Shown piece after piece: positions 1 through 64,000 of a stretch of DNA of 64,000 nucleotides; the first letter of the stretch is position 1, and every line of letters starts with the position of its first letter. The notes beneath the pieces were generated by a model. The model was not told the DNA's origin, ran no database searches, and saw nothing but the letters and a program-made list of their open reading frames with translations. The stretch is from positions 5,385-69,384 of the forward strand of contig JACOVG010000012.1 of NCBI GenBank assembly GCA_016177405.1. The letters run 5' to 3'. The position numbers and the translations under genes are program-made. The stretch is from Candidatus Omnitrophota bacterium (lineage in GTDB: Bacteria; Omnitrophota; Gorgyraeia; 1-14-0-20-64-10).

Positions 1-18
1 GAGCGGGTCGAGAGGGTC

Positions 19-3006
19 TTGGGCGATCCTCAGGCCAGACGCCGGCCGGAGGAGGTTGTCATCGACGAAAACCCCGCCATCCTGGGGATGCTCCCAATGG
101 CTGGCCATGAAGGCGAGGTCAGGGTGCGCCGGATTCTTCACCCCGGAGAGAAGATCCAGGTGTGGGCCGTGGTGGCGCCGGCCAGGAGTCAAAGGGAGCC
201 GGGCCAGGAACCGCAGGTCCAATTTTCTCTTTGGTGGTCGGGCGAGCCGATCGAAACAGCCCGCCATTATCCGATGCGGCTTTATGCGGCCCTGCCGGAC
301 GGCTCCCGTCTCTACTACGGCGAGACCTCCTCCCCTTCTGAAGCCGAAGGCCGGCTGATCTTGAGCACCCGGGTGTTGAGTCCCTCCGGCGAGTGGCTCC
401 GCGGCGCCCCCCCTTATCTGGAGCCGTTCCTTGAATTCCAGAGCGGCTTGGAGGAGGCCACACCCGAGCGCCTGGCCGCCTCCCTCCTTCATTACCGGGA
501 GGGTCTTCGGGAGCTTTCGCCCCAACAGCAGTTTGAGCGCAGCTTCGTGGCCGAACGCCTGGTCCAGGCCCTGGAGGAGGGATTGAAACCCTTCTCCGAA
601 CTGTTCGGCAAATTGGCCGACCTCGTGGAAGGGCCCGCGGGAGACGGACCTCTTTGGACGAGCGATCTCGCCCGGGTGATGAGCGACCTTCGGCTTTACC
701 GGCCGGATCTCACCGAGCGGCTTCACCGCTATCTGGTGGAGATCGCCGTCCTCTCCCAGGAGAGCTCGCCGCAGGCGACGCAGGCGGCGATCAAGGTCTT
801 GAGGGCCTCCGACATCGGGGAGGTGGTGCTGGTTGCCCTGGAGACCAACTTCACCTCCTCCACCGGCGGCCTGGGGCTCTACATCCGGGAGCTCTCTTCG
901 GCGTTGGCCGGGCTTGGGATCAGCGTCACGGTGGTGACGCCTCTTTTGGCCGAGGATAAAGAGAGGATCGTGAAGGACGTCAAGTTCCAAGACACCGGAA
1001 AGAGCGTCACCGTCAAATTCCTCGATGAGGAAAAAGGCAAAGGCGCCACGGGCGAGCCCCTCTATGGGGAGGAGTGGGCGGTGGGCAAGATTCACGAGGC
1101 GCGCGTCGGCGTGGTTCGCCTTTTAGGGATCGAGCAGGATAAATATTTCCAACGGCTCAAGGGCGGCAAGGGAAGTCTCTACCTTGACAGCGAGGACGAT
1201 TTTGACAAGGCCTTCCGGCTGCGCGCGGCCCGGATGCTCTCGCTGGGGGCTCTCCTTGCCTTGAGGGAGATGAACATCCACGCCGGCATCATCCTGACCA
1301 ACGACGGCTTCAGCTCGTATCTGCCCCTCTATCTGGAGGAGGGTGACGACGTGGATCTTGGAAACAGTTTCCGAAGAGACCCGCGGTTAAAAGACGCGGA
1401 AACGGCCCACGTGATCCATACCGCCCACGCCGGCTACCAGTTCATCGTCCGTGACCCGCGTCACCGGGATCAAAAGCTCCTCCACGATCTGGGGCGGGAT
1501 CTCTCCCTGCGCCACATCCCTGACGAAGAGGATCGTTCGCGGCGCCGCGCCCAGCGGCTTCACGCGCTGGTCAACCCCGGCAACCCCCAGGAGATCAACG
1601 CCCTGCAGACGGCGGTCACAAAGGCCTCGCGGGTGGTGACGGTCGGCCGAGGGTATCTGGACGACACCTTGGACCCCGCCCAGACAGAGGCGTTTCGGGG
1701 GATAGACCAGACGCTTCGAGCCAAGCGGGACTTGGGCCGCTACACCGCCATTCCCAACGGCGTGGACACGGTCGGCAGGCAGAAGAAATTATTTAAGGCC
1801 AGTCTCTTGGAGATGGGGCACGAAGCAGACAGGCGGGGGTTTGCCAGGCGCATCTTCGAGGTGATCCTCCCCGAAAGAAAGAGGGCGCTTCAAGAGGCCT
1901 TTGGGCTTGCCTGGGAAGGCCGCGACACCTTCATCTACTCGATGCTGGCGAGGATTGACCGGACCAAGGGATTTCACCTGCTCACCAAGGAGGTCTGGAG
2001 CGCGCAGCATCCAGGCGAGCTTCGGGTGATGGAACCCTGGCTGCAGGACCGCTTTAAAGGGGATGTGGTTTATTCCCTTTCCGAGAAGGAGCGGGAGAAG
2101 CTCCTTGCCTACGCCAAGGACAATGGTCGAACCACTCTGCGTGCCCTGGAGGCGGCCTTTGTTTTGATGCCGGAGCTTCAAGTGGTGTTGGCCGGTTCTG
2201 CGGGGGAACCCTTCCTGGATAAGCAATTCAGAGAGATCGCCCAGCGGTTTAACCTTCGAAACCTTCCCCGGCGCCTGGCTTATCATCCCGCTCGGATTGA
2301 ACCGTCCGACTCCCGCTACCATCTGATCTACACCGGATCCACCCTCTTCGGTCAGCCCTCCGAGGCCGAGGCCTTTGGATTGGCGGCACGGGAGGCGGAG
2401 GCCGGAGGCGTGCCCAGCCACCGGCATCGCAGCGGCGGGCTTCGGGATGGGGAGATCCGCCTGGAAGGGGTGGAGGAGGGCTTTGAACCGTTCCACCCGG
2501 TCGCGTGGCTTGCCTCGTTGCGGCATCTCTATTCCGTCTACAAGGAGAACAGGTCTCTCTGGGACGAGTTCAGATTCAGGGCGCTCACCCAGGACAACCG
2601 CTGGCTCCGGCCTGCCAAGGAGCATCTGTGGCTCTTTCGCCGAATGCGGCAGGAGCGTTTTCAGAGGCCGCCGGCCGATCCTTATGTGGAGATTGACCTG
2701 CCGGCGCTGGAGGTGGCCGCCGCTCTTCACCGGGCGGAGAGGTCGAACCAGGATCCTGCCAACACCCTGGCACAAGATGGATTCACTCTGGAAGAGGCGG
2801 TGAACATCGCGCTGACGGCTCTTGCGCGGTCCAGCCAGGAGGCGCTGATCAGGGCCTTGAGGGAGAAGCACCTGAAGACCCTGGCGGCCATCAAGGAGAA
2901 GATTCCAGACGATCTGCGCCAGCGGCTGAATCAAGCGGCGGCAGGGGCCGGCCTGGAGGAGCCGCTTTACATCATTGATTCTCCCGATCTCCTCCAGGCC
3001 GCGTAA
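19..3006 (+). CDS. GT5 glycogen/starch-synthase-like glycosyltransferase with N-terminal extension of about 270 aa. May be 5'-partial, since the frame is open to the window edge and the ORF-track start is TTG.
   Basis: GT5 N-terminal motif LVALETNFTSSTGGLGLYIRELSSALAGLGISVTVVTPL, compare KTGGLGDV. Conserved blocks HAGIILTNDGFSSYLPLYL, NGVDT, and QPSEAEAFGLA...GGVP...SGGL, compare PSRFEPCGL...TGGLADTV. Contains two [SAT]GLEE motifs: FQSGLEEATP and AGAGLEEPLY near the C-terminus. Confidence 0.6.
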   Translation: MGDPQARRRPEEVVIDENPAILGMLPMAGHEGEVRVRRILHPGEKIQVWAVVAPARSQREPGQEPQVQFSLWWSGEPIETARHYPMRLYAALPDGSRLYYGETSSPSEAEGRLILSTRVLSPSGEWLRGAPPYLEPFLEFQSGLEEATPERLAASLLHYREGLRELSPQQQFERSFVAERLVQALEEGLKPFSELFGKLADLVEGPAGDGPLWTSDLARVMSDLRLYRPDLTERLHRYLVEIAVLSQESSPQATQAAIKVLRASDIGEVVLVALETNFTSSTGGLGLYIRELSSALAGLGISVTVVTPLLAEDKERIVKDVKFQDTGKSVTVKFLDEEKGKGATGEPLYGEEWAVGKIHEARVGVVRLLGIEQDKYFQRLKGGKGSLYLDSEDDFDKAFRLRAARMLSLGALLALREMNIHAGIILTNDGFSSYLPLYLEEGDDVDLGNSFRRDPRLKDAETAHVIHTAHAGYQFIVRDPRHRDQKLLHDLGRDLSLRHIPDEEDRSRRRAQRLHALVNPGNPQEINALQTAVTKASRVVTVGRGYLDDTLDPAQTEAFRGIDQTLRAKRDLGRYTAIPNGVDTVGRQKKLFKASLLEMGHEADRRGFARRIFEVILPERKRALQEAFGLAWEGRDTFIYSMLARIDRTKGFHLLTKEVWSAQHPGELRVMEPWLQDRFKGDVVYSLSEKEREKLLAYAKDNGRTTLRALEAAFVLMPELQVVLAGSAGEPFLDKQFREIAQRFNLRNLPRRLAYHPARIEPSDSRYHLIYTGSTLFGQPSEAEAFGLAAREAEAGGVPSHRHRSGGLRDGEIRLEGVEEGFEPFHPVAWLASLRHLYSVYKENRSLWDEFRFRALTQDNRWLRPAKEHLWLFRRMRQERFQRPPADPYVEIDLPALEVAAALHRAERSNQDPANTLAQDGFTLEEAVNIALTALARSSQEALIRALREKHLKTLAAIKEKIPDDLRQRLNQAAAGAGLEEPLYIIDSPDLLQAA

Positions 3007-3024
3007 GCTGAACGGGGGTAAAAC

Positions 3025-3044
3025 CCTGCCTGCCGGCAGGCAGG
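3025..3044. repeat. Perfect 20-bp GC-rich palindrome CCTGCCTGCCGGCAGGCAGG, 19 bp after the stop of the preceding gene. Putative terminator or attenuator hairpin, but no U-tract.
   Basis: Read directly: reverse complement of GGCAGGCAGG equals CCTGCCTGCC. Located in the 75-bp intergenic gap. Confidence 0.5.
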
Positions 3045-3081
3045 CTGGCATTCCTCACACCAAATTTGCTAGAATAACGCT

Positions 3082-4038
3082 ATGCAGCGACCGATTGCCC
3101 CCCCGACAATCGATTTGAAGCGTCTTGCCCGCTACAGCCTCGCCTCCCGGAAAAGCAAGGTGGCTTGGGACGCCTTCGCCAAAACCACCCCCCGCGGCGC
3201 CTCCTTCCGCGCCTTCTTCGACGGGCTTCCGAAAATCCTGGCCGGCGAATCGCTCCACCGCCTGGTGGAGGCGATCGTCCAGGCCCGCCGGCGGGGCAAG
3301 CCGGTGATCCTCCTGCTGGGCGCCCACGTCCTGAAGGTGGGCCTCTCCCCGTTGATCGTGGATTGGATCGAGCGCGGGGTGGTGACCGCCGCGGCCGCCA
3401 ACGGCGCCGGGATCATCCACGATTTCGAACTCGCCTACCAGGGGAAGACCTCCGAGGAGGTGGCCGAGGCGCTGGCCGACGGCTCCTTTGGGATGGCCCG
3501 CGAGACGGCCGACCTTTTGAACGGAGCCATCGGGCAGGGGGCGAAGGAGAAGCTGGGCCTGGGGGAATCGGTCGGGCGGCTCATTGAGAAGGGCCGGTTC
3601 AGGTTCAAGAAGCTCTCCCTCTTCGCCGCCTGCTGGCGCAAAAAAATCCCGGCAACCGTCCACGTGGCGATTGGCACCGACATCATCCATCAGCACCCCT
3701 CCTGCGACGGCTCCGCCGTGGGGGCCGCCTCCCTGACCGATTTCAGAAAGCTGACCCAGGCGGTCTCCGGGCTGGGTGGTGGGGGGGTGGTCCTCAACAT
3801 CGGCTCGGCCGTGATACTGCCGGAGGTCTTTCTGAAGGCGGTCTCCACCTGCCGCAACCTGGGCTTCACCGTCAAGGACTTCACCGCGGCCAACCTCGAC
3901 ATGATCCAGCATTACCGGCCTCACCAGAACATTCTCCTGCGCCCCACCGCCCTGGGCGGCCAAAGGATCAACCTGATCGGCCACCATGAGATCTTGGTGC
4001 CGCTTCTTCACGCGGCCGTCAACGAGCGGCTGAAATGA
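3082..4038 (+). CDS. Deoxyhypusine synthase-like (DHS family) protein
   Basis: GKPVILLLGAHVLKVGLSPLIVDWIERGVVTAAAANGAGIIHDFE resembles the DHS block G.kv.Lg.aG..v..GL...I..li.rG.VD.iVTTgga.EeD. TAGAAT hexamer at 3070-3075 ends 7 nt before the ATG, so a leaderless transcript is possible. Confidence 0.45.
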   Translation: MQRPIAPPTIDLKRLARYSLASRKSKVAWDAFAKTTPRGASFRAFFDGLPKILAGESLHRLVEAIVQARRRGKPVILLLGAHVLKVGLSPLIVDWIERGVVTAAAANGAGIIHDFELAYQGKTSEEVAEALADGSFGMARETADLLNGAIGQGAKEKLGLGESVGRLIEKGRFRFKKLSLFAACWRKKIPATVHVAIGTDIIHQHPSCDGSAVGAASLTDFRKLTQAVSGLGGGGVVLNIGSAVILPEVFLKAVSTCRNLGFTVKDFTAANLDMIQHYRPHQNILLRPTALGGQRINLIGHHEILVPLLHAAVNERLK

Positions 4039-5015
4039 CCCAGCAGCGTTTTGAGGCACTCCTTAAAAAGTTCCGAAGCACCCGGGTCCTGGTGATCGGC
4101 GACCTGATCCTGGACGAGTTCATCTGGGGCAGCGTGGAAAGGATCTCGCCGGAGGCGCCGGTTCCGGTGGTCTGGGCCCAGCGGGAGTCGGTGATGCCGG
4201 GAGGCTCGGCCAACGTGGCCGGCAACGTGAAAGCCCTCGGGGGCCAGCCCCGCCTGCTGGGGGTCGTTGGAAACGATTCCGCCGGCGAGCGCCTGGTGAG
4301 GCAGCTGAAACAAACCCGCATTCCCACCGGCGACATCCTGACCGATCCCTCCCGTCCCACCACCGCCAAGACGCGCGTCATCGCGCACCATCAGCAGGTG
4401 GTTCGGATCGACCGGGAGCAGGTGAAGCCGTTCGCGGCGGGTCTGACCCGGCGGCTCATCCGGTCGGCCACGCGGATCATCCCGGAGGTGGAGGGGGTGA
4501 TCATCGAGGATTACGGCAAGGGCCTGATTGGCCGGGAGCTCTTAAAGCCGGTGGTGGCGCTGGCGAAGCGGCACCGCAAGGTGATCACGGTCGATCCCAA
4601 GGAGGAGCATTTCGACACCTACCGCGGGGTGACCGCTTTGACGCCCAACAAAAAAGAGGCGTCGCTGGCGGCCGGCTTTCCGATCACCGATCGCGCCAGC
4701 CTCCATCGGGCGGGCCAGGCGATCCTGAAGCGGTTGAACCCCGAGGCCATCCTGGTCACCCTGGGGGAGGAGGGGATGTGCCTTTTTTCCTCCGACGGGG
4801 CCAGGCCGGTTCATATCCCGACCGTGGCGCGGGAGGTCTTTGATGTCTCCGGCGCGGGGGACACCGTGATCTCGGTCTTCACCCTGGCGCGGGCGGCCGG
4901 GGCCAGCTTCCTGGAGGCGGCCGCGATCGCCAACGCCGCCGCCGGGGTGGTGGTGGGCAAGCTGGGCACCGCCACCTGCTCGGCCGATGAGCTTCGAAGG
5001 GCCGTCCTGGAATGA
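4035..5015 (+). CDS. hldA: D-glycero-beta-D-manno-heptose-7-phosphate kinase (RfaE/HldE domain I, pfkB family)
   Basis: Strong N-terminal similarity to E. coli HldE kinase domain (RVLVIGDLILDEFIWGSVERISPEAPVPVV; MPGGSANVA). ATGA overlap with the upstream gene. Confidence 0.8.
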   Translation: MTQQRFEALLKKFRSTRVLVIGDLILDEFIWGSVERISPEAPVPVVWAQRESVMPGGSANVAGNVKALGGQPRLLGVVGNDSAGERLVRQLKQTRIPTGDILTDPSRPTTAKTRVIAHHQQVVRIDREQVKPFAAGLTRRLIRSATRIIPEVEGVIIEDYGKGLIGRELLKPVVALAKRHRKVITVDPKEEHFDTYRGVTALTPNKKEASLAAGFPITDRASLHRAGQAILKRLNPEAILVTLGEEGMCLFSSDGARPVHIPTVAREVFDVSGAGDTVISVFTLARAAGASFLEAAAIANAAAGVVVGKLGTATCSADELRRAVLE

Positions 5016-5019
5016 CCCC

Positions 5020-7387
<2,368 letters not shown>

Positions 7388-7394
7388 TCCCGCC

Positions 7395-8213
7395 ATGGCC
7401 GAACCGGTTCGGGTTGGAAAGATCTTGGTGGGCGGGGGCCAGCCCCTGGCCCTGATCGCCGGGCCCGACGTGATCGAGAGCGAATCCTCCGCTCTGCGGC
7501 ACGCCGAGGCGATCGCCAAACTGGCCCGCCGGTTCAAGATGCCCTACCTCTTCAAGTCGAGCTTTGACAAGGCCAACCGGACCTCGTTGAAGAACTACCG
7601 GGGGCCGGGCCTGAAGAAGGGTTTGGCCGTCTTGAAGAAGGTCAAGGAGAGGATCGGCGTTCCGGTTTTAAGCGACATCCACTGCGTGGAACAGGTCGGC
7701 CCGGCCGCCGAGGTGCTGGACTGCCTTCAGGTGCCGGCCTTTCTCTGCCGGCAGACGGATCTTCTGCTGGCGGTGGGGAAGGCCGGGCGGGCCGTCAACC
7801 TGAAGAAGGGGCAGTTCCTCGCCCCCTGGGACATGGCCAACGTGGCGGAGAAGGTCGCCTCCACCGGCAACCGGAAGATCCTGATCAGCGAGCGAGGAAC
7901 GAGCTTTGGCTACAATTACCTCGTCAACGACATGCGCGCCCTGGCGATCTTAAGGGAGCTTGGCTATCCGGTGGTCTTTGACGCCGGCCACTCCAGCCAA
8001 TTGCCGGGAGGGCTCAAAAGCTCCTCGGGCGGCCAGGCCGAGTTTATCCCTCTGCTGGCCCGCGCCGGGGTGGCGGCCGGCTGTGACGCCCTCTTCGTGG
8101 AGGTGCACGAGAATCCGGCCGCCGCGCTGTGCGACGGTCCCAGCAGCCTCCCCTTAAAGGATCTGGCCGCGCTGCTGACCCAGCTCACCGCCATCCACCG
8201 CGCCCTTCAATGA
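7395..8213 (+). CDS. kdsA: 2-dehydro-3-deoxyphosphooctonate aldolase (KDO-8-phosphate synthase)
   Basis: KdsA blocks: FKSSFDKANRTS, VVFDAGHSSQLPGG, GQAEFIPLLARAGVAAG. Confidence 0.9.
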   Translation: MAEPVRVGKILVGGGQPLALIAGPDVIESESSALRHAEAIAKLARRFKMPYLFKSSFDKANRTSLKNYRGPGLKKGLAVLKKVKERIGVPVLSDIHCVEQVGPAAEVLDCLQVPAFLCRQTDLLLAVGKAGRAVNLKKGQFLAPWDMANVAEKVASTGNRKILISERGTSFGYNYLVNDMRALAILRELGYPVVFDAGHSSQLPGGLKSSSGGQAEFIPLLARAGVAAGCDALFVEVHENPAAALCDGPSSLPLKDLAALLTQLTAIHRALQ

Positions 8214-9178
8214 CCTCGCCGGTCCTCAAGCACGCCAAGAAAGTCCTGAAGGTGGAGCGGGACGCGCTGGATCTCCTCCTGCGCCGGGTGGACCGCCGGT
8301 TCGAAAAGGCGGTGGAGCTCCTCAAGCGGTGCGAGGGGCGGGTGGTGGTGACCGGCATGGGAAAGCCCGGCATCATCGGGCAGAAGATCTCGGCCACCCT
8401 CTCGTCGCTGGGGGTGCCCTCCCTGTGGTTGCACCCGGCCGAGGCCGCGCACGGCGACCTGGGCAAGGTGACCCCGCAGGATGTGGTGATTGCCCTCTCC
8501 CATTCCGGAGAGACCGACGAGGTCCTTCACCTTCTTCCGGTCTTGAACCGCCTGGGGGCCAAGCTCATCGCCATCACGGCCAACGCCCATTCCCGCTTGG
8601 CCCGAAGCTCCGACGTGGCGATTCCCACCTACGTGAAAGACGAGGCCTCCTCCTGGGGCCTGGTGCCCACCGCCTCCACGACGGCGATGCTGGCCCTGGG
8701 GGACGCGCTGGCCCTGGAGCTTGCCAGACAAAAGGGCTTCACCGCGACCGACTTTGCCCAGCTTCATCCCGGCGGATCGCTGGGCAAACAGCTCACCCTG
8801 CGGGTGGAGGATCTGATGCGCCGGGGCGCTTCCAACCCCGTCGTCTCCTCCGGCGCCACCGTGAAGAAGGTCCTCCTGGCCATCACCCGGGCCCGCGCCG
8901 GCTCGGCCGCGGTCGTGGACGCCAAGGGCCGGCTGATCGGCATCTTCACCGACGGGGACCTGCGCCGCCGGATCGAGACCGACCCCCAGATCCTGAAGAG
9001 GAAAGTGAGCGTTTGCATGACCCGCGCCCCCAAGACCCTGCCGGTGGGTCATCTGGCGGTGGAGGCCCTGAAGATCCTGCGATCCCACAAGATCGACGAA
9101 ATCCCCATCGTGGACGCCAAGGGCGCTCCGGCGGGTCTCCTCGATGTCCAGGACCTCCTCAAGGCCGGGCTGGTTTAG
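8210..9178 (+). CDS. kdsD: Arabinose-5-phosphate isomerase (SIS + tandem CBS domains)
   Basis: SIS motifs VVVTGMGKPGIIGQKISATLSSLG and ALSHSGETDE. C-terminal CBS pair. ATG at 8210 overlaps the kdsA stop (ATGA). The ORF track extends it to 8129. Confidence 0.85.
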   Translation: MTSPVLKHAKKVLKVERDALDLLLRRVDRRFEKAVELLKRCEGRVVVTGMGKPGIIGQKISATLSSLGVPSLWLHPAEAAHGDLGKVTPQDVVIALSHSGETDEVLHLLPVLNRLGAKLIAITANAHSRLARSSDVAIPTYVKDEASSWGLVPTASTTAMLALGDALALELARQKGFTATDFAQLHPGGSLGKQLTLRVEDLMRRGASNPVVSSGATVKKVLLAITRARAGSAAVVDAKGRLIGIFTDGDLRRRIETDPQILKRKVSVCMTRAPKTLPVGHLAVEALKILRSHKIDEIPIVDAKGAPAGLLDVQDLLKAGLV

Positions 9179-9683
9179 CGTGACAGCGGCTCCATCCGCC
9201 CGGCGCCGTCCCGTCGGGTGGCTCATCGCCTGCATCCTTTTTGGGATTTACGTGAGCCTCAAACTTCAGGGTTCCTGGTTCTCCTTTCAGGCCCACCGGC
9301 TGGAGCTGAAGCTCGACGCGATCCGGCCGGAGCTTTCGACCCTGGTCATGCACGAACAGATGAAGACCACCCATGCCGCCTGCCTGGAGGCCCTCGGCCA
9401 GGCGCGGTCTCAAGAGCTTTCGGCCGAGCCCTTCTTGAGGTTCCTTTCCCGGGAGGTGCCCGCCTCCATCGCGATCGAGCGGCTCGAGGTTTCCCAGGCG
9501 ATGGGGCTTAAGGTCCGGGGCAGCTGCCTGCCCGGCATCAGGCCCGCGGAGGAGCCGATCCTGCTGTGGGCCGAGAAGCTCCGGCAAGAGGGCTTCGACG
9601 TGCAGGTGAGGTTCATCATCCCGGACTCCAAGGTCACGGGGCTGTGGCGCTTTGAGCTGAAGGGAGAGAAGCCCCATGGTTGA
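9144..9683 (+). CDS. Hypothetical single-pass membrane protein, PilN/PilO-like. The start is more likely GTG at 9180, just past the kdsD stop.
   Basis: One hydrophobic helix WLIACILFGIYVSL after a basic N-terminus, then a soluble domain. No HAD motifs, so it is not KdsC. Position between kdsD and lpt genes. Confidence 0.4.
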   Translation: MSRTSSRPGWFSVTAAPSARRRPVGWLIACILFGIYVSLKLQGSWFSFQAHRLELKLDAIRPELSTLVMHEQMKTTHAACLEALGQARSQELSAEPFLRFLSREVPASIAIERLEVSQAMGLKVRGSCLPGIRPAEEPILLWAEKLRQEGFDVQVRFIIPDSKVTGLWRFELKGEKPHG

Positions 9684-10545
9684 GTCCAGCCCCAGGGAGC
9701 GGCACCTCTTGAGGGGCCTGCTTCTGCAGGTCGCGGTGGTGGCGGCGCTGGTCTTCGCTTACACCCAGGCGGTCCGCCAGCTCAAGGTCCAGCACGAGAG
9801 GCTCTTGAGGCTCAAGGAACAGCTCGTCGAAGGACGGACGAAGATGGACGAAAAGCCCGATCAAGAGTTTGCCCATCTGAAGGAGGAGCTGACTCGGCTG
9901 ACCGGCCTGCTGTCCACCCGGGAAGAGCTGGAAACCTGGGCTAAGGAGCTTGGCCGAAGGGCCGAGGAAGAGTTTGGCTTTCCGGATCCGGAGGTCTCGG
10001 TGGGGATGGTGGAACGGAAGATCGAGATTCCCATCGAGCCCTTGCCCTCCTTCAAGCTGGAGCTTTACGCGGTGGAGCTTAAGGGCCAAACGACCACCCG
10101 CTCGGCGGCCGGGCTTCTTGCCGCGGTGGACCGCGGCCGGACGATGCGCCTGTGCCCCCTGGAGACCCTGGAGCTGAAATCCCTCTCCCCCGCCTCGGCC
10201 CAAACCGTTGAGGCGCGCTTGAAGTGGCTGGTGGCGGTGTCGGACCGGGCGGCCCCCTTGCCGCGGCCGGCGCCGGCGCCGGCCGCGCCGCTTTCTTGGG
10301 GCGGCCGGGAGGAGCCGTTTCAATCCCCCTTCCTTTTTCCGGGGGCCGTCCGTCCGGTCCGCGGACGCTCCCCCTCTTTTCAATTGACCGGCATTCTCTG
10401 GGACCCAGCCACCCCCACGGCGGTGGTCAACGGCACCCTTTTAAAACCCGGCGACCGGATCCAAGGCTGGAGGCTGGTCCTGCTCACCTCCCGGCAGGTT
10501 CTCCTTGCCAGGGGAGGGGATGAGATCCTCCTTTCCCTCTCTTAG
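9676..10545 (+). CDS. Hypothetical bitopic membrane protein with coiled coil and a C-terminal PilP/GspC-like domain
   Basis: TM LLLQVAVVAALVFAY. Coiled coil RQLKVQHERLLRLKEQL. Pro/Ala linker. C-terminal LTGILWDPATPTAVVNGTLLKPGDRIQGWRLVLLTSRQVLL resembles the PilP/GspC secretin-interaction fold motif. Confidence 0.4.
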   Translation: MVESSPRERHLLRGLLLQVAVVAALVFAYTQAVRQLKVQHERLLRLKEQLVEGRTKMDEKPDQEFAHLKEELTRLTGLLSTREELETWAKELGRRAEEEFGFPDPEVSVGMVERKIEIPIEPLPSFKLELYAVELKGQTTTRSAAGLLAAVDRGRTMRLCPLETLELKSLSPASAQTVEARLKWLVAVSDRAAPLPRPAPAPAAPLSWGGREEPFQSPFLFPGAVRPVRGRSPSFQLTGILWDPATPTAVVNGTLLKPGDRIQGWRLVLLTSRQVLLARGGDEILLSLS

Positions 10546-10605
10546 ACGGCGGCGGGGTTGATTCCGGGCGTAAGGTGCGTTAAAATCAAAGGTTCAATCA
10601 ATCAG

Positions 10606-11440
10606 ATGTGTTCCTCACGCACAAGAGCGAGGATATTCCTGGCTCTGTTTTTTATCCTCTTAGGTGCAGGCTGCACAAAAGGTTTGCCGCCCCCCGCGCC
10701 CGGGCCGGAGGCCCCGGCGGCTTCCGGGCCGGCCGAGGATGTGATCTCCGCCTTCAGCCTGACGGGCAACGACCGGACCGGCCGGAAGAAATGGGTGATT
10801 GAGGGCCAAACGGCCAACCTGCTGGCCGAGACCGTCCTTCTTTCGCCGGTCACGGCCAAGAGCTTCGGCAAGGTGGAGACCACCCTCACCGCGGCGCGGG
10901 GAAAGTTCCAAAAGCAAAGCCGCGACGTGGAATTGAAGGAGGATGTGATCGTCGTCACCTCCGACGGGGCCCGGCTGTCCACCGACACCTTCTTTTGGTC
11001 GGCCGACCGCGGCATGGGCAGGACCCCCGACTGGGTGACGATCACCCGGCCCGGGATGACGACGGCGGGCAAGGGGGGGATCGGTTTTCCCTCTTTGAAG
11101 AAGGTGAAGCTTGAGAAGGAGGTCACGGTGACGTTGACCGGGGCGAAGGGCAAAACGGTGATCACCTGCGATGGGCCGATGGAGGTGGATTACGGGCGCC
11201 ACAAGATCCGCTTTCTGAAGAGGGTCGTCGTGCGGGACGCGCAGGGGACCATCCACTCGGACCGGATGGATGTCGCCCTGGATCCCCATACGAACCAGAT
11301 CCGGCGGGTCACCTGTTTGGGGGACGTGGTGATCCGCCAGGCCGGCCGGATCTCTTACGCCGACCGGGCCGACTACTGGCAGCCGCGGGGGGATGTGCGC
11401 CTGATGGGGCACCCCCGGATTGTTTGGGTGGGAAATCCTT

Positions 11441-11451
<11 letters not shown>
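10606..11451 (+). CDS. OstA-like (LptC/LptA family) LPS-transport lipoprotein, carrying both LptC-like and LptA-like halves
   Basis: Lipobox LLGAGC after MCSSRTRARIFLALFFI. Two OstA-like beta-jellyroll halves (FSLTGNDRTGRKKWVIEGQTANL... and GAKGKTVITCDGPMEVDYGRHKIRFLKRVVVRDAQGTIHSDRMDVALD). Immediately upstream of lptB. The ORF track start is 10558. Confidence 0.6.
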
Positions 11452-12184
<733 letters not shown>

Positions 12185-12195
12185 CAGAAGAGAGA

Positions 12196-12513
12196 ATGCA
12201 GATCACCATAACCGGCCGGCACCTCGAGGTGCCGGGGCTCCTTGAGGAGATGCTCACCCCTAAGCTCACAAGGCTCACGCGCTTCGGCCACAAGATCAAT
12301 GTGGTGCACGCCATCTTCGGCCGGGAAAAATACCGCTACACGGCGGAGTTCACCTTGAACGCCAAGGGCTTCACCCTGGCCGCGAAGGCGAGCCACCCCC
12401 ACGACCTTCTGGGCGCGGCCGAGGAGGCGCTGGACAAGCTGACCGCGCAGCTTAAAACGCGCGAGGAAAAAAGAATGGAGCTGCAGCGCCGGAAGGCGCC
12501 GCACCGGCCTTAA
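12196..12513 (+). CDS. hpf: Ribosome hibernation promoting factor (HPF/RaiA family, short form)
   Basis: MQITITGRHLEVPGLLEEMLTPKLTRLTRFGHKINVVHAIFGREKYRYTAEFTL is typical of HPF. The ORF-track ORF 11983-12513 is the same frame with an upstream extension. Confidence 0.85.
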   Translation: MQITITGRHLEVPGLLEEMLTPKLTRLTRFGHKINVVHAIFGREKYRYTAEFTLNAKGFTLAAKASHPHDLLGAAEEALDKLTAQLKTREEKRMELQRRKAPHRP

Positions 12514-12515
12514 GA

Positions 12516-13808
12516 ATGACCCCCGCCCCCGCCAAAGACCTCCCCGTCCGCGCGACCTTAAAGGAGCTTTCCCCCTGCGAGAAACAGCTCGCGGTGGAGG
12601 TCCCGGCCGAGTCTGTCCGTGAGGAGGAAGAGGCCGTCTATCAGGATCTCAAAAGGGTGGCCCGGGTCCCCGGCTTCCGGGTGGGCCACGCCCCGGCCGA
12701 CCTCATCCAGCGCTACCACGGGGACAAGGCCCGGGAGGAGCTGATTCAACGCCTGGTCAACCGGTCGCTCGACGCGGCCCTGCAGGAGAAGGGCCCCCTG
12801 GATCTGGTGGGCCGCCCGGTGATTTCCGAATTGAAGCTGGCCGCCGGCGGGGGGACGCTCACCTACGTCGCCAAGCTGGAGATCGCCCCGAGGGTTCCGG
12901 TGGGCCGGTACAAGAAGCTGCGGCTCACCCGGCGCTCGGCCGCGATCACCGAGAGCGCGGTCGAGCAAGTGGTGAAACAGCTTCAGGAGCACCACGGGGA
13001 ATTGAGGCCCATCCTGGAGAATCGGGCCGTCCGGGCGGGCGACTTTCTCCTGGCGGATCTGACCCAGACCCCGGCGGGAAAGGCCCCGGAGAAGAAAAGG
13101 GATCTTCTCCTGTCGGTGGCGCCGGAGCCGGAGAAGGAATCCGAGGGGATCTCCAAGGATCTCCTGGGAATGACCCCGGGCCAGAAGCGGGAGATTCATC
13201 TTAAGGATTCCACCGCGCTGGTGGTGGAGCTGAAGGCGATCAAGGAGAAGGTTCTGCCGCCCGTGGACGACGCGCTGGCGCAGGCCGCGGGCTCTTTCCA
13301 GACGCTCGCGGATCTCAAGGCGCAAGTCCGCAAGGAGCTCACCGAGCGCGCCCAGGCCGGCCAGCGGCAGGCGCTGGAATCGCAGGCGCTGGAGGAGCTC
13401 CTCGCGAGCTGGAGCTTCGAGGTCCCTCCCTCCCTCGTGGCCTCGCAGGCCAAGAGACTGCTCAAGGAGAATACCCTGGAGCTCATCTCGCGGGGGGTCA
13501 AGCCCGAGGAGGTGGAGGGGCGCTCCAAGCTCCTGACCGAGCAGGCCAAGCGGGACGCCTTGAAGGACGTGAGGATCTTCTTCATCCTGCGCGCGGTCGC
13601 CAAAGCCGAGGGGCTGTCGGCCACCGAGGAAGAGCTGAACCAGCGGGTCGAGGCGCTGTCCAAACGGTTGAACTTGACCCCGGAGGAGGTTCGCAAGGAC
13701 CTGGAAGCGAGGGAGCTTTTGGAGGGGATGGCCTGGTCCATCACCCGGGCCAAGATTTTGGATCTCATCATTCGTGAAGCGGAAATTGAAGAGGAGAAAA
13801 TCAGATGA
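12516..13808 (+). CDS. tig: Trigger factor
   Basis: PGFRVGHAP (compare GFRKGKVP), domain order and length of 430 aa, position upstream of clpP. Confidence 0.8.
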
Positions 13809-14407
13809 CCGAGCGCAGCCAAACGTTGGTTCCCATGGTGGTGGAGCAGACCGGCCGGGGCGAGCGGGCCTACGACATCTATTCCCGGCTTCTCAAGGAC
13901 CGGATCGTCTTCATCGGTTCGGTGGTGGACGACCTGATGGCCAACCTGGTGATTGCCCAGATGCTCTTCCTTCAGATGGAGGATTCCAACAAGGAGATCA
14001 ACGTCTACGTGAACTCCCCGGGCGGCTCGGTGACGGCGGGGCTGGCCATCTACGACACGATGCAGTTCATGAAGCCCGACGTGGCCACCTACTGCATGGG
14101 ACAGGCAAGCTCGATGGGCGCCCTCCTGTTGTGCGCCGGCGCCAAGGGCAAGCGCTTCAGTCTGCCCCACGCCCGCATCATGATCCATCAGCCCTGGGGC
14201 GGGGTGCAGGGGGCCGCCGCCGACATCTCGATCCAGGCCAAGGAGATCCTCCGCCTGCGCGACCGGATCAACGAGATCCTGTCCCTGCACACCGGGCAGA
14301 GCCTGGAGCGGGTCGCCAAAGACACCGACCGGGATTTCTTCATGTCCGCCGATGAGGCCAAGGAGTACGGCTTGATTGACGAGGTGATCCGAGGCAAGAA
14401 AAAATGA
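13805..14407 (+). CDS. clpP: ATP-dependent Clp protease proteolytic subunit
   Basis: [24 protein letters not shown], catalytic-Ser motif [19 protein letters not shown]. Confidence 0.95.
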
Positions 14408-15573
14408 CCGAGCAAGCGAACCTTAATTCCAAGCTCGGTCATCCCGAGCGAAGCGAGGGATCTCATGACCCCATCCTCTTAACGCCGGGCCCCACCATCG
14501 TGCCGCCCGAGGTCCGCCAGGCCCTGGGCCGCCCGATGGTCCATCACCGGACGGCGGAGTTCAGGGCCGTCCTGCAGGAGGTGGAGTCGGGCCTTAAGGC
14601 GCTCTTTAAAACCTCGGAGCTCGTGCTGATTTTGACCAGCTCCGGCACCGGCGCCATGGAGGCGGCGGCCGTGAATCTCCTTTCGGCGGGCGACGAAGCC
14701 CTCGTGATCCAGGGGGGCAAGTTCGGCGAGCGCTGGCGCGAGATCTGCGAGGCCTACGGCGTGAAGGTGATCGCGGTCGATCCCCCGTGGGGAAAGCCTC
14801 TGCCGCCGCGCCTGATCTCGGAGGCCCTGCGCCAGCACCCCGGCGCGCGGGCGGTCTTCGCCACCCTGTGCGAGACCTCCACCGGGGTGGCCTACGACCT
14901 CAAGGCCATCCGCCAGGCGATGGGAGATTGCGAGGCGCTTCTGGTGGTGGACGCGATCAGCGGCCTTCTGGCCGAGCCCTTTGACATGGATGCCTCTGGC
15001 GTGGACGCGGCGGTCTGCGGCTCCCAGAAGGGGATGATGCTCCCGCCGGGCCTGGCCTTCATCGCCCTAAGCCCGCGGGCTTGGGAGGCGGCCAAATCTT
15101 CCCGCCTGCCCAAGTATTACTTCAACCTTCTGAAGGCGCGCGCCAGCTGGGAGAAGGAGATGGACACCCCCTTCACGCCGGCCATCACCCTTTTGGTGGG
15201 CTTGAACGAGTCGCTCAAAAAGATTCAGGGGCAGGGCGGGGTGGACCGGTTCGTCCAGCGGCATCAGGGGCAGGCCCAGGCGCTTCGCCAAAGCCTGCAG
15301 GCGCTGGGCCTTCAGCTTTACGCGGACCCGGCCTGCGCCTCCAACGCCGTGACCGCCGTGAAGGTCCCGGACGGGGTCAACGGCAAGGATCTCATCTCAA
15401 AGATCAAGAAGCAGGGCATCACGGTGGCCGGCGGCCAGGGCAAGGAGCTCTCGGGCAAGATCTTCCGGATCGCCTCCATGGGGGTGGTCGGCTCCGCAGA
15501 GCTCGACCGGTGCCTTCAGGCGCTCACCCAGGCGCTGACCGAATTGGGCTGGAAGGCGCCCTCCCATGGCTGA
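14404..15573 (+). CDS. serC: Class V PLP aminotransferase, probable phosphoserine aminotransferase (paired with serA). The N-terminal 23 aa are encoded by a REP-like repeat.
   Basis: [27 protein letters not shown], Lys block [12 protein letters not shown]. Directly upstream of serA with a 4-nt overlap. Confidence 0.6.
14436..14472. repeat. REP-like short repeat, copy 1 (CGGTCATCCCGAGCGAAGCGAGGGATCTCATGACC), lying in the first 70 nt of the serC ORF
   Basis: Shares CGGTCATCCCGAG and CGAGGGATCTC blocks with the copies at 39662 and 40972. Outer arms GGTCAT/ATGACC are complementary. Confidence 0.6.
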
Positions 15574-17161
15574 TCCCATCCGCATCCTGGTGACCGACCC
15601 TCTCTCGGACGAGGGGGTCCAGCTGCTGAAATCGTCCGATCGGATCACGGTGGACGTCAAGACCAAACTGCCCCCGGCCGAGCTCATCGGTTTGATCGGC
15701 GGCTACGAGGGCCTCGTGGTCCGCTCCGGCACCCAGGTGACCCGGGAGGTGCTGTTGGCGGCCAAGCGCCTCAAGGTGATCGGCCGGGCCGGCGCGGGCC
15801 TGGACAACATCGATCTGGAGACCGCCTCCAAGCAGGGGATCATCGTGATGAACGCCGCCGGCGGCAACACGATCTCCACCGCCGAGCACGCGATGAGCCT
15901 CCTCATGAGCCTCGCCCGCAACATCCCGCAGGCCACCCAGTCGATCAAGGAGGGCCAGTGGAACCGGACCAAGTTCACCGGGGTGGAGCTGTTCGGAAAA
16001 TTCCTGGGCATTGTGGGGCTGGGCCGGGTGGGCACCGAGGTGGCCAAGAGGGCGCTTGCCTACGGGATGAGGCTCGTGGTCTACGATCCCTATCTTTCGC
16101 AGGAGCGGGTCCGGGAGCTGGACGCCCATCCGGCGAAGGATTTGAAGGAGCTCTTCGCCCAGGCCGACTTCATCACCATCCATACCCCGCTCTCCGACGA
16201 AACCCGCCAGCTCATCGGGGAGCGCGAGCTGGCCCTGATGAAAAAGGGAGTCCGGATCGTGAACTGCGCCCGGGGCGGGATCATCAACGAGGCGGCCCTG
16301 GCCGACGCCATCCGATCCGGCCACGTGGCCGGCGCGGCGCTGGATGTTTTTGAGAAGGAGCCCCCCACCTGCAAGGAGCTCCTCGCCCTGCCGCAGGTGG
16401 TGGCCACCCCCCACCTCGGGGCCTCCACGGTGGAGGCCCAGCTCTCGGTGGCCACCGACATCGCCCTTTGCGTGCGGGACTGCCTCCTGGGCCGCGGGGT
16501 GCGAAACGCCGTGAACTTTCCCTCGGTTGACCCGGAGGTTCTGGCCCTGATCGACCCCTACCTCAAGCTCGTCGAGAAGATGGGCGCCATGCACGCCCAG
16601 CTTGCCGAGGGTTCCCCCCGGGAGATCAGGATCCGCTACGTCGGGGAGATCACCCGCCTGTCCCTGGCCCCGGTGACGGTCGCCTTCATCAAGGGGCTGC
16701 TCACCCCGGCTTTGCAGGAGACGGTGAACTACGTCAACGCCGGCGTCATCGCCAAGGAGCGCGGCATCAAGGTGATCGAGTCCAAGGCCACCGAGGCGCA
16801 GGACTTCGCCAACCTGATCGCCACCACCCTGGAGACCGACCGCGGCCGGACCGAGATCCACGGCACCCTCTTCACCCGGACCGACCCGCGGATCGTCCGG
16901 ATCGACGATTTCTACATGGATGCCGTCGCCTCCGGCTCGGTCCTGGTGATCCGCAACCAGGACAAGCCCGGCATGATCGGCCGGGTGGGCAGCGCCTTGG
17001 GGGCGCGCGGGATCAACATCGCCTGGATGACCTTCGGCCGGAAGGCCCAGGGGGGCGAGGCGATGACCGTCCTCAATGTGGATCAGCCGGTCTCCCCCGA
17101 GGTGCTGGCCGAGCTCGCGAAGCTTCCCGACGTCCTCGGCGTCAAACTGGTCAAGCTCTAA
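15566..17161 (+). CDS. serA: D-3-phosphoglycerate dehydrogenase with C-terminal ASB/ACT domains
   Basis: NAD-binding GIVGLGRVG, catalytic blocks of 2-hydroxyacid dehydrogenases, long-form C-terminus ending in an ACT domain (VLVIRNQDKPGMIGRVGSALG). Confidence 0.9.
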   Translation: MADPIRILVTDPLSDEGVQLLKSSDRITVDVKTKLPPAELIGLIGGYEGLVVRSGTQVTREVLLAAKRLKVIGRAGAGLDNIDLETASKQGIIVMNAAGGNTISTAEHAMSLLMSLARNIPQATQSIKEGQWNRTKFTGVELFGKFLGIVGLGRVGTEVAKRALAYGMRLVVYDPYLSQERVRELDAHPAKDLKELFAQADFITIHTPLSDETRQLIGERELALMKKGVRIVNCARGGIINEAALADAIRSGHVAGAALDVFEKEPPTCKELLALPQVVATPHLGASTVEAQLSVATDIALCVRDCLLGRGVRNAVNFPSVDPEVLALIDPYLKLVEKMGAMHAQLAEGSPREIRIRYVGEITRLSLAPVTVAFIKGLLTPALQETVNYVNAGVIAKERGIKVIESKATEAQDFANLIATTLETDRGRTEIHGTLFTRTDPRIVRIDDFYMDAVASGSVLVIRNQDKPGMIGRVGSALGARGINIAWMTFGRKAQGGEAMTVLNVDQPVSPEVLAELAKLPDVLGVKLVKL

Positions 17162-17171
17162 GATTTCCTGA

Positions 17172-20682
<3,511 letters not shown>

Positions 20683-20704
20683 ACAAAAACAGTGAGGTGC
20701 CGGC

Positions 20705-21328
20705 ATGAAGAATAAGTTTTGGGTGTTGGTTTTTCTTGTCCTTTTCGGCTGGGCGGCCTTGAGTTTCGCCCAGGAGACCGTCTGGCTGGACGACGCCGTG
20801 GCCCCCGGTGGTGCCACCGAAGGCAGCTGGCTCTGGGAGGATTCCGCCGAGGCCAGCGGCGGCAAGGCCCACGCGCATCCCTCGGCCAAGGGCCAGCAGT
20901 CTCACGGCATCGGCTTGGCGCCCGCCCTCCTGCCGGCCAACGGCATGATCAGCCAGACGGTCTGGCTGGACCCCCAGGACCCGCCCCGGGGGATCATGCT
21001 CAAGGTGAAAACCGAGACCGGCGAGGAAGCCGGCGTCTACTGGGAAGGGGAAGAGGAGGTCTTTGTCCCGGCCGACGAGGAGGAGGTTTTCTACTACGGC
21101 CTTCTGCCCGAGCTGGGCAAGTGGGTCACACTGGAGGTGCTGGCCGAGGATTTGGGGCTGGAGGACGAAAAGATCGCCCAGATCACCTTTGTGACCTTTG
21201 ACGGCCGGGTTTTGTGGGACAAAACGGTCCTCACCGAGGCGCCACCGGCCGAGGAGGTCGAGTTCTTCCCGGATCTTTCCCCGCCGGTTCCGCAGGAAGA
21301 GGCCCCGCTCCCGGGGAATATTGAATAG
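20705..21328 (+). CDS. Secreted hypothetical protein (signal peptide, acidic, Pro-rich C-terminus)
   Basis: Signal peptide MKNKFWVLVFLVLFGWAALSFA-QE, RBS GAGGTG upstream. No recognisable domain. Confidence 0.55.
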   Translation: MKNKFWVLVFLVLFGWAALSFAQETVWLDDAVAPGGATEGSWLWEDSAEASGGKAHAHPSAKGQQSHGIGLAPALLPANGMISQTVWLDPQDPPRGIMLKVKTETGEEAGVYWEGEEEVFVPADEEEVFYYGLLPELGKWVTLEVLAEDLGLEDEKIAQITFVTFDGRVLWDKTVLTEAPPAEEVEFFPDLSPPVPQEEAPLPGNIE

Positions 21329-21433
21329 TAGAGGGTTTCATATTTTGCAAATGTTAATGGTAATTGAGTTTTTGATAGGAGATATTGACAACCCCCGCGT
21401 CCATCAGATAAACTCCCTTACGTAGTCGATTCA

Positions 21434-21469
21434 ACACCCTGGGTCCGTCCCATAGCGGGCCCAGGGTGT
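21434..21469 (+). promoter_or_regulatory. Strong hairpin (14-bp stem with one G-U, 8-nt loop) in the AT-richer leader 50 nt upstream of the giant gene 1 start
   Basis: ACACCCTGGGTCCG-tcccatag-CGGGCCCAGGGTGT. No U-tract follows. Confidence 0.5.
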
Positions 21470-21517
21470 CCGTCTATATGGAATAGATGAGGGTTTAAAG
21501 AAGCTTTTATCTCCCCG

Positions 21518-24500
21518 ATGAAGCCAAACCTGAATCAGGAAGAAAGTCGGTGTCAGACACCGAAACCGGTGTCTGACACCGTTGTTCCTCGCCTCTTCCT
21601 TAATAAGCGACCCCTCGCCCTCCTGCTCGTCCTCACCTCCCTCACCACCTGGGCTTGCCCCGCTTTTGCCCTGCGCCCGGCCGCCCCCAAGGAATCCGGC
21701 CTCGAGGAAGAGCTCTCCCGGACCCTCACTTCAGCCCCCGCTCGCCCTGAACTTGTCGCAGGGCCCGCCTCCGGCCTGGAGGAATGGAGTGACCGTTTTC
21801 ATTTCATAATCTTTCCAGAGGGAGATCGAGACGACCGGGCAATCGCTACTGGGTTTGGTCCTGCCGATCATACCCTCTGGATCCGAATCATCCAGAGTGA
21901 CGGTTTCACCTCTCGTCTTGGGTTCCAAGTAAAGGACCCTTCAGAAAGAGCCTTCCCCGGAGAAGTTCTGGTTTTACCTGGCAGGACCATAGGGAATTTG
22001 CTCCGGAAGACGGTGCCACAAAGAGATCTTTGGCGCGCTTGGGATATAGGAGTAGATAAGCTCACCCCTTACAAGCGCCGGAGTGAACTCGCGGCTTTCC
22101 TGGCGCGTTATCCGGAATTTTGGAAGGCGGTCCAAAAACAAAAGGCGTTAGCCATCGCGGGAGGCCGCGACGAGCAGGCCCTAAGTTTCCAAAGTGGCGA
22201 TTACGCCGTCCTTTTCTATACCCCCGGGGAGGATCCGGCCCAGTGGAAAATCTTTGCAGATCTTTCGGCCAATCCGCATCGCGATGATCAGCCAGTCACC
22301 TTAACATTCTCCGTTTCGCCTCGCCACGAGTTCAATCGAAAAAGTGTTTACCTGAAGCGGCGGGGTCTCCCGTCATCTTCTGCCCAACCTTTCTCGCAAC
22401 GGCAGACTCTTACCCATCAGCGCGCCCCTAACCCCCCCTCCGGCCTGGAGGAGCTGGGGGCGAGATTGGCCGAGATTCCATTGTCGGCCGGACTGACAAA
22501 ACTTTTTCAAGGCCTGGGCCAGACCCAGCCCGACATGGTGGATCGGTTTCTGACCATCCAGGAATCGGCAAAGAAGCAATGGCTGGCGATTCTTGAGAAG
22601 CATCCCGGCGAGCTGAAGATGGCCGTGGTTATTCCCGCCTACTCGAGGGGTGTGGACCGGATTCGATCGCAGGACTCGCTGACGCTGAAGCTTCTGCAGC
22701 TTAAGAAGCTGGCCGAAGCGGATACCCGGGGCCGTGTCCGATTCGTGATCTACGTGGTGGATGACAAGCCGGAGGCAGGACTTCAGGCGGAGGTGGATCG
22801 GGCCCGGCAAGCGGCAGGGGTGACTCCAGAAGGGCCTGTTCAGGTCCGATACCTCCGATTGCAGGACGCCGTGGACAAGCGGCGTCCGGATCTCAAGGAT
22901 CTATGGTTCGACCTCGTGCCGGGGGAGCAGGGCTCCAGAAGAAGCATCAAGTGGGGCGCGGTGAGATACGGCATGAGTGTCGCGGTGGAAGAAGGAGCCC
23001 GGGTGGTCGGCATGACCGACGCCGATTCCAACCAGCAAGCCTCCGAGCTTCCCAACCTCTTCGCGCCCATTCTCTTGGAGGATCGCGCGGCGGCCGTCGG
23101 ATCCCGCTTCTTAAATGGATCTGCTTCAAACAACGATCAGATCGGCCCCCACAACTTCATTGAATATTTCCTCTATAACCCCCTGGTCAAGCTCGCCATG
23201 CCGGAGATCGCTCCCATCGAAGATCTCCAGTCGGGACTCAAGGCCTTTTCGGCGAAGTTCCTGAAGGCCGCTCTGCCCAAGATGGCTACCCACAAGTTTG
23301 CCGGAGATTCGGAACTGCTGTTTTTGATGGCTCAAGCGGGCGGCCGCATCGCCGAGGTTCCCCGGTCCGAAATCGAGGAAAGCCCCGGCCAAAGCGCGGT
23401 AAATCCCGCCAGCTACATGAGCTTTGTTGAGCAACTAAAACTGCAACTGGTCCTGCACGCCGGCGGAAGAGGATTCCCGCCCGCCGCTTCAAGGTTTGGC
23501 CGGGCGATTCAAGGTCTCAACGTTGGTTTTTGGACGGCGCAGCGCCGCCGTTTCGAGCAGGCGCTGAATGAGGTGCAGGCGGGAAGGAAAACGCATGCCG
23601 AGGTAGAAGGGTTGTTACACGACCTCCTTTTCCCCGCCACGGGCCTGGAGGAGGGGGAGGAGTTCACCGGCGAGGCCCATCCGGGCGATATCATCTGGAA
23701 TCCGAACGACCCGCAGGGGATCCGGTACGTGGTGGATCGCCTGGAGGGCGGCAGGGTCGTCGCCCACCCGGAGAAGGAGCCGAAAGCCGTCGTCCGATTT
23801 CACCCGGATGCGCTGAAGCGCGATTTCAAACGCGCCTCTCCTCCCCTCAAGACGCTGAAAGAGCGGGCCGCTCAAGTCCCAGCCGAGGTTCAGGAGCTTT
23901 CCATCCGCGGGGGGCGCCGGCTGGAAAAACAACGGGCGGCCTTTTATCGAATTCAGGATCTGATTGGGCAGGACCCAGAGGTCTTGAGGCGGCTGAAGTC
24001 TGTTCGGGTGGGGGCCAAGGTGGTTTTATACGGCGCTACCTCCGAGGAGCTTTCTCACTTCCAGGGATTGGGCCTTGAGCCCGCCGATTACGATTTTGTT
24101 TTGCTGGAGCCGGTCTCGAACCCGGGAATGGCCGGCGATTTGGTGAAGAAGGCTTGGATGAAGGCCTCGGTGGTCTTCGCGGGGATTTCGGTGATGGACT
24201 TCATCACCCTGGTCCAGCCGCCGGGCGTTGCCGGCAGCAAGGAGAGACTTCCGTTTCCCGATTGGGCCGACCCGGCAAAACCGCTCACCGTGGTGGATCA
24301 ATTTCCTGAAGGAGCCGCCGCATACCTGGCCAAGGCGGAGCGGGTGATCTCCGGAGGGCCTTCTCACAGCGGGGCCAGAGTTGCCTGGCAGACGCTGGGA
24401 GGCGGGGTCCAGGGGCTGGGTAAGCGGGGAGATGTCCGGGTTTCTCATGTCTCCCGCGTGGGCGAAGGGACAGAAGGAGAGAAGCTCCTGGTTTCTCTGC

Positions 24501-27500
24501 GGGATTTAAGAGAGTCGGGGGAAGGGGTGGAGGTCTCCGGAATGAAGCCGGCCAAAGGAAGGGTGAATGCCTCCACGCTGGTTCTCTCCCAGCCCGAGGG
24601 AAAGCGCAATTTCATCCACCAGCTGGGGGCCAGCAACGAGCTTACCCCAGCCGATGTCCCGGACTCGGCTTTCCAGGGCGAGATCTTCTCCCTTCACGGG
24701 TCGGAGCTCGCCCAGAGGTTCATGAAGGGCGGGAAAGGGGTGATCGCGCTCCTGGAAAGAGCCAAGGCAGCCGGAGCCATCACGACCTGGGACACCGTCG
24801 TGGATCCCTTTCAACATTGGGGTTCGGGGAATCTCTCCGACAGAGATTTCGAAAAACTCCTTTCCCTCATCGACGTCTTCACCCCGTCGTTTGGGGAGGC
24901 GCTTGACATCATCCGCTTGCGGGAGGGGCTTTCCGATGCCCAGGTAAAGAAGTGGGCCCCCAGCCAGGCGGCGCGCTATTTTCTGGACCGCGGTTCCGAG
25001 GCCCTCTTCCTGAAGCTGGACGAGAAGGGGTCGCTCATCTGGACCACCCAGCGTTCCATCTTTGGCAGGCCGGCCCATTTCAGGATGCCGGTTCTCTGGG
25101 GCTTGAAGAAGAGGGACGGCACCGGAACCGGCGACGCCTACTCCGCCGCGGTCATCGTCGGCATCCTCATGGACTGGCCGGTGGAAAAGATTGCCCGGGT
25201 GGCCACCGCCGCCGGCGGGCTCGTTCTGGAAAATTACGGCGGGACCCTGGGGGATTACACCTTCCCCGACGTCCTCAAAGCGGCCGAGCGTCTTGAGGGC
25301 CAGATCGACGTGAAGATGGCTCTGGATTACCCGACTCTCTCCCTTTGGGAGGTGAGGCCTGGCGGGACCTCCGCGGGCTTTCCAGAGGGGCTCCTTCCGG
25401 AGGCCAAACCGGAATTGGATACCCTGCTTCTTCTGGCGGTGAGGCCTGATGAGGCGATCGCGGTGGCCGAAGGCCAGCCGGACGACCATCTTGCTAGAGG
25501 TCCTGTCGACAGGTTAAGGGTGCGCCTGAATGGGCGAACCGGCCCTCTTTCGCCGTCTGAAGAAGCGCTGGCCGAAGCCGTCCAGCGAGAGCCCCGCTTG
25601 GGTTCCACCCGCTCCACCCAGGAGCAGAGCGATCTTTTGACCTACATCGCAAGCGCTCTCCTCATTCCCCCCGCCATCGATGACCCCTCCGCTGCCGGCT
25701 TGGAGGAAAAGAATCGCAAGCCGGAGGCTGCCTCGGCGGTCTGGGACGGTTTGACCGTTGACCAGGCAGCGGAAATGCTTTTTGCTTACCGCCTGCGGAA
25801 GTCTTTGTACGCTGGTCGGAAGATCTTCCCCGTGGCCGGCAGTAAATCTTTTTTGGACACGATGTTCAACGGAGAGATCCGCAGCTGGCTGCAGACGGTA
25901 GCGAATGGTCATCCAAACGAATCGCTGAAACTTGTCGATGATGGCACGACCGTTTACGCCAGCTCTTCCGCCACGGGCCTGGAGGAGGGGGGCCAGGAGA
26001 AGGTTCAGAACGAGGTTCAGGAGGCCCTCTTGAGATTCCAGGGGCTCTTGTCCCACGCGACCAGCAAGGATTTGCACGTTTTGAGCCCCCAGACGCTCAA
26101 ACGGCTCCCGGATCTCCAAGGCTTAGGCGGCTTTGGTTTATTCCTGTTGCCTGACTCGAAGTTGCCGTTAGATCAGCTTCCGGGAGCAATAAAGAGGCGG
26201 TTGGGCAGAAGGCCCAAGGCCAATTTCTACGGCGCCGGAGCGGAAACCACTATCCTGGGGCTTGCCGCCCCGGGAGCGGGCGGTAGGTCTGGCTGGCTCA
26301 ATCTGGTTGTTGCAGGCAATGGGACGCTCGAGGAGTTCCTAGCAGGAACCCTGCTTCCCGGCTTGGGCATTCCCGACAAGCACTGGAAGGGCGAGGATGA
26401 TCTCGCGCAGATTGCGCTCGACCTGTGGACGCTGGCTCCTGCGCGAGCTGCCGGGCTGGAGGAAAAGCCCCAAACGGAGGACCAAGAGGACGAGTGGGGC
26501 GGGGTGGTTCGGCTGAATCTCTATGCCGAGCCGGATAGGGACGACCGGATTGTTATTTATAATCTCGGAGGCAGCCGCGCCGTCTGGGTCAAGTGGCTGA
26601 AAACAGAAAATCCCTCCAGGATCAGCGTAGGTTTCCTCGCGGCCGATGCCGGAGGAAGGCATTTGCCGGGCGATGTCGTCGTGCTAAGCGGGGAAACCGT
26701 CCAGCGCGCCCTGGATGAAGCCCAGAGCCCTCAATGGATCTGGCCGGCTTCCAATCGAATCCCGGATCTTCGCGACCCGGGAATCCGCGTCGCCATTCGG
26801 AAGGCAATGGAAAAGCGCCTGTCCGAAGCGAAGGCAAGTTTCCTCCAAGTCCCTCCTGCTCCTCAAGAGATGGAATTCAGGGATGGAGGCTACGCCGTTG
26901 TCTTTGACACCGCCGGAGATGACCCCTCAAGCTGGCGCCCCGTGGCCGACCTTTCCGTTCTTCCGAAAAACCAGAGGAAAATAGAGCTCGTTTTATCGGC
27001 TTTAGGTGAGGTGAACCTCGACAGAAAGAGCCAGAGCCAATTTCACCAGGAAAACGACCAACCCGCCGTTGATCCCTGGGGCTCGGTTTCCTCGCCTCTC
27101 GTGAGCGGCGACGCCTGGAGGAGGAAAGTCCAAAGCCAGCTCGATGATTACGTGACCGTGGTGCAAGCCCCGCCTCAAGGGCACGAGGAAAGGGATCCGG
27201 ATTTTCCCTCCAAAGAATTGCTCGAGGGCGTTCATTCTATAGAGGGAAGCTTGAAGGATGGAAAGGGGCCGGCGGTTGCCGAGGTCATCCGAAAAGTCCG
27301 CGGGAACTTAAGGGCGCTGGAAAGAGGAGGCCGGATTTCTCCTGTGGATTTCGAAGCCCTGGATGATCTTCTGGAGACAGCCGTGATCGAAGCCGAGCGT
27401 CCCCGCCGCCTTCCCGCCGGCCCTTCGGCTGTCCCCCCTCGGCCCCTCGATGAGAAAGAGGCCCCCCCAAGTGAATTCGCGGAGGGCATCCCCCTCGGCC

Positions 27501-30500
27501 CCGCGGCCGAGCCCCCCTCCGGCCTGGAGGAGACGGTCCAGGAGAAGTTCGGCAAGGCGCCGTTTGCCGTGGGAGTGCGTCTGCACGGTAGCACCATTGC
27601 CGCCGCTTTGGTCAATCGGAAGGGGGAGGTAGAGACCACCATCCTTGAGCCGACGCAGTGGAGAAAGCTGCCGGAGATCCTTGAGCTTTTGGGAAATCCG
27701 CCCCCCGACCGAGTGAATAAAGCGATCCTGGAACTGATTCCTCGCCCCGACCATATCCTCTCCTCGGAACAGCGTGACTTGGCCAGCCGGATTGGCGACC
27801 GGATTACCGAAGAAGTCATCCAGCACATCTTGGCCCTCGTCCGCAGTTCAGGACTGCCGAGGGAGAAGTTCAAATACACCTTCATCTCGTTCGCTGGACC
27901 TGTGGATCCCGTTTCAGGCCGGGCCGGAGTGCCTTTTGCCGCGCCCAACATACCCGGTTTTGAGAACTATCCCCTGGCCGAGAAGGTGGCCCATGGGATC
28001 GAGAAGGAGCTGGGGATGAAGGTTCGCGTGGATGTGAGAAATGACGCCCCCTCCGGCAGGATGGGGGAGACCAGCCCCAGCGGGACCATACCCGGCGCCA
28101 AGGGGGTGATCTCCATGATCTGGGGCACCGGGATCAACGCCGACTCGGATACCGTGCCCCTGTTTGAGGTGGGCCACGCCATCGTGGGTCGAATCGAAGA
28201 AGACGGCTTGGCCCACTACGAGTTTCGTGGAGCGGCAGAGAATCGGCCAGCCCTGGAACCGGATGAGTTTGAGGTGGAACAGCAATTAGGCGGCGAGGTT
28301 CTGGCGGCAGTCTTTAGGCAATACGGTTTCAAAGATGGCGGTGATCTCACACAGCAGGCTGCTCCGGACAATTCTGACCAAGCCAAGCGAGATTCGGCCA
28401 GGTCTATCATCGAGGACGTCGGCAAGGACATGGGCAGAGCCATCGCTTCCCTTCTGGCGCACTGCCGCAAGGAGCACCAGTTTGTTCCAACCCGTTTTGT
28501 TCTTACCGCCGGCGTGGCGGAGAAATTCGGCAAGGGGTTGGTGGATTCGAAGGGCAGAGACCTTCTGACCGGCGCCGTCCAGGATGGAGCTTCCCAAGAG
28601 CTTGTGGGTCGTTTCAATGTTTCTAAAGCGGATGCCGAAACGATGGTCAAGGCCGTTATCCGCTCCAGCATGGATGACCGCCGGGAGTTTGCCGCGGCAG
28701 CCAGCGCTCTTCCCTTCGCCGCGGCGGGATTTCCTGCCGATGGATTGTCGGTTCTCCCTGTATCGGAAACATCCCTGGAATTCTTGAAGAAGCTTAATCC
28801 TGATACCCCGGCCGAATTTGTTCAACACCAGCTTCTGATGGATGGCCCTCAAAGAGTGGCCGCGGTTCTGGAAAAAGGCAAGGAGACGCAGGCCGTGGGG
28901 ATGCTTGTGGCAGGCAGACTGTTCTGGGGGACCTGGGAAGATTTTAAGAAAGCGGGACTCACGGATGAGCAATCAGCCTCTGCCTTCCTTGACTATCTCC
29001 GGAATGGGATCCATGAGGCGCAGGTTACAGGTTTTAGGAATCTTTTCATCGAGAGGGTGATTCTTCGAAGAAGCCCCAAAAACGGCAGCGTCCATTTACA
29101 GCTTTCTGACGGACCGGTCCAGCCAGACGATGAAGTCACCTCGATGGTTCTCCTTCACGACAAAAAACATAATCTGGAAAACTTGGCCCACAGCCGTTCC
29201 AAGACCCCACTGCCGACCGGAAAAGCCGCCAAACCGCCCAAGTCCGGGCTGGAGGAGAAGCCGCCGGTGGAAAAGCGGGTCACCGGTAAAACAAAGTTGG
29301 CGGCGGGTGACCTGCTTGTTCGCAGGCAGCTAGGTGAGCCCATCCGCGGCTATCAGATCACGAAGATCGGCTGGCCGCAGTGGTGGCGTGGAATAACGGT
29401 GAAGCAAACAAGCATAGAAGCAACGCCGCCTCCTCTGCCTCGCGTGACGCGAAGAATCCTGAAGAGCGATCCAACGTGGACCCATCTTCCGCTGGCTGGC
29501 CTTCGGGAGGAGGATCTTGTTCGGCTTGGCTTGGAGACCTTCTTGAGCAAAATCACCCCAGGGGAGAAAGCGGCTTGGAAGAAAGAAGGCCGCGAAGCGG
29601 CGGCCAAGCAGAAGCAACATAAAGAAGAAATCCGCGCCGCGCTGGGCCCGTACGCCGCGCCGCTTCCCACGCGAACCAAGCCGAAGCCACCCTTCCAGGT
29701 GACGCAAGGGGCGCGGGAGTTCGAGATTCTCAAGACGCAGGTTGAGAAGGAAGGGCATCTTGTAGCGGTGGAGCCAACCTCCTACTATCCCGCTGCCGAC
29801 GGGGGGATTTCCAGTGAGAATGTCGGGAGCATGGTGACCAGCCTTCTTCGCAAGGCGCGCATGGGGGAGAGCGAACTTAAACACATCGCCTTCTTTCTCC
29901 CGGGCACTCCGAAGGAAGAGCGGACTCCAAGGAATGTTTTTGTGGTTTCGCTGGATCAGCCCATCTTTCAAGGGAAAGACGCGCCGCAGACCCTGAAAAC
30001 GGCGCTTGATGCTGTCCTGAAATATCTGCTTTCCCAGGATTCCAAGGAAACACCTACGGAAAGAGTCCAGGTCCCCTTGGCGAGATGGAAGCCGCCGGGC
30101 GCCTCTGCCCAAGACCCCCATGAGCTGGTTCCGGTGATCCTGCCCGTTCCTCCGCGCCCCGATCCCACCGCAGGCCCGCCACAGAACCGGCGGGCAGGCC
30201 TGGAGGAGGCGGCGGGGGCGTTCCTGGCGGGGGTTGTGGAGCAGACGCGGGCCGAGCAGGACCCTTACGCCCCGCTTCTGGGCACCGATGAGGCCCGGGA
30301 GGCCGCGGCGCGGTATCTCACCAGTCAGTGGACCGCTCCGGAGAGGCGGATCGACCCTTCCCAGCTCTTTATAACTCCTGGCGGCGCCGGCGCCCTGGAG
30401 CTTTTAATCCGAATGGCGGCCGATGTGACCGACGCCCCCCTCAAGGCGCTTCGAGATCCGAATGGGCGCCAATGGATTTGGCTGTCGAAAGCGCTTGAAG

Positions 30501-32872
30501 AACGCTACGGAAAACCGGCCCGGAAATACCTTCAAACCAAGGCCTTCGAAGATTCAACTCTTGGGAGCTTCATGATAAGTCTTTATCTCGCGAACCCACA
30601 GCGCGGAACCCCCAAGATCATCTTGCTTAAGATCTCTGATTTTCCGCGGGCCGACGATAAGGAGTGGCTCGATTTTTTGAAGTACGCTTCCGCCAATCAA
30701 ATCCTGGTTGTCTTCGAAGATTCTGAAGGTCCTACCCCAACGATGGGGAAGCTGATGCGGTGGGTCCAGGAGAACCCTCTTTATAAGCGGACAACCCTCT
30801 TTATGACCGATTTCGGGAAGCGTCTTGATCTGGACGACTACCCGTTGGGGGCGCTGGTTGGCTTTAACAACGCGCTCGTTACCCCTTACCAGACCGCGGC
30901 CGGCGGCTCGATCGCGGCCCCCTCCCAGGCGGTCCAGAAAGGGATCTCCCGCTGGCTTGCCCTCAAGGTCTCTCCCGGGGCAGGGGATGGCTGGCCGCAG
31001 GCTGCCCTTTCCTTACCGGATGTGCCGCAGAACAAAGGGTTCCTGGCGCCTCCTTATCTCGAGGGGAAACCGGACCCGACCCTTGCCTTGAGCTCCAGGG
31101 CCCTCTGGAAGGAGCGAGGCCTGCCGAGATTTCTGCCCGGCGTGAGCGATGAAAACGTTCTCTCAAGGGCGATTCCCCTGCACGTGGGGGCCCCCTCGGT
31201 GCCGCGGCCTAAATGGGCCAGGCAGGCGGTAGAGGAGGCCCTGAAGAGCAACCGCTGGAAGAGCTGGGAAGAGCTGGAGCAAGCGGTCGTTGAGGCAATG
31301 ATCGGCTATATTCGGCGCACGTATGGCGTCGAATATCTTGTGGATGATGTGGCGACAGGCCTCTCCGGCTCCAAGACCGCCCTGCAGGAGTTCCTCCTCG
31401 CGCTGGAGCATGTTGAGAAGAAGCCGGTTTCGGCGGCTCTCCCCAATCCTCACTACGTGGGATACGGTTCCTCACTCCGGGCGGTCATCCCGGATAAGCA
31501 GATCCATCGGTTTGGAACCCAGCGCGAGAACGACTTTGTCCCAACGATTGACGATATCCAGGCAGCGCTGGATGAGATGAAACAGAGCTCTCCGGAGGCG
31601 ACGAGGGTCCTTATCCTCACCAGCCCCGGCAACCCCACCGGCACCGTGATTTCGCAGGAGCTCCTGGAAAAATTGGACGCCTTGCTTCAGGAGAAGGGGT
31701 ATGAGGACGTTCACGTGGTTCTGGATGTCGCCTACGGACAGCTCCTCTTTGAGGGTAAGCAGCTTCAGCTGAACAACCTGTCCGACAGCGTCCTTACGCG
31801 GGTGGCTCTCCTGATGACCCAATCGAAGGAGATCCTTCAGCCCGGGGGCCGGCTGGGCACGTTGGCCATCGCCAATCCGGCGATTGTCGGCCGGATGCTG
31901 GACCAGCGGGTGTTAAAGGCCGACCGGGCCGCGATGGTAGCGCAGGCGGTTGTCTACGGCCAGGAACATGTTGAGGAATTTAACGCCTTTATCAGCAAGC
32001 ATGTGGAGCACCTGAAGCGAAACGCTAAACTGCTGACCCATATCCTCCGAAAGCACGGCGTGGATTTTATCCCGCCCCAAGGGGCCTTTTATCTTCTATT
32101 CAAGAAGGAGCGCTTCCTTGAGCTCGACGCGGAATTCACCCCCTGGGACCTGGGGCTCACCTATGTGGACGGCAACGCCTTCTATGCCCCGGAAGACGAA
32201 TGGTGGCGCATCGCTTTCTCCGGCCCCACCGAGCAGGTAGAGAAGGCGGCCCGCCGCCTGGATGAGTGGCTTACGGCGCATTCTCTCGCCGCCACGGGCC
32301 TGGAGGAGGGGGCCGCGGCGGCGGCTGCCCCCACGGTGCCGGAGGCGCTGGCGAGTCTCAATGGGCTTGAGAAGTTTTGGCAACTGCCGGATATTCCAGC
32401 GGCAGAGGGCTTCCCGGAACTTTCCGCCCGGCCCATCCTCATCGATACCCACGCCGATCCACGGCTGGGCCAACTCGCCCAGGCGTTGAGCATCATGATG
32501 GCCAAGGACCCTTCGGCCCCCGAGGTGGACTTTCTCCTGGTAGCCCGCTGGGAGGAAGTCTCCCCATTGCTGGAGGGGTTGAGTCAAATTAACCGCGAGG
32601 CCGCCGAGGAGTTCCTCAAGCCCCGGATCATCGCCTACGGCGGTTCGGAGGGGAGCCGAGAGAATGCTCGACGCGAGGCCATCGTCCGGTTGGCCAGGCG
32701 GTTCGGGCTCGGCGACGATCCGGAGAAATTGATACGGTCTGGGTCCCTTAAGGTGATCGGCGTCCTTACGCCAGATCTGGCGCTTGAGCTAAAGGATTTC
32801 CTTGGAGAGGTTGGATTACACTTTACGCAGGACGCCTACGATCGTTTGAAGGCGCTTCTGGAAGCGGCATAA
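21518..32872 (+). CDS. Giant multidomain protein 1 (3784 aa). N-terminal signal-peptide-like segment, then GT2 glycosyltransferase, pfkB-family sugar kinase, ROK-family sugar kinase and class I/II PLP aminotransferase domains, plus long uncharacterised regions. Carries 11 [SAT]GLEE motifs.
   Basis: GT2: VIPAYSRG...VGMTDADSNQ (DXD). pfkB: GGKGVIALLERAKAAGA...DGTGTGDAYSAAV. ROK: FISFAGPVDPVSGRAGVPFAAPNIPGFENYPL...VRVDVRNDAPSGRMGE. Aminotransferase: TSPGNPTGTV...LLMTQSKEILQPGGRLG. Uninterrupted ORF. Confidence 0.75.
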   Translation: MKPNLNQEESRCQTPKPVSDTVVPRLFLNKRPLALLLVLTSLTTWACPAFALRPAAPKESGLEEELSRTLTSAPARPELVAGPASGLEEWSDRFHFIIFPEGDRDDRAIATGFGPADHTLWIRIIQSDGFTSRLGFQVKDPSERAFPGEVLVLPGRTIGNLLRKTVPQRDLWRAWDIGVDKLTPYKRRSELAAFLARYPEFWKAVQKQKALAIAGGRDEQALSFQSGDYAVLFYTPGEDPAQWKIFADLSANPHRDDQPVTLTFSVSPRHEFNRKSVYLKRRGLPSSSAQPFSQRQTLTHQRAPNPPSGLEELGARLAEIPLSAGLTKLFQGLGQTQPDMVDRFLTIQESAKKQWLAILEKHPGELKMAVVIPAYSRGVDRIRSQDSLTLKLLQLKKLAEADTRGRVRFVIYVVDDKPEAGLQAEVDRARQAAGVTPEGPVQVRYLRLQDAVDKRRPDLKDLWFDLVPGEQGSRRSIKWGAVRYGMSVAVEEGARVVGMTDADSNQQASELPNLFAPILLEDRAAAVGSRFLNGSASNNDQIGPHNFIEYFLYNPLVKLAMPEIAPIEDLQSGLKAFSAKFLKAALPKMATHKFAGDSELLFLMAQAGGRIAEVPRSEIEESPGQSAVNPASYMSFVEQLKLQLVLHAGGRGFPPAASRFGRAIQGLNVGFWTAQRRRFEQALNEVQAGRKTHAEVEGLLHDLLFPATGLEEGEEFTGEAHPGDIIWNPNDPQGIRYVVDRLEGGRVVAHPEKEPKAVVRFHPDALKRDFKRASPPLKTLKERAAQVPAEVQELSIRGGRRLEKQRAAFYRIQDLIGQDPEVLRRLKSVRVGAKVVLYGATSEELSHFQGLGLEPADYDFVLLEPVSNPGMAGDLVKKAWMKASVVFAGISVMDFITLVQPPGVAGSKERLPFPDWADPAKPLTVVDQFPEGAAAYLAKAERVISGGPSHSGARVAWQTLGGGVQGLGKRGDVRVSHVSRVGEGTEGEKLLVSLRDLRESGEGVEVSGMKPAKGRVNASTLVLSQPEGKRNFIHQLGASNELTPADVPDSAFQGEIFSLHGSELAQRFMKGGKGVIALLERAKAAGAITTWDTVVDPFQHWGSGNLSDRDFEKLLSLIDVFTPSFGEALDIIRLREGLSDAQVKKWAPSQAARYFLDRGSEALFLKLDEKGSLIWTTQRSIFGRPAHFRMPVLWGLKKRDGTGTGDAYSAAVIVGILMDWPVEKIARVATAAGGLVLENYGGTLGDYTFPDVLKAAERLEGQIDVKMALDYPTLSLWEVRPGGTSAGFPEGLLPEAKPELDTLLLLAVRPDEAIAVAEGQPDDHLARGPVDRLRVRLNGRTGPLSPSEEALAEAVQREPRLGSTRSTQEQSDLLTYIASALLIPPAIDDPSAAGLEEKNRKPEAASAVWDGLTVDQAAEMLFAYRLRKSLYAGRKIFPVAGSKSFLDTMFNGEIRSWLQTVANGHPNESLKLVDDGTTVYASSSATGLEEGGQEKVQNEVQEALLRFQGLLSHATSKDLHVLSPQTLKRLPDLQGLGGFGLFLLPDSKLPLDQLPGAIKRRLGRRPKANFYGAGAETTILGLAAPGAGGRSGWLNLVVAGNGTLEEFLAGTLLPGLGIPDKHWKGEDDLAQIALDLWTLAPARAAGLEEKPQTEDQEDEWGGVVRLNLYAEPDRDDRIVIYNLGGSRAVWVKWLKTENPSRISVGFLAADAGGRHLPGDVVVLSGETVQRALDEAQSPQWIWPASNRIPDLRDPGIRVAIRKAMEKRLSEAKASFLQVPPAPQEMEFRDGGYAVVFDTAGDDPSSWRPVADLSVLPKNQRKIELVLSALGEVNLDRKSQSQFHQENDQPAVDPWGSVSSPLVSGDAWRRKVQSQLDDYVTVVQAPPQGHEERDPDFPSKELLEGVHSIEGSLKDGKGPAVAEVIRKVRGNLRALERGGRISPVDFEALDDLLETAVIEAERPRRLPAGPSAVPPRPLDEKEAPPSEFAEGIPLGPAAEPPSGLEETVQEKFGKAPFAVGVRLHGSTIAAALVNRKGEVETTILEPTQWRKLPEILELLGNPPPDRVNKAILELIPRPDHILSSEQRDLASRIGDRITEEVIQHILALVRSSGLPREKFKYTFISFAGPVDPVSGRAGVPFAAPNIPGFENYPLAEKVAHGIEKELGMKVRVDVRNDAPSGRMGETSPSGTIPGAKGVISMIWGTGINADSDTVPLFEVGHAIVGRIEEDGLAHYEFRGAAENRPALEPDEFEVEQQLGGEVLAAVFRQYGFKDGGDLTQQAAPDNSDQAKRDSARSIIEDVGKDMGRAIASLLAHCRKEHQFVPTRFVLTAGVAEKFGKGLVDSKGRDLLTGAVQDGASQELVGRFNVSKADAETMVKAVIRSSMDDRREFAAAASALPFAAAGFPADGLSVLPVSETSLEFLKKLNPDTPAEFVQHQLLMDGPQRVAAVLEKGKETQAVGMLVAGRLFWGTWEDFKKAGLTDEQSASAFLDYLRNGIHEAQVTGFRNLFIERVILRRSPKNGSVHLQLSDGPVQPDDEVTSMVLLHDKKHNLENLAHSRSKTPLPTGKAAKPPKSGLEEKPPVEKRVTGKTKLAAGDLLVRRQLGEPIRGYQITKIGWPQWWRGITVKQTSIEATPPPLPRVTRRILKSDPTWTHLPLAGLREEDLVRLGLETFLSKITPGEKAAWKKEGREAAAKQKQHKEEIRAALGPYAAPLPTRTKPKPPFQVTQGAREFEILKTQVEKEGHLVAVEPTSYYPAADGGISSENVGSMVTSLLRKARMGESELKHIAFFLPGTPKEERTPRNVFVVSLDQPIFQGKDAPQTLKTALDAVLKYLLSQDSKETPTERVQVPLARWKPPGASAQDPHELVPVILPVPPRPDPTAGPPQNRRAGLEEAAGAFLAGVVEQTRAEQDPYAPLLGTDEAREAAARYLTSQWTAPERRIDPSQLFITPGGAGALELLIRMAADVTDAPLKALRDPNGRQWIWLSKALEERYGKPARKYLQTKAFEDSTLGSFMISLYLANPQRGTPKIILLKISDFPRADDKEWLDFLKYASANQILVVFEDSEGPTPTMGKLMRWVQENPLYKRTTLFMTDFGKRLDLDDYPLGALVGFNNALVTPYQTAAGGSIAAPSQAVQKGISRWLALKVSPGAGDGWPQAALSLPDVPQNKGFLAPPYLEGKPDPTLALSSRALWKERGLPRFLPGVSDENVLSRAIPLHVGAPSVPRPKWARQAVEEALKSNRWKSWEELEQAVVEAMIGYIRRTYGVEYLVDDVATGLSGSKTALQEFLLALEHVEKKPVSAALPNPHYVGYGSSLRAVIPDKQIHRFGTQRENDFVPTIDDIQAALDEMKQSSPEATRVLILTSPGNPTGTVISQELLEKLDALLQEKGYEDVHVVLDVAYGQLLFEGKQLQLNNLSDSVLTRVALLMTQSKEILQPGGRLGTLAIANPAIVGRMLDQRVLKADRAAMVAQAVVYGQEHVEEFNAFISKHVEHLKRNAKLLTHILRKHGVDFIPPQGAFYLLFKKERFLELDAEFTPWDLGLTYVDGNAFYAPEDEWWRIAFSGPTEQVEKAARRLDEWLTAHSLAATGLEEGAAAAAAPTVPEALASLNGLEKFWQLPDIPAAEGFPELSARPILIDTHADPRLGQLAQALSIMMAKDPSAPEVDFLLVARWEEVSPLLEGLSQINREAAEEFLKPRIIAYGGSEGSRENARREAIVRLARRFGLGDDPEKLIRSGSLKVIGVLTPDLALELKDFLGEVGLHFTQDAYDRLKALLEAA
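21548..21581. promoter_or_regulatory. Perfect 15-bp inverted repeat CGGTGTCAGACACCG-aaac-CGGTGTCTGACACCG, 30 nt inside the giant gene 1 ORF. Each arm is itself a near-palindrome.
   Basis: Read directly from the sequence. No in-frame alternative start lies downstream before the hydrophobic segment, so it sits in coding or 5'-proximal sequence. Confidence 0.6.
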
Positions 32873-32907
32873 TCAAAAGAAAAAACAATACAGGGAGAAA
32901 CCTAAAG

Positions 32908-35900
32908 ATGCGTTCGAAACTGCTGAAAATTCTCGTGGCGCGGGTTGCGCTCTTCACGTCCGTTATCACCTGGGCGGCGCCCGGGTATGCCCTGCGCCAG
33001 ACCGGGCTGGAGGAGTCTCCCAAGGAGCGGAAGCGGCTTGAAGTCGCCCTCCTGGGCACCGGCAACCCCGGCCAGGACCTCAAGAACCTCGGCGCCGCCG
33101 CCAACCGCCTCGCCACGGACCTTGGGTTTCTCCCTGCAGCCGGATTAGAGGAAGGTTCTTTAGGTCTCGATGATCTGATAAAGCAAGCCGGCGCTGGCTC
33201 CGAGGATGAGCGGAGCAGGGCCATCCAGGCCCTGGGAAGATTCTTTTCAGGGATTACGGTGGATCGGAAAAGATTGGCCTCGTTTGATGGCGGTCGCAGG
33301 GTCCTCCCGGATCTCACCCCGGTGACAAGCATTGGAGCGCTGGGAGTGGTGTTGAGCAACATGGTGGGTTCCGGTGACAAGATTGGATGCGACAGCGCTT
33401 CCTCCTCCAGGATGAATCCGGCGGTGCAGGTGGTATTCCGTGTGGCGGGGCACAACTGGTGGAACAGGGCAGGTGAAGGGAAGAGGGAAGGTGTTCCCGA
33501 CGAGGCGCAGATTCCGCCGATGGAGAAGCCGCTCGTCTTCTCCGCCGGCTGGGTCACTCTCTATACCGCCAACGACCCTGTGGATGGAACCACCCGGACC
33601 TCCAAGGGTCAGGATGGGGGGGTGACCCTTTTTATGGTGACCCCGGATTTTGGCAGGAGGATCCCGGACGAGCTGCGGCTTGAGAACGTCATCTACGCGG
33701 GTCAAAAAGCCGACTTCAGCCTGAAGCGCCAAAAGTTTGACGAGATCGTGAGGCGGATCGCGGCGTCGAATAGAAAATCACCTTCCGATTACGAGGTCTG
33801 GGTGCTCAACCGTCCCCATGGCCAGGAGATCATTGATCTGGCAAGGAAAGCGGGAGCCAAGGTGCGCCTGTATCAGGATGGGACGGTTCAGCCCTCCCTC
33901 TACCTGGCCGCTTTTCCGGAGAGAAACATCATCGTGGCGGGCCGCGTCGGAGCAACCGAAGGCAAGATGGTCGCGGCCCCCCTGCGCAACGTCCATTACC
34001 CCGGCGGCGGAAGGGTTTGGATGAAGGCCCGGATCATCTCGGAAAACTCCGCGTATGAGGTGGCGGAGAAGCGCCAAGGCGGCATCGTTTATTACGAGCC
34101 GAGGCTTGACCCGGACGGCAAGAAGGTCGCCGCGAAGAGTCTGACCAACGGAAACAAGTTGAGTCTCAAGGACAAAGAAGCTCTCAAAGAGGCCGGCTAC
34201 GCGGAGGAAGAGGTTGCCCGGATTGAGGATGGAAATTGGGAGCTGGAACTGGAGGATTTGGCTCCGGCGGCGGGAGACCTGTCCCTTTCCTACATCACCG
34301 AGCCGATGACCGGCTTGGATGGCCAGCCCCTCTTTGATTGGGAAGCGGAAATACACGGTGTTCAGAAGGCCGAAGGGGTGGTCAGTCATACGTTGGATTT
34401 CGCCGCGGATGGCATCTGGCTGGTCACGCATCGCTATCCGGACGCGGGGCTGGGGAGGATTGCCGCTCAACTTCATGAGCAGGAGCGGGTGGTTAACCTC
34501 CTGCGGAAGATCGTATTCGAAGATCCAAGCCATAATCTCCGGCAGGCCGCCCAAGCGGCCTTGAGAGAGTATCTGCCGCACGCGCTTGGTCTGGACTTCC
34601 AGCGGCGGGCGGGGCTGGCGATCGCGGGTGTGGCGGCGGGGCTGGAGGAGGCCAAGCCGGTCATCGGCTACCAGCCGAAACTGACACTGGAGCAAAACCT
34701 CAAGGCCCAGGCCCTTTTTGGGATGGGAACCGGTTCAGGCGTTACCAAGGTAGATGTGAAATACCAGATTAGAAACACGGCAGGAGATCCGGCCGCCTTC
34801 AGCCGGCTCTTTGGCGAACTCCTGGCCTTAAGCCAGGGCGACATGAATAAGCTTGCAAGGATTTTTGAAGAGGCGGTTCAGGCCGACTACGTGAGCGAGG
34901 AGCAGCTCGCCGCCGCCCTGCAGCGCCTGGCCGCCGATCCCGGGGTCCCCTACAACCAGCCGCCGGTTTCTTACTACAACCCGGCCCGCTACGTCTACGC
35001 CCGCCTGCGGAACATGCGGGGCGGCCGGATGACCGGATGGGTCGACGCGGTCCTGGAACCGGTGGCGGTTCGTGTTCGCAGACACGCCTCCGGCAAGGAT
35101 CTCTCCGATGTCCGGCAGAAGGCCCAGGTGGTTCAGGCCCTGCAAAAAAGCTGGGGGAGCGGTCGTCAAGAAGCGGGGTCGAACCTGCCCACAGGGCCTT
35201 TCCGGTACGAGATCTTTTGGGATTCCTTGGTGGAAAAGGACGGGGAATATTACCTCACGCTGGAACTGCTTCTGGACGGAGGGAAGGATTACGCCCAAGG
35301 GGTCGTTCTGGAGCTTCAGGTGGTAATTCCGGCAGAAGGGGAACTCCAGCAGTACCAGAACCCCTACACCTTGGAAATTCCCCCGGACAGAAGGGCCCCC
35401 TTCTCCTACGGACTCTTGGATTCCCTCCACTTTGTCAACACCCGCTTTCCGGAGTGGAGGCCCACGGCCCAACGGGACATCTACGATGCCCGGATGAAGG
35501 CGATGCAGGAAACAGGCGTGAAGCGCCAGATCCTGCGGCCGTCGGTTCGCCAGGGGAACAACCCCAGGTTCTTCGAGCCCTTCTTCCGGGCCTATTTGGC
35601 CGGGCGGGTTCCCTTGATCTACCACATCGTGCACACCCGCTCGGAGCGGGAGTACGGCAACCAGGGCGGGGTTCCCTCCATCGGGAATCTGGCCTCCGCC
35701 ATTGTCCGGCGAGGCGGTTTGGGAGTCACCGCTTCCTGGCTTATCGAAAATCCTAAAGAGGCCGAGCCGCTGGTCGGGCAAGAGCTGGTTTTTAGCTACG
35801 AGCTGGACCACCACCGGATTGACAATGTGAAGGATGCGGCTGGATTCGCGGCAGATTTTGAGTATCTGGTGAAGGCCTACCAGGAGGCGCTCGTCACAGG

Positions 35901-38900
35901 GTGGGTTTCCGCCAACCTGCAGGATGAGACCAAGCTGGAGAACGTTGAGAACCGCCAGAGCTGGCTTAGGTCCGGCGTCAACGCGGCCCAGACGAACGGC
36001 ATGGTTGACGCAACCATTTTTCAGCGGCTGGAGGAAGTCTACAGCGACGCTCCGGTGGCACCCGGCCTGCCCAGCTCCCTTGGCTTTCATTGGGTGCGCA
36101 ACCGGATCCTCCGCCACCTGGTCGAGACGGTTGGGGTCCCGGCAGGCGGGGTTCCGTATGACCGCTGGTACATCGAGCCGGACTATGCCCTGGACGGCAA
36201 GCCGCACACGGTGGAGGAGATGGCCTATCTTTCCTTCATGTCCTGGATGAGCGCCCAGGCGCACGGCTTTCCCTTGGGGCCGGTTGTCCCCAGCTACGGG
36301 AATGTCCACGGCGCCTCGGCGGGCAATCCGTCTCTTGCCCTGGCCGGTGTCCACCAGTACGCGGCCCAGGCGGCGACCCTTTACGGGCAGCCCTTGCCGC
36401 CAGAGCTTCTGGCGATATCCCGGAAGACCCCCCGCGGCTATTCCGACCTGGTCACTTCGGTTGTCGTGAATTTCAAGGATCAAGCGTTGGCGCAGGAGAT
36501 CGTGAAACTCTTTCCTGCCGACGGCCAGCGGACGGCCGCGGAAGAAGAGAGGATGAGGAATTTCGCGCTGGAGCAGTTAAGAAACATTCCAGCCGGCGTG
36601 CTCGGCACGCTGAAACAGGCGGAGCTGGCCATCCTCGAAGAGGTAGGGTTGGCCAAGAAAGAAGCGCGAGATCCCAGGCCGCTTGAGGAGTCGAGCCCAG
36701 AGGTGGCCAGGCGCCTGAAGGAGATTACCACCCAGATGGACGGGAAGATCCAGGCGATGGATCTTAGGCGGCGGGCGGCCATCACCACCCACGCGGCCAG
36801 CGGCCTAAGCGCCGCGCAGTTGAAGGCGGCGCGCGAGGCCGGCATCTGGATTGCCAACAAATCCACCGAGCCTCAAAACATCGTCCTGCGAGTTTTGTCC
36901 CTCTTTGACAAGATCTCCAGCGATGAAGTCGCCGGTTTGGACGCGCTGGCTAAACTCCCTGGAGCTGTCGAGATTTGGAAGGCCCATACCCACGGGATGC
37001 CGGCCCACCAGCGCGAGGAGCTGGCGGGCCGTATGGCCGCGCTGTACCAACAGATGTACGACGGGGTGGTGGAGCGGGCGGTCAAAGCGGCCAAAACTCC
37101 CGAAGAAGCACGGAAAATCCAGCTGGTGACCAAAAGCTACGGCCGGGTCTTTCCCTGGTTCTGGGATCCGCAGGCCGGCTGGTCCATGAATGAGCCGGGC
37201 TTAAGTGACTGGACCAGCGAGTTCGATTGGCTGACCAGCACCCACGGGCGGTACATGTTCGCCCTTCGGAATCCGGATGGGACGCTTCGCTTCCCGAACG
37301 CCCTCACCTGGGGGCTCGATCCGCTGGTGGTGGAGATCTCCCAGCACCTGATTGAGCAGACGATACCCTTCTACCATCGGCCCGATGTCATGAACGCCGA
37401 GGGGGCCGCCCAGGAGTACCGCGATTTCATGGCCGCCAAAACCACCGCCGGTGCGCCGGCCGAAGCCGACCATTGGACCGACAAGCCCCAAGGGCCGAAA
37501 TTGGACGACGCCGGGCTGGAGGAGAGCAACATCGCGAAGGCGAAGGGGCTGGGGAGTATCTTCTGCTTCGACTTTCTTGAGAACATCTCCGATGGCTTGA
37601 TCGAGGCCGCGATCCAGGGGGGCGCCACGGAGTTCACCATGAACCCCTATTCGACAGGGAATTACATCCAGCACCTCCTGACCCTTGCCACCGACGCGGG
37701 CCGCCAAAAGGCCGAGGCCCTCCAGGGGATACAGACTACGGAGCAATGGACAGGGTTCAAGAAGGAGGTGACCGATCTGGTCAAGGCAAAGGATAAGATA
37801 GGGCTGGCGCTGAAGGCGGCGATAGAGCCCTCACCGGATGTGAAGCCGGAGACCGAGCTGGCTCTAGCCAAGGCAGTTGCCCAGGCGATGCTGGCCGAGG
37901 CCGGTGTCGTGAAAGGGATGATGGAGCAATTGTCCCGGGAAGGGAAAAGCGGCGAAGAGGCGTACTGGGTCATCACCAAGTATTTTGCCGGAAAGATTGC
38001 CAGGCGGCTCAAGCCGATCTTTGATGGCTCCCAAGAGAAAACCGGCTACGTCTCCATCGAGGTGGATCCGCGGATCGAGCGGGAGGATTTTGCCGAAAGC
38101 CGCATGGAACCGGGAGCGGCGCGAGATAGAACCACTCGGCATCTTTGGATGGCGGACCGGATGCAGACAGAAACCAGGGATCTGGCCGGGATTGCCTCCA
38201 ACATCCTGGTCAAGGTTCCTGACACCGAGGCAGGGATCGCCACTGTTGGCGTGGTGGATGCCAACTACAATGTGACCCTGGCTTTTGTCGACGATGACGG
38301 TCGGGATGCCATTGCCGCTTTCGAGAAGAGGGGCGATTTGGCCCACCGCCTGCGCGTATCGCCCTTCGCCAGCCGGAACGCCGTCTACTTTGAGGAGTTC
38401 TGGGGCGATCTGATGAAGGAAGCCGACGGCTCCCAGGTGATTGACGGCCACGCCTGCACCATCGCCAATCTTTTCGATGTCTTTGAGGCACTCGGCAGCT
38501 ACGCGGACGGCGCCATCTGGTCCAGTCTCGGCATGAAGGTGAAGGGGGACCCGGGCGAGCTGTACGCCAGGTACGTGGTCGGTGTCGGGATCTTGAACGC
38601 CCCGCCGGAGACGGCCCGCGATTTCAACCGGGCCTCCTTTGAAATCCGGCGCTGGCTGGGTGAGAAAAGTTTGGTGGAGATCCTGACCGATTATTTCCAA
38701 GCGGTGAAAGAGGGCAAGGTCCCCTCGGCGACAGCGAAGTTCCCGGCCTTGATGGACGGTTCGATCTCTCCAGAGGATCTGGCGCGGCAGGCCGTTGGCA
38801 AATGGCACGCCTTGAGGAGTCGGCCGGTGTACCAGGGCCGCTTGACTCAAGTTCTTGAGAGGGTTAAGCAGTTGGAGCTGGCGGCCCAAAAGCCGCGTCC

Positions 38901-39597
38901 CTTCACCCGAGAGGCGCTCGCGATTGTTCAGGCCAGATTGGCGAGCGGCGAGATGATCACCGAGAAAGAGCTGATGCGGGTTGTCTTGAAGAAGGAAGGG
39001 GAGGAGAAGTTCATCGCCCCCTTTGCCGGCGCGATCAAGGCGCTGGATGCCGCCATGCAGCAGATGAAATCCGGCCTGGAGGAGACGGCGGTGCGGGAGG
39101 CCCTGCGGGAGTTCAATGCCTTGAGCGAAATCTTGAGGGTTAGGCAGGGTCATGTCACCGGAAGGGGGCGGCCGATCCTGGTGAATCTTTCCGGTCCCGA
39201 CGGGCCAAGACTTATCGCTGTGGCCCAAGCCCTCGCGCTCATCAGGGCGAAGAATGATAGCTTGAACGAGATTGACTTCCGAGTGGTTGCTCCGGAGTCT
39301 CTCGTGGAGAATCTGCTTGACGGCTTGAAGGGAATCAATCCAGAAGCTGTTTCCTATTGGCTGTTTCCACGCGTCATCTCCTACGACGACTCTGCTCCCG
39401 CGAAACAAAAAGCCGCCTATCAAGATGCCAGGAAAGAGGCCCTGCGGCAATTGGGCGTTCGTGCCGCTTTCAAAGAGATTCGCGAGTTCACCAAGGACTT
39501 GGCGCTTGAGCTTAGGGGCTATTTCCAGGGTGGCGGCCTGCGGTTTGCCACGGAAGAGGCCTTCAGGCGGTTCGAGGCGCTTCTTAAGGCGGCGTAG
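32908..39597 (+). CDS. Giant multidomain protein 2 (2229 aa). Signal peptide, GlpX-type (class II) fructose/sedoheptulose-bisphosphatase-like domain, transaldolase-like domain, and large unknown regions. Carries 5 [SAT]GLEE motifs.
   Basis: Signal MRSKLLKILVARVALFTSVITWAAPGYA-LRQ. GlpX-like: DPVDGTT, VWVLNRPHGQEIIDLARKAGAKVRLYQDGTV, GRVGATEGKMVAAPLR. Transaldolase-like: GATEFTMNPYS, YVSIEVDPR, ILVKVPDTEAGIATVGVVDANYNVTLAFV...RVSPFASR. RBS GGGAGAAA 35 nt after the giant 1 stop. Confidence 0.7.
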   Translation: MRSKLLKILVARVALFTSVITWAAPGYALRQTGLEESPKERKRLEVALLGTGNPGQDLKNLGAAANRLATDLGFLPAAGLEEGSLGLDDLIKQAGAGSEDERSRAIQALGRFFSGITVDRKRLASFDGGRRVLPDLTPVTSIGALGVVLSNMVGSGDKIGCDSASSSRMNPAVQVVFRVAGHNWWNRAGEGKREGVPDEAQIPPMEKPLVFSAGWVTLYTANDPVDGTTRTSKGQDGGVTLFMVTPDFGRRIPDELRLENVIYAGQKADFSLKRQKFDEIVRRIAASNRKSPSDYEVWVLNRPHGQEIIDLARKAGAKVRLYQDGTVQPSLYLAAFPERNIIVAGRVGATEGKMVAAPLRNVHYPGGGRVWMKARIISENSAYEVAEKRQGGIVYYEPRLDPDGKKVAAKSLTNGNKLSLKDKEALKEAGYAEEEVARIEDGNWELELEDLAPAAGDLSLSYITEPMTGLDGQPLFDWEAEIHGVQKAEGVVSHTLDFAADGIWLVTHRYPDAGLGRIAAQLHEQERVVNLLRKIVFEDPSHNLRQAAQAALREYLPHALGLDFQRRAGLAIAGVAAGLEEAKPVIGYQPKLTLEQNLKAQALFGMGTGSGVTKVDVKYQIRNTAGDPAAFSRLFGELLALSQGDMNKLARIFEEAVQADYVSEEQLAAALQRLAADPGVPYNQPPVSYYNPARYVYARLRNMRGGRMTGWVDAVLEPVAVRVRRHASGKDLSDVRQKAQVVQALQKSWGSGRQEAGSNLPTGPFRYEIFWDSLVEKDGEYYLTLELLLDGGKDYAQGVVLELQVVIPAEGELQQYQNPYTLEIPPDRRAPFSYGLLDSLHFVNTRFPEWRPTAQRDIYDARMKAMQETGVKRQILRPSVRQGNNPRFFEPFFRAYLAGRVPLIYHIVHTRSEREYGNQGGVPSIGNLASAIVRRGGLGVTASWLIENPKEAEPLVGQELVFSYELDHHRIDNVKDAAGFAADFEYLVKAYQEALVTGWVSANLQDETKLENVENRQSWLRSGVNAAQTNGMVDATIFQRLEEVYSDAPVAPGLPSSLGFHWVRNRILRHLVETVGVPAGGVPYDRWYIEPDYALDGKPHTVEEMAYLSFMSWMSAQAHGFPLGPVVPSYGNVHGASAGNPSLALAGVHQYAAQAATLYGQPLPPELLAISRKTPRGYSDLVTSVVVNFKDQALAQEIVKLFPADGQRTAAEEERMRNFALEQLRNIPAGVLGTLKQAELAILEEVGLAKKEARDPRPLEESSPEVARRLKEITTQMDGKIQAMDLRRRAAITTHAASGLSAAQLKAAREAGIWIANKSTEPQNIVLRVLSLFDKISSDEVAGLDALAKLPGAVEIWKAHTHGMPAHQREELAGRMAALYQQMYDGVVERAVKAAKTPEEARKIQLVTKSYGRVFPWFWDPQAGWSMNEPGLSDWTSEFDWLTSTHGRYMFALRNPDGTLRFPNALTWGLDPLVVEISQHLIEQTIPFYHRPDVMNAEGAAQEYRDFMAAKTTAGAPAEADHWTDKPQGPKLDDAGLEESNIAKAKGLGSIFCFDFLENISDGLIEAAIQGGATEFTMNPYSTGNYIQHLLTLATDAGRQKAEALQGIQTTEQWTGFKKEVTDLVKAKDKIGLALKAAIEPSPDVKPETELALAKAVAQAMLAEAGVVKGMMEQLSREGKSGEEAYWVITKYFAGKIARRLKPIFDGSQEKTGYVSIEVDPRIEREDFAESRMEPGAARDRTTRHLWMADRMQTETRDLAGIASNILVKVPDTEAGIATVGVVDANYNVTLAFVDDDGRDAIAAFEKRGDLAHRLRVSPFASRNAVYFEEFWGDLMKEADGSQVIDGHACTIANLFDVFEALGSYADGAIWSSLGMKVKGDPGELYARYVVGVGILNAPPETARDFNRASFEIRRWLGEKSLVEILTDYFQAVKEGKVPSATAKFPALMDGSISPEDLARQAVGKWHALRSRPVYQGRLTQVLERVKQLELAAQKPRPFTREALAIVQARLASGEMITEKELMRVVLKKEGEEKFIAPFAGAIKALDAAMQQMKSGLEETAVREALREFNALSEILRVRQGHVTGRGRPILVNLSGPDGPRLIAVAQALALIRAKNDSLNEIDFRVVAPESLVENLLDGLKGINPEAVSYWLFPRVISYDDSAPAKQKAAYQDARKEALRQLGVRAAFKEIREFTKDLALELRGYFQGGGLRFATEEAFRRFEALLKAA

Positions 39598-39608
39598 GCG
39601 TCTGACGC

Positions 39609-39637
39609 TTGACCGGCATCGGTGCCGGTGCTAGAAT
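39609..39637 (+). promoter_or_regulatory. Near-consensus sigma70-type promoter TTGACC-17 bp-TAGAAT
   Basis: TTGACC at 39609-39614, 17-nt spacer containing the small palindrome CCGGCAtcggTGCCGG, TAGAAT at 39632-39637. Lies 120 nt upstream of the 39759 gene. Confidence 0.55.
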
Positions 39638-39661
39638 CGGGCTGTTTGGAGGTGAAACTTG

Positions 39662-39725
39662 TCATCCTCGCGTAAGCGAGGATCTTCCGTCCTCGTCGGG
39701 ATTCCCGCTTTCGCGGGAATGACGA
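39662..39725 (+). repeat. REP-like repeat copy 2 (perfect stem ATCCTCGC-gtaa-GCGAGGAT) plus an adjacent second hairpin (ATTCCCGC-tttc-GCGGGAAT), between the predicted promoter and the next gene
   Basis: TGTCATCCTCGCGTAAGCGAGGATCT is related to the copies at 14436 and 40972. Two tandem GC-rich stem-loops. Confidence 0.55.
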
Positions 39726-39758
39726 ATTCCAACTTAACAAGAAGGGGGTTTATCTCTC

Positions 39759-40235
39759 ATGGGACAGGGTAAAGCAGGGTGGTGGGTCGCGGGTTTGGCG
39801 GCGGCGGTGGTCTTTATCAGCATCGGTTACGGCATGGGGCGCAGGGCCGGGACGGCCGCCTCATCGGCCTCGCTGGACTTCGCCGGCGCTTCGGCCCCGG
39901 CGATTTCGGTGGAGCCCATCCAGCCGCAGGCGGAATTGGCGGCCATCACGGTGAGCCCTTCGACGCCCGCCGAGCTCGCGGCCATTCAACCCGCCGCCGC
40001 GGAAGCCTCCGCGCCGTTGCCCTTGGAGGAATCGGCCCGGAATCGGAACATTCAGCTGGCCCTGAAGGCCGCCGGGTTTGACCCGGGTTCCGCGGACGGG
40101 AAGATGGGACCCCGCACCCAGACGGCGGTTCGGGATTTTCAGAAAGCCCAGGGGCTGACACCCGACGGCAAGGTGGGCCCCAAAACGTGGAGCAAGCTGG
40201 AAGCCTTTCTTAATAAAAGCGCGTCAAACGACTAA
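39759..40235 (+). CDS. Membrane-anchored peptidoglycan-binding (PG_binding_1) domain protein
   Basis: N-terminal TM WWVAGLAAAVVFISIGY, Ala/Pro linker, C-terminal NIQLALKAAGFDPGSADGKMGPRTQTAVRDFQKAQGLTPDGKVGPKTW. Confidence 0.75.
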   Translation: MGQGKAGWWVAGLAAAVVFISIGYGMGRRAGTAASSASLDFAGASAPAISVEPIQPQAELAAITVSPSTPAELAAIQPAAAEASAPLPLEESARNRNIQLALKAAGFDPGSADGKMGPRTQTAVRDFQKAQGLTPDGKVGPKTWSKLEAFLNKSASND

Positions 40236-40256
40236 GCAGGGAGATTCCAACAGGCG

Positions 40257-40967
40257 ATGAGACACTTCATGAAGACGGGGGTCGGGATTTTTGCTCTCAT
40301 TCTGGCGCTGGCGGGCTGCGGCATCAACTTCTACGCGGGCAGGCCCAGCGACGTCAACCGCATCGGCCAGCTCATGGCCGAGCTGGATCGGATCAAGACG
40401 CAGAAGGATCAGGAGTCCGATCAGCTTCGGGAGGCCAAATCCCTTCTGGAGAGGCGTCTTCAGAAGGAGATCTCCGAGAAGCAGGTGAAGCTGGAGATGG
40501 CCGAGCGGGGCTTGGTCCTCACCTTTGTCGCCGAGGTGCTCTTTGATTCCGGCAAGGCGGCCGTTCGCCCCGAGGCGGGCCAGACCCTGGCGAAGGTGGC
40601 CTCCGTGATTCGGGAGAAGGTCTCCGACCGGAACGTCGGCATCGAGGGCCACACCGACAACGAGCCGATCAAGCATTCCGGATGGAAATCGAACTGGGAG
40701 CTTTCCACCTCCCGGGCCACCAGCGTCCTGCACTTTCTGGAGGACAATGGCGTCAGCCCCAAGCTTCTGGTGGCTTCCGGCTACGGCGAGCACCGGCCCG
40801 TGGCCGGCAACGACGCGGTTGAGGGACGGCAGAAGAACCGCCGCGTGGAGATCGTGATCCTGCCCAAGAAGCTGACCAAGATGGAGCAGGCGGTCCTGCG
40901 GAAGGCCTCGGAGTCCGGAGAGCCTGAAGCGGTTCGCAAGGCCGAGGCGCTGGAAGAGTACAAATGA
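40257..40967 (+). CDS. OmpA/MotB-family lipoprotein (OmpA C-terminal peptidoglycan-anchoring domain)
   Basis: Lipobox LALAGCG, coiled coil, OmpA_C blocks GHTDNEPIK...NWELSTSRATSV...GYGEHRPVA...NRRVEIVIL. Confidence 0.8.
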   Translation: MRHFMKTGVGIFALILALAGCGINFYAGRPSDVNRIGQLMAELDRIKTQKDQESDQLREAKSLLERRLQKEISEKQVKLEMAERGLVLTFVAEVLFDSGKAAVRPEAGQTLAKVASVIREKVSDRNVGIEGHTDNEPIKHSGWKSNWELSTSRATSVLHFLEDNGVSPKLLVASGYGEHRPVAGNDAVEGRQKNRRVEIVILPKKLTKMEQAVLRKASESGEPEAVRKAEALEEYK

Positions 40968-40971
40968 CCGC

Positions 40972-41012
40972 GAAGCGGTCATCCCGAGGAGCGCCAGCGA
41001 CGAGGGATCTCG
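40972..41012. repeat. REP-like repeat copy 3 (CGGTCATCCCGAGGAGCGCCAGCGACGAGGGATCTCGCATGGCC), intergenic
   Basis: The 13-nt and 11-nt blocks are identical to copy 1. Confidence 0.55.
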
Positions 41013-41013
41013 C

Positions 41014-41382
41014 ATGGCCGATAAATTAAGAGGGGCCACCCTGGCTTTGGTGGCCGTCAGTGTGGCGGCGCTCCTGGTTTGCCTGGGGGTAGCGGGCAAG
41101 GCCAGGGGCGAGCGGAAGGCCTTGAATTCCTTGAAGAGGGAGGTCCGCCAGATTGCCGAGGCCAACCGCTCCCTCGAGAAAACCCTCCAGCAGTCCCAGG
41201 CCCAGATGGAGCTGGCCCAATCGGCCACCCAGGAGCTCACCCAGGCCCTGGCGCACGAACAGCAGAAGAACGAACATCTCGCCGAAGCGGTCCGCCAATG
41301 GGAAGCCTCCCAAAAGGCCTCCCAGGCGGCCGCGGCCAAGACCCCCGCCAAAAAGACCGTCTCGACCCGACGGTCTCCCTGA
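41014..41382 (+). CDS. Hypothetical small membrane-anchored coiled-coil protein
   Basis: N-terminal hydrophobic helix ATLALVAVSVAALLVCLGVA, then a Q/E/A-rich coiled coil. No recognisable domain. Confidence 0.4.
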   Translation: MADKLRGATLALVAVSVAALLVCLGVAGKARGERKALNSLKREVRQIAEANRSLEKTLQQSQAQMELAQSATQELTQALAHEQQKNEHLAEAVRQWEASQKASQAAAAKTPAKKTVSTRRSP

Positions 41383-41393
41383 CCGTTTTTCCG

Positions 41394-42140
41394 TTGGCTA
41401 ACCCAAAGGTTTCCGGCCTCGCCGGGTATTCGAAGCTGGATCTCAAGCGCTTGCCCGCGCACGTGGCGATCATCATGGACGGCAACGGGCGCTGGGCCAA
41501 GGGGCGGGGCCTGCCGCGGGTGATGGGCCACCGGGCCGGGATCCAATCGGTTCGGGCCGTGGTGGAGGCCGCCCGGGAGCTTTCGATCCGGGTTCTGACC
41601 CTTTACGCCTTCTCGGTGGAGAACTGGAAACGGAATCCCCAGGAAGTGAAGACCCTCATGCGGCTCTTGAACGAGTACCTGCGCAGGGAGCTTCCCACCC
41701 TGATGGCCAACGAGATCCGCCTCAACGTCCTGGGGGATGTTTCGGGTCTTCCCCCGGGGGTCCAGGAGGAGCTTGAAAGGGTTTTGGCCAAGACCCGCGC
41801 GAACGACAAGATGGTCTTGAACCTTGCCCTCAATTACGGCGCCCGCGCCGAGATCCTCCAGGCGGCCGGGCGGGTCGCCGCGGAGGTCAAGGCCGGGCGG
41901 CTCAAGGAATCGGAGCTCACCGAGGCCGCCTTCAGCCGGTTTCTCTACACCGACGGCCAGCCCGACCCCGACCTCTTGATCCGCACCAGCGGCGAGCACC
42001 GGATCTCCAATTTCCTCCTCTGGCAGATCTCCTACGCCGAGCTGTATCTGACCCCGAGGCTCTGGCCCGATTTCGGGAAGGCCGATTTCCTGGCGGCCCT
42101 CCTGGAGTACCAGGGCCGCGAGCGCCGCTTCGGAGCGTAG
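41394..42140 (+). CDS. uppS: Undecaprenyl-diphosphate synthase (cis-prenyltransferase)
   Basis: HVAIIMDGNGRWAKGRGLPR, LTLYAFSVENWKRNPQEV, RTSGEHRISNFLLWQISYAELY. Proposed TTG start at 41394. The ORF-track frame opens at 41079. Confidence 0.85.
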   Translation: MANPKVSGLAGYSKLDLKRLPAHVAIIMDGNGRWAKGRGLPRVMGHRAGIQSVRAVVEAARELSIRVLTLYAFSVENWKRNPQEVKTLMRLLNEYLRRELPTLMANEIRLNVLGDVSGLPPGVQEELERVLAKTRANDKMVLNLALNYGARAEILQAAGRVAAEVKAGRLKESELTEAAFSRFLYTDGQPDPDLLIRTSGEHRISNFLLWQISYAELYLTPRLWPDFGKADFLAALLEYQGRERRFGA

Positions 42141-42146
42141 CCCCCC

Positions 42147-42971
42147 ATGACCAACCTCATCCCAAGGCTCATCACCAGCGCCATCCTGATTGCCCTGGTG
42201 ATCGGGGTGGTTTTCTTTTCACCCGTGTGGGTGTTCACCCTGGTGACGACGGTCTTCATTGGGCTTGCCCTCAACGAGTTCTTCACCCTGGTCGAGCGCA
42301 AGGGGATCCACATCGAGCGGTGGGTGGGGCTGGCCGTGGGGCTGTTGATCCCCCTTTCGATCCATTCCGGCTTTGAGCCGACGCGGGGCTGGGAGCTTTT
42401 CTTCATGGTGGTGGCCTGCCTGGTCCTCTTCATCCTTCAGCTTCGGCGGCGGGACAGCTCCCAGGCGATCGTGGGGATCTCCACCGCCTTGTTCGGGATC
42501 TTCTACATCTCCTGGTGCTTCAGCTTCCTCATCAAGCTCCGTTTCTTGACCGGGCCCGCGCTTCCGGACGGCTCGTGGCTGGTGGTTTTTCTCCTGACGG
42601 CGACCAAGGCCGGCGACGTCGGGGCCTACACCGCGGGCTCCCTCCTGGGGCGGCACACCCTGATCCGCCGGATCAGCCCCTCCAAGACCTGGGAGGGTTT
42701 GGCCGGCGGCCTGCTTTTCAGTCTGGGCGCCGCCCTGGCCCTGCGGCCCGTTTTCTCGCAGGTCCCTGTGGCGCACCTGGCCGTCCTGGGGCTTGTCCTG
42801 GGAATCCTGGGGCAGTTGGGGGACCTTTCGGAATCCTTGATCAAGAGAGACTGTCAGGTGAAAGACTCCGGCAATCTCCTGCCGGGGATGGGCGGGGTGC
42901 TGGACGTTTTGGACAGCCTCCTCTTTACCGCGCCGATCGGCTACTTCTACATGGATAAGTTCTTCGTCTAA
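42147..42971 (+). CDS. cdsA: Phosphatidate cytidylyltransferase
   Basis: CdsA signature SLIKRDCQVKDSGNLLPGMGGVLDVLDSLLFTAPIGYFY. Polytopic membrane protein. Confidence 0.9.
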   Translation: MTNLIPRLITSAILIALVIGVVFFSPVWVFTLVTTVFIGLALNEFFTLVERKGIHIERWVGLAVGLLIPLSIHSGFEPTRGWELFFMVVACLVLFILQLRRRDSSQAIVGISTALFGIFYISWCFSFLIKLRFLTGPALPDGSWLVVFLLTATKAGDVGAYTAGSLLGRHTLIRRISPSKTWEGLAGGLLFSLGAALALRPVFSQVPVAHLAVLGLVLGILGQLGDLSESLIKRDCQVKDSGNLLPGMGGVLDVLDSLLFTAPIGYFYMDKFFV

Positions 42972-42972
42972 G

Positions 42973-44121
42973 ATGAAAAAAATCATCCTGCTGGGCTCCA
43001 CCGGCTCGATCGGCCTGAACACCCTAAAGGTGGTGGAGGACCACCCCGATCAATTCGAGGTGGTGGGGCTGGCCGCCGGGCGGCAGGTCCGGCCCCTGGC
43101 CGAGCAGATCCGCCGCTTCAAACCCAGGTGGGCGGCCCTGCGGGACGCCTCCGGCTTCAAGGAGCTTAAAAGGCTCGTGAACGGCAGCCGCACCGAGATC
43201 TTAGTCGGCGAGGAGGGCGTTTCAGAGCTGGCGGCCGCCAGTCCCGCCGATGTCGTGGTGGTGGCGATCACCGGGGCGGCCGCGCTTAAACCCACCCTTA
43301 GCGCCATCGCCAAGGGGCGCAGGGTCGGCTTCGCCAACAAGGAGACCCTGGTGATCGCCGGCGAGCTGGTCCTGCGCGAGGCCAAGGCCCGGAAGGCCGT
43401 GCTCCTGCCCATCGACAGCGAGCACTCGGCGATCTTCCAATGCCTCCAGGGCAACGCCCACGCGCCCCTTTCACGGATTCTCTTGACCAGCTCGGGGGGG
43501 CCTTTGAGGAGGGTTCCGGCGAGCGCCTTCGGGCGCCTCACCAAACGGCAGATCATGCGGCACCCGCGTTGGAAGATGGGGCCCAAGATCACCGTGGACT
43601 CCGCCACCATGATGAACAAGGGGCTGGAGGTGATCGAGGCGAGCCGCCTCTTCGGCATTCCGGCAGGCCAGGTGGAGGTGCTGATTCACCCCGAGGCGAT
43701 CGTCCATTCCATGGTCGAGTTCGTGGACGGTTCGGTCCTGGCCCAACTGGGGGTGACCGACATGCGCGGCCCCATTCAATACGCCCTGACCTATCCCGGA
43801 CGCCTGTCCTCCTCTTTGCCCGCGCTCGACCTGGTGAAGGTGAAACAGCTCACCTTCGAGGCGCCTGACCGGAAGAAATTCCCCTGCTTGAGCCTTGGCT
43901 ACCGGGCCGCCCGGCAGGGTGGGACCGCGCCTGCCGTGCTCAACGCGGCCAACGAGACGCTGGTGGCGGCCTTCCTGGGCGGCCGCCTGCCCTTCGTCCG
44001 GATTCCAAGCGGCATCGAGCGGGTCCTGGACCGCCACCACCCTCTCGCCCATCCCGGCCTTGCCCAGATCCTGGAGGCCGATCGCTGGGCCCGCGAAGAG
44101 GCCCGGGGGATTATTCCATGA
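42973..44121 (+). CDS. dxr: 1-deoxy-D-xylulose-5-phosphate reductoisomerase
   Basis: MKKIILLGSTGSIGLNTLKVV, LLPIDSEHSAIFQCL, typical length of 382 aa. Confidence 0.95.
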   Translation: MKKIILLGSTGSIGLNTLKVVEDHPDQFEVVGLAAGRQVRPLAEQIRRFKPRWAALRDASGFKELKRLVNGSRTEILVGEEGVSELAAASPADVVVVAITGAAALKPTLSAIAKGRRVGFANKETLVIAGELVLREAKARKAVLLPIDSEHSAIFQCLQGNAHAPLSRILLTSSGGPLRRVPASAFGRLTKRQIMRHPRWKMGPKITVDSATMMNKGLEVIEASRLFGIPAGQVEVLIHPEAIVHSMVEFVDGSVLAQLGVTDMRGPIQYALTYPGRLSSSLPALDLVKVKQLTFEAPDRKKFPCLSLGYRAARQGGTAPAVLNAANETLVAAFLGGRLPFVRIPSGIERVLDRHHPLAHPGLAQILEADRWAREEARGIIP

Positions 44122-45203
44122 TGGGCTGGCTGGCTTTCCTGGTCACCTTGAGCACCATCGTCCTTCTGCACGAGTGGGGCCATTTCATCATGGCCCGCAG
44201 GGTGGGCGTTAGGGTGGAGAGGTTTTCCCTGGGGTTTGGCCCGAAGATCCTGGGCGTCACCCGGGGCGGCACCGAGTATGTGGTGTGCCTGTTTCCGCTG
44301 GGCGGCTACGTGAAGATGGCCGGCGAGGCCATGGACCAGGGCCCGGCCCTTCATCCCTGGGAGTACCGGGCCCGCACCGTGGGAGAGCGGTTCTCGATCG
44401 TACTGGCCGGGCCCCTCATCAACTACGCCCTGGGCTTCCTCCTCTTCTTCGGCATTTATCTCGTCGGGGCGCCGATCCTTTCCGCGAGGATCGGCCAGGT
44501 CCTCCCCGATTATCCCGCCGCGCGAGCCGGCTTGAGGGACGGAGACCGGATTCTCGCGATCAACGGCAAGCCCATGGAAGGCTGGGAGGAAGTCACCCGG
44601 GCCATCCACGGCGAGCGGACCCGGTTGGTTTTGACGATTGAGCGGGACGGCGCCACCCTCACCCAGGCCGTTGAGCCGCGCCTTCAGGAGGCGACGAACA
44701 TCCTCGGGGTCAAGACGCGGATCGGAATGATCGGGATTGTCCCCTCCGAGGAGGTGATCACCCGGCGATACCCCCTGCCGCGGGCCTTGGTCAAAGCGGC
44801 CGACCGGGTCTGGGGCCTCACGTGGCTCACCCTCCAGGCCCTCTGGAGGATCGGCACCGGAGGACTCTCCCTCAAGGAATCGGTCACCGGCCCCATCGGC
44901 ATCTTCTACATCACCTCCTCGGCGGCGGCCCTGGGCTTTTTGTCTTTGCTTCAGCTGACGGCGGTTTTGAGCACCTCGATCGGCTTCTTCAACCTTCTGC
45001 CGATGCCGGTCCTGGACGGGGGGCACCTGGCCTTTCTCTTCATGGAGAAGATACGGGGCAGGCCGGTCAGCCTCCGGGCCCAGGAGGGGATGACGCGGGT
45101 GGGGTTCGGCCTGCTCCTTTTGCTCCTCGTCGTCGTGACCTACAACGATCTGGTGAAGTTCAAGCTGGTGGAGCGGATCTTTCCGTTTTTCGGTGGCAAC
45201 TAG
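44118..45203 (+). CDS. rseP: Site-2 zinc metalloprotease RseP (M50) with PDZ domain
   Basis: HEWGHFIMAR (HExxH), PDZ region, LDGGHL motif. Conserved uppS-cdsA-dxr-rseP-ispG synteny. Confidence 0.9.
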   Translation: MMGWLAFLVTLSTIVLLHEWGHFIMARRVGVRVERFSLGFGPKILGVTRGGTEYVVCLFPLGGYVKMAGEAMDQGPALHPWEYRARTVGERFSIVLAGPLINYALGFLLFFGIYLVGAPILSARIGQVLPDYPAARAGLRDGDRILAINGKPMEGWEEVTRAIHGERTRLVLTIERDGATLTQAVEPRLQEATNILGVKTRIGMIGIVPSEEVITRRYPLPRALVKAADRVWGLTWLTLQALWRIGTGGLSLKESVTGPIGIFYITSSAAALGFLSLLQLTAVLSTSIGFFNLLPMPVLDGGHLAFLFMEKIRGRPVSLRAQEGMTRVGFGLLLLLLVVVTYNDLVKFKLVERIFPFFGGN

Positions 45204-46857
45204 GCGTAAGAGCCGCCCGGTGCGCGTGGGCGGCGTGACGGTAGGCGGCGACGCTCCCCTGGCCGTCCAGTCCATGACCACCACCAACACGCTCGAGGTC
45301 GAAGCGACGGCGCGGCAGACCGCCGCCCTGGCCGCCGCCGGATGCGACATCGTCCGGATCACCACCCAGACCTCGGCCGAGGCCAAGGCCCTGGGGGAGA
45401 TCAAGAAGGTTCTCCGGTCAAGCGGCTCCACCACCCCCCTGGCGGCCGACATCCACTTCAACCCCAAGGCGGCCCTCGCCGCCGCCGACCACGCCGAGAA
45501 GGTGCGGGTCAACCCCGGCAACTTCGCCGACTCCAAGCGTTTTGCCCAACGCGGCTACACCGACGCCGAATATCAGGAGGAGCTTTCCCGGATCGCCCAG
45601 ACCTTCACCCCGCTCGTCGAGAAATGCAAGGCCCTGGGCAGGGCCATCCGGATTGGGACCAACCACGGCTCTCTTTCCGACCGGATCATGAACCGCTTCG
45701 GCGACACGCCCCAGGGGATGGTGGAATCGGCCCTGGAGTATCTCCGGGCGGCCGAGTCCAAGGGTTTTCAGGAGATCATTTTCTCGATGAAGGCCTCCAA
45801 CCCGGTCGTCATGCTGCAGGCCAACCGCCTGCTGGTGGATGCCCTGAACCGGCACGGCACTCCCTATCCCCTGCACCTGGGCGTCACCGAGGCCGGGGAA
45901 GGGGAGGATGCCCGGCTGAAGTCGGCCTTAGGGATAGGCGTCCTCTTGGCCGAGGGGATCGGCGACACGATCCGGGTGTCACTCACCGAAGATCCGGTGA
46001 AGGAAGTGCCGGTGGCCCGGGCCCTGGCCGGCTGGGCCCAAGCCCGCTGGCAAGGGGGGAAGGCGGTACCACCCCCCTTGAGGCCTTTTCATTGGGAGCG
46101 CCACCCGGCCAGCCCGGCCCTCTACGAAACGATCGTCATCGGCGGCCAGGAACCGGTGAAGGTGGGCCTGATGGCCGGCGATTATCCGCATCCGCGCCAG
46201 GCCGGCGGCCGGGAAACTCCTTGTGAGTTTGTTTTGGGGACTGCCCCGGATTCCAAATTCCATATCCTGCAGGCGGAGGAGTTGCTGGCCGAAGGACGCA
46301 AGCTGGCCCGCCAACTGGAGCAAGCGGGGGACAGGCGTCCTATCGTCCTGGTCTGGGATGCCCGGCGCTTCAAACAGGATGACATCGGCTTCCTTATTGA
46401 GGCGGCGGTGCAGATGGGGGGCCTGCTCGTGGATGGGATCGGCGACGCGGTCGTGATCCGCTCAATCCTTCCGGCCCAGCGGGTCCTTCAGCTTGCCTAC
46501 AATCTCCTTCAGGCGGCCCGCCGGCGTTCCTTCAAGACCGAGTACATCGCCTGCCCGGGCTGCGGCCGGACCCTTTTTGATTTGGAGTCCACCACCCAGC
46601 GGATCAAGGCCAGAACCGGCCACCTGAAAGGGGTCAAAATCGCGGTGATGGGCTGTATTGTGAACGGCCCCGGCGAGATGGCCGACGCCGACTTCGGCTA
46701 CGTGGGAGGCTCCCCCGGCACCGTGAACCTTTACGTCGGCAAGGAGATGGTGGAGCGGGCGATCCCCACGGCCCAGGCCGAGGAGCGCCTCATCGCCCTC
46801 ATCCAACACCACGGCAAGTGGGTGGAGCCCGAGAAATCTCACACGTTAAGGTTATAG
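45193..46857 (+). CDS. ispG: 4-hydroxy-3-methylbut-2-enyl diphosphate synthase, long form with inserted domain
   Basis: PVRVGGVTVGGDAPLAVQSMTTT, GCDIVRIT, C-terminal 4Fe-4S region YIACPGCGRT...MGCIVNGPGE. 554 aa, consistent with the insert-containing type. Confidence 0.9.
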   Translation: MATRRKSRPVRVGGVTVGGDAPLAVQSMTTTNTLEVEATARQTAALAAAGCDIVRITTQTSAEAKALGEIKKVLRSSGSTTPLAADIHFNPKAALAAADHAEKVRVNPGNFADSKRFAQRGYTDAEYQEELSRIAQTFTPLVEKCKALGRAIRIGTNHGSLSDRIMNRFGDTPQGMVESALEYLRAAESKGFQEIIFSMKASNPVVMLQANRLLVDALNRHGTPYPLHLGVTEAGEGEDARLKSALGIGVLLAEGIGDTIRVSLTEDPVKEVPVARALAGWAQARWQGGKAVPPPLRPFHWERHPASPALYETIVIGGQEPVKVGLMAGDYPHPRQAGGRETPCEFVLGTAPDSKFHILQAEELLAEGRKLARQLEQAGDRRPIVLVWDARRFKQDDIGFLIEAAVQMGGLLVDGIGDAVVIRSILPAQRVLQLAYNLLQAARRRSFKTEYIACPGCGRTLFDLESTTQRIKARTGHLKGVKIAVMGCIVNGPGEMADADFGYVGGSPGTVNLYVGKEMVERAIPTAQAEERLIALIQHHGKWVEPEKSHTLRL

Positions 46858-46949
46858 ATAGTCAGTAATTTACCTTGTTTTTTTGCCCAGAATCAGCCAT
46901 ACTTTCTGTAAGCTCCGGTAAATCGTCCTAGAGCTGCCGCAGCAACCCT

Positions 46950-49900
46950 ATGAGAACTAACACGTTAGCCGGCCTTGTCCGCCGATTTTTCGCTCTTTGG
47001 CTAATTCTGGCCCTCGCCTGCCCAGCCCCTGCCTACAGCCTCCGCGAATCCCAGGAAGACACCACCCTCGACGAGCTCCCCCGCGCCCTCACCGGCTTGG
47101 AGGAGACTCCATTACCCCTGCCTGCGGCATCCGGCAATGGCGATGAGATTCTCCGAGAGATTGCCGAGGCCAGGCGGTTGGCCGAGGGAAACACCCTTGA
47201 TCAGAATGTAACCACGATAGCCAGCGTGGCAGTTGACGGTTCTGAAAAGAGCATCCGAATGAGCTGGCAGGATGGGACGTGGGAAGATCTTTTCGACTCC
47301 TTCTCGGTAGCCGTCAAGACCTATCCCTTGCTAAGGCCCCTTGTTCCGGGCCCGGAGACAGTAACCGAGCAAGTCAGGCAAAAGATAGAAGAGGCGAAGG
47401 GCCTGGAGATCCCCGTTTTTAAAGGAGACGTCGGAGAGTTTTTCCTTTCTGTCGGGTCCGCGGCGCGGCTAAAAGAAGAACTACTGGTTTTAGGCCGTAA
47501 GCCCCCAAGCCGGCAGGAACTTGATGAGCTTGCGAGCTCTTTGCGGGAGGTGCTTGAAGAACCGCGTTCAGGCCGGACGGCCCGCCAGCGTTTGGACGCC
47601 CTGCGCGCTCAAGCGGGCGAGAAAGAGCGGCGTTCCCTCGAAAAAGCCATCCAAGCGATGGATGAGATGGTCAGGGAGTTTCTTGCCGACAACGAGACCA
47701 TCTGGAAGGCCATCGCCGTCTTAGAAAAGGCGGTCGGCGGCGATTTAAGAAGAGTTCCTGGCGGAGTGGCTGGCGACCTTCTTCGCCCGCTCACCCAAAG
47801 GGCCGGCGATTGGTTTTTATCCGGCCTTCTGCTTCGGGCCCTGCTTCAGGACTCTCCGGGCGAGAAGACGCTGGAGATAGAAAAGATCAAAAAGCGCCTG
47901 GCTCTCATGGAAGAGGAAAAGCGGTCGGTCTTGCGCTACCGGCTTTCCCGCCGCGCCGACGCCCGGGCGCTCCGGGCGGTCTTTTACGATGCCTATCGGC
48001 TGGCATTGTCGGCTGCCCTCGAGGCCTTGACGGAAGAGCTTTCCCAGGCCGACCCTGCCGACGAAGGTAGAGCCGTCGATCTTGAGATAAGAATCTGGCT
48101 GATGGGGTTTGAGGCGCTTCATCTGGTGAAGGAAGAAGCCGCCACCCAGGCGGTTTGGAGCTCCGCCAGAGAGGCCAGGCCAAGCGCCGGCCCCGTTAAC
48201 AACATCCGAAGGATGACTCCCTCGGTCGGCGTTTTGTTCCTCCGCCCCGATGGCACCTTGAGACGGTTTGTCCCAGGCGGCGGCAGCTTCCACGCCCCGC
48301 ACATGGTCGGTTATTTCACGCCCACCCGGTTTGCCCAGTGGTATGAGCCGGGCGACCGGATCTACCTTCTGGCCAACACCTTGACCGGCGCGCTTGCCCT
48401 GGATCAGTTCCGTTCTTATCTGGAATCGGTGAACCATCTCCAGGCGGTCTTCCCCGATCTGCCGACACCCGGTTTGGGGATAGCCACGGAAGGAGGGATC
48501 ACCCTCTACCATCCCAGGGCCTCGGCAGGTGATCCGTCGGGCTGGGAGAGGATCTGCGAGCCCGTCGCTTCCGCCCTCTCCTGCTACATTGAATTCTTCG
48601 ACCAGATGCACAAGGCGATTCTTAACGACGACGATAAATGGCGAAGGAAACTTGCCAGGGGTCAGTTCGGGAATCGATGGCAGAGCGTGGTGCGCGACGC
48701 CTATCCCGAAAAGAAATATCCCGGCCTCCTGGCCCAGGTTGCGAAGGATGTGACCATCCAGTTTGGAAAGAGGATTAGCAACCTGCGCGACGTAAAAAGC
48801 GGCGAGCTGGTTTACGAGATTGGCTTTCTGGAGGGGCAGGTCAATCGGATTGTGGGAGAGCGGATCACGCAGGGCCTTCTGGGAGGTTTTTTCACCGAAG
48901 AGAAGGTGTCCGGCCTGACCGATCGGCCATTCCCCGCGCCGACACCCCCCGGCGCTCCTGCCTCTCCGGCTGTCCCCCCGGCGGAAACTGTTCAGGAATC
49001 TCCCTTTGCCGCCTCCGCGGACGAAAGAGAAGTTTTTCCTGCCGGTCTCCTTCAGGAAGCCCCGCCCCTTACGGATCCCGACCCCGTCCGCCGCTTACTG
49101 GATGAGATGACCGGCCTTGCCTTCGCCGGGGGATATCTCCCGGACATGGTGAGCACGGAGTACGAGGACTTGGAGAGAAGGCAAATCCGCCTTGTCATGG
49201 ATGCCGGAGCATCTCGGGCGTTGCCCTTCCTCTTGGTCAGTCTGGAGTTCCCGGAGACCAAACTCTCCCCCCTTGCGCCGGAGCCCCGCGTAGGCGGTCG
49301 GCCGGTTGAGCGCCTTATCGTGAAGCGGATACGCAAGGAAGAGGCCTCGAGGATCGTGGAGGGCATGCCTGGCGCGGCCGTCTTCAAGGAGGTTATTCCC
49401 AAGGTGCAGCGCCTTTTGGATGCCGATGCCCCTCCCAAGGAGATGGAGGGGCCTGTCAAAGAGCTTCTCCCGGCCCTCGTCAAGTTTCTTGAGCAAGGGG
49501 GTGGCGGCAGAGGGCCTATGGAGCAGGCGGCCCAACGGCTTGAAACCGACCCAGCTTTCCGGGAAGTGATGGAGTTTCTGAAAAGGCGTTTGGACGTCAT
49601 GATGGAGGGGGATCTGCTGAACGAAGAGCTTTGGAGGAAGCGTGGAAAACTGGAGGCCGGTTGGGCGCGAGAGAGGATCGCCGCGTTTCGGAGCCGGCTC
49701 TCCGATCCGCGCATTCAGGCATGCCTGGACTGCGATCTTGAGAAGCTCCCTCTCCAGGGAAAGGTTTCCTACGACTTGGTTGCCGCGCCGGTTGCCGACG
49801 CGGAGGGCGCCGCCAGGCAAGGAGAGCTGCTGGCCCTCATGGAGCGGACAGATCTCAAGGCCCTGCGCCAGAGCTATGTGGAGGCCCTGCGCCTGGCCTG

Positions 49901-52900
49901 CTGGAAGAAGGCCATGGAGCTCCAGAGAGATTTAGAGACCCGGGCCTTGGACTACCGCTTTCAAAGGGAGTCTCTCGTCACCGCCATGCTTGCCCTCACC
50001 CTGGAGACAGGGGCTGTTTTGTCTTCGCTCATGCAGAGTCAGGCCGGCGAGATCCGAGCGAACGAATCGGTCAAGCGGACGCGGCTTGCCACAGGAATCG
50101 GGGTTCTTCTTTTAAATCAGGACAACTCGCCGGCGCGATTTGTCCCAGGCGGCGGGGGAATGGATCTGGTTCACCTGATGGGGACGCACTACAACCGCCA
50201 CTCCATTAGGCCATGGCACGAGAAGGGTCAGAAGATTGTCCTCTGCCAGCTTTCCTTCACCGGCCCCCCCGGCATGGATCAGCTGGCGGCCTTTTTGGAC
50301 GACTGGTTCTATCTTCAAAGAGGTCTGGACGGAAATCCGGAGATCCTTCTCGGGGTGGCGGCGGCAGATGGGGCGATGCGGGTTTATCGGCCCTCCGGTC
50401 CCCGCTTGCCTGCCGAGGATCCGGTGGGGTGGGCCCGGGTTAGAGATCGGGTGGAAACGGTCTATGGGGATCACTACAACAGGTTTATCGACGCCTTCAA
50501 GAAGCTGGAAGGCAGTCCCGAAAAGGGACCGGACGCGGCCCTGTATCGGGAGGCAGGCCTTCACTTCCGCTCAAGACTGCTTGAAGCCCTTCAAGAGAGT
50601 CTGCCGAATCCGATGCCGGAGCAGATCATGGCCAAGATCGAGGATCGTTTTGGCCCGGATTTGGACGAGCTCGCTCAGGACCCGAGGCCCATGAGGGTTT
50701 CCTCTTTGCTGGCCAAGGTAAAGGCGGCTGTTTCAGAGTGCCTGGCGGCCCACCTGATGGAGTCCGACCTCTTCGTCCCGGTGCAGGTGCCTGGGGTCAC
50801 GGGGAGACACAAAGCGGCCGCTGGTGGGGCCCTGCCGGCCGTTGTCAGGGAAATCCTGGAAATGAGAGAAAAGGCGGAGGGCGGATTCTTGGGTCCCAAC
50901 GTCACGGCCGCTTCCGCCAGCAAACTTTCCTGGACCGAGGTGCGGCTCTGGATGAACTGGACCGGTTCCCCTGAATATCCGGGGGGCCCCGTCGTCCTTC
51001 CCTTTGGGTCGCCCGCCATGCGGCCCTTGGCTCCGGATCTTGAATTGCTGGAGCCCGAGGTTCGAGAGGCCATCTCGCGGGGGAAACGTTGGCAGGTGAG
51101 CCGTTTGGGGCGGGATGCCGGGCTCAAGGAGATGCGCGGCAATCCGGCCATTTCCGCGCTGGAGAAGCTCCTCCTGCCTTTTGAGAAGGGGGAGCTGGTT
51201 CAGGAGACAGAAGAGGATTCCAAGGCCGCCGTGAAAGCTGTTAAAGAGAGAGGCGAGTACGCCGCTTGGGAAAAGAGGTTGGCCAGAGATCGCAGCGCCC
51301 CGGAGAAGACAAAATTCAAACAGTGGCTTCGTGAGGAATCCTACAAAGAGCTTGAAAGGATCTTGAGGGAAAAAGAGAGAAAAATCAGGCAGAAACCGCC
51401 TCCCAAGCCGCGGGAGCTTCTCGCGGCCAGCCGGGCGGTTCTGGAATACGTCCCGAACAAGGGCCGGCCTGATTTCCGCGAACGCCCCGATCTGGCGCCG
51501 GCGATTTCCGAGGCCAAGATCCTCTTTGAGAAAATCCTTCGCCTGGCCCAGCGGATCATGCAGGCCAGGGTCTTGCTGGAGAGGGCCGCCCCATCGGGCA
51601 AGGTTCCGGCGGCGCCGGCCATATCCTGCTTGGAGCCGCTGATGGGCGATACGGAAGGCTGGCCCACCGTCTCGATTAAGATGAGACGCCAGCTGGAAAA
51701 TCTGAAGGCCCTTTCCCCCGAGAGCCGGGTGAATCTGGAGGAGATCCTGCAGATCGTTGAAGAGGCCAGGGAAGAGGCGATCACCTGGCACACCTTCTTA
51801 ACTTTCTCCAGGGTTCCCTGGGCTCCCCTGCGCCTGGTGTATTACGACGTCTACAGAAGCGTTCTTTTGGACGAGGTAAAACGGTTGGAGCTCCTCGCGC
51901 CTGAAACGAATGGGCAGGAACTGGAATGGCAAAGCCGCGCCGTCGCGCTGGAAATCATGCACGCGGAGCTGGAAGCGGCCTTCTCCTCCCTCCTGCAGAG
52001 GTGGGCCCGGCCGCCGGAAGAGAAGGAGAGCGATCAATTCACCCACCCGGTGGAGGGATCCGGCCTGCTTGTTCTGGATCAGGCCCTCCGGCCGGTCCGG
52101 TTCATCCCCGGCGGCGGGCAGTTTGTGGGGGTGACGATTCTGGCCCCCTATTACGATCCCATTCGGGTGAAGGAATGGACGGGCGAGGCCGGCCAGGCGG
52201 TCTATCTCTACAACACCGTCTCTGGCTGGCCGGCCGTCGAGTCCCTCGACTATTACTGCGCGGCCGCGCGTCTTTTCTCCGCCATGTATCCCGGGGCGGC
52301 CCTCCCCTGGTTCGGGGTGGCGGCCCCCTCCGGCGTCCGGGTGTACCGGCCCCGAGAGGATCTGGCCTCGCCATCCGGGTTAGGCCGCGCGTACGATCCG
52401 ATCGCCCGGGAGGAGGCCCGCTTTAAGCGGTTTACCATAGGCCTGGACATTCGGTTCCTTAGAATATCGAAAGAGGATATCCGCTTCCTGTTCCTGGCGC
52501 GAGGCCAGTTCCTGGGCGAGCTGGAAAAGGTCTTGAGGGACGTTTTTGACGAAGCAACCGTTCAGGAGATGATGCGAGAGGTTCGGGATCGTTTGGGCCA
52601 ATCCATCGAGGCGCTTGATCCCGACGAGAAGAATCTCGACGCGCTTGGGCTGGCGTTCGCGCGTCTGGTTGTTTCGGTCAGGCGCTTGATTGGGGAGCTG
52701 GCCGCTCCCCATCTGCTGGATGAGCTTTTCGAGGAGGTTCAGGTGGACTGGGAACACCCTGTCCAGCCGCTTGCGATTCCGCCGCCGGCACAGGCGCCGC
52801 CGGAGCAGGCGGTTGAGCGCGAACCCGAGACCACCGCCCCCGCCCCTCTTTTGCTGAAGCTGGACGACCAGGCAGCCGAAGCCGGCCCTCCTCCGCAACC

Positions 52901-55900
52901 GATGCCCGGGGAAGCAGGGGGCAAGCCAGCCAAGGGAAGCAAGGGGCCTCAAGGGGAGGATGTGAAACTGAAGGCGGCGGCCCGTGAGATCGCTTCAAAT
53001 CTGGCAGGTCTGGCAGATGCCGCGGGATTCCGAGGGCGCTGGGTTGAGAGACTGCTGGCCGAGAAAGTTCGCGAGAGACTCAAGGGCAACAACTCCTGGC
53101 AGCCCACCAATGGCATAGAGCCATTCCGGCAGGTATTGGTGCAGGGCCGCGAGAAGCACCACAGGCAGGGGGTTGAGTTGGCCGGGGCGATCGGCAAATG
53201 CAAGACGTCGGAAGAACTGGAACGGCTGAAGGGCCAAGTGGACGGCCTTGGGGACGATGAGGTTGACAAGCTTTATGAAGATAAGAAGCGGAATATAGTC
53301 CACCAGGGCTTGGCCGAGCAGGCGGTAGGAGACCCTGTCTTTCAAGCCTGGTGGCCGCCCAACAGGATTCAGGCGGAAGCTCTTGGTCTTCTTAAGAAAA
53401 ATCCAGGGTGGACTTACGAGGATCTGAAATCGAAACTGCAGAAGATCCGGAAGAGTTGGGAGGAAGAGGCCCGTCAGCGGGAGGAGGCCCGGATGTTAGC
53501 CGCGTCAGAAAGGATTCTTGAGGCGGCAGGGAAAGAGCCCTCTCTTCAGGGACTCGCGCAGGAGAGGCTGGGCGCCCTCGCGGCGGCTTTTCTTAAGGAG
53601 AAACCCAAAGGAACTCCTGCCGACTTTGTTGCGCAGCTTAGGGAGATGATGTCCCAAGAGGGACAGAAGAAGAGAGGGGAGCTCAAGCGGCTCTGCCTTG
53701 GAAAGACGCAAGAAGCAGGGGTCTCTCTGGACTGGATCTTTCCCAGCAATCTCCTGGAGTTGGAGGCGGACGTCTATCTCGACAAAGATTCCTCGCCTAG
53801 CCCGGAGGGTTTTATCGCCCACCTAAAAGAGCTGGCGAAGCAAAGACGTTGGAAGGAACTGCGTGAAATAGGGATTCAAGCAAATGCCAGTGAGCAGTTT
53901 GGCCTTTCGTTCGTACAGATTGAAGAGGAAGCAAGAGGCCACGTCTCTGCAGCACCCTTCACCGACTGGGACCAGGATCAGGGGGCTTTCGTCGAACGCC
54001 TGCGTGAGCGGGCCGCCCAGCTTGGGGAAGAACTAAGAAGAGACCTTATCCGGCGGGTGAGCCAGGCGGTAAGAAGCGCCCTGAACCCTGACTACTGGGG
54101 ATTCGAAGAGGGCTGGCTTGAGGCCCAGGCGGAAAGCTGGCTTACCGCGGTGCCATTATCGTTTGACCCCGACCAGCCGGAGGCCTTCCTCCGCCAGGTG
54201 AAGCTCGAGCGCCTCATTCGGGAGGCCCAGACAGCCCAGGAGCTTACGGAGTTTTCCATTCCTCCCGATGTCGTCCGGCAGGAGGCGGAAAGGCTTCTCG
54301 CTGAACAGGGGATAGAGGAGATAAAGAGAACACCCATCTGGTTCGTTGATCGGCTCTACAAGATTTACGACGCCAAGAAGAGAGAGGAGGAAGCCAAGAA
54401 GAAGGGGTGGGCCGGCCGCGTAGGGAAGGCGACCAGTTCCAAGGAGCTGGCGGAACTTCTGTCACAGCCCGACTTTCCGGAAGAGCTGCGGCCCGTCGCG
54501 GAAAACCGACAACAGCTCTTTCTCCTGGTGGAAACGGCGAGAGAGAGCGCCCTGCTGCGGCAGGCCGGTTTTTCTGACGACGAGCTGATTCAGGAGGCAG
54601 CCCAATTGTTGTCTGGTGGAGAGCCGGTCACGCCGGCCGGTTTTGTAAAGCGCCTTCATAAGATCTGGCGAGAAAGGGAGGCGCTCAAAAGAGCCGAGCG
54701 CATCGAACAACTTCTGGCGGCGGCAAAGGCTGACCCTCCCGAGGGGGGCTGGATCTTCAATGGAGCAGAGCTTCTTGAGCGGGCCACCGGCTTTCTTGAG
54801 TTCTCCGGCGCGCGGGAACCGGTGCCGGCCGACTTCGTGGCCCAACTCAAACAGGAGCAGGCCAGGAAGAAGCTTGAGGCGGAGGAAAAACGGGTGAGAA
54901 CCCTGGTGGAAGCGGCTCAAGCCGCCTCGGACCGCTCCCAGTGGCCTTTTTCAGATGCCGAGCTTGAGGCCATGGTCAGGGTCTTTCCCGGGAATGATCC
55001 CGCGGCTTTTCTAGCCCACCTTCGAAGGAAGATTGAAGAGGAGAGGGTGAGAAAAGAAGAGCAGAAGCGTAGGGAGGAGCAGGCGCGCCTGCAGGGATTT
55101 CTGGAGGGCTTCAACCATATCAATACCGAGAGAGGATGGGGGGTATCGCCAGAGCGCGCGCTGGCCGCCGCCCAATCCCTCCTTCGGGAAAGCCCATCTG
55201 CCACCGTTGATCAGATGGTCGAGCTTCTTGAGCCCGCCAGCCCGGAGCAAGTCCGGCAGGCGCTCTCGGCTTGGAACCAGGCAGCCGATGAAAGGGTGGA
55301 TTTCGGAAACCAAGAAGGCGCTTTCACGATCAGCGCCACAGAGCTCTTGGATCCAAACCTCTGGTATTTGACTTCTCATGCCAGCGTAGGGGTGGAAAGG
55401 ATCGAGCGGACCCTGGAGGCGGCCCGATCAAATCCGGACCCCGAGAAAGGGGTGAAGCGGCTGGCGAGCGTAGAGACCTTCCTCGAAGAATTCGGGCAGG
55501 CCATCAACGACCTCCCGCTGGAGCGGGGGAGGAAATTGGATGGTCTGACCCCCTACAGCGTTTTTAGGGAGCGCTTTATGACGGGCAGCGATACTCCGGC
55601 AACTCGAATGGAAGCAGTCAGGCAGTACTTGGACGTTCTGAAGAATCGGATCCGCACGATAAAACAGACAGCCCTCTTGAGGCGGCTCAAGGAGTATTTG
55701 ACTGGCCGGTGGAGCATCGAAGAGGACAGGGAAGAACCCACCGCGTCGCTCATTTCTCCGGACGCGTTGATTCCATTGTTGGTCGAAGATGTGAACAAGG
55801 GCTGGACCTCTTTGCGGGCGGCGAAACTCCTTGAGGCGGGCAAGACGTTCATCGGGGCCCATCCATGGTATCCGTCGGGTCTGCTGGCCATGAACGTCCA

Positions 55901-56774
55901 GACCCTCTCGACCACCGACGGGGTTTCTCCAGATGAGGTTTTGGCTCTTCTTGACGCAGCGCTTGCTCGGCAGAAAGAGAATCCGAAGTCCCTGGGAGAG
56001 GTGGTGGCGATGGAGGACCACCTCACAGAGATGATTGCCCAGCGGCTCGAAGAATCGGCTGCCGTGGGAGAATCCGATGCCGGGCTGGAGGAGGCGAGGC
56101 CGACCCCAGCGGTGCGGATCCCGGAGGGGGATGAGGTGGTTGATCTGGGGACACTGGAGGGGGGGGAGACTCTTGGCTTATGGATTTTTCCGGGAAATGG
56201 GGAACGATCCCTGATTGGCCGGATCTTGATAGATGGAGAAGTGAAGGGCGCGGTTTTTCTAAGATTCCCCAATGAGACTGCCGTGCTGGGCGATATCCTT
56301 GTGGGTGAAGAAAAAGGGATGCCAGATCCGCTCCATCGAGGCAGAGGGGTTGGGACGAAGGTTATGGATTGGATTCTTCGAAATCGCATACCGCCCCGCG
56401 TGCGCCACCTTACAGCCGTTGTGAGGAATCCATACCTCCTGGCTCTTTTTAAGAATCTGGAAGAGAGGAAACTGCTGATGGAAGCCACGGTAAGCGGCAG
56501 AGGTTTGGACGTCTGGATAGCTGATTTCTTAAGAGAGCATGAACTGAACAGACTGCAGGATGAGTACGGGACCATTGACGTAGATTTTAGAGCGGGATTG
56601 AACTCAAACCATGTTGTTGCTGGCCCCTCGACTGGGCCCGGGGCCGGCCTGGAGGAGGCGAGGAGGGTGGAGGCGCTGTTCGCGCTGGAGCGGGCGGCCG
56701 GTGAAGCCGGCGTGCCGGCGGGCGATTCAAGCGAAAAGGCCGAGGAGGTTCGCGCCCACGGCGGCATGCTATAA
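46950..56774 (+). CDS. Giant multidomain protein 3 (3274 aa). Signal peptide, three tandem copies of a roughly 630-aa module, a charged helical region with P-x-x-F-[VIL]-x-x-L repeats, and a C-terminal GNAT N-acetyltransferase domain. Carries 3 [SAT]GLEE motifs.
   Basis: Signal MRTNTLAGLVRRFFALWLILALACPAPAYS-LRE. Module signature RFVPGGG at nt 48264, 50136 and 52098 (the third copy reads RFIPGGG). GNAT motif LHRGRGVGTKVMDWIL flanked by DAGLEEAR and GAGLEEAR. Confidence 0.75.
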   Translation: MRTNTLAGLVRRFFALWLILALACPAPAYSLRESQEDTTLDELPRALTGLEETPLPLPAASGNGDEILREIAEARRLAEGNTLDQNVTTIASVAVDGSEKSIRMSWQDGTWEDLFDSFSVAVKTYPLLRPLVPGPETVTEQVRQKIEEAKGLEIPVFKGDVGEFFLSVGSAARLKEELLVLGRKPPSRQELDELASSLREVLEEPRSGRTARQRLDALRAQAGEKERRSLEKAIQAMDEMVREFLADNETIWKAIAVLEKAVGGDLRRVPGGVAGDLLRPLTQRAGDWFLSGLLLRALLQDSPGEKTLEIEKIKKRLALMEEEKRSVLRYRLSRRADARALRAVFYDAYRLALSAALEALTEELSQADPADEGRAVDLEIRIWLMGFEALHLVKEEAATQAVWSSAREARPSAGPVNNIRRMTPSVGVLFLRPDGTLRRFVPGGGSFHAPHMVGYFTPTRFAQWYEPGDRIYLLANTLTGALALDQFRSYLESVNHLQAVFPDLPTPGLGIATEGGITLYHPRASAGDPSGWERICEPVASALSCYIEFFDQMHKAILNDDDKWRRKLARGQFGNRWQSVVRDAYPEKKYPGLLAQVAKDVTIQFGKRISNLRDVKSGELVYEIGFLEGQVNRIVGERITQGLLGGFFTEEKVSGLTDRPFPAPTPPGAPASPAVPPAETVQESPFAASADEREVFPAGLLQEAPPLTDPDPVRRLLDEMTGLAFAGGYLPDMVSTEYEDLERRQIRLVMDAGASRALPFLLVSLEFPETKLSPLAPEPRVGGRPVERLIVKRIRKEEASRIVEGMPGAAVFKEVIPKVQRLLDADAPPKEMEGPVKELLPALVKFLEQGGGGRGPMEQAAQRLETDPAFREVMEFLKRRLDVMMEGDLLNEELWRKRGKLEAGWARERIAAFRSRLSDPRIQACLDCDLEKLPLQGKVSYDLVAAPVADAEGAARQGELLALMERTDLKALRQSYVEALRLACWKKAMELQRDLETRALDYRFQRESLVTAMLALTLETGAVLSSLMQSQAGEIRANESVKRTRLATGIGVLLLNQDNSPARFVPGGGGMDLVHLMGTHYNRHSIRPWHEKGQKIVLCQLSFTGPPGMDQLAAFLDDWFYLQRGLDGNPEILLGVAAADGAMRVYRPSGPRLPAEDPVGWARVRDRVETVYGDHYNRFIDAFKKLEGSPEKGPDAALYREAGLHFRSRLLEALQESLPNPMPEQIMAKIEDRFGPDLDELAQDPRPMRVSSLLAKVKAAVSECLAAHLMESDLFVPVQVPGVTGRHKAAAGGALPAVVREILEMREKAEGGFLGPNVTAASASKLSWTEVRLWMNWTGSPEYPGGPVVLPFGSPAMRPLAPDLELLEPEVREAISRGKRWQVSRLGRDAGLKEMRGNPAISALEKLLLPFEKGELVQETEEDSKAAVKAVKERGEYAAWEKRLARDRSAPEKTKFKQWLREESYKELERILREKERKIRQKPPPKPRELLAASRAVLEYVPNKGRPDFRERPDLAPAISEAKILFEKILRLAQRIMQARVLLERAAPSGKVPAAPAISCLEPLMGDTEGWPTVSIKMRRQLENLKALSPESRVNLEEILQIVEEAREEAITWHTFLTFSRVPWAPLRLVYYDVYRSVLLDEVKRLELLAPETNGQELEWQSRAVALEIMHAELEAAFSSLLQRWARPPEEKESDQFTHPVEGSGLLVLDQALRPVRFIPGGGQFVGVTILAPYYDPIRVKEWTGEAGQAVYLYNTVSGWPAVESLDYYCAAARLFSAMYPGAALPWFGVAAPSGVRVYRPREDLASPSGLGRAYDPIAREEARFKRFTIGLDIRFLRISKEDIRFLFLARGQFLGELEKVLRDVFDEATVQEMMREVRDRLGQSIEALDPDEKNLDALGLAFARLVVSVRRLIGELAAPHLLDELFEEVQVDWEHPVQPLAIPPPAQAPPEQAVEREPETTAPAPLLLKLDDQAAEAGPPPQPMPGEAGGKPAKGSKGPQGEDVKLKAAAREIASNLAGLADAAGFRGRWVERLLAEKVRERLKGNNSWQPTNGIEPFRQVLVQGREKHHRQGVELAGAIGKCKTSEELERLKGQVDGLGDDEVDKLYEDKKRNIVHQGLAEQAVGDPVFQAWWPPNRIQAEALGLLKKNPGWTYEDLKSKLQKIRKSWEEEARQREEARMLAASERILEAAGKEPSLQGLAQERLGALAAAFLKEKPKGTPADFVAQLREMMSQEGQKKRGELKRLCLGKTQEAGVSLDWIFPSNLLELEADVYLDKDSSPSPEGFIAHLKELAKQRRWKELREIGIQANASEQFGLSFVQIEEEARGHVSAAPFTDWDQDQGAFVERLRERAAQLGEELRRDLIRRVSQAVRSALNPDYWGFEEGWLEAQAESWLTAVPLSFDPDQPEAFLRQVKLERLIREAQTAQELTEFSIPPDVVRQEAERLLAEQGIEEIKRTPIWFVDRLYKIYDAKKREEEAKKKGWAGRVGKATSSKELAELLSQPDFPEELRPVAENRQQLFLLVETARESALLRQAGFSDDELIQEAAQLLSGGEPVTPAGFVKRLHKIWREREALKRAERIEQLLAAAKADPPEGGWIFNGAELLERATGFLEFSGAREPVPADFVAQLKQEQARKKLEAEEKRVRTLVEAAQAASDRSQWPFSDAELEAMVRVFPGNDPAAFLAHLRRKIEEERVRKEEQKRREEQARLQGFLEGFNHINTERGWGVSPERALAAAQSLLRESPSATVDQMVELLEPASPEQVRQALSAWNQAADERVDFGNQEGAFTISATELLDPNLWYLTSHASVGVERIERTLEAARSNPDPEKGVKRLASVETFLEEFGQAINDLPLERGRKLDGLTPYSVFRERFMTGSDTPATRMEAVRQYLDVLKNRIRTIKQTALLRRLKEYLTGRWSIEEDREEPTASLISPDALIPLLVEDVNKGWTSLRAAKLLEAGKTFIGAHPWYPSGLLAMNVQTLSTTDGVSPDEVLALLDAALARQKENPKSLGEVVAMEDHLTEMIAQRLEESAAVGESDAGLEEARPTPAVRIPEGDEVVDLGTLEGGETLGLWIFPGNGERSLIGRILIDGEVKGAVFLRFPNETAVLGDILVGEEKGMPDPLHRGRGVGTKVMDWILRNRIPPRVRHLTAVVRNPYLLALFKNLEERKLLMEATVSGRGLDVWIADFLREHELNRLQDEYGTIDVDFRAGLNSNHVVAGPSTGPGAGLEEARRVEALFALERAAGEAGVPAGDSSEKAEEVRAHGGML

Positions 56775-56782
56775 TGCCGGGC

Positions 56783-58078
56783 ATGCGGTGGACCGAGGCG
56801 CACATTCCGACGTTAAGGGAGACCCCGGCCGAGGCGGAGATCGCCAGCCACCGGCTGATGTTGAGGGCCGGGTTGATCCGCAAGCTCTCCTCCGGCACCT
56901 ATTCCTACCTCCCCTTGGGCCAGCGCTCCCTCTCGAAGGTCATCCGGATCATCCGCGAGGAGATGGATCGCTCCGGCGCCCTGGAGGTTCTTCTTCCGGC
57001 GCTTCAGCCGGCGGAGCTTTGGAAGCGCTCGGGCCGGTACGAGCTGATGGGCCCGGAGATGATCCGGTTCAAGGACCGCCACGGCAAGGAGATGGTGCTG
57101 GGCCCCACCCACGAGGAGGTGATCACCTCCTTGGTCTCCGGCGAGCTCCGCTCCTACCGGGACCTGCCGAAAACCCTCTACCAGATCCAGGTGAAATTCC
57201 GGGATGAGCCCAGGCCCCGCTTCGGCGTGATCCGCTCCTCGGAGTTCCTCATGAAGGACGCCTACAGCTTCGACCGGAACGAGGCGGGCCTGAACGCCAA
57301 TTACCAGAAGATGTTGGAGGCCTACCGCCGGATCTTTGAGCGCTGCGGGCTCGCGGCCTTGCCGGTGGAGGCGGAAACCGGCTTCATGGGGGGGTCGGAT
57401 TCCCACGAGTTCATGGTCCCGGCGGCCAGCGGCGAGGACACGGTGGTCCGGTGCTCGGGGTGCGCCTACGCCGCTTCCAAAGAGAAGGCGGCCGCCCAGC
57501 TGGCCAAGCCGGTTCAGGAAGGGAGCCCTTGCCCCAAGTGCGGCAAGCCGCTCGCCCTGCTGGCCGCCATCGAGGTGGGCCACATCTTCAAGCTGGGCAC
57601 CAAGTATTCGGCCAAGCTCGAGGCCCTCTTTTTGGATGAGGACGGCAAGGAGAAGCCGTTTGTCATGGGCTGTTACGGGATCGGCGTCACCCGGATCCTG
57701 GCGGCGGTCATCGAGACCCGCCACGACGATTTTGGGATCCAGTGGCCGGCGGAGGTGGCCCCTTACCCGGCGGTGATCGTGCCGATCAACCTCTCGGACG
57801 CCAAGACCCGGCAGGCCGCCGAGGATCTTTACCAGGGGATGGCCCAGGCGGGGCTGGAGGTCCTGCTGGACGACCGGGAGGTCTCCGGCGGCGTGAAGAT
57901 GAAGGACGCCGACCTGATCGGTTTCCCCATCCGGGTGCTGATCAGCGAGAAGACCCTTCAGAAATCCTCCGTGGAAGTGAAGCTCCGCTGTGAGAAAGAA
58001 ACCAGCCTCGTCACGCCTGCCGAAGCGATTTCCCTCGTCAAGAACCGTCTTGACAAGGGGTCTTCCCCCGTCGGATAA
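56783..58078 (+). CDS. proS: Prolyl-tRNA synthetase, short form lacking the INS editing domain
   Basis: MRWTEAHIPTLRETPAEAEIASHRLMLRAGLIRKLSSGTYSYLPLG aligns with the E. coli ProS N-terminus. Class II motifs. 432 aa. The ORF-track start 56774 overlaps the giant 3 stop by 1 nt. Confidence 0.9.
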   Translation: MRWTEAHIPTLRETPAEAEIASHRLMLRAGLIRKLSSGTYSYLPLGQRSLSKVIRIIREEMDRSGALEVLLPALQPAELWKRSGRYELMGPEMIRFKDRHGKEMVLGPTHEEVITSLVSGELRSYRDLPKTLYQIQVKFRDEPRPRFGVIRSSEFLMKDAYSFDRNEAGLNANYQKMLEAYRRIFERCGLAALPVEAETGFMGGSDSHEFMVPAASGEDTVVRCSGCAYAASKEKAAAQLAKPVQEGSPCPKCGKPLALLAAIEVGHIFKLGTKYSAKLEALFLDEDGKEKPFVMGCYGIGVTRILAAVIETRHDDFGIQWPAEVAPYPAVIVPINLSDAKTRQAAEDLYQGMAQAGLEVLLDDREVSGGVKMKDADLIGFPIRVLISEKTLQKSSVEVKLRCEKETSLVTPAEAISLVKNRLDKGSSPVG

Positions 58079-58121
58079 TACCCTTACATCTAGAGGAGGA
58101 CCGCCCATCCGGCGGTAACCC

Positions 58122-58150
58122 AAGTGGGAGCTTTGCGTCCCACTTTTTTG
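58122..58150 (+). terminator. Rho-independent terminator after proS
   Basis: AAGTGGGA-gctttgcg-TCCCACTT followed by a TTTTTTG run. Confidence 0.75.
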
Positions 58151-58169
58151 TTCTAGGAAAGAGTGAAGG

Positions 58170-58637
58170 ATGTTCGATCAAGAAGCGATCATCGAGAGGG
58201 TCAAGGCGCTCGTGGCGCCGCTTTTGGCCGGCCGCCGGGCCGATCTGGTGGAGCTCACCTATCGCTTTGAGGGCTCCCGGATGGTCCTGCGGTTTCTGGT
58301 GGACACGGCGCGGGGGATCACCCTGGACGAGCTGGGCCGCTTGAACCAGGCGATCGGCGCCCTGCTGGACGAGCGCGACGCGATCCCCTCGGCCTACGTG
58401 CTGGAGGTGAGCTCGCCGGGGCTGGACCGGCCGCTTAAGACGCCACTCGACTTTGAGCGGATGATCGGCCGGCGGATCAAGGTGAGCACGGCGGTTCCTG
58501 TAGCCGGCCGGCGGGAGCTGGCCGGAGAGCTGGTCAACGCCAACGAGGAGGCGATTCAACTGAAGCTGGACAACGGCGAAAAAACGCGAATTCTTCTTAC
58601 CGAGGTGGTCCGCGCCGTGCAGGACGTGGAGATCTGA
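58170..58637 (+). CDS. rimP: Ribosome maturation factor RimP
   Basis: LVELTYRFEGSRMVLRFLVD...LEVSSPGLDRPL. Upstream of nusA. RBS GAAGGA. Confidence 0.9.
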   Translation: MFDQEAIIERVKALVAPLLAGRRADLVELTYRFEGSRMVLRFLVDTARGITLDELGRLNQAIGALLDERDAIPSAYVLEVSSPGLDRPLKTPLDFERMIGRRIKVSTAVPVAGRRELAGELVNANEEAIQLKLDNGEKTRILLTEVVRAVQDVEI

Positions 58638-58653
58638 TGGGGGCGGCCTTAAG

Positions 58654-59856
58654 GTGAACGCGGAATTCTTGGCGGTCATTGACCAGATGACCCGGGAGAA
58701 GGGGATCGACCGGGAGGTGGTGCTGGAGGCGGTGGAGTCGGCCTTGGCCTCCGCCGCCCGCAAGGTGGTGGGCCCCGAGGGGGGCGAGGTCTCGGTCAAG
58801 ATCGACCGGACGACCGGCGCCATCAAGATCTTCTCGGGCGATCAGGAGCTTTCCGGGGCGGGCCTGGGCCGGATCGCGGCCCAGACCGCCAAGCAGGTGA
58901 TCATCCAGAAGCTTCGGGGGGCCGAGCGGGAGGTGGTTTACCACGAGTTTTCTCACCGCGCCGGCACCCTGATCAGCGGCACCATGCACCGCTTCGAGCG
59001 GGGCGCCGTGATCGTGGATCTGGGCAAGACCGAGGCGATTCTCCCCAAGCGGGAACAGTCTCCCAAGGAGAGCTTCCGCCCCGGCGACCGGATCCGGGCC
59101 TACTGCCTGGAGGTCAGCAAGGCGGCCAAGGGGCCGCAGGTGATTCTCTCCCGCGTCCACCCCTTGCTGGTGAATGAGCTCTTCAAGCTGGAGGTCCCGG
59201 AGATCGCCCAGGGGATCGTGGAGATCAAGTCCGTCTCGCGCGAGCCCGGCGACCGCTCGAAGATCGCCGTCTACTCGAAGGACGAGAAGGTGGATGGGGT
59301 GGGGGCCTGCGTGGGGATGCGCGGAACGCGGGTCAAGGACATCGTCCGGGAGCTGCAGGGTGAGAAGATCGACATCATCCGGTACTCGCCGAAGCTGGAC
59401 GAGTACGTGACGGCCGCTCTGGCCCCGGCCCAGGTGGCCGAGATCACGATCTCGCCGGACAAGAAGCGGGCCGCGGTCGTGGTGGAGGACGATCAACTGT
59501 CGCTGGCGATCGGCAAGAAGGGGCAGAACGTCCGTTTGGCCGCGAAGCTCACGGGCCTGGACATCGACATCCGTTCCAAGACCCAGAAGGAGATCCTTTC
59601 CAAGATGTCGGTGAGCGACCTGGCTGGGGTGGGGCCCAAGATGCTCGAAGAGCTTAACCAGGCCGGATACACCTCGGTCTTCAAGGTCGCGCAAACGACC
59701 CTGGAGGACCTCTTGAAGGTGAAGGGAATCGGCGAGAAAACGGCGGTGAAACTGCTTGAGGGGGCCAGAGAGCTCATTCAGAAACTCGAGGCCAAGGCCC
59801 AGGTTCAGGAAACCGCCGAGCCCGAGCCCGAAAAGAAGGAGGCCGCCGGGGAATAA
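58654..59856 (+). CDS. nusA: Transcription termination/antitermination factor NusA
   Basis: N-terminal domain [35 protein letters not shown]1 and KH domains. GTG start. Confidence 0.9.
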
Positions 59857-59857
59857 G

Positions 59858-62290
59858 ATGGCGAAGACCTCCGCCGCCAAATCCAAGAAGGCCGTCAAGC
59901 CGGCGCCGGCTCGCAAGAAGCTTCCTGCCGTCAAGCCGAAGGCGCGGAAGGCCCCGCCGGCCAAACCGGCCAAGCATTCCGCCGCAGTTATTCTGTCCAA
60001 GAAGCCGCCCGCGGAGCCCACCTTAAGACTGGTGGGATTGCCCAGGGGAATTCCGCCTCCCCGCAGAAGGCCGCCGGCGCCTCCCCCATTTTTAGCGCCC
60101 CCTCTGCCACAGAAAATGGCGGATGCGCCAAGTTCTGTGGCGCACAAGCTGGTCTTGCCGCCGGCCGCGCCCGCCGCGCCGCAAAAACCTCCGATCAAGC
60201 CGGCCGCGCCTAAACCGGTCTTGCCGGCCGCTCCGCCTTCGGCTCCTCCGCCGCAAAGCAAGGCGGATGCGCCAAGTTCTGTGGCGCACAAACCGGTCTC
60301 GCCGCCTGCCGCCGCGCCTGTTGCGTCTGCCGCGCCCGCGGCGCCTGTCACGCCCGCCGCGCCCACGGCGCCCCCCAGGCCGGGTCCTTCTTTTCCCTCT
60401 TACCGACCCAGAATGGGCGGCCGGCCCGGAATGCACAGGCCCAGGCCGCATCCTGCGCCGCCCAAAGCGGAGAAACCTGCCGCCCCCGAAACGGTTCAGC
60501 CGGTTTCGCCGCCTGCCGCCGAACCGGTCGCCCTCAAACCCTTTTCCGTGAGAGTTCCCCTGACCGTCAAGGAGCTGGCGGAGAAGCTGAACATCTCCCC
60601 CAGCGAGCTCATCAAGCGGTTGATCGGCATGAAGATCATGGCCACGATCAATCAGCTTCTCACGGAGGAACCGGTCAGGGGGCTCGTCAAGCTCTACGGC
60701 TTCGAATTCCAGGCCCTGCCCACGCTGGAAGAGGAGATCGAGGCGGTCCATGAGATTGAGGATCCGGCCCAGCTCAAGCCCCGGCCGCCGGTCGTGACCC
60801 TGATGGGGCACGTGGACCACGGGAAAACCTCTTTGCTGGACGCCATCCGAAAGAGCAAGGTCGCCGAGGGCGAGGCCGGCGGGATCACCCAGCACATCGG
60901 GGCTTACCGGGTGAGCCTGCCCAAAGGGTCGATCACCTTCCTGGACACGCCCGGCCACGAGGCCTTCACCGCCATGCGGGCGCGCGGGGCGCGCGTGACC
61001 GACATCGTGATCCTGGTGGTGGCGGCCGATGACGGCGTGATGCCCCAAACGATCGAGGCGATCGACCACGCCAAGGCGGCCGAGGCCACCATCGTGGTGG
61101 CGATGAACAAGATCGACAAGCCGCAGGCCAACCCGGACCGCCTCAAGAAACAGCTGGCGGAGCTCAACCTCATGCCGGAGGATTGGGGCGGCAAGACGAT
61201 CGTGGCCCCGGTTTCGGCCAAGACCGGCGAGGGGATTGACCACCTCCTGGAGATGGTTCTCCTGGAGGCGTCCCTCCTGGAGCTCAAGGCCGATCCGGCC
61301 AAGCCGGCCCGCGGGATTGTTCTGGAGGCGCAGTTGAGCAAGGGCGGGGGTCCCACGGCGCATGTCCTGGTGCAGAAGGGGACCCTGCGGGTGGGGGATG
61401 TCCTGGTGAGCGGCCCTTACTGGGGCAGGGTTCGCGCCATGCTGGACGAGCGGGCCAGCCGCCTTCAGGAGGCCAGCCCCTCGACGCCGCTGGAGATTCT
61501 GGGGCTTAACGGCGTCCCCAAGGCCGGCGACTCCTTCCTTGTGGTGGGCGACGAGAAAAAGGCCCGGGAGGTGGTGACGCGCCGGCAGGAGGAAACGAGA
61601 AGCGGTCAGGTCACCCTGACCGGGCGTCATGCGGTGAGCCTGGAGGATTTTCACAAGCTGTTGGCGGAGGGCAAGCTCAAGAGTCTGAATCTGATCCTCA
61701 AGGCAGACGTGCAGGGTTCGGCCGAGGCCCTGCAGGATGCCCTCTCCAAGATTTCATCGGACGAGGTTTCCTTCAAGGTGCTCCACTCGGGGGTGGGGGA
61801 TGTGACCGAGCCCGACGTCCTCTTGGCGGAGGCCTCGGCGGCGGTGGTGATCGGCTTCCACGTGGGGATGACCCCCGAGGCCGAGATTCTGGCCAAGCAG
61901 GAGAAGGTGGATGTGCGGCTCTACCGGATCATCTACGAGGCGATCGCCGACATCCGGGCCGCCCTGGAGGGCTTGCTCGCGCCCAAGCTGGTGGAGAGCT
62001 CCTTGGGCAAGGCGAAGGTCCTTCAGGTTTTCAAGGTCTCCAAGTCCGGCACGATCGCCGGCTGCCAGGTTTTGAAGGGGAAGATTCTCCGCGGCGCCCT
62101 GGCGCGGGTGTTTCGCGGGCCGGACCAGCTGTTCGAAGGCAAGATCTCGTCTCTGAAGCGCTTCAAGGAGGACGTCCGGGAGGTGGCCGAGGGCTTCCAG
62201 TGCGGCATCTCGGTCTCCGGCTGGTCCGAGTTTCAGCCGGAGGACCTCATTGAGGTGATCGAAGTGGAGTCGGTGGCCCAGAAGCTGTGA
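59858..62290 (+). CDS. infB: Translation initiation factor IF-2 with Pro/Ala-rich N-terminal region
   Basis: [15 protein letters not shown] start, G-domain [24 protein letters not shown]. The ORF-track frame opens at 59756 inside nusA. Confidence 0.9.
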
Positions 62291-63267
62291 AAAGGGTTCT
62301 AAGCGGCATGCGGCCCACCGGGCCCCTTCACCTGGGACATTGGGTGGGGGCCCTTAAAAATTGGGTCGAGTTGCAGAAGACGTACGAATGCTTCTTCATG
62401 GCGGCCGACTGGCACGCCCTGATGAGCGAGTACGAGCGGCCCGCCGGCATCGAGGCCGAGGTCCGCGGGATGGTGTCGGACTGGCTGGCAGCCGGCATCG
62501 ATCCCAAGAGATCGATCATCTTCCGCCAATCGGATGTCCCCGAGCACGCCGAGCTGTTCCTGATCTTGTCGATCGTGGTCCCCTTGGGATGGGTGGAGCG
62601 GGTTCCCACCTACAAGGAGCAGCTTCGTGAGATCAAGGGGCGGGACCTGGCCACCTACGGCTTCCTGGGCTACCCGGTTCTTCAAGCCGCCGACATCCTC
62701 CTGTACAAGGCCGACGCCGTTCCGGTGGGAGAGGATCAGCTTCCGCATCTGGAGCTGACCCGGGAGATCGCGCGCCGCTTCAAGTTCTTGTACAAAAAAG
62801 ATCTTTTTCCGGAGCCCAAGCCGCTCCTCGCCCCGGAAGCGAAGCTCCTGGGGCTGGACGGCCGGAAGATGTCCAAGTCGTACGACAACTTTCTGGCTCT
62901 TTCCGAGGCGCCGGAGGCAATCCGCAGGAAGGCGCAGAAGATGTTCACCGATCCCAAAAGAATCAAGATGACGGACCCCGGCCACCCGGAGGAGTGCAAC
63001 GTCTGCCACTACTGGGAGGTCTTTGCTCCGGGGGAGGCGCCGGCGGTTTGGGAGAAATGCCGGAAGTCTCTGTGGGGCTGCACCCAGAACAAGGAGGCGC
63101 TGGCCGAGACGCTCATCCGCTTGACCGAACCCTTCCGGGCGGCCAGGGAATCGTCCGGCGCCAACTCGTCCATCGACAGGATCCTCGCGGAGGGGGCCCA
63201 GCGCGCCCGGGAGACGGCCCGGGCCACCCTGCGCGAGGTGAAGGAGGCCATTGGCCTACAAGGTTAA
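62287..63267 (+). CDS. trpS: Tryptophanyl-tRNA synthetase
   Basis: Class I HIGH-type block PTGPLHLGHWVGAL and KMSKS. GTG start overlapping the infB stop, with an alternative ATG at 62308. Confidence 0.9.
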   Translation: MKRVLSGMRPTGPLHLGHWVGALKNWVELQKTYECFFMAADWHALMSEYERPAGIEAEVRGMVSDWLAAGIDPKRSIIFRQSDVPEHAELFLILSIVVPLGWVERVPTYKEQLREIKGRDLATYGFLGYPVLQAADILLYKADAVPVGEDQLPHLELTREIARRFKFLYKKDLFPEPKPLLAPEAKLLGLDGRKMSKSYDNFLALSEAPEAIRRKAQKMFTDPKRIKMTDPGHPEECNVCHYWEVFAPGEAPAVWEKCRKSLWGCTQNKEALAETLIRLTEPFRAARESSGANSSIDRILAEGAQRARETARATLREVKEAIGLQG

Positions 63268-63988
63268 GCTGGAGATCTTCGAAGGGCCGCTGGACCTTCT
63301 GCTGTACCTGGTGAAGCAGAACCACCTGGAGATCACCCAGATACCGATTGCCCAGGTCACCGACCAGTACCTGAAGTATCTGGAGCTGATGCAGGCGTTG
63401 GACCTTGACATCGCGGGGGAGTTCCTCGTGATGGCGGCGACCCTCATGCAGATCAAGTCCAGATCCCTTCTGCCGCCGGATCAGCTGACCCCGGCCGAGC
63501 TCGAGGAGCCGGACCCGGCCCAGGAGCTGATCCAGCGGCTGATGGAGTACAGCCGCTTCAAGGAAGCGGCCCAGTGGTTAAGCGGCATGGAACAGGGCCG
63601 GCAGATTCAATTCACCCGCCCCTCGGCCGGATCGGCCGCGGGCGCGCCGGCCCTGGAAGAGGAATATGTGGAGGCCAGCCTCTTCGATCTGCTGACCGCC
63701 TTCTCCCAATTCATGGGAAGCCTCACCCCGGAGATGGTCCACGAGGTGATCCGGGATGAGTTCACCGTGGAGGGGAGAATCGCCGCCTTGAAGGAGCTGA
63801 TTCAGGAAAAGGAGCGGGTGAGCCTTCAGGAGCTTTTCTCCAAGGCGGCCGGCAAGCTTGAGGTGGTGGCGACCTTCCTGGCCCTGCTGGAGCTGATCCG
63901 CCAGAAGGCGGCCCTCGTCCGGCAGAGCCAGCTTTTTGGGGAGATCTGGGTGATTCGAAATACCGGCAGCGTGGAGGTGGCGGGGTGA
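63251..63988 (+). CDS. scpA: Segregation and condensation protein A
   Basis: MAYKVKLEIFEGPLDLLLYLVKQNHLEITQIPIAQVTDQYLKYLE is a typical ScpA N-terminus. The next gene (probable scpB) begins at the window edge. Confidence 0.85.
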   Translation: MAYKVKLEIFEGPLDLLLYLVKQNHLEITQIPIAQVTDQYLKYLELMQALDLDIAGEFLVMAATLMQIKSRSLLPPDQLTPAELEEPDPAQELIQRLMEYSRFKEAAQWLSGMEQGRQIQFTRPSAGSAAGAPALEEEYVEASLFDLLTAFSQFMGSLTPEMVHEVIRDEFTVEGRIAALKELIQEKERVSLQELFSKAAGKLEVVATFLALLELIRQKAALVRQSQLFGEIWVIRNTGSVEVAG

Positions 63989-64000
63989 GCGAGGCCGATC

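Follow-up and report, generated by a model that had tools for sequence, protein, structure and literature searches.

Multi-enzyme 'metabolic cluster' giants have been described from the Omnitrophota, an uncultured lineage, as very long ORFs with N-terminal signal peptides (bioRxiv 10.64898/2026.06.07.730766). Omnitrophota giants are also treated by West-Roberts et al. 2023, as cited in that preprint. The words motif, linker and cleavage do not occur in the preprint, so it reports no punctuating signal, and a literature search on giant proteins and polyproteins of bacteria led to the Omnitrophota work, without anything on a motif. Compared by architecture, the giants considered here are similar in kind to those of the Omnitrophota: single chains tiled by many unrelated Pfam domains, ROK kinases, enzymes of sugar metabolism and WD repeats among them. 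They differ in size (0.8-3.8 kaa against 10-147 kaa, or 10-40 times smaller), in topology (here a signal peptide only, without internal TM helices) and in GC content (about 61% against about 40%).

The signal which punctuates the present giants is a pentapeptide, [AST]-G-x-E-E. In the P97/P102-family surface adhesins of Mycoplasma hyopneumoniae, disordered stretches of large exported proteins carry an endoproteolytic S/T-X-F↓X-D/E motif. The two are alike in a small hydroxyl residue at P3, a hydrophobic P1 and an acidic P2′, and S-G-L↓E-E fits if Leu is allowed for Phe. However, P1 would here vary by protein (L, A, Q, M or V), Ala dominates the first position, and the Gly and both Glu residues are invariant; the organisms and proteins are unrelated, and cleavage of the giants is only predicted. 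The PEXEL/TEXEL signals of the Apicomplexa (RxLxE/Q/D) are pentapeptides found a short way after the signal peptide, at 15-30 aa for PEXEL (R-x-L-x-[EQD]). Cleavage after the Leu creates a new N-terminus that acts as an export signal, and TEXEL may be internal. The position after the signal peptide and the Leu followed by an acidic residue are similar, but the giants are bacterial and have multiple internal copies at joints, with cleavage and a host both putative. The PEXEL Arg two residues before the Leu was never found in the copies, where S, A or T stands instead.

MARTX and large clostridial toxins process themselves: an in-line cysteine protease domain (Peptidase_C80) cuts at Leu sites between the effectors. 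Both systems are giant modular secreted proteins with modules separated by linkers, which are cut after Leu in MARTX. In contrast, the giants are without the repeat-region architecture, MARTX sites are not an invariant pentapeptide, and Peptidase_C80 was found neither in the giants of the window nor in the 25 commonest Pfam families of 30 relatives. Sites of type I signal peptidase and of Ser/Lys-dyad peptidases obey the -3/-1 rule (A-x-A↓). A P-A-[AST]-G↓x site would resemble these, with Pro at -4, Ala at -3 and Gly at -1, as does the family signal-peptide end, P-A-F-A↓L-R. The internal copies differ in having no preceding hydrophobic core, which the membrane-bound signal peptidase needs, and the invariant Glu-Glu is outside the rule. 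A sortase LPXTG or exosortase signal, which is a lone C-terminal motif with a TM helix and a basic tail behind it, was rejected, as there are multiple internal copies, no C-terminal hydrophobic segment and C-termini ending ..LLEAA. The Ras-like GTPase G3 motif (DxxGQEE) was also rejected: literature matches to AGQEE are Ras switch II, and the copies in the related locus L001 have no preceding D-T and lie in no GTPase domain.

The window, the whole 64,000-nucleotide stretch of DNA analysed, encodes three giants (Giants 1-3) and ORF 19-3006 (ORF A), all listed in Table 1. The latter has no upstream stop codon as far as window position 1 and probably represents a fourth giant, of which the window edge leaves only the C-terminal part. 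Giant 1 contains PfkB (aa 971-1243), aminotransferase (3219-3581) and a C-terminal domain (3593-3784, ending ..ALLEAA); the public protein P0001 is identical to it from aa 317 on. Giant 2 begins 35 nt after Giant 1, is identical to the public protein P0002, and contains GlpX FBPase (134-373), transaldolase (1667-1902) and the C-terminal domain (2055-2229, ending ..ALLKAA). Giant 3 has a motif-free stretch of ~3000 aa, no confident Pfam domain and no copy of the family's shared C-terminal domain. It had been suggested that a GNAT domain in Giant 3 is bracketed by two AGLEEAR copies; the copies are there, but the domain identity was not upheld, Acetyltransf_1 being sub-threshold (E 8.6e-4; 20.0 bits where 20.7 are required). 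Single-sequence AlphaFold modelling of aa 3001-3274 of this protein (pLDDT 44) was too poor for use. Word-indexed homology searches returned no match for aa 1-960 or the C-terminal domain of Giant 1 and a single match, P0028, for its ROK module. A phmmer search of the PDB found nothing for Giant 3 or the 958-aa module of Giant 2, NCBIfam nothing for the N-terminal tags, C-terminal domains or unknown modules, and an Rfam scan of the window no match. The nearest Dxr relatives of the window are two 'Planctomycetia' MAGs, followed by others including an Omnitrophota MAG.

Table 1. Giant-type ORFs, motif copies and the adjoining gene pair, in window positions
Feature	Position	Strand	Remarks
ORF A	1..3006	+	Probable C-terminal part of family member, open to window edge; Starch-synthase-like GT5 domain; ends ..DLLQAA
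ORF A motif copy (SGLEE)	442-456	+	
ORF A motif copy (AGLEE)	2947-2961	+	
Giant 1 (G1), 3784 aa	21518..32872	+	Signal peptide aa 1-51 (..CPAFA↓LRP); 11 motif copies
G1 copy 1 (SGLEE)	21695..21709	+	8 aa past predicted signal-peptidase site
G1 copy 2 (SGLEE)	21770..21784	+	
G1 copy 3 (SGLEE)	22439..22453	+	
G1 copy 4 (TGLEE)	23639..23653	+	
G1 copy 5 (AGLEE)	25694..25708	+	
G1 copy 6 (TGLEE)	25973..25987	+	
G1 copy 7 (AGLEE)	26450..26464	+	
G1 copy 8 (SGLEE)	27518..27532	+	Begins ROK-kinase-like module common to L087, P0006, P0013, P0028
G1 copy 9 (SGLEE)	29243..29257	+	
G1 copy 10 (AGLEE)	30194..30208	+	
G1 copy 11 (TGLEE)	32294..32308	+	Opens coil, aminotransferase to C-terminal domain
Giant 2 (G2), 2229 aa	32908..39597	+	Signal peptide aa 1-28 (..APGYA↓LRQ); 5 motif copies
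G2 copy 1 (TGLEE)	33001..33015	+	3 aa past predicted signal-peptidase site
G2 copy 2 (AGLEE)	33139..33153	+	
G2 copy 3 (AGLEE)	34636..34650	+	
G2 copy 4 (AGLEE)	37510..37524	+	
G2 copy 5 (SGLEE)	39070..39084	+	Exact start of homology to G1 C-terminal domain
PG_binding_1 protein + OmpA-family lipoprotein	39759..40967	+	Directly downstream of G2
Giant 3 (G3), 3274 aa	46950..56774	+	Signal peptide aa 1-30 (..APAYS↓LRE); 3 motif copies
G3 copy 1 (TGLEE)	47091..47105	+	
G3 copy 2 (AGLEEAR)	56079..56093	+	Precedes weak GNAT-like segment
G3 copy 3 (AGLEEAR)	56643..56657	+	42 aa ahead of C-terminus

[SAT]GLEE occurs 21 times in the four ORFs, where composition predicts 0.14 copies. The earlier note had counted about 21 copies with an expectation of about 0.1, and its positions and numbers were reproduced: two in ORF 19-3006 (aa 142 and 977), 11 in Giant 1, five in Giant 2 and three in Giant 3. 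No GLEE in these ORFs lacks an S, A or T in front of it, x is L in 21/21 copies, and GLEE is by a wide margin the top 4-mer of the four proteins. Composition shuffles (n=2000) gave a mean of 0.136 copies and a maximum of 3. The claimed absence from housekeeping proteins was confirmed across 10,578 aa in 29 neighbouring ORFs within the window, with 0 copies. A loosened pattern has 0.12 matches per 10,000 aa in 141 unrelated loci (1.25 million six-frame residues) against 5-47 per 10,000 aa in the giants. These results support [SAT]GLEE as a selected short linear motif at the protein level, specific to the giant proteins. No prior description of it was found: searches of the literature with the motif pentapeptides turned up nothing beyond Ras switch II and acronyms of no relevance, and no Pfam or NCBIfam model matched.

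The abundance of A, L, E and G in these proteins would favour a chance or compositional artefact, or else the remnant of a recent internal repeat duplication. The probability of either is negligible. The count exceeds both the expectation and the shuffle maximum many times over, the flanks of the copies are unalignable, BLAST shows no repeat family spanning them, and about 35 independent proteins of other metagenomes have the same punctuation.

The scan of relatives that the earlier note proposed found this punctuation in giant proteins which are otherwise mostly unalignable, in the general form P-A-[AST]-G-x-E-E, with the middle residue varying by protein. It is Q in L001 (where 9/9 copies lie in one frame of one ORF), A in L085, L087, L090, P0008 and P0012, M in P0007, P0010 and P0028, and V plus L in P0023. 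Of 27 proteins retrieved via the C-terminal domain alone, nearly all have the motif as their commonest 4-mer. Homologous junctions keep it although the flanks diverge, and also while x changes, as with AGLEE and AGVEE in L087 and L090; the motif column ahead of the C-terminal domain is likewise retained with changing x (alignment A4). The motif was lost at other junctions (ADKLEE in L086, ATGPET in P0011, AASVEE in P0012). These losses and the motif-free stretch of Giant 3 indicate that it is not needed at every boundary. L161, a different kind of giant in the same lineage, has 0 copies, and its 782-aa neighbour, a family member, has AGMEE three times.

Modules within the family include PfkB and ROK kinases, GlpX FBPase, transaldolase, aminotransferase, SHMT, WD40 propellers and many that are unknown. 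Many members have the C-terminal domain of ~170 residues ending ..LLEAA, whose model found no significant match in the PDB by Foldseek (best E 0.07, generic Rossmann-like folds). No prior description of this domain or of the N-terminal tag was found in the literature, Pfam, NCBIfam or solved structures. The signal-peptide-bearing modular multi-enzyme giants with [AST]GxEE joints are a previously undescribed family. Only in ORF A is the DNA that encodes the C-terminal LLEAA a reverse complement of that of the motif, and the relation was rejected as a general rule.

The motif sits in linkers at module boundaries, a position supported by several lines of evidence that agree with the Pro/Ala-rich inter-domain linkers first proposed. 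Position -2 shows a 4.8-fold enrichment of Pro and position -1 a 4.4-fold enrichment of Ala, and disorder-promoting residues are enriched in the flanks (p = 1e-4). Copies stand at a median spacing of 220 aa, and Pfam envelopes contain 0/21 of those in the window. The ends of internal BLAST alignments fall within 25 aa of a motif in 55% of cases, compared with 16% for random positions, and homology blocks between family members begin exactly at, and stop at, the motif. The suggested mapping onto structure was done with one AlphaFold2 model, of the region of Giant 1 copy 11 (21-sequence alignment, pLDDT 85.8 overall), in which the copy opens a 14-residue inter-domain coil (pLDDT about 54). Counter-examples come from L087 and L090, in whose small C-terminal region some copies fall within well-conserved sequence.

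This location is also what would be expected of a passive structural element without a reader, in which a linker ending and a helix start (Pro-Ala coil, Gly hinge, acidic N-terminal helix turn) aid independent folding and are inherited with the shuffled modules. S/T-x-x-E is the classical helix capping box. The coil in the model, the Pro/Ala upstream and the dispensability of the motif at some junctions and through much of Giant 3 are consistent with such an element. It is nevertheless quite improbable: Ala and not Ser/Thr occupies the would-be capping position in 45/63 copies, and in the one confident model 9 more coil residues follow the motif, with no helix. Linkers elsewhere in biology are not known to settle on a single invariant pentapeptide at ~100-fold or greater enrichment, and passivity would leave unaccounted for the concerted change of x, in every copy of a protein at once, between L, A, Q and M.

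The near-constant DNA string noted earlier is real, and its codon uniformity exceeds what the amino acids require. GGNYTGGAGGAR has 19 matches on the + strand, each an in-frame motif copy, and 1 on the - strand. Codon choice is less varied than the amino acids and their dipeptide context would predict: GCC encodes Ala at position 0 in 39/42 copies (background 60%), GCG encodes Ala at x in 16/18 (34%) and GAG encodes the first Glu in 50/58 (57%), each with p about 1e-5. The codon for x ends in G in 50/58 copies (86%), completing a GGAGG core if the first Glu is GAG. This codon-level constraint is not predicted by a purely protein-level signal.

The selected unit could thus be at least partly nucleic acid, with the peptide partly a by-product, which would be compatible with a protein-level role. 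The ~15-nt GCCGGC-NNG-GAGGAR would serve either as a microhomology junction for module recombination, the modules being clearly shuffled and homology broken at the motif, or through its GGAGG core as a ribosome pause at module ends. This is improbable, since every copy is in frame on the coding strand with 0 intergenic, and both TCC and AGC are used for Ser and both ACG and ACC for Thr. Other synonymous variants in the motif DNA are CTC, TTA, TTG, GGA, GGG and GAA. In some relatives (L086, L093) GAA is used or GGAGG is wholly absent. The giants hold 107 further GGAGG, neither enriched nor avoided (z = -1.4; housekeeping z = +1.2), an SD-like upstream string occurs at only 11/32 genes, no start codon follows the motif, and 15 nt is short for homologous recombination. 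An internal Shine-Dalgarno sequence or internal start was rejected on the same figures, there being no consistent M, V or L after the motif. A DNA-level repeat (uptake sequence, Chi-like site or REP) was also rejected, with 19/20 matches coding-strand and in frame.

The first copy was said to follow the signal peptide closely, and it does so in Giant 1 (aa 60), Giant 2 (aa 32) and Giant 3 (aa 48). It lies 3-15 aa past the predicted signal-peptidase site in 20/20 full-length members, often with a second copy 13-50 aa on, and the family signal peptide ends ..PAFA↓LR[PQ]. The N-terminal hydrophobic segment is the only membrane-like segment predicted, which fits an exported soluble precursor. Tat export was rejected as a family feature; twin-arginine-like RRxF N-termini occur in Giant 3, L086, P0004 and P0008 and not in most members.

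The fixed position of the first copy is favourable to a non-proteolytic docking, sorting or modification signal. The post-signal-peptide copy would act as a second-step export or retention tag, likened to the acidic lipoprotein export signal which follows the lipobox in Bacteroidota, and the internal copies would bind a receptor, scaffold or envelope partner multivalently or be modified at Glu-Glu. The protein-specific x implies a co-evolving reader without saying that the reader cuts, and the search for a protease domain in the giants and for a dedicated protease gene in the window and related loci was negative. Peptidoglycan-binding and OmpA-like genes adjoin the giants in several relatives: a PG_binding_1/OmpA pair is likewise downstream of the giant in L001, and an OmpA-like gene lies shortly downstream in L081, L084-L087 and L090. 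The OmpA-like synteny is biased, however, because the OmpA-like gene was the search anchor. An N-terminal sorting tag alone leaves 3-11 internal copies at module joints unaccounted for, and no candidate receptor emerged. A non-proteolytic signal is regarded as fairly unlikely.

The reading tentatively favoured, at somewhat less than an even chance, is that [AST]-G-x-E-E, often after P-A, is a protein-level junction signal of modular giants with Sec-type signals, read by a co-evolving trans-acting factor which is most likely a processing protease acting on a polyprotein. A member runs from the signal peptide through the first copy and unrelated modules, often to the C-terminal domain, with each module introduced by a motif copy in a Pro/Ala-rich coil. 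One such factor would recognise all these sites in the exported precursor, with a pocket specific for x that co-evolves with the substrates; the difference in the middle residue between the relatives' proteins suggests such a dedicated reader. The factor would most likely be an endopeptidase cutting next to x, either at ..A-[AST]-G↓x-E-E, obeying the small -1/-3 rule of Ser/Lys-dyad peptidases, or at x↓E-E. In this model the giant is a polyprotein, and the modules released from it would all begin with the same acidic N-terminus. No protease domain was found in the window giants or among the 25 commonest Pfam families of 30 relatives, and no lineage-specific or dedicated protease gene in the window or related loci. 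The only nearby proteases, ClpP and RseP, are housekeeping genes in conserved operons. An exported location sits awkwardly with enzymes that depend on ATP and sugar phosphates.

A broader and more doubtful proposal extends the junction signal to the biology of the lineage. An uncultured PVC-related lineage may export cytoplasm-type sugar- and amino-acid-metabolising enzymes as Sec-targeted polyproteins, which would be cut at [AST]G-x-EE by a co-evolving dedicated protease with x as the specificity residue. The modules, sharing an acidic N-terminal tag, would be delivered extracytoplasmically, to an enlarged periplasm or internal compartment, the cell surface, or a host or prey cell, and the junction DNA would double as a reshuffling seam. 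Such a system would be a bacterial counterpart of the maturation of viral polyproteins, joined to a neo-N-terminus signal of the PEXEL kind.

Why uncultured bacteria have giant genes is a puzzle of current interest, and the motif is a simple, countable signal by which such proteins can be divided into modules and a family can be defined. The three parts of that family, the N-terminal tag, the [AST]GxEE joints and the ..LLEAA domain, matched nothing in the searches of Pfam, NCBIfam and solved structures. In practice, the motif supplies domain boundaries for structure prediction over thousands of residues of 'dark' protein, and is a search key for relatives beyond the reach of sequence similarity. 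The protein-specific x would be the signature of a co-evolving reader, which should then be findable through specificity residues that follow x across genomes. Were this reader a protease, the family would be a rare case of bacterial polyprotein maturation, and would raise the question of why ATP- and sugar-phosphate-dependent enzymes cross a membrane.

The occurrence of the [SAT]GLEE motif in the window is real, highly non-random and conserved across the lineage. Two copies are found in ORF A and 11, 5 and 3 in the giant ORFs G1, G2 and G3, respectively. Every GLEE in these four proteins is preceded by S, A or T, and GLEE is their top 4-mer by a wide margin over others. The recount per ORF reproduced the counts, coordinates and statistics of the earlier note, with 21 copies against 0.14 expected by composition (2000 shuffles: mean 0.136, maximum 3). 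The window's 29 other ORFs (10,578 aa) contain no copy, in keeping with the absence reported for housekeeping proteins. The recurrent coding string was also recovered, as GGNYTGGAGGAR has 19 matches on the + strand, all in-frame motif copies, and one on the - strand. A stretch of ~3000 residues in G3 has no copy.

The giants are nearly orphan; two word-indexed homology searches returned no match. Through the neighbouring dxr, the closest genome locus is L001, from a MAG labelled Planctomycetia (Dxr 66% identical). It is syntenic with the window and has, where G2 sits, a giant ORF for which BLAST gives no similarity to any window giant. The top 4-mer of this ORF is GQEE (seven [AS]GQEE with SGLEE and VGLEE), and there are no motif copies outside it in six frames of the 21-kb locus. 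Metagenome relatives were found by anchoring on the OmpA-like gene that lies 3' of G2. A profile of the C-terminal domain common to G1 and G2, run against 1.84 billion representative proteins, matched 27 proteins, in all of which the domain is C-terminal. P0001 (G1, from aa 317) and P0002 (G2) are among them; the most frequent 4-mer of nearly all the others is GLEE, GAEE or GMEE. The variable middle residue, x, is L in 75 copies of this set, A in 15, M in 11, V in 4 and Q in 2. A further member, P0028 (782 aa), carries AGMEE three times. The giant adjoining it in L161 is unrelated to the family and has no motif copy, serving as an internal negative control.

The earlier note had named equal frequency in unrelated proteins of the genome as what would refute its reading; neither the window's other ORFs nor unrelated loci show it. 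In a six-frame scan of 141 unrelated loci (1.25 million residues), a loosened form of the motif occurs 0.12 times per 10,000 aa, versus 5-47 times in the family. The enrichment is roughly 100-fold or more and confined to one protein family, and a chance origin is vanishingly improbable.

Features of the window and of the related loci (L numbers) and proteins (P numbers)
Feature	Window position	Position in relatives	Description
ORF A	1-3006 (+)		Glycogen/starch-synthase-like GT5/GT4 domain (Pfam: starch-synthase-like GT5)
Inverted repeat	2949-2961 / 2989-3001		Perfect, 13 nt, arms 27 nt apart; arms are the last AGLEE motif DNA and the C-terminal LLQAA codons just 5' of the stop of ORF A
Acidic predicted secreted protein	20705-21328		207 aa, just 5' of G1; ordinary signal peptide ..SFA↓QE; no motif copy; no Pfam or NCBIfam match
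G1	21518-32872 (+)		Pfam: PfkB kinase, class I/II aminotransferase
G2	32908-39597 (+)		Pfam: GlpX fructose-1,6-bisphosphatase, transaldolase
G3	46950-56774 (+)
Signal-peptide end	21518-21694, 32908-33000, 46950-47090	P0004-P0024, L086, L093, L161	Unusually conserved: [ST]W[SA]xP[AS][FY]A↓L[RK][PQ]
Region missing from P0001	21518-22465		Signal peptide and first three motif copies of G1
WGPGPDF module	21770-22438, 26450-27517 (G1 aa 85-307, 1645-2000)	L085/P0012 aa 672, P0020 aa 55, P0022 aa 104	Recurrent; starts right after motif with W-G-P-G-P-D-F (GLEEWGPGPDFRL..), ends ..FDT[SA][AG][ED]DP..W.P; no Pfam match
C-terminal domain	32294-32869, 39070-39594	P0003-P0027	~170 aa; extreme C-terminus of 27 proteins of 120-3468 aa
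Sigma-70-like promoter match	39609-39637		Within 160-nt spacer
PG_binding_1 membrane protein and OmpA-family lipoprotein (coiled-coil segment)	39759-40967	L001 6576-7781	67% identical between window and L001; directly 3' of giant in both
LPDG-repeat giant		L161 12492-22349	>3286 aa, runs off locus; LPDG[TR] and SDGV repeats, hydrophobic N-terminus
L085			AGAEE x4, AGMEE
L086			Complete; begins ..SSAPAFALRPERAGAEEIAAQLAPAAGLEEK; AGLEE x5, SGLEE x1, AGAEE x2
L087			AGAEE x5
L090			AGAEE x7, AGVEE x2, AGSEE x1
L093			[TSA]GLES x4
L081, L084			C-terminal fragments; two and three motif copies, respectively

That the translation of the motif matters is shown by four features. The copies are exclusive in frame and strand; Ser has TCC as well as AGC codons, and Thr ACG as well as ACC; x is restricted to L, A, Q, M and V; and the last position is Glu, though GGAGG would need just a G. 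At the same time, the motif codons are more uniform than amino acid and dipeptide context predict (window, L001, L085-L087, L090), which favours a junction or pause element acting at the nucleic-acid level. The Ala of position 0, the small residue [AST], is GCC in 39 of 42 copies versus a 60% background, Ala at x is GCG in 16 of 18 versus 34%, and the first Glu is GAG in 50 of 58 (86%) versus 57% (p ~1e-5 in each case). G is the third base of the x codon in 50 of 58 copies (86%), so that, with the GAG preferred at the first Glu, a GGAGG results in most copies. A Shine-Dalgarno function was rejected, as the giants contain 107 other GGAGG, neither enriched nor avoided, an SD-like string lies upstream of only 11 of 32 genes, and no start codon follows the motif. 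Such a nucleic-acid element could coexist with a protein-level role; given copies in frame on the coding strand only and mixed Ser and Thr codons, it is unlikely. The codon uniformity possibly comes from junction DNA reused in module shuffling.

Across 63 copies, P at -2 is enriched 4.8-fold and A at -1 4.4-fold, followed by [AST]-G-x-E-E and then K or A; position 0 is A in 45, S in 12 and T in 6. The spacing between copies corresponds to domain size (median 220 aa, interquartile range 103-421 aa). The modules form a shuffled mosaic among family members: G1 2041-2386 aligns with L087, G1 3593-3784 with G2 2055-2229 and the C-terminus of L085, and L086 2110-2498 with L090 74-462. In this last pair, homology starts exactly at the motif (L086 2113, L090 77) and the residues upstream of it are unrelated. 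Of the internal alignment ends, 55% fall no more than 25 aa from a motif, versus 16% for random positions, and none of the 21 window copies is enclosed by a Pfam envelope, which upholds the proposed placement in linkers at domain boundaries. The structural check suggested alongside it agrees for the one junction modelled. In an AlphaFold2 model built with a 21-sequence alignment (pLDDT 85.8), TGLEE lies outside the fold, opening a 14-residue inter-domain coil (pLDDT ~54) from the last aminotransferase helix to the first helix of the C-terminal domain. In the ~60 alignment columns before this domain only those of G-x-E-E reach 50% consensus; a few members have a degenerate motif there (ATGPET, AASVEE, KLLESV). 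In the motif flanks, disorder-promoting residues are over-represented and hydrophobic ones under-represented (p ~1e-4). The x residue differs between proteins, but copies within one protein share it, as do all copies of the window's four ORFs. A passive linker or helix-cap element is quite improbable. Since the motif is enriched, family-confined, linker-placed, conserved at homologous junctions and protein-specific in x, the best explanation for it is binding by one putative trans-acting reader that co-evolves with its substrates.

All 20 full-length members begin with a signal peptide with the pattern [ST]xP[AS][FLWY]A↓L[RK][PQ] and have their first motif copy 3-15 residues past the predicted cleavage site, extending what had been described for the window giants. 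A second copy often lies 13-50 residues beyond the first. The predicted Sec-type signal peptides of G1, G2 and G3 end ..PAFA↓LRP, ..PGYA↓LRQ and ..PAYS↓LRE, and no further credible TM segment is present in the three. From its sequence, the conserved signal-peptide end looks like a dedicated N-terminal tag, not a generic Sec signal. An RRxF twin-arginine-like n-region occurs in a few members (G3, L086, P0004, P0008). The start of P0001 (3468 aa), the public copy of G1, is called at an internal codon, with CTG read as Met, and the N-terminal region is consequently missing. Public annotation of such genes can therefore hide the N-terminal tag.

The C-terminal domain has the consensus RPILxDAxxDxR..LAQALS..DFRLV..RIVxY..GGLxFVTxEAFxRLxALLEAA. 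Its model is confident, alpha/beta and Rossmann-like; nothing in the PDB matched it significantly. The invariant ..[LF][LT]x[AS]A-COOH end recalls ssrA/Tsp-type C-terminal recognition tags. The recognisable modules of 30 relatives comprise WD40 propellers, ROK kinases, SHMT, 2-hydroxyacid dehydrogenases, PfkB, HAD, GlpX, cupin-type GPI and HATPase_c; no protease family is among the 25 commonest Pfam families listed for them. Few modules of the window proteins are recognised by Pfam, and the GNAT domain assigned to G3 in the earlier note is not sustained, its match being sub-threshold. The PfkB GxGD and aminotransferase SK...GxRxG signatures of G1 are intact, and these modules therefore look like working enzymes.

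The window is a bacterial chromosome segment (63% GC) with nearly all genes on the + strand. G1 is preceded by kdsB, pyrG, kdsA, kdsD, lptC/A/B, tig, clpP, serA, purA and an H+-pyrophosphatase; uppS, cdsA, dxr, rseP and ispG lie between G2 and G3, and proS, nusA, infB, trpS and scpA downstream of G3. Judged by these predicted products, the surroundings are the ordinary housekeeping set of a diderm bacterium. G1 and G2 are separated by 35 nt, and the pair is preceded by a 190-nt AT-rich spacer. In several metagenome relatives, too, the OmpA-like gene, on which the search for them was anchored, lies shortly 3' of the giant. For ORF A, the motif count in the earlier note stands and the limits (19-3006) do not, as the frame is open back to window position 1; ORF A (995 aa as read) therefore probably represents the end of a longer family member, a fourth giant. 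It ends in ..LLQAA, without the full C-terminal domain. Its inverted repeat is absent at other family C-termini.

One reader would recognise the motif both between modules and directly behind the signal peptide. This reader may be a protease processing an exported polyprotein, with a putative cut at G↓x that would place Pro at -4, Ala at -3 and Gly at -1. The P-A-[AST]-G↓x pattern is similar to the signal-peptidase site of the family itself, P-A-F-A↓L-R, and serine and cysteine endopeptidases typically have L, M, Q, A or V at P1 or P1'. On account of these likenesses, a co-evolving proteolytic processing site is tentatively taken as the leading hypothesis. Its main difficulties are that no protease candidate turned up in the available DNA and that export of ATP- and sugar-phosphate-dependent enzymes makes little obvious sense. 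A docking, sorting or modification signal that is not cut is possible, if rather doubtful.

The closest functional analogues of the motif include the S/T-X-F↓X-D/E cleavage motif of Mycoplasma hyopneumoniae adhesins, PEXEL/TEXEL, the MARTX inter-effector Leu sites and the signal-peptidase -3/-1 rule. None of the four fits as a family. The C80 domain of MARTX is absent, the motif has no Arg at the PEXEL position, and the architecture of C-terminal sorting signals is likewise missing. Neither Pfam nor NCBIfam has a model for the motif, the N-terminal tag or the C-terminal domain, and the PDB and the literature gave no match to them; the earlier note, too, did not recognise the motif as a described one. 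The nearest described proteins are the multi-enzyme giants of Omnitrophota, with signal peptides, ROK kinases, sugar metabolism enzymes and WD repeats; their catalogue makes no mention of a motif, linker or cleavage (bioRxiv 10.64898/2026.06.07.730766). The motif defines an undescribed family of modular giant proteins, predicted to be exported. With its function predicted from sequence, it touches a known kind, the linker-embedded recognition or cleavage motifs of giant modular exported proteins.

Follow-up and report, generated by a model that had tools for sequence, protein, structure and literature searches.

Long proteins of the "multi-enzyme metabolic cluster" type, combining starch synthase, PGM, ROK, and other domains, are described for Omnitrophota in a June 2026 preprint (10.64898/2026.06.07.730766); 94% of them carry either a signal peptide or TM helices, and the preprint raises the same topology paradox. 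West-Roberts et al. (10.1101/2023.11.21.568195) proposed post-translational cleavage of Omnitrophota giants, without cleavage points, and the phylum has been proposed in the literature to comprise epibionts or predators. Both papers are silent on a junction motif, linkers, permuted modules, variants specific to a genome, and depletion of cysteine, and a text check of the two gave 0 occurrences of GLEE, linker, polyprotein, and processing. The giant gene pair analyzed here (G1 and G2), in a 64,000-nucleotide stretch of DNA (the window), resembles the multi-enzyme clusters in phylum, in the many normally cytoplasmic sugar-metabolism domains per polypeptide, and in the N-terminal signal peptides. 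In contrast to the catalogued Omnitrophota giants (10 kaa or more), these proteins measure 2.2 to 3.8 kaa, have no internal TM helices, and are devoid of C39/S8 peptidase or dockerin domains. The "new kind" of megaprotein suggested in a preliminary description of the locus was overstated, since the preprint already documents such multi-enzyme proteins and G2 is identical in sequence to NCBI entry MBI1953079.1, from a Candidatus Omnitrophica MAG. What appears to be undescribed, and is the main feature of the locus, is the junction code separating the modules.

MARTX toxins of Vibrio and relatives are secreted proteins of 3.5 to 5 kaa with a conserved frame and a variable cargo of exchangeable effector modules, which are freed by cleavage at short Leu-containing linker sites and act in another cell's cytoplasm; they use type I secretion, and besides glycine-rich repeats they carry a cysteine protease domain (Peptidase_C80) within the polypeptide. 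The giants are likewise large, with exchangeable modules, a conserved frame, and a Leu-containing linker motif at which cleavage is predicted; their cargo, however, consists of central-metabolism enzymes rather than toxins, their export would be by Sec signal peptide, and no type I secretion features, glycine-rich repeats, or Peptidase_C80 were detected in them by Pfam. Viral polyproteins (picorna-, poty-, and nidoviruses) have cleavage-site codes specific to their own protease. Here too the units are parted by a short motif, uniform per genome and differing between lineages, as expected for coevolution with a cognate protease; unlike the viral proteins, the giants belong to a cellular organism and are predicted to be exported, no cis protease was recognized in them, and their cleavage is putative. 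Parasites also export sugar-metabolizing enzymes: microsporidia secrete a hexokinase, and Chlamydia, from the same PVC superphylum as Omnitrophota, secretes glycogen enzymes into the inclusion. These sugar kinases and glucan/sugar-phosphate enzymes likewise bear export signals, working in ATP-containing, host-derived compartments, but each is a single-domain protein that is secreted on its own, through a signal peptide or type III secretion, and has no junction motif. Polymorphic toxin systems share the combination of conserved trafficking parts and recombining variable modules; in them, however, only the C-terminal toxin tip varies, immunity genes follow, and both metabolic enzymes and a recurring junction motif are missing.

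The family members in the window and the elements preceding the giant pair are as follows.
1..3006, + strand: 3' part of a fourth family member, running off the window start; starch-synthase-like domain.
20705..21328, + strand: predicted secreted protein of 207 aa, function without assignment, directly upstream of the giant pair.
21385..21414, + strand: sigma-70-like promoter, TTGACA-18-TAAACT, upstream of G1 (consensus match only).
21518..32872, + strand: G1, predicted modular precursor of 3784 aa; ORF with 11 [AST]-GLEE junctions.
32908..39597, + strand: G2, predicted modular precursor of 2229 aa; ORF with 5 junctions.
46950..56774, + strand: G3, third family member, 3274 aa; signal peptide and junction motifs.

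G1 and G2 are, as first described, co-oriented ORFs separated by 35 nt with a ribosome-binding site before the second, namely, GGGAGA 12 nt before the G2 ATG. The promoter candidate scores 10/12 by consensus match only (1 found versus 0.2 expected). The 207-aa protein has no Pfam match and is 54% identical (E = 9e-65) to its counterpart in the related locus L006, making it a conserved partner upstream of the giants. G3 consists of a signal peptide, TGLEE, a 2996-aa unannotated block, AGLEE, a GNAT-like module, AGLEE, and a 42-aa tail, and ORF 1-3006 has SGLEE at nt 445, AGLEE at nt 2950, and the C-terminal end LLQAA. The source being a MAG and the GC3 of the giants lying below that of neighboring genes, the ORFs might be thought artifacts, i.e., separate genes joined by assembly or sequencing errors. 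Against this, GC by codon position (~0.66/0.45/0.72) is even along the whole of G1 and G2, uniform across 18 kb, and the junction motifs are in-frame throughout. Intact homologues of 2 to 3.9 kaa are present in NCBI MAGs and Logan assemblies of independent origin, several of which carry orthologues of the giants in the same syntenic position, and one giant gene was recovered twice independently (NCBI MAG and Logan assembly). The uniform codon-position GC and the intact homologues make a frameshift or assembly fusion very unlikely.

The motif [A/S/T]-G-L-E-E occurs at 16 sites in G1 plus G2, where ~0.3 would be expected (GLEE alone: 11 versus 0.20 in G1, 5 versus 0.11 in G2). All 21 window sites read GLEE preceded by A, S, or T at -1; their Gly codons vary and their flanks are unrelated. 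Among 109 family sites, A/S/T occupies -1 in 94%, Ala being the commonest (63/109), and the residues upstream are enriched in Pro (1.85-fold) and Ala (1.68-fold). Disordered linkers, rich in Pro and Ala and ending in [A/S/T]-G-[L/M/V]-E-[E/Q], connect the modules; motif and linkers are disordered in AF2 models, with pLDDT <50 for residues 1-6, 1-5, and 938-958. The motif was absent from the 18 window housekeeping genes and 10 in locus L003 that were checked. Some copies lie 4 to 18 residues after the signal peptide or 8 to 40 from the C terminus (ORF 1-3006, G3, P0016, and P0003). In L005, AG[V/M/A/T]EQ recurs across four adjacent proteins (Q at the end in 15/20 sites, Leu in 0/20), while both L006 giants have internal GMEE (8 and 6 sites). 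Going by the sequences compared, each genome uses its motif variant uniformly, and the variant differs between genomes.

BLAST block ends lie a median of 13 aa from a junction, versus 123 aa for random positions, and 54% are within 15 aa of one, versus 8.7%. Since homology blocks between relatives begin and end there, the junctions correspond to module boundaries. Module order is permuted, P0023 having ROK before GlpX whereas here ROK is in G1 and GlpX in G2. Only the head and tail modules are common to G1 and its syntenic L006 counterpart, and the tail module is common to G1, G2, P0001, P0007, and P0011. In these alignments the modules behave as exchangeable, motif-bounded cassettes, the frame being kept and the cargo swapped. 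The preliminary description had missed the junction motif, the permutation, the genome-specific variants, the shared G1/G2 C-terminal module, and the two further window members.

The G1 junctions are at aa 61, 86, 309, 709, 1394, 1487, 1646, 2002, 2577, 2894, and 3594.
21518..21670, + strand: signal peptide, aa 1-51, cleavage between ...LTTWACPAFA and LRP (rule-based call).
21773..22441, + strand: head module A, aa 86-308, fold without assignment; paralogue of the 26453-27520 module (E = 3e-19).
22442..23641, + strand: GT2-like module, aa 309-708 (weak call).
23642..25696, + strand: PfkB sugar-kinase module, aa 709-1393; PfkB domain aa 971-1243 (Pfam).
25697..26452, + strand: two short modules, aa 1394-1486 and 1487-1645.
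26453..27520, + strand: head module A', aa 1646-2001, paralogue of module A.
27521..29245, + strand: ROK-like kinase module, aa 2002-2576; conserved part 2002-2391 (NCBIfam, orthologous module).
29246..30196, + strand: module of function without assignment, aa 2577-2893.
30197..32296, + strand: aminotransferase module, aa 2894-3593; class I/II domain aa 3219-3581 (Pfam).
32297..32872, + strand: C-terminal tail module, aa 3594-3784, ending LLEAA; Rossmann-like alpha/beta fold, no specific family.

The PfkB and class I/II aminotransferase domains originally called in G1 are both above the Pfam cutoff (E = 2e-18, with the DGTGTGDA motif; Aminotran_1_2, E = 4e-32, with NPTG, D..Y, and SK....G.R.G recognized by eye). 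The GT2 call is marginal, at E = 0.09 below the Pfam cutoff, with NCBIfam matches to PpgS (0.003) and AglJ (0.02). ROK is weak in G1 itself (NCBIfam, 0.0017; no match in a PDB profile search), but an orthologous module, 47 to 52% identical, matches Pfam ROK at 5e-5. Head module A also heads the L006 counterpart of G1. Neither the short modules (aa 1394-1645) nor aa 2577-2893 matched any Pfam or NCBIfam profile.

In G2, the junctions are at aa 33, 79, 578, 1536, and 2056.
32908..32991, + strand: signal peptide, aa 1-28, cleavage between ...VITWAAPGYA and LRQ (rule-based call).
33142..34638, + strand: class II FBPase (GlpX) module, aa 79-577 (Pfam FBPase_glpX).
34639..37512, + strand: 958-aa class II aldolase-superfamily module, aldolase or ketose 4-epimerase type (predicted structure).
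37513..39072, + strand: transaldolase module, aa 1536-2055 (Pfam TAL_FSA).
39073..39597, + strand: C-terminal tail module, aa 2056-2229, ending LLKAA; homologous to the G1 tail (36% identity, E = 2e-19).

Both enzymes originally recognized in G2 are above the Pfam cutoff, FBPase_glpX at E = 3e-18 and TAL_FSA at 9e-10. That half of each protein matches nothing holds by sequence but not for the 958-aa G2 block, placed by structure in the class II aldolase superfamily. The GlpX module keeps GSGDK, GEGK, and DPVDGTT, the transaldolase module the Schiff-base Lys motif ILVKVPDTEAG, and the aldolase-type module three invariant His (in DHHR, NVHG, and THAASG); because of this conservation, the enzyme modules look catalytically intact and are predicted to be active.

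Signal peptides were called with a set of rules rather than a trained predictor. On that basis the signal-peptide-like N termini noted earlier are canonical and conserved family-wide: all members have a Sec-type signal peptide with a positive n-region, a short h-region (about 12 to 16 aa), and a cleavage site with P-x-x-[A/G/S] before and L-[R/K] after the cut, small -3/-1 residues, and Pro at -4 to -6. Each protein has a single N-terminal hydrophobic segment, and no second convincing TM segment was found in G1 or G2. Cysteine makes up 0.17% of the giants versus 0.89% of same-genome cytoplasmic proteins (P = 7e-12), 0.07% over 46,778 residues of relatives, and 0.03% versus 0.92% in L003, a 5- to 30-fold depletion overall. 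The conserved signal peptides and strong cysteine exclusion favor export and hence, between the two options previously offered, the exported megaprotein over the membrane-anchored cytoplasmic assembly.

G1, G2, G3, and ORF 1-3006 would represent a rare modular precursor family, restricted to Omnitrophota, in which a Sec-type signal peptide is followed by independently folding modules, mostly sugar-phosphate enzymes, and in most cases by a Rossmann-like tail. We tentatively favor, at a probability of roughly 0.45, exported precursors that are cut at the junctions by a coevolving factor. That the same motif separates every module and changes spelling by genome suggests that the junctions are read, and probably cut. 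The precursor would leave via Sec and lose its signal peptide; the motif would be the site recognized by a coevolving factor that acts in trans, most probably an endopeptidase releasing the individual enzymes, much as happens with viral polyproteins and MARTX toxins. Enzymes that depend on ATP or PLP would then work at an extracytoplasmic place providing cofactors, most plausibly, given the epibiotic lifestyle proposed for Omnitrophota, the cytoplasm of host or prey, although delivery into another cell is purely conjectural. No secretion apparatus linked to the locus was found within the window. No candidate for the cutting protease was identified; the nearby RseP is part of a widely conserved gene cluster. 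If the giants held the genome's only FBPase, aldolase, or transaldolase copies, an extracellular role would be hard to square with its own metabolism.

Less probable, though a serious contender, is that the proteins are exported but never cut, remaining beads-on-a-string multi-enzyme proteins in the periplasm or at the surface. The motif would then be a linker or docking element, i.e., a helix N-cap or hinge, or a scaffold/chaperone docking site. Pfam and NCBIfam indeed revealed no peptidase domain in G1, G2, or G3, a coevolving binding partner would also give a genome-specific motif, and the preprint (10.64898/2026.06.07.730766) treats such proteins as single membrane-associated polypeptides. 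A fusion of FBPase, aldolase, and transaldolase could serve substrate channeling, but free permutation of modules speaks against a fixed channeling order. Part of the motif could be structural, since S/T-x-x-E also describes the capping box at helix N termini, which S/T-G-L-E fits; the commonest -1 residue, Ala, is however a poor N-cap, AF2 predicts disorder rather than a helix start, and a hinge has no obvious use near the signal-peptide end or C terminus. We consider it improbable that the hydrophobic N terminus is an uncleaved anchor tethering a cytoplasmic metabolon to the membrane. The cytoplasm is where ATP- and PLP-dependent enzymes normally work, the modules look intact and cover central sugar-phosphate steps needed by the cell itself, and many genomes lack recognizable hexokinase or PGI genes (10.64898/2026.06.07.730766), which could hide in such proteins. 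Yet the signal-peptide grammar predicts an N-in/C-out topology with cleavage, and the cysteine depletion is hard to explain for cytoplasmic enzymes.

A role at the RNA level is more doubtful still: NTG-GAG-GAR contains a Shine-Dalgarno-like GGAGG that might cause pausing or internal initiation at module boundaries. Internally initiated modules would be made separately, without a signal peptide. The codons do show a bias, with Leu codons of the motif ending in TG in 31/33 cases (background 0.56, P = 2e-6), the first Glu being GAG in 32/36 (0.66, P = 0.0015), and the L/M/V variants (CTG, ATG, GTG) all retaining TG. GGAGG is, however, frequent throughout the giants (1.6 to 7 per kb; 48 in G1 versus 11 junctions) and therefore cannot mark junctions; the SD-like string is weakened in the GVEQ/GAEQ/GTEQ variants, in-frame start codons are not enriched 2 to 5 codons downstream (9/36), and the conserved [AST]-G would be left unexplained. 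At 4/10 L003 sites GAA replaces GAG, so that the core is lost and the peptide kept. The bias of synonymous motif codons towards TGGAGG points to an RNA-level constraint coexisting with the peptide-level one.

Both tandem giant ORFs of the preliminary description were confirmed, as were the 35-nt gap between them and the RBS before the second (GGGAGA, 12 nt 5′ of the G2 ATG). They and the other genes considered here are as follows.

1-3006, + strand: 3′ portion of the family's fourth member, cut off by the window start, with a starch-synthase-like (Glyco_transf_5) domain
20705-21328, + strand: 207-aa secreted protein without a Pfam match, directly upstream of G1
21518-32872, + strand: G1, giant gene, 3784 aa, ATG start
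32908-39597, + strand: G2, giant gene, 2229 aa, ATG start
46950-56774, + strand: G3, third giant, 3274 aa, with the same grammar and a signal peptide ending in ...CPAPAYS, followed by LR

GC by codon position was ~0.66/0.45/0.72 and uniform across all 900-nt tiles of G1 and G2; that the giant ORFs are an artefact is scarcely credible. Their GC3 (0.70 to 0.76) was lower than that of neighbouring housekeeping genes (0.84 to 0.91). A sigma-70-like promoter lies 5′ of G1 at 21385-21414 and another immediately 3′ of G2, and there is no terminator-like site between the giants, an arrangement consistent with co-transcription of G1 and G2.

Among the enzyme domains that had been assigned to the pair, PfkB, aminotransferase, GlpX, and transaldolase scored above curated cutoffs in HMM searches and agreed with PDB sequence searches, while GT2 and ROK proved weaker. 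In G1, PfkB (PF00294, aa 971-1243; Pfam E 2e-18, 67.4 bits versus a cutoff of 25.8) carries by eye a GAGD-type catalytic motif, DGTGTGDA, and a non-canonical NXXE motif, SFGE. The class I/II aminotransferase (PF00155, aa 3219-3581; Pfam E 4e-32, 112 bits versus 19.7) matches the full profile (positions 4-361 of 361), with NPTG and the PLP-lysine motif TQSK...GGRLG (SK....G.R.G) present by eye; a tandem pseudo-dimer was rejected for this module, its halves being dissimilar (E 8.2). In G2, the motifs GSGDK/GEGK/DPVDGTT of the GlpX class II FBPase (PF03320, aa 134-373; Pfam E 3e-18, 66.3 bits versus 27) align to those of Mycobacterium tuberculosis class II FBPase GlpX (6ayy), the metal/substrate motifs being retained, and the transaldolase/FSA domain (PF00923, aa 1667-1902; Pfam E 9e-10, 38.8 bits versus 27) keeps the Schiff-base Lys motif, ILVKVPDTEAG aligning to MIKVPATDAG of 7bbw. 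Judged by their motifs, the G1 and G2 enzymes look intact.

A 958-aa module of G2 matched a TIM-barrel fold far better than it matched generic barrels and has three metal-binding His, which places it in the class II aldolase superfamily (FBA-II, YdjI, GatZ, UxaE, and tagatose 4-epimerase); a PDB profile search with this module was negative. The GT2 match in G1 (PF00535) was marginal (Pfam E 0.09, 13.1 bits, below the cutoff of 23.3; NCBIfam PpgS 0.003, with AglJ as another weak match), VVDD and TDAD motifs being visible there by eye. For the G1 ROK-like module, there was no Pfam match to ROK (PF00480), the NCBIfam ROK_glcA match (E 0.0017) fell far below its cutoff, and a PDB profile search was negative; its orthologues are 47 to 52% identical, and one of two tested gave a Pfam ROK E of 5e-5. 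Because the module has a single Cys, a Cys-rich Zn motif is impossible in it. The final modules of G1 and G2 are homologous to one another (36% identity, E 2e-19), and within G1 the block at aa 86-308 is a paralogue of that at aa 1646-2001 (E 3e-19), as if G1 had arisen by the joining of two units, each starting with the same head module.

The modules of the giants are separated by a short junction motif, [A/S/T]-G-L-E-E. G1 has 11 copies of GLEE and G2 has 5, against 0.20 and 0.11 occurrences expected from amino-acid composition, and the blocks that it bounds in G1 and G2 each contain one recognisable domain. Position -1 was A, S, or T at all 21 in-frame sites of the window (G1, G2, G3, and the partial ORF 1-3006), and none of the 18 window housekeeping proteins checked had the motif. 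Since the flanks are unrelated and the Gly codons differ, a DNA repeat was rejected.

G3 lies between ispG and proS, a place where no gene is found in the related loci L003 and L006. Its first junction, TGLEE at aa 49, is followed by a block of 2996 aa that has no database match and in which three similar units marked RF[VI]PGGG were seen by eye; two AGLEE sites then enclose a GNAT-like module (Pfam E 0.0013), and the last 42 aa form the tail. ORF 1-3006 has two junctions, SGLEE (nt 445) and AGLEE (nt 2950), the second followed by only 14 residues ending in LLQAA, and no Cys in 1001 residues. The 207-aa protein upstream of G1 shares 54% identity (E 9e-65) with its positional counterpart in L006, i.e., it is better conserved than the giants' cargo, and could be a partner in the function of the locus.

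G2 matches NCBI MBI1953079.1 exactly, an entry whose only annotation is [quoted passage not shown] One word-indexed search yielded P0001, a 927-aa protein of a Candidatus Omnitrophica MAG that is 52% identical to the first 577 aa of G2 and runs signal peptide, TGLEE, AGLEE, GlpX module, AGLEE, small module, AGLEE, and a tail module ending in LLEAA, with conserved synteny downstream. The aldolase-type module with both its junctions, run exhaustively by HMMER against 1.84 billion representatives, returned only 27 proteins, G2 among them. Of the matches, ~20 are related multi-module proteins of 1.2 to 3.9 kaa with permuted modules, the aldolase-type module lying at differing positions. P0001 and another relative, P0004, are likewise named Candidatus Omnitrophica, and other members stem from additional NCBI MAGs and from Logan assemblies. 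Word-indexed searches with the C-terminal module, used singly and as a three-sequence profile, gave no match and missed even P0001, which has this module, so their empty result reflects the candidate filter and does not speak for absence. A scan of genome contigs gave only an unrelated archaeal aminotransferase (23% identity), and metagenome contig scans with the tail and GlpX module profiles gave no relatives.

In the relatives, the modules are rearranged like cassettes. In P0023 the ROK module directly precedes GlpX; P0011 has the aldolase-type module first and ROK close to its end; and transaldolase, transketolase, cupin-type PGI, PHP-like, and phosphoglucomutase modules are recombined otherwise in other relatives. 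BLAST homology blocks ended a median of 13 aa from the nearest junction, compared to 123 aa for random positions, and 54% of block ends versus 8.7% of random positions lay ≤15 aa from one. In most relatives the junction motif is the top over-represented 4-mer of the whole protein. Across 109 family sites, 94% have A/S/T at -1, with Pro and Ala enriched over the nine upstream residues, and AlphaFold predicts the motif and adjoining linkers to be disordered (pLDDT <50 at residues 1-6, 1-5, and 938-958). The same kind of protein includes formate-tetrahydrofolate ligase in L003 (5708-9967, 1419 aa) and, in L005 (3593-8485, 1630 aa), a DHDPS, response-regulator, and mannitol-dehydrogenase-like protein, so the cargo is not limited to sugar-phosphate enzymes.

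The motif varies with the genome. All 21 window sites read GLEE. In L005 (GCA_964373055.1), four neighbouring multi-module proteins with signal peptides have A-G-[V/M/A/T]-E-Q, 15 of 20 sites ending in Q and none having Leu. In L006 (GCA_947085785.1, 2109-19858), both giants have GMEE internally (8 and 6 sites) and keep LRQTGLEE at the junction that follows the signal peptide; this first junction may be recognised in a different way from those further in, or may belong to the export signal. The L006 locus has the layout of the window: H+-PPase, small secreted protein, giant, giant, PG-binding protein, and OmpA, and then uppS, cdsA, dxr, rseP, ispG, and proS. Two distant members, P0020 and P0013, lack G[LMV]E[EQ] and have recurrent strings instead, ASSLG (five to six times) and ELRNEL/RTELR, respectively, which may be alternative junction codes of more distant lineages. 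Collectively, these observations delineate a rare Omnitrophota family of signal-peptide-bearing proteins, built of cassette modules bounded by a genome-specific motif in disordered linkers.

All 26 full-length members begin with a signal-peptide-like segment by rule-based prediction, and 17 of them have a strict P-x-x-[A/G/S] ending before L-[R/K], with small residues at -3/-1, a positive n-region, and a total of 23 to 30 aa. This N-terminal grammar is that of a putative cleaved Sec signal and not of a reverse anchor; Tat export was rejected, there being no consistent twin-arginine motif by eye. Cys makes up 0.17% of the four window giants versus 0.89% of 18 cytoplasmic housekeeping proteins of the window (Fisher p 7e-12), 0.07% of the relatives over 46,778 residues, and 0.03% of the L003 giants versus 0.92%, with 0 or 1 Cys per enzyme core. 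Cysteine exclusion is known for exported proteins in several bacterial groups. Signal-peptide grammar and Cys exclusion together favour an extracytoplasmic working place for the giants. Of the two options left by the preliminary description, the exported polypeptide is thus the one favoured. A membrane-tethered cytoplasmic assembly is improbable. G1 and G2 each have one N-terminal hydrophobic segment and no further convincing membrane segment.

The conserved junction element could be an RNA-level signal, CTG-GAG-GAG spelling a Shine-Dalgarno-like GGAGGAG. At sites of the window, L003, and L002 (another relative's locus), the motif Leu codon is NTG in 31/33 cases versus a background of 0.56 (p 2e-6), and the first Glu is GAG in 32/36 versus 0.66 (p 0.0015). 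Against this, GGAGG recurs throughout the giants (48 times in G1), GAA is used at 4/10 L003 sites, and the Q-type variants weaken the string; this explanation is very improbable. Internal initiation was rejected, in-frame start codons downstream of the motif showing no enrichment (9/36). The synonymous bias toward TGGAGG is real but secondary, and the peptide motif alone does not explain it. Uniformity within a genome and divergence between genomes are what is expected of a site read by a co-evolving trans-acting protein. We prefer, at a rough probability of 45%, that the giants are exported, that the junction is read by a co-evolving factor, likely an endopeptidase, and that the enzymes act where ATP and PLP are available.

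According to this preferred reading, export via Sec and signal-peptide removal would be followed by recognition of the junction and, most likely, release of the modules, which would then act where ATP and PLP are present, a host or prey cell being a plausible place, although delivery is speculative. Secreted sugar enzymes have a precedent in Chlamydia. Omnitrophota have been proposed to live as epibionts or predators, and secreted sugar enzymes occur in parasites, e.g., microsporidian secreted hexokinase (PMC6152459); such a lifestyle and such precedents point to the host or prey cell. A bolder possibility, which we regard as doubtful, is a bacterial polyprotein system in which exported precursors of sugar-phosphate enzymes are cut by a dedicated protease with a drifting code, freeing a gluconeogenic/pentose-phosphate set outside. 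The protease specificity would drift between genomes (GLEE, GMEE, GVEQ, possibly ASSLG), and the freed set would redirect the metabolism of a host or prey cell as the most plausible site. Alternatively, the exported multi-enzyme protein may be left uncut, the motif serving as a linker or docking site. We consider the uncut form rather unlikely. In its favour, Pfam and NCBIfam gave no peptidase family match in G1, G2, or G3, and a motif that differs between genomes would also suit a co-evolving binding partner.

That these proteins are of a new kind was overstated, since Omnitrophota multi-enzyme long proteins with signal peptides have been described. A June 2026 preprint (bioRxiv 10.64898/2026.06.07.730766) reports a "multi-enzyme metabolic cluster" of Omnitrophota long proteins with, e.g., starch synthase, GT1, PGM, and ROK, 94% of them with a signal peptide or TM helices, a topology that, as its authors note, contradicts an intracellular metabolic role. 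Likewise, G1 and G2 are encoded by an Omnitrophota genome (G2 being MBI1953079.1) and combine distinct enzyme families in one polypeptide (PfkB, Aminotran_1_2, and weak GT2 and ROK in G1; GlpX, TAL, and a class II aldolase fold in G2), no family dominating by copy number, with a rule-based signal peptide and one hydrophobic segment each. In contrast, the catalogue uses a length range of ≥10 kaa for most analyses, versus 3784 and 2229 aa here. These features make G1 and G2 smaller representatives of a phenomenon that has been recognised only recently. West-Roberts et al. 2023 (bioRxiv 10.1101/2023.11.21.568195) proposed that Omnitrophota giants are cleaved post-translationally and stated that the cleavage points are unknown. 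The junction motif and the words linker, polyprotein, and processing are absent from both preprints, and literature searches, of incomplete coverage, found no description of the motif or of polyprotein processing in Omnitrophota. The junction code, cassette behaviour, genome-specific variants, and cysteine exclusion thus appear to be new here.

MARTX toxins and viral polyproteins are the closest functional analogues, membership in either failing on the features tested. Unlike MARTX, G1 and G2 have no RTX/glycine-rich repeats, Peptidase_C80, or type I secretion signal (Pfam, E ≤0.01 for whole proteins and ≤1 for modules) but a Sec-type signal peptide. A recurrent inter-module motif, uniform within a genome, resembles processed polyproteins; in contrast to viral ones, G1, G2, and G3 have no recognisable cis protease.

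Whether Omnitrophota giants are whole or cut, and why cytoplasmic-type enzymes stand behind export signals, are recognised puzzles that a short, statistically unambiguous motif makes directly testable. It marks module boundaries, co-varies with the genome, gives proteomics precise predicted sites of cleavage or recognition, and allows giant proteins to be divided into modules for structure prediction; comparing motif variant with gene content offers a handle on the reader protein through phylogenetic profiling. If the polyprotein reading is true, the code would be the missing cleavage map for much larger Omnitrophota giants, and delivery of the enzymes to other cells, if it occurs, would constitute a form of bacterial metabolic parasitism that is new. 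Divergent central-metabolism enzymes hide in such proteins, e.g., the 958-aa aldolase-type module annotated as nothing, and could account for apparent pathway gaps in Omnitrophota genomes.

Two hairpins accompany the start of G1.

21434-21468: GC-rich hairpin, CACCCTGGG...CCCAGGGTG, in the G1 leader
21548-21581: perfect 15-bp hairpin, CGGTGTCAGACACCG-AAAC-CGGTGTCTGACACCG, codons 11-22 of G1, 5′ of the hydrophobic core

Both may act in the control of translation or transcription; neither has an Rfam match, and Rfam and tRNA scans of the whole window were empty. The 161-nt spacer 3′ of G2 (39598-39758) contains several short GC-rich palindromes (CCGGCATCGGTGCCGG, CATCCTCGCGTAAGCGAGGATC, and GGGATTCCCGCTTTCGCGGGAATG) and a promoter-like site at 39609-39637. 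GC is 0.60 to 0.61 in the giants versus 0.64 to 0.66 in housekeeping neighbours. All genes identified in the 64 kb are on the + strand, and cumulative GC skew climbs throughout the window.

Follow-up and report, generated by a model that had tools for sequence, protein, structure and literature searches.

The three giant open reading frames (giants 1, 2 and 3) of the analysed window, a stretch of 64,000 nucleotides from a Candidatus Omnitrophota contig, begin with a common leader that is followed a short way downstream by a GLEE motif. This leader-plus-GLEE pattern is confirmed as real, with chance excluded on four counts, and GLEE itself is a general delimiter of modules and not a part of the signal peptide, its N-terminal copy being simply the first. 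A common export route for the three giants, as proposed in a preliminary description of this DNA, is well supported by their predicted features. These include a single leader family (29/29 relatives), Sec/signal peptidase I characteristics, practically no other hydrophobic segments and near-zero cysteine.

By translation, the N-termini read ...TTWACPAFA/LRPAAPKESGLEE in giant 1, ...ITWAAPGYA/LRQTGLEE in giant 2 and ...LALACPAPAYS/LRESQ...ALTGLEE in giant 3 (slashes mark the predicted cleavage site), exactly as the preliminary description had quoted them. All three have a Sec-type signal peptide ending in P-A-[FY]-A/L-R-[PQE] and then [STA]GLEE 4-18 residues on. The first GLEE is present where it had been announced, at a distance (9, 4 and 18 residues from the predicted cleavage site in giants 1, 2 and 3, respectively) somewhat shorter than the 10-30 residues first given. 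A composite pattern of an uncharged run of at least 12 residues, small-x-small, L[RK] and GxEE within 30 aa has exactly three matches in the six-frame translation of the whole 64 kb, which are the three giant starts. The small protein encoded at 20705 has an ordinary signal peptide (...AALSFA/QETV), with neither L-R nor GLEE, also as described earlier. The annotated 5' end of giant 1 holds a strong hairpin (21539-21590), and translation could instead start at an in-frame GTG (21569), which changes only the length of the n-region and leaves the pattern unaffected. The features of the window are listed in Table 1.

Table 1. Giant genes, leaders, GLEE motifs and modules in the window.
Feature	Position	Strand	Evidence or remark
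C-terminal part (at least 1001 aa) of a fourth family member, running off the window start	1..3006	+	Two motifs (442-456, 2947-2961); starch/glycogen-synthase-like domain; no Cys; ends ...DLLQAA
Small exported protein, ordinary signal peptide	20705..21328	+	Conserved at 54-70% identity in related loci
Giant 1, 3784-aa exported modular protein (leader, 11 motifs, C-terminal domain)	21518..32872	+	P0001, the same protein called from an internal Met, matches from residue 318 on
Giant 1 predicted signal peptide, aa 1-51	21518..21670	+	Positive n-region, uncharged run of 20, P-A-F-A at -4 to -1; real start may be GTG 21569
Giant 1 conserved mature N-terminus L-R-P	21671..21679	+	+1 Leu and +2 Arg/Lys each in 29/29 family leaders
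Giant 1 motif 1, SGLEE	21695..21709	+	Translation, motif scan; copy named in the preliminary description
Giant 1 motif 2, SGLEE, opens recurrent W-G-P-G-P...FDT module	21770..21784	+	Motif scan
Giant 1 motif 3, SGLEE	22439..22453	+	Motif scan
Giant 1 motif 4, TGLEE	23639..23653	+	Motif scan
Giant 1 PfkB-type sugar kinase module, aa 971-1243	24428..25246	+	Pfam E = 2e-17; D-x-T-G-x-G-D kept
Giant 1 motif 5, AGLEE	25694..25708	+	Motif scan
Giant 1 motif 6, TGLEE	25973..25987	+	Motif scan
Giant 1 motif 7, AGLEE	26450..26464	+	Motif scan
Giant 1 motif 8, SGLEE, before ROK-like module	27518..27532	+	Motif scan
Giant 1 motif 9, SGLEE	29243..29257	+	Motif scan
Giant 1 motif 10, AGLEE	30194..30208	+	Motif scan
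Giant 1 class I/II aminotransferase module, aa 3219-3581	31172..32260	+	Pfam E = 3e-30; NPTG, D..Y, catalytic S-K and C-terminal Arg kept
Giant 1 motif 11, TGLEE, 13 aa past aminotransferase domain, opens C-terminal domain	32294..32308	+	pLDDT ~54, consistent with disordered linker
Giant 1 C-terminal domain, family-defining, ends ...ALLEAA	32309..32869	+	36% identity to giant 2 C-terminus; AlphaFold pLDDT 89
Giant 2, 2229-aa exported modular protein	32908..39597	+	Identical to MBI1953079.1 (Candidatus Omnitrophota MAG)
Giant 2 predicted signal peptide, aa 1-28	32908..32991	+	Translation, leader-family comparison
Giant 2 conserved block L-R-Q-T-G-L-E-E (mature N-terminus and motif 1, 33001-33015)	32992..33015	+	Same block ALRQTGLEE in P0004, L010b, L011a, L011c
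Giant 2 motif 2, AGLEE	33139..33153	+	Motif scan
Giant 2 GlpX-type fructose-1,6-bisphosphatase-like module, aa 134-373	33307..34026	+	Pfam E = 5e-17; PDB sequence matches to class II FBPases
Giant 2 motif 3, AGLEE	34636..34650	+	Motif scan
Giant 2 motif 4, AGLEE	37510..37524	+	Motif scan
Giant 2 transaldolase-like module, aa 1667-1902	37906..38613	+	Pfam E = 4e-8; NCBIfam
Giant 2 motif 5, SGLEE, opens C-terminal domain	39070..39084	+	Motif scan
Giant 2 C-terminal domain, ends ...ALLKAA	39085..39594	+	Comparison with giant 1 C-terminus and cluster representatives
Giant 3, 3274 aa, same leader, only 3 motifs, no C-terminal domain, no Pfam match	46950..56774	+	Translation, motif scan, Pfam
Giant 3 predicted signal peptide, aa 1-30, RRFF in n-region	46950..47039	+	Translation, leader-family comparison
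Giant 3 mature N-terminus L-R-E	47040..47048	+	Translation, leader-family comparison
Giant 3 motif 1, TGLEE	47091..47105	+	Motif scan
Giant 3 motif 2, AGLEE	56079..56093	+	Motif scan
Giant 3 motif 3, AGLEE, 38 aa before C-terminus	56643..56657	+	Motif scan

The leader is common to the 29 complete N-termini of the family, from the window and at least 10 other metagenomic sources, with one further example in locus L013; the alignment of homologue N-termini, named beforehand as a check, finds the leader pattern present in the relatives. These leaders have a median length of 28 residues and a net positive n-region, with 1-7 Lys/Arg before an uncharged run of ~20 residues (n = 29), which includes a c-region of ~8 residues, the hydrophobic core alone being ~12-14. 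Around the predicted site, Pro is found at -4 in 23/29, a small residue (A/S/G/V/T) at -3 in 27/29 and A/G/S/T at -1 in all 29, followed by the invariant Leu at +1 and Arg/Lys at +2, and the first GxEE lies 4-23 residues further on. The leaders have the expected marks of Sec/signal peptidase I substrates: the positive n-region leads into an h-region too short for a TM helix, the residues at -3 and -1 are small and neutral, a helix breaker is present between -4 and -6, and +1 is never Pro. A lipoprotein (signal peptidase II) signal was rejected, as there is no lipobox [LVI][ASTVI][GAS]-C at the site. The leaders of giants 1 and 3 contain a Cys (T-W-A-C-P and A-L-A-C-P, respectively), located 5-7 residues before A-x-A, which is not found in giant 2 and most homologues. 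A Tat signal ([ST]-R-R-x-F-L-K) was also rejected, with an RR pair seen by eye in ~8/29 leaders (e.g., VRRFF in giant 3) and none in giants 1 and 2 or most relatives.

A 19-residue Kyte-Doolittle mean above 1.8 is reached in only 8 of the family N-termini, and outside the N-termini only 4 TM-like windows are found in 58,538 aa of family proteins. In the family, Cys makes up 0.01% of 35,159 aa; the giants of locus L008 have none in 5,854 aa and the window giants have 0.17%, compared with 0.86-1.17% in the housekeeping proteins of the same loci. This near absence of Cys supports real export. The domains found across the family are PfkB, aminotransferase, GlpX, transaldolase, GT5, GPI, ROK, SHMT, HATPase, WD40 and HEAT, and the ATP-dependent kinases and the PLP enzyme have no obvious function outside the cytoplasm, a point against the explanation preferred below. 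It is highly improbable that the hydrophobic N-termini stay uncleaved as anchors and that the enzyme strings are membrane-tethered cytoplasmic metabolons. This would suit the cytosolic type of the cargo, with some catalytic motifs intact (aminotransferase Lys, PfkB GxGD), and many of the Omnitrophota giants in published surveys are described as anchored in the membrane, with metabolic domains that face the cytoplasm; however, the positive n-region predicts an N-in orientation, placing the remainder outside, the core is short and mostly below TM-like hydrophobicity, a canonical A-x-A site is found in 27-29 of the 29 leaders, and near-total Cys loss relative to cytoplasmic neighbours is a signature of extracytoplasmic proteins. 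The PfkB module of giant 1 is not a recent duplicate of the standalone PfkB gene (4035-5015), the two being only 25% identical over 93 aa.

The four giant ORFs of the window contain 21 copies of GLEE, with 0.72 expected (Poisson P = 9e-24), and S, T or A precedes the motif in 21/21 copies (P = 3e-15); no in-frame GLEE was found in any other + strand ORF, which leaves the housekeeping genes of the window free of it. Across 36 family proteins, GxEE is found 185 times with 27 expected, with AxEE, SxEE, PxEE and similar controls at expectation, and these statistics and controls rule out chance or low complexity as the source of the motif. A DNA-only element (uptake sequence, Chi-like or restriction site) was also rejected, the motif being found only in frame, on one strand and in the giants. 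The consensus is [STA]-G-[LMAVQ]-E-E, behind a Pro/Ala-rich stretch, and the middle residue varies by lineage (GLEE, GMEE, GAEE/GVEE, GQEE). None of 60 motifs lies within a Pfam domain (10.4 expected, P = 1e-5), several domains are tightly bracketed by motifs, and the three copies covered by two AlphaFold models have a pLDDT below ~55, linker-like and adjoining well-folded modules. When family members are compared by BLAST, 60% of the internal homology blocks begin, and 53% terminate, no more than 15 aa from a motif, compared with 9% for random positions. As in a repeated-site polyprotein, a conserved short site is thus located at module boundaries in accessible linkers, according to Pfam, homology blocks and AlphaFold. 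In the single-enzyme members (e.g., P0017 and L006c), the order is leader-motif-enzyme-motif-C-terminal domain, which indicates that the tag code is independent of protein size. Of the proposal that the c-region and GLEE together are a shared N-terminal export feature, the leader part stands and the GLEE part does not, since GLEE recurs across the proteins, also near C-termini.

In high-GC relatives, the codons of the motif are conserved as well. At 67 sites in four high-GC genomes, synonymous positions are constrained (P from 1e-6 to 1e-11), keeping xxG-GAG-GAr, an in-frame GGAGGA: G is the last base of the middle codon at 91% of sites, compared with 56% in matched L/A/V-Glu contexts (P = 4e-9), and the first Glu is GAG in 96%, compared with 52% in other Glu-Glu pairs (P = 9e-12), with the third positions of Gly and of the second Glu free. 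The GAEE lineage uses GCG for the middle Ala in 14/16 sites and GCC for the Ala at -1 in 18/19, so that simple optimal-codon selection is no explanation. In the distant, lower-GC locus L012, the codons have drifted (first Glu GAA in 7/15 sites, Ala codons mixed) and GGAGGA is not kept; the peptide motif is retained, which identifies the peptide as the conserved entity and led us to reject a purely mRNA-level element. A partly mRNA-level role, in which GGAGGA pauses ribosomes after the signal peptide and at module boundaries and keeps translation of a very long protein of fast-folding modules coupled to Sec targeting and translocation, is rather unlikely. It would account for the synonymous constraint, and the position of the first copy just past the signal peptide suits a targeting pause; however, besides the loss of the hexamer in L012, the invariant Gly and the preference for S/T/A are constraints on the peptide, Pro being absent even though its codon CCC would preserve the nucleotides. 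Internal initiation or frameshift-termination at this Shine-Dalgarno-like hexamer was rejected, as no conserved start codon or off-frame stop is found behind the motif.

Module order is shuffled between paralogues and orthologues, with the leader and the C-terminal domain staying fixed. It is very unlikely that the motif is mainly an evolutionary junction, a 12-14-nt in-frame sequence for the gain, loss and swap of cassettes between tandem giants with little protein role, similar to the conserved junctions known from polymorphic toxin genes. The homology blocks delimited by motifs, this shuffling around fixed ends, the nucleotide-level conservation in high-GC lineages and the tandem gene arrays agree with such a junction, but the shared stretch is too short for RecA-dependent recombination, the flanks are uninformative at the nucleotide level, no recombinase was seen nearby, the peptide outlasts its codons in L012, and the copies before the first and after the last module are left unexplained.

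The C-terminal domain, of ~150-190 aa and alpha/beta in the AlphaFold model, is found in 27 cluster representatives, always at the extreme C-terminus, and is optional, being absent in giant 3 and other members. It has no match in Pfam or NCBIfam, and Foldseek against PDB gave no significant match for this domain or for the recurrent W-G-P-G-P module. A sortase, exosortase or rhombosortase signal was rejected, with no C-terminal hydrophobic segment and the motifs internal and repeated, as was a T9SS C-terminal sorting domain, with no match to the Por secretion tail in Pfam or NCBIfam and an alpha/beta model. The giant genes are arranged in tandem in a conserved syntenic array, with H+-PPase, the small exported protein, a PG-binding protein, an OmpA-like lipoprotein and uppS-cdsA-dxr-rseP as conserved neighbours. 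The 20705 protein, which has no Pfam or PDB sequence match, has homologues encoded immediately 5' of the first giant in all related loci where this position is visible.

In a further, fairly unlikely reading, the tag is an uncleaved docking motif, its linker copies binding a common partner that hands the string through the envelope or arrays it on the surface. Candidate partners include a periplasmic chaperone, an outer-membrane export channel, a surface scaffold, the C-terminal domain or the small upstream exported protein. Docking shares the anatomy of a cleavage model (low-confidence linkers flanking modules, a lineage-drifting middle residue); avidity or a handle would suit both the pair of close copies just past the signal peptide and the copy located 14-38 aa from the end of some proteins, and a conserved gene for an exported putative partner precedes every array with a visible 5' side. 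On the other hand, no peptide-binding fold can be recognised in the C-terminal domain or the recurrent module, no partner was identified, and five residues kept so strictly at more than 160 sites would be more usual for an enzyme site than for a docking motif.

The explanation that we tentatively prefer, at somewhat below an even chance for the whole, is that the leaders are family-specific predicted Sec-type signal peptides of clade-restricted Omnitrophota exported modular proteins and that a clade-specific export leader is combined with a tag by which secreted enzyme strings are processed or recognised. The architecture would be a leader, n repeats of motif and module and then the optional C-terminal domain, with a tag flanking every cassette, first and last included. 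The giant would be threaded through Sec and its leader removed at A/L-R; a trans-acting reader, most simply an endoprotease, would recognise each tag and trim the short N-terminal stub, and modules would then be separated or released outside the cytoplasm. If the cut were at G/L, the internal site P-x-A-[AST]-G/L-E-E would resemble the leader site (small -1/-3, Pro at -4 to -6, Leu at +1), and one peptidase class could serve both. Tag cleavage, the identity of the reader and the final location of the products are what we infer. Against cleavage, no cognate protease gene was found within ~10 kb of eight arrays, the window holding only housekeeping RseP and ClpP; the first motif is so close behind the signal-peptide site that a cut would free a trivially small stub, which docking or pausing fits at least as well; and the synonymous-site constraint is not predicted by a pure protease-site model. 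An improbable extension would have a dual-coded tag, combining a Shine-Dalgarno-like pause that meters Sec translocation with signal-peptidase-like cleavage (small-x-Gly/Leu, mirroring A-x-A/Leu), so that secreted polyproteins are cut into Cys-free sugar-phosphate enzymes, kinases and binding modules, possibly to be delivered into prey or host cells or to act on them.

Whether the multi-enzyme giants of Omnitrophota are single chains or are cut into pieces is a question openly raised. The leader consensus identifies one exported family, and the boundary tag pinpoints candidate sites of processing or recognition and offers a rational basis for dividing giants into modules for structure prediction. 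Near-zero Cys is an independent compositional sign that the kinases, FBPase, transaldolase, aminotransferase and SHMT are built for life outside the cytoplasm, and the conserved putative partner gene and C-terminal domain are offered as testable elements. Judging from sequence, leader and tag may be a concrete clue to the export of the giants and perhaps their cutting, directly testable with existing metaproteomes and reporter constructs.

Among known systems, Omnitrophota giants have been described as long ORFs in which sugar-metabolism, kinase, ROK, WD40 and HEAT domains follow one another; most have a signal peptide, TM helices or both, and their post-translational cleavage has been suspected (West-Roberts et al. 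2023 bioRxiv 10.1101/2023.11.21.568195; 2026 bioRxiv 10.64898/2026.06.07.730766; Seymour et al. 2023 PMC10066038). The present family shares the phylum and the tiling of many unrelated enzyme Pfams on one exported polypeptide, with related loci in two genomes labelled as Omnitrophota MAGs and two labelled as uncultured Planctomycetia. It differs in being smaller (0.6-3.8 kaa), of the signal-peptide-only type and a single leader/C-terminal-domain family in a conserved syntenic array.

Searches of the literature for the 'GLEE motif' and AGLEE/SGLEE/TGLEE/AGMEE/AGAEE found nothing relevant. Similarly to Sec/signal peptidase I signal peptides, the leaders have the n-h-c layout, small -3/-1 and Pro as a helix breaker at -4 but never at +1; unlike ordinary ones, such as that of the 20705 protein, they have the invariant +1 Leu and +2 Arg/Lys, a c-region [ST]-W-[SA]-A-P and an obligatory acidic motif a few residues downstream. 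The YSIRK-G/S (Gram-positive surface proteins), ESPR (autotransporters, TpsA) and KxYKxGKxW (serine-rich adhesins) signatures also join extra conserved sequence to the signal peptide of large exported surface proteins, marking a dedicated secretion branch or timing and not export as such. These are located in the n- or h-region, whereas the conserved part of the giants is the c-region and first mature residues, the host is a diderm and the cargo consists of enzyme-like modules. T9SS cargo has the same three-part logic (N-terminal Sec signal, variable cargo, conserved extreme C-terminal domain), but the domain of the giants is not a beta-sandwich Por secretion tail and is missing from some members. 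Short, strictly conserved peptides also mark the borders of variable cassettes as VENN in CdiA, PxxxxDPxGL in Rhs and G(L/V)E(A/P)S / AYDG around cyanobactin cores, which are cut by the subtilisin-like proteases PatA/PatG; these junction peptides are proteolysis sites and recombination boundaries, and the G-L-E-x of the tag seems to resemble the PatA site. In contrast to them, no cognate protease and no toxin/immunity logic are seen at the giants, which carry up to 11 copies per protein, flanking folded enzyme modules of 100-950 aa.

The window has 63% GC and every gene in it lies on the forward strand. Its housekeeping operons (kdsA/B/D, lptC/A/B, tig-clpP, purA, H+-PPase, uppS-cdsA-dxr-rseP-ispG, proS and rimP-nusA-infB) are interrupted by very long open reading frames, the three giant genes g1, g2 and g3 and a partial fourth, orf0. 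The g2 product is identical to GenBank MBI1953079.1, annotated as 'fructose-bisphosphatase class II' in a Candidatus Omnitrophota MAG. The gene order of the window recurs in the loci of relatives (L005-L016, among which the four genome records are labeled as two Omnitrophota MAGs and two uncultured Planctomycetia), and consists of H+-PPase, a small exported protein, a tandem giant array, a PG-binding protein, an OmpA-like lipoprotein and uppS-cdsA-dxr-rseP-ispG-proS. In the window g3 lies between ispG and proS, which abut each other in L006, L008 and L012, so that the gene is an insertion specific to its lineage. It carries the leader and only three tags, with a tag-free stretch of 2990 aa without a match in Pfam or PDB sequences, and a GNAT-like stretch (R-G-R-G-V-G-T) was seen by eye between its last two tags.

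Coordinates of the features in the window and, where named, in the loci of relatives
Feature	Position	Strand	Description
orf0	1-3006, open to window start	+	fourth long ORF; starch-synthase domain
Standalone PfkB	4035-5015		
Small exported protein	20705-21328		
Small exported protein, L005	169-999		
Small exported protein, L006	1-330		
Small exported protein, L010	92-547		
Small exported protein, L011	1874-2641		
Inverted repeat upstream of g1	21434-21469		14 nt, intergenic
g1	21518-32872	+	3784 aa; PfkB kinase, class I/II aminotransferase
Hairpin arms, g1 5' end	21539-21562 and 21567-21590		4-nt loop
Alternative g1 start	21569		in-frame GTG
Recurrent module, g1 copy 1	21770-22453		aa 85-312
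Recurrent module, g1 copy 2	about 26450-27160		aa about 1645-1880
C-terminal domain, g1	32309-32869		~150-190 aa, alpha/beta
g2	32908-39597	+	2229 aa; GlpX-type FBPase, transaldolase
C-terminal domain, g2	39085-39594		~150-190 aa, alpha/beta
g3	46950-56774	+	3274 aa
Standalone ROK-like gene, L012	10865-12031		388 aa

The preliminary description had reported a signal peptide common to the three giants. Translation of their 5' ends reproduced its three N-terminal strings exactly, and the ordinary signal peptide described for the small exported neighbor (...SFA|QETV) was confirmed as plain. The composite pattern of an uncharged run, small-x-small, L-[RK] and GxEE within 30 residues has three matches across all six reading frames of the window, all at giant starts. 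The leader is shared by homologues: in 29 complete N-termini (three from the window and 26 from relatives), the predicted signal peptide has a median length of 28, with one to seven Lys/Arg in the n-region and an uncharged run of about 20 residues that includes an eight-residue c-region. Pro occupies position -4 in 23 of the 29, position -3 is small in 27, position -2 is usually Phe or Tyr, and position -1 is A, G, S or T in all 29. The predicted mature chain begins with Leu (29/29), followed by Arg (25) or Lys (4) at +2 and by Pro/Gln at +3 (21/29), and the first GxEE comes 4 (10 cases), 6, 9-11, 18 or 23 residues after the site. The A-L-R-Q-T-G-L-E-E of g2 is found verbatim in four relatives, and A-L-R is still kept in two relatives with a 20-residue insertion ahead of it. 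The leader thus has the predicted features of canonical Sec/signal-peptidase-I export, with an unusual invariant L-[RK] at the predicted new N-terminus. The giants do not carry the signatures of lipobox, Tat, sortase-type or T9SS signals.

The annotated 5' end of g1 also contains a strong hairpin (MFE -45.7 kcal/mol over 21500-21620, z = -6.9) with a perfect 15-bp core, CGGTGTCAGACACCG / CGGTGTCTGACACCG, which spans codons 8-25, ahead of the hydrophobic core. The hairpin or the inverted repeat upstream of g1 is possibly a terminator, attenuator or operator.

Proteins folding outside the cytoplasm are known to be marked by depletion of Cys. Cys makes up 0.01% of the family representatives (35,159 aa), 0.05% of the L006 giants, 0.17% of the window giants and none of the L008 giants (5,854 aa), against 0.86-1.17% of the housekeeping proteins of the same loci; g1 has three Cys, two of them within the predicted signal peptide (first 51 residues). 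This near absence gives independent, composition-based support to the predicted export of the giants, the mature chains of which are Cys-free and predicted to be soluble. Outside the N-terminus only four TM-like windows were found in 58,538 aa, and the alternative that the leaders are uncleaved anchors and the giants cytoplasmic strings is considered the least probable of all. The Cys-poor giants (orf0, g1 and g2; P0003-P0027; L006, L008) are about two-fold enriched in Trp, and g3 is intermediate in Cys, with 12, including a C-x-x-C at residues 925-928.

The tag, [STA]-G-x-E-E, is present as GLEE 11 times in g1, five in g2, three in g3 and two in orf0, with 0.72 expected in total (P = 9e-24), and GLEE is preceded by Ser/Thr/Ala in 21/21 copies (P = 3e-15); no other + strand ORF of the window has an in-frame GLEE. 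The 36 family proteins examined (56,910 aa) contain 185 GxEE (27 expected), and 166 of the 185 fit [STA]-G-[LMAVQT]-E-E; the controls AxEE, SxEE, PxEE, DxEE, KxEE and RxEE occur as expected. The flanks are enriched in Pro at -3, -4 and -8, Ala at -2, Lys at +1 and Pro at +2, and the middle residue varies by lineage (GLEE, GMEE, GAEE/GVEE or GQEE), sometimes within one protein. None of 60 motifs falls within a Pfam domain (10.4 expected, P = 1e-5); several domains are closely bracketed, such as a WD40 (206-523) between motifs at 196 and 524, and the tag copies that fall in the models built with AlphaFold for the C-terminal domain of g1 and for the recurrent module have pLDDT below about 55. Two copies 14-45 aa apart follow the leader, and some C-termini have one copy 14-38 aa before the end. 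GLEE does not belong to the signal peptide but is a boundary tag, strictly conserved in the linkers that flank each cassette on both sides, the first and last modules included. Lineages with GMEE as internal tag (L010, L011, P0004, P0010) retain GLEE as the first tag behind the leader (GLES in P0010), several of them within the invariant block A-L-R-Q-T-G-L-E-E; a separate constraint may therefore act on this first copy.

Of the internal homology blocks shared by family members, 60% start and 53% end no more than 15 residues from a motif (9% for random positions). Because the tags lie at block ends and outside domains, the modules are evolutionary units; that the tags themselves are recombination junctions is regarded as very improbable. 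Modules were assigned from Pfam, NCBIfam and PDB sequence matches, most having no Pfam match, and those of relatives include cupin phosphoglucose isomerase, ROK, SHMT, HATPase, archaeal-type FBPase, HAD, 2-hydroxyacid dehydrogenase, WD40 and HEAT. The g1 aminotransferase retains NPTG, D..Y, the catalytic Ser-Lys and the C-terminal Arg, and the g1 PfkB retains D-x-T-G-x-G-D, with 25% identity to the standalone PfkB; on visual inspection, the Asp of the DxGxT phosphate motif appears to be missing from most ROK-like modules. The standalone ROK-like gene of L012, directly after the giant array and without a signal peptide, is a module type existing also as a free gene. A recurrent module of about 215 aa, with the signature F-D-T-x-G-[DE]-D-P-x-x-W-x-P, begins right at the tag (GLEE-W-G-P-G-P...); it occurs in P0004, P0010, P0012 (twice), P0014, P0020 and P0022, and its model (AlphaFold pLDDT 75) had no match in a PDB fold search.

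The tag is also constrained in its codons. At 67 motif sites of four high-GC genomes the consensus is NCC-GGN-NNG-GAG-GAR, with C as third position of the -1 codon in 87%, a G-ending middle codon in 91% (56% in matched contexts, P = 4e-9) and GAG as first Glu codon in 96% (52% in Glu-Glu pairs elsewhere, P = 9e-12); the third positions of Gly and the second Glu vary freely, and the flanks are uninformative. At sites of the GAEE lineage, GCC encodes the -1 Ala in 18/19 and GCG the middle Ala in 14/16, so plain optimal-codon choice does not account for the pattern. Its outcome is an in-frame, Shine-Dalgarno-like GGAGGA, kept at the tags of the four window giants and of L005, L006 and L008. This hexamer would suit programmed ribosome pausing at the tags, but the lower-GC relative L012 keeps the peptide and not GGAGGA, so that conservation acts first of all on the peptide, and the constraint on the mRNA is limited to some lineages. 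Pausing is considered decidedly improbable. Internal initiation and frameshifting are unsupported, with no start codon or off-frame stop after the motif.

Between g1 and g2 only the last 175-190 residues are shared, a stretch with the last GLEE as its exact start. Searched exhaustively with HMMER, this family-defining C-terminal domain (AlphaFold pLDDT 89) was found in 27 cluster representatives, many of 1-3.5 kaa, and lies at the extreme C-terminus in 27/27; it has no match in Pfam, NCBIfam or PDB folds. Its last residues form a conserved nonpolar tail, ...[AV]LLEAA-COOH, and orf0 terminates in ...DLLQAA without the domain. The small exported protein combines an ordinary signal peptide with a core of roughly 160 aa (...VWLDPQDPP.GI...GVYWEGE.EVF.P...YYG.LPELGKW...DGRVLW), and in each locus that extends beyond the 5' side of the first giant its gene directly precedes that giant. 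The protein is the only array-specific conserved neighbor, with 54-70% identity across five loci, far above that of the giants, and without a match in Pfam or PDB sequences; it is a candidate accessory factor. No protease gene was found within about 10 kb of any array.

We propose that the leader would be removed at A|L-R after export and that a trans-acting reader, most simply an endoprotease, would then recognize each tag. With a cut at G|L, the site within the chain (P-x-A-[AST]-G | L-E-E) would mirror the leader site P-A-[FY]-A | L-R, sharing its small -1 and -3 residues, its upstream Pro and its +1 Leu. This mechanism as a whole is advanced tentatively as the best of the readings, one that may well hold; that the tags are docking motifs left uncleaved seems unlikely. 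Giant multi-enzyme proteins of Omnitrophota with a signal peptide or TM have already been described, with cleavage proposed and, according to their authors, at unknown points (bioRxiv 10.1101/2023.11.21.568195; bioRxiv 10.64898/2026.06.07.730766; PMC10066038). None of these texts gives a leader consensus, a linker motif or an analysis of cysteine, and full-text literature searches with the motif strings returned nothing relevant. The leader and tag are a real feature, a predicted export leader and a putative polyprotein/cassette delimiter, and make cleavage of Omnitrophota giants a testable question.

Among known systems, the leader is a variant of the ordinary Sec signal, and the signal-peptide signatures peculiar to families of very large surface proteins would be conceptually nearest to it. 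The [AV]LLEAA tail resembles C-terminal degrons of the ssrA/Tsp type. Peptides that mark cassette junctions or are recognized by proteases, such as VENN or the G(L/V)E(A/P)S site of cyanobactins, would be conceptually nearest to the tag.

Follow-up and report, generated by a model that had tools for sequence, protein, structure and literature searches.

A probable REP/REPIN-like hairpin repeat within the first codons of a giant gene

Terminator hairpins of conserved sequence are known from several bacteria: Neisseria and Haemophilus form them from DNA uptake sequences in inverted pairs, and Mycobacterium tuberculosis has the TRIT motif. Leader attenuators are a further point of reference, as are intragenic terminators masked by translating ribosomes. 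REPs have a conserved flanking tetranucleotide such as GTAG. The closest described systems are the REP elements and REPINs, in which REP doublets form hairpins, as in the REP/BIME elements of E. coli and the REPINs of Pseudomonas fluorescens (PMC3116915). About 71 bp lie between the invariant 16-mers of the GI REPIN (PMC3116915). REPIN-RAYT systems are described as mostly vertically inherited (10.1101/2022.05.22.493013).

The inverted repeat considered here lies at 21548-21581 of the window (the whole stretch of DNA analysed, 64 kb), at +31 to +64 of the giant gene 1 ORF. It reads CGGTGTCAGACACCG-AAAC-CGGTGTCTGACACCG, with arms that are perfectly complementary over 15 bp (10 of them GC pairs) around a 4-nt loop, just as the initial annotation had described it. 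We consider it, with a probability of about 0.65, to be one copy of a dispersed REP/REPIN-like palindromic repeat that would act as a passive brake on the mRNA, and not a gene-specific operator. Its parts are as follows.

21539 to 21547, forward strand: A-rich 5' flank GAAGAAAGT, in agreement with the A-rich 5' flank of the doublet family
21548 to 21562, forward strand: 5' arm CGGTGTCAGACACCG, with 13-mer unit 1, GGTGTCAGACACC, at 21549-21561; codons R11-C-Q-T-P15 of giant gene 1
21563 to 21566, forward strand: 4-nt loop AAAC, part of codons K16 and P17
21567 to 21581, forward strand: 3' arm CGGTGTCTGACACCG, with 13-mer unit 2, GGTGTCTGACACC, at 21568-21580; read as P17-V-S-D-T21
21582 to 21589, forward strand: T-rich 3' tail TTGTTCCT, 5 T in 8, in agreement with the family's T-rich 3' flank

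The arms had been called near-palindromic, and each is indeed a 7+1+7 palindrome. Because they are individually palindromic, the element is also a direct repeat with a 19-nt period, whose copies differ only at the central base (A vs T). Folding gave -29.3 kcal/mol for the hairpin alone as RNA and -19.3 as DNA, while a single arm folded by itself reached only -6.3. The expectation of a very stable RNA hairpin 30 nt past the start codon was thus borne out. The surrounding region (21500-21620), proposed earlier for folding, gave -45.7 kcal/mol (z = -6.9), and none of 200 shuffles was as good. The stem and its T-rich tail fit the terminator pattern on both strands.

This is the longest perfect stem-loop of the window, the runner-up having 11 bp. 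A chance palindrome or an assembly artefact might be suspected from the single copy in the window, and nothing further speaks for it. However, the maximum perfect stems in 20 shuffles of the window were 0-12 bp, and the two arms agree fully with the core of a large family, in 26 of 26 bases. The region is also 100% identical in six contigs from independent assemblies of different runs (SRR12113385, 390, 401, 418, 421 and 432), so the hairpin is not an assembly artefact. We give this explanation virtually no probability and regard it as already refuted. No sequence variation was found at the locus among the public contigs that carry it. Rfam at gathering thresholds returned no match in the window; a permissive scan gave weak matches only (E >= 0.14, far under gathering scores), nine of them to miRNA-precursor models at the hairpin and a further two in other parts of the stretch scanned.

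The 13-mer core (GGTGTCWGACACC) occurs in the window at the hairpin only, and we take both the identity of the element and its family membership as established. The family unit is a 13-bp perfect palindrome, GGTGTC(A/T)GACACC, and the element is a doublet of these units in inverted orientation. A search for the exact pattern, with units 2-8 nt apart, found doublets in at least 119 stretches of public genomes and at least 120 of metagenomes, together at least 239 stretches, against about 0.01 matches expected by chance on our estimate. The doublet occurs across Actinomycetota, Acidobacteriota, Alpha-, Beta- and Gammaproteobacteria and other groups. Among the matches listed, most come from Thermoleophilia/Gaiellales, and Bordetella, Achromobacter, Hyphomicrobium, Vicinamibacterales and others are also represented. 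Single genomes of Thermoleophilia/Gaiellaceae, Hyphomicrobium, Gammaproteobacteria and Bordetella petrii hold at least 4-6 loci each, and the metagenome Ga0182736 at least 15. Thermoleophilia MFD05841.bin.1.158 and Bordetella petrii NSA17 are examples of element-rich genomes. Tandem clusters alternating with linker sequence have a 56-nt period at L007 and a 71-nt period at the Achromobacter locus L048; same-orientation arrays with a 21-nt period are also present.

The initial annotation had held that a generic repeat would speak against dedicated control. Across public genomes the palindrome comes close to being just that, but the source genome has only one copy in the ~69 kb examined. Housekeeping proteins of the source organism are about 50% identical to those of the element-rich lineages. 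The gene content of the window indicates a diderm with LPS genes. Plasmids gave no match to the element, viral contigs gave no match to the doublet, and the phage matches were at chance level (E = 0.06), inside mycobacteriophage holin genes. No paper in the literature searched contains the 13-mer, whose shorter substrings match unrelated primers only.

The family is 88% extragenic: among the matches listed, 12% of doublets lie inside ORFs against a baseline of 69% (p = 2e-69), and the neighbouring genes are convergent in 61 pairs and divergent in 12 (p = 5e-9). In convergent pairs the doublet is a median of 7 nt from the nearest stop, and in co-directional pairs a median of 26 nt past the upstream stop versus at least 103 nt ahead of the next start. 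Bordetella copies, for example, lie between convergent rph/prpD-like, rho and citrate synthase genes. The flanks are A-rich on the 5' side and T-rich on the 3' side. We regard this placement as established, and members of the family are terminator-like by pattern. Taken together, their placement and structure have the look of both REP/REPIN-like and bidirectional-terminator-like behaviour. The window copy, inside codons 11-22 of giant gene 1, is an exception to the extragenic placement.

In a syntenic relative (L121), a doublet sits in a 77-nt spacer between cdsA and dxr, whereas the orthologous genes of the window abut; this difference is insertion-like behaviour. At L025, an in-frame array of VSDT heptads lies within a MOFRL enzyme gene, and this is a precedent for absorption into ORFs.

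The first interpretation of the palindrome had allowed for a dimeric transcription-factor operator. On that account each 13-bp palindrome is a dimer site, and the tandem pair, at about +125 to +160 of the transcript of the giant genes, would serve as a repressor site or roadblock. With its perfect 6-1-6 symmetry the 13-mer has the size of a typical dimer site, and it behaves as a discrete conserved unit, since the stem extends outward past it about as often as expected by chance (158 of the 223 hairpin-type copies show no extension). The 21-nt-period arrays also fit an operator, as does L019, where a run of four units stops 26 nt short of a TetR-family gene, on its upstream side, the single counter-example to the 3' bias. 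Against this, the family is concentrated past stops and where genes converge, rather than in 5' regions or between divergent genes (61 vs 12). Among the matches listed, 223 of the 285 unique doublets (78%, p = 2e-22) have complementary central bases, which gives a perfect hairpin, and diverged copies carry 16 substitutions compensated from arm to arm against 2 that preserve only the palindrome within an arm. These two observations together indicate that the hairpin, and not the duplex palindrome, is the maintained unit. In addition, neither Pfam nor NCBIfam identified a DNA-binding regulator or transcription factor among the genes of the 64-kb window, and the product of orf207, the unannotated neighbour, is a secreted protein. 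The 19-bp centre-to-centre spacing would not make a whole number of helical turns either.

An operator of this kind is thus highly improbable. The same doublet is dispersed through unrelated genomes, mostly past stops or between convergent genes, where operators are not expected, and the idea of a dedicated operator or control element is accordingly not supported. Giant genes 2 and 3, paralogues with the same signal-peptide layout, were searched and have no such hairpin. A striking palindrome is in this case no evidence of a dedicated giant-gene regulator, and a regulon search based on it would mostly return gene ends.

The surroundings of the hairpin at the start of giant gene 1 include the following features.

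21385 to 21414, forward strand: promoter-like site TTGACA-18-TAAACT, 10/12 matches, upstream of the hairpin; prediction only
21434 to 21469, forward strand: second strong hairpin of the leader, with 14-bp arms that are 93% complementary; unique to the locus and not of the 13-mer family
21518 to 21520, forward strand: ATG, the likeliest start of giant gene 1; first start past the in-frame TAA at 21497 and the gene caller's choice in the public contigs
21518 to 21670, forward strand: signal peptide of 51 aa, predicted (…LALLLVLTSLTTWACPAFA/LRP); an extension makes up residues 1-21, of which 11-21 are repeat-encoded
21569 to 21571, forward strand: in-frame GTG in the 3' arm, the sole alternative start to ATG 21518; buried in the stem and without a Shine-Dalgarno sequence

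The hairpin lies 220 nt beyond the upstream stop and 30 nt inside the next ORF, downstream of the promoter-like site. For this family such a position, in the first codons, is atypical; it is where a co-opted regulator would sit. The unit formed by giant genes 1 and 2 had been put at 29 kb, but it actually runs from 21518 to 39597, or 18.1 kb. The whole leader is unusually structured on folding (-91.8 kcal/mol, z = -8.9). The N-terminal extension, residues 1-21, is absent from giants 2 and 3. For the first 400 aa of giant 1, no homologue was found among 5.8 billion proteins, and no locus related to that of giant 1 was found in genome or metagenome contigs. A preprint on giant genes mentions neither hairpins nor the GLEE motif.

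It had been stated that no alternative in-frame start lies between the repeat and the signal peptide. This stands for the sequence downstream of the hairpin, where no in-frame start was found, but not for the 3' arm, which contains the GTG at 21569. Since no start codon separates the element from the signal-peptide core, transcription must include the element and translation at least part of it, and we take the translated position of the element as established too. The ATG could in principle have been mis-called. The true start would then be GTG 21569, sequestered by the hairpin so that the gene stays silent until the stem melts, with the upstream ten codons as a leader. This GTG is in frame, and it gives the signal peptide a 14-aa n-region, nearer in length to those of giants 2 and 3, which are short. 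Codons 1-10 are also AT-rich, like the leader (with a GC of 0.40 they are among the lowest 3% of windows in the gene), although several other genes here are AT-rich at their starts as well. However, the GTG lies in a -29 kcal/mol stem without a Shine-Dalgarno sequence, and the public gene call is ATG 21518. A GTG is moreover intrinsic to the 13-mer, so that one in frame is expected about one time in three, and the ORF caller picked 13-mer GTGs by artefact at other loci. We consider a start at the GTG very unlikely. No Shine-Dalgarno sequence was found at ATG 21518 either, and its usage in the window is mixed.

Two ideas about the history of the gene start were dropped. The low GC of codons 1-10 was considered as a sign of a recruited leader, but other genes here likewise start AT-rich. 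Recent insertion into an intact ORF was also considered; excising 34 or 32 bp leaves the upstream ATG out of frame with the signal peptide. Because removal of 34 bp restores no frame with that ATG, a simple recent insertion of this kind is not demonstrated. The perfect match to the family core (26/26) fits a recent arrival, but it fits selection to keep the copy as well.

Selection of that kind is the basis of another explanation, in which the hairpin, whatever its origin, is kept as the gate of the 18-kb operon. It would be an intrinsic terminator 30 nt into the ORF, read through only when initiation at ATG 21518 is prompt, which would make transcription of the giant genes translation-dependent. 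The perfect stem and U-rich tail fit the terminator pattern, and the hairpin lies downstream of both the only promoter-like site and the start codon. It is also the sole copy in ~69 kb of the source genome, and the leader around it is strongly structured, as described above. Judging from the coordinates, a ribosome coupled to the polymerase could already lie over the 5' arm (+31 to +45) when the 3' arm has yet to emerge. On the other side, the sequence is that of a generic family which in other genomes sits at the ends of genes, giants 2 and 3 have no hairpin of this kind despite their similar signal-peptide layout, and no orthologues of giant 1 were found for a comparison of conservation. We regard a selected gate as unlikely.

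A broader proposal goes further. The doublets would be undescribed, cross-phylum, miniature mobile bidirectional terminators ("mini-REPINs" with a 13-bp unit), and the window copy would have been exapted both to extend an orphan giant secreted protein at its N-terminus, as coding sequence, and to act as a translation-gated attenuator, making transcription of the 18-kb operon depend on prompt ribosome loading. We think that this combination is distinctly unlikely.

The reading that we prefer is a dispersed copy acting as a passive brake, in other words probably a stray terminator-like hairpin that landed in the first codons and not a purpose-built switch. The doublet, found elsewhere just after gene ends, resembles an intrinsic terminator that works in both directions, with a short loop on a GC-rich stem between an A-rich and a T-rich flank, and in the source genome one copy lies right at the 5' end of giant gene 1. 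ATG 21518 is the most likely start of translation, which would run through the element as codons 11-22, adding an N-terminal extension to the signal peptide. On the mRNA, we infer that the -29 kcal/mol hairpin and its U-rich tail would form a passive brake, causing some premature termination and/or slower early elongation. The brake would be relieved by a ribosome that had initiated at the ATG and kept close behind the polymerase, because the 5' arm would be covered before the 3' arm emerges. Damping of expression by the hairpin, through premature termination or slowed translation, is plausible on these structural grounds. The exact sequence of the hairpin would reflect its family origin and not a gene-specific operator.

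For genome annotators, the case indicates that a dispersed hairpin repeat can be absorbed into a translated gene start, where it lengthens the signal peptide and probably adds a structural brake. The 13-bp doublet family, spread over several phyla, may merit a short study of its own.

When the element is compared with the systems described at the outset, leader attenuators and masked intragenic terminators offer a partial analogy: an early terminator hairpin in a translated region, whose formation a close ribosome would block. It differs from attenuators in having no separate leader peptide, no anti-terminator pairing and no metabolite or tRNA sensing; the "leader" is the gene's own N-terminus. 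The uptake-sequence and TRIT hairpins likewise use a fixed short sequence as hairpin arms just downstream of many genes. They are lineage-specific, however, and uptake sequences are tied to transformation, whereas the 13-mer crosses phyla and we know of no transformation-type role for it. With bidirectional Rho-independent terminators the family shares a GC-rich stem, a loop of 3-4 nt, A-rich 5' and T-rich 3' flanks, a position a few to tens of nt past stops and an enrichment between convergent genes. Ordinary intrinsic terminators do not have a stem sequence common to different genes, still less to different phyla, and the window copy, instead of closing a transcription unit, lies 30 nt into an ORF.

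From REPs and REPINs the family differs in several respects. Its unit is a perfect palindrome of only 13 bp, the units are only 2-7 nt apart compared with ~71 bp between the GI REPIN 16-mers, and no conserved flanking tetranucleotide was seen. Its 13-mer core is common to different phyla, whereas REPIN-RAYT systems are described as being passed on mostly vertically (10.1101/2022.05.22.493013). The copy in the source genome is also single in ~69 kb and lies inside an ORF. The likeness to REPs and REPINs is nonetheless broad. Both consist of short palindromic units that mostly form inverted doublets and hairpins; the doublet family is strongly extragenic, with several to many copies per genome and tandem clusters with linkers, and a doublet can be present in one genome and missing at the syntenic site of a relative.

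The reading frame of giant gene 1 contains, near its 5' end, the longest perfect stem-loop in the window. The features of this locus and the three genes for giant secreted proteins are as follows.

21385-21414, promoter-like site TTGACA-18-TAAACT, upstream of ATG 21518
21434-21469, second strong hairpin with 14-bp arms, in the leader, 3' of the promoter-like site and 5' of the ATG
21548-21581, inverted repeat CGGTGTCAGACACCG-AAAC-CGGTGTCTGACACCG, two 15-nt arms and a 4-nt AAAC
21518-32872, giant gene 1, 3784 aa, PfkB-like and aminotransferase-like domains
32908-39597, giant gene 2, 2229 aa, GlpX-like and transaldolase-like domains
46950-56774, giant gene 3

The arms at 21548-21581 are perfectly complementary. 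Each is also a 7+1+7 palindrome, so the arms form a direct repeat with a 19-nt period, differing only at the central base. This agrees with the initial annotation, which described a perfect 15-bp inverted repeat with near-palindromic arms and a very stable RNA hairpin early in giant gene 1. The isolated hairpin has a folding energy of -29.3 kcal/mol as RNA and -19.3 as DNA, and a single arm folded separately reaches only -6.3; folding of 21500-21620, the check proposed there, gave -45.7 kcal/mol (z = -6.9). In a direct scan, its 15 bp compared with 11 bp for the next best stem-loop of the window and with maxima of 0-12 bp in shuffled controls. The 13-mer core has no second copy elsewhere in the 64-kb window and occurs once in ~69 kb of the source genome. 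Since the hairpin region is 100% identical in six contigs that come from independent assemblies of different sequencing runs, an assembly artefact is excluded. The two-gene unit that follows had been put at 29 kb; giant genes 1 and 2 together span 18.1 kb (21518-39597).

There is no in-frame ATG, GTG or TTG between the hairpin and the hydrophobic core of the signal peptide, so transcription must include the element, and translation at least its 3' part. The earlier statement that no alternative in-frame start exists holds 3' of the hairpin, but an in-frame GTG (21569) lies within the 3' arm. The candidate starts are this GTG and ATG 21518, neither of which has a Shine-Dalgarno sequence. Every 13-mer copy contains a GTG, so one in frame is expected about one time in three, and the ORF caller used here chose 13-mer GTGs as starts by artefact at other loci. 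Because the GTG is buried within the stem and intrinsic to the 13-mer, and the public gene call starts at ATG 21518, we take the ATG as the start, which makes the hairpin codons 11-22. The N-termini of all three giant proteins have a signal peptide ending A-x-A, then LR…GLEE. The n-regions of giants 2 and 3 are short; giant 1 has ~21 additional N-terminal residues (MKPNLNQEESRCQTPKPVSDT), and the inverted repeat encodes residues 11-21 of this stretch. No comparable hairpin is present at the 5' ends of giants 2 and 3.

The window is a diderm housekeeping-gene run with the giant genes interspersed, and the 5' neighbours of giant gene 1 are purA, an H+-pyrophosphatase gene and a gene for a 207-aa secreted protein. 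The leader as a whole folds unusually strongly (-91.8 kcal/mol, z = -8.9). Its hairpin at 21434-21469, unique to this locus, could either terminate the upstream operon or belong to the giant-gene leader. A 21-nt direct repeat (ATATKGAATAGWWGAGGGTTT, 21318-21338 and 21476-21496, 18/21 identical, unique in the window) flanks a 158-nt AT-rich segment containing the promoter-like site and this hairpin, and its first copy overlaps the upstream gene's stop codon. It may have arisen by duplication, or it may mark where a promoter-bearing segment was inserted.

The giant proteins have features of their own. Behind their signal peptides, giants 1 and 2 carry domains resembling cytoplasmic metabolic enzymes (PfkB kinase, class I/II aminotransferase, GlpX fructose-1,6-bisphosphatase, transaldolase), and they have in common a C-terminal module of ~200 aa (36% identity). 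No homologue of giant 1 residues 1-400 was found among 5.8 billion proteins, and giant 3 had no Pfam match. The motif [S/T/A]GLEE recurs 11, 5 and 3 times in giants 1, 2 and 3 (19 in 9287 aa), whereas 20 other window proteins, 8996 aa in all, contain only 2. In each giant the motif first appears shortly past the predicted signal-peptide cleavage site, and it could flag the linkers or the processing sites of polyprotein-like chains.

We scanned public sequence collections for doublets of the 13-bp unit (GGTGTCWGACACC-N(2-8)-GGTGTCWGACACC), for which the pattern's information content gives a chance expectation of ~0.01 matches. Doublets matched in at least 119 stretches of species-representative genomes and at least 120 stretches of metagenome contigs. 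The initial annotation had set random genome-wide occurrence at many coding sites, as a generic repeat, against its own reading; the recurrence across public genomes comes close to this and is that of a generic repeat. Viral contigs contained no doublet, plasmids no 13-mer copy, and phages only partial matches at chance level; a literature search found no paper containing the 13-mer. The carrier genomes listed are mostly Thermoleophilia/Gaiellales MAGs, with at least 4-6 loci per genome. Isolates with doublets include Bordetella petrii, Bordetella genomospecies and Achromobacter, and further MAG carriers include Hyphomicrobium, Gammaproteobacteria, Ilumatobacter, Vicinamibacterales, Aminicenantes, Treponema and Planctomycetia. 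None of the loci listed comes from the source organism, and the closest of them share ~50% amino-acid identity with it in housekeeping genes.

Metagenome Ga0182736 holds at least 15 loci, with UUCG-type and similar tetraloops (L130, L140-L142, L146, L151, L160, L170, L201, L208, L211, L219, L229, L232, L236). This variant is very copy-rich, reaching 6 copies within 12 kb among the matches listed, and has 14-bp stems, four-base loops (CGAA, TTCG, CGCA, TGCG) and conserved CA…TG flanks. In a Planctomycetia MAG (L110, 1673-1704), a doublet has a compensated variant core in both arms (GGGGTCAGACCCC / GGGGTCTGACCCC), which suggests a wider superfamily with a common GTC-W-GAC centre.

Among the matches listed, 223 of 285 unique doublets have complementary central bases (p = 2e-22) and hence form a perfect hairpin. 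Doublets with 8-nt spacers are the exception: among them, tandem arrays of units in the same orientation (21-nt period) predominate. Outward extension of the stem is near chance level, with none in 158 of the 223 hairpin-type copies, which identifies the 13-mer as the conserved unit. Most changes in diverged copies are uncompensated decay; compensated substitutions number 16 between arms and only 2 within an arm. Copies are bordered by A-rich sequence 5' of the hairpin (A up to 0.49) and by T-rich sequence 3' of it (T up to 0.54), the background being 0.16. Some copies form tandem clusters alternating with a linker, with a period of 56 nt in L007 and 71 nt in Achromobacter (L048).

Family copies lie mostly outside genes, at gene ends. 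Among 221 position-classified hairpin-type doublets in the matches listed (complementary centres, 2-7 nt spacers), only 12% are inside ORFs, compared with 69% of random segments (p = 2e-69). Between co-directional genes the median distance from the upstream stop is 26 nt, as against 103 nt or more to the following start; between convergent genes the nearest stop is a median of 7 nt away. Bordetella copies are placed alike, for example between rph and a prpD-like gene, beside rho and beside citrate synthase. In a syntenic soil-metagenome relative (L121), a doublet occupies the 77-nt cdsA-dxr spacer; the orthologous genes of the window abut.

The initial annotation also offered a dimeric transcription-factor operator. 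This fails on site distribution, since the sites are mostly at gene ends, with 61 convergent versus 12 divergent neighbour pairs among the classified doublets (p = 5e-9), and on the presence of a regulator, as no window gene encodes a DNA-binding regulator. The sole observation favouring protein binding is an array of four units with 21-nt spacing in L019 (4817-4892), ending 26 nt upstream of a TetR-family gene. Same-orientation 13-mer arrays with periods of 16-21 nt also occur in L036 (6304-6356), L178 (420-464) and L025 (1487-1604). The last, from Vicinamibacterales, falls within the part of an enzyme gene that encodes its MOFRL domain, keeps the frame and reads as VSDTRxx heptads. Coding sequence can thus take up such units, and the window copy (…PVSDTV…) has the same reading.

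The window copy belongs to this family by core and by flanks (GAAGAAAGT on the 5' side, TTGTTCCT on the 3' side), and it matches the terminator pattern on both strands. Its placement is atypical: 220 nt past the upstream stop, after the promoter-like site and inside the next ORF. Intragenic terminators are masked by translating ribosomes. On the RNA as it is made, the stem with its U-rich tail would end some transcripts prematurely, and the hairpin would slow early elongation. A ribosome starting at the ATG close behind the polymerase would already occupy the 5' arm (+31 to +45) when the 3' arm leaves the polymerase, and termination would then be suppressed.

The perfect core match and the single copy fit recent arrival and maintenance by selection alike. 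Orthologues of ispG (45193-46857) and proS (56774-58078) are adjacent in L121 (5390-5853), which makes giant gene 3, absent there, a lineage-specific insertion between housekeeping genes. Because of that absence and the lower GC of the giant-gene regions (~0.60 versus ~0.65 in their surroundings), we speculate that the element may have arrived with foreign DNA.

These results largely deflate the proposal of a bespoke switch for the giant genes. The hairpin exists and is strong, but what sits in this unusual position is a generic element. What remains of interest is its capture into a coding start and an undescribed cross-phylum family. Taken together, the family has the properties of bidirectional intrinsic terminators and of dispersed palindromes of the REP/REPIN type in the definition of PMC3116915. 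On our analysis, the element resembles REP/REPIN-type repeats and terminator hairpins of conserved sequence in how it would work and is best classed with them; this family differs from them in its very short, perfectly palindromic unit, its tiny spacer and a core common to several phyla.
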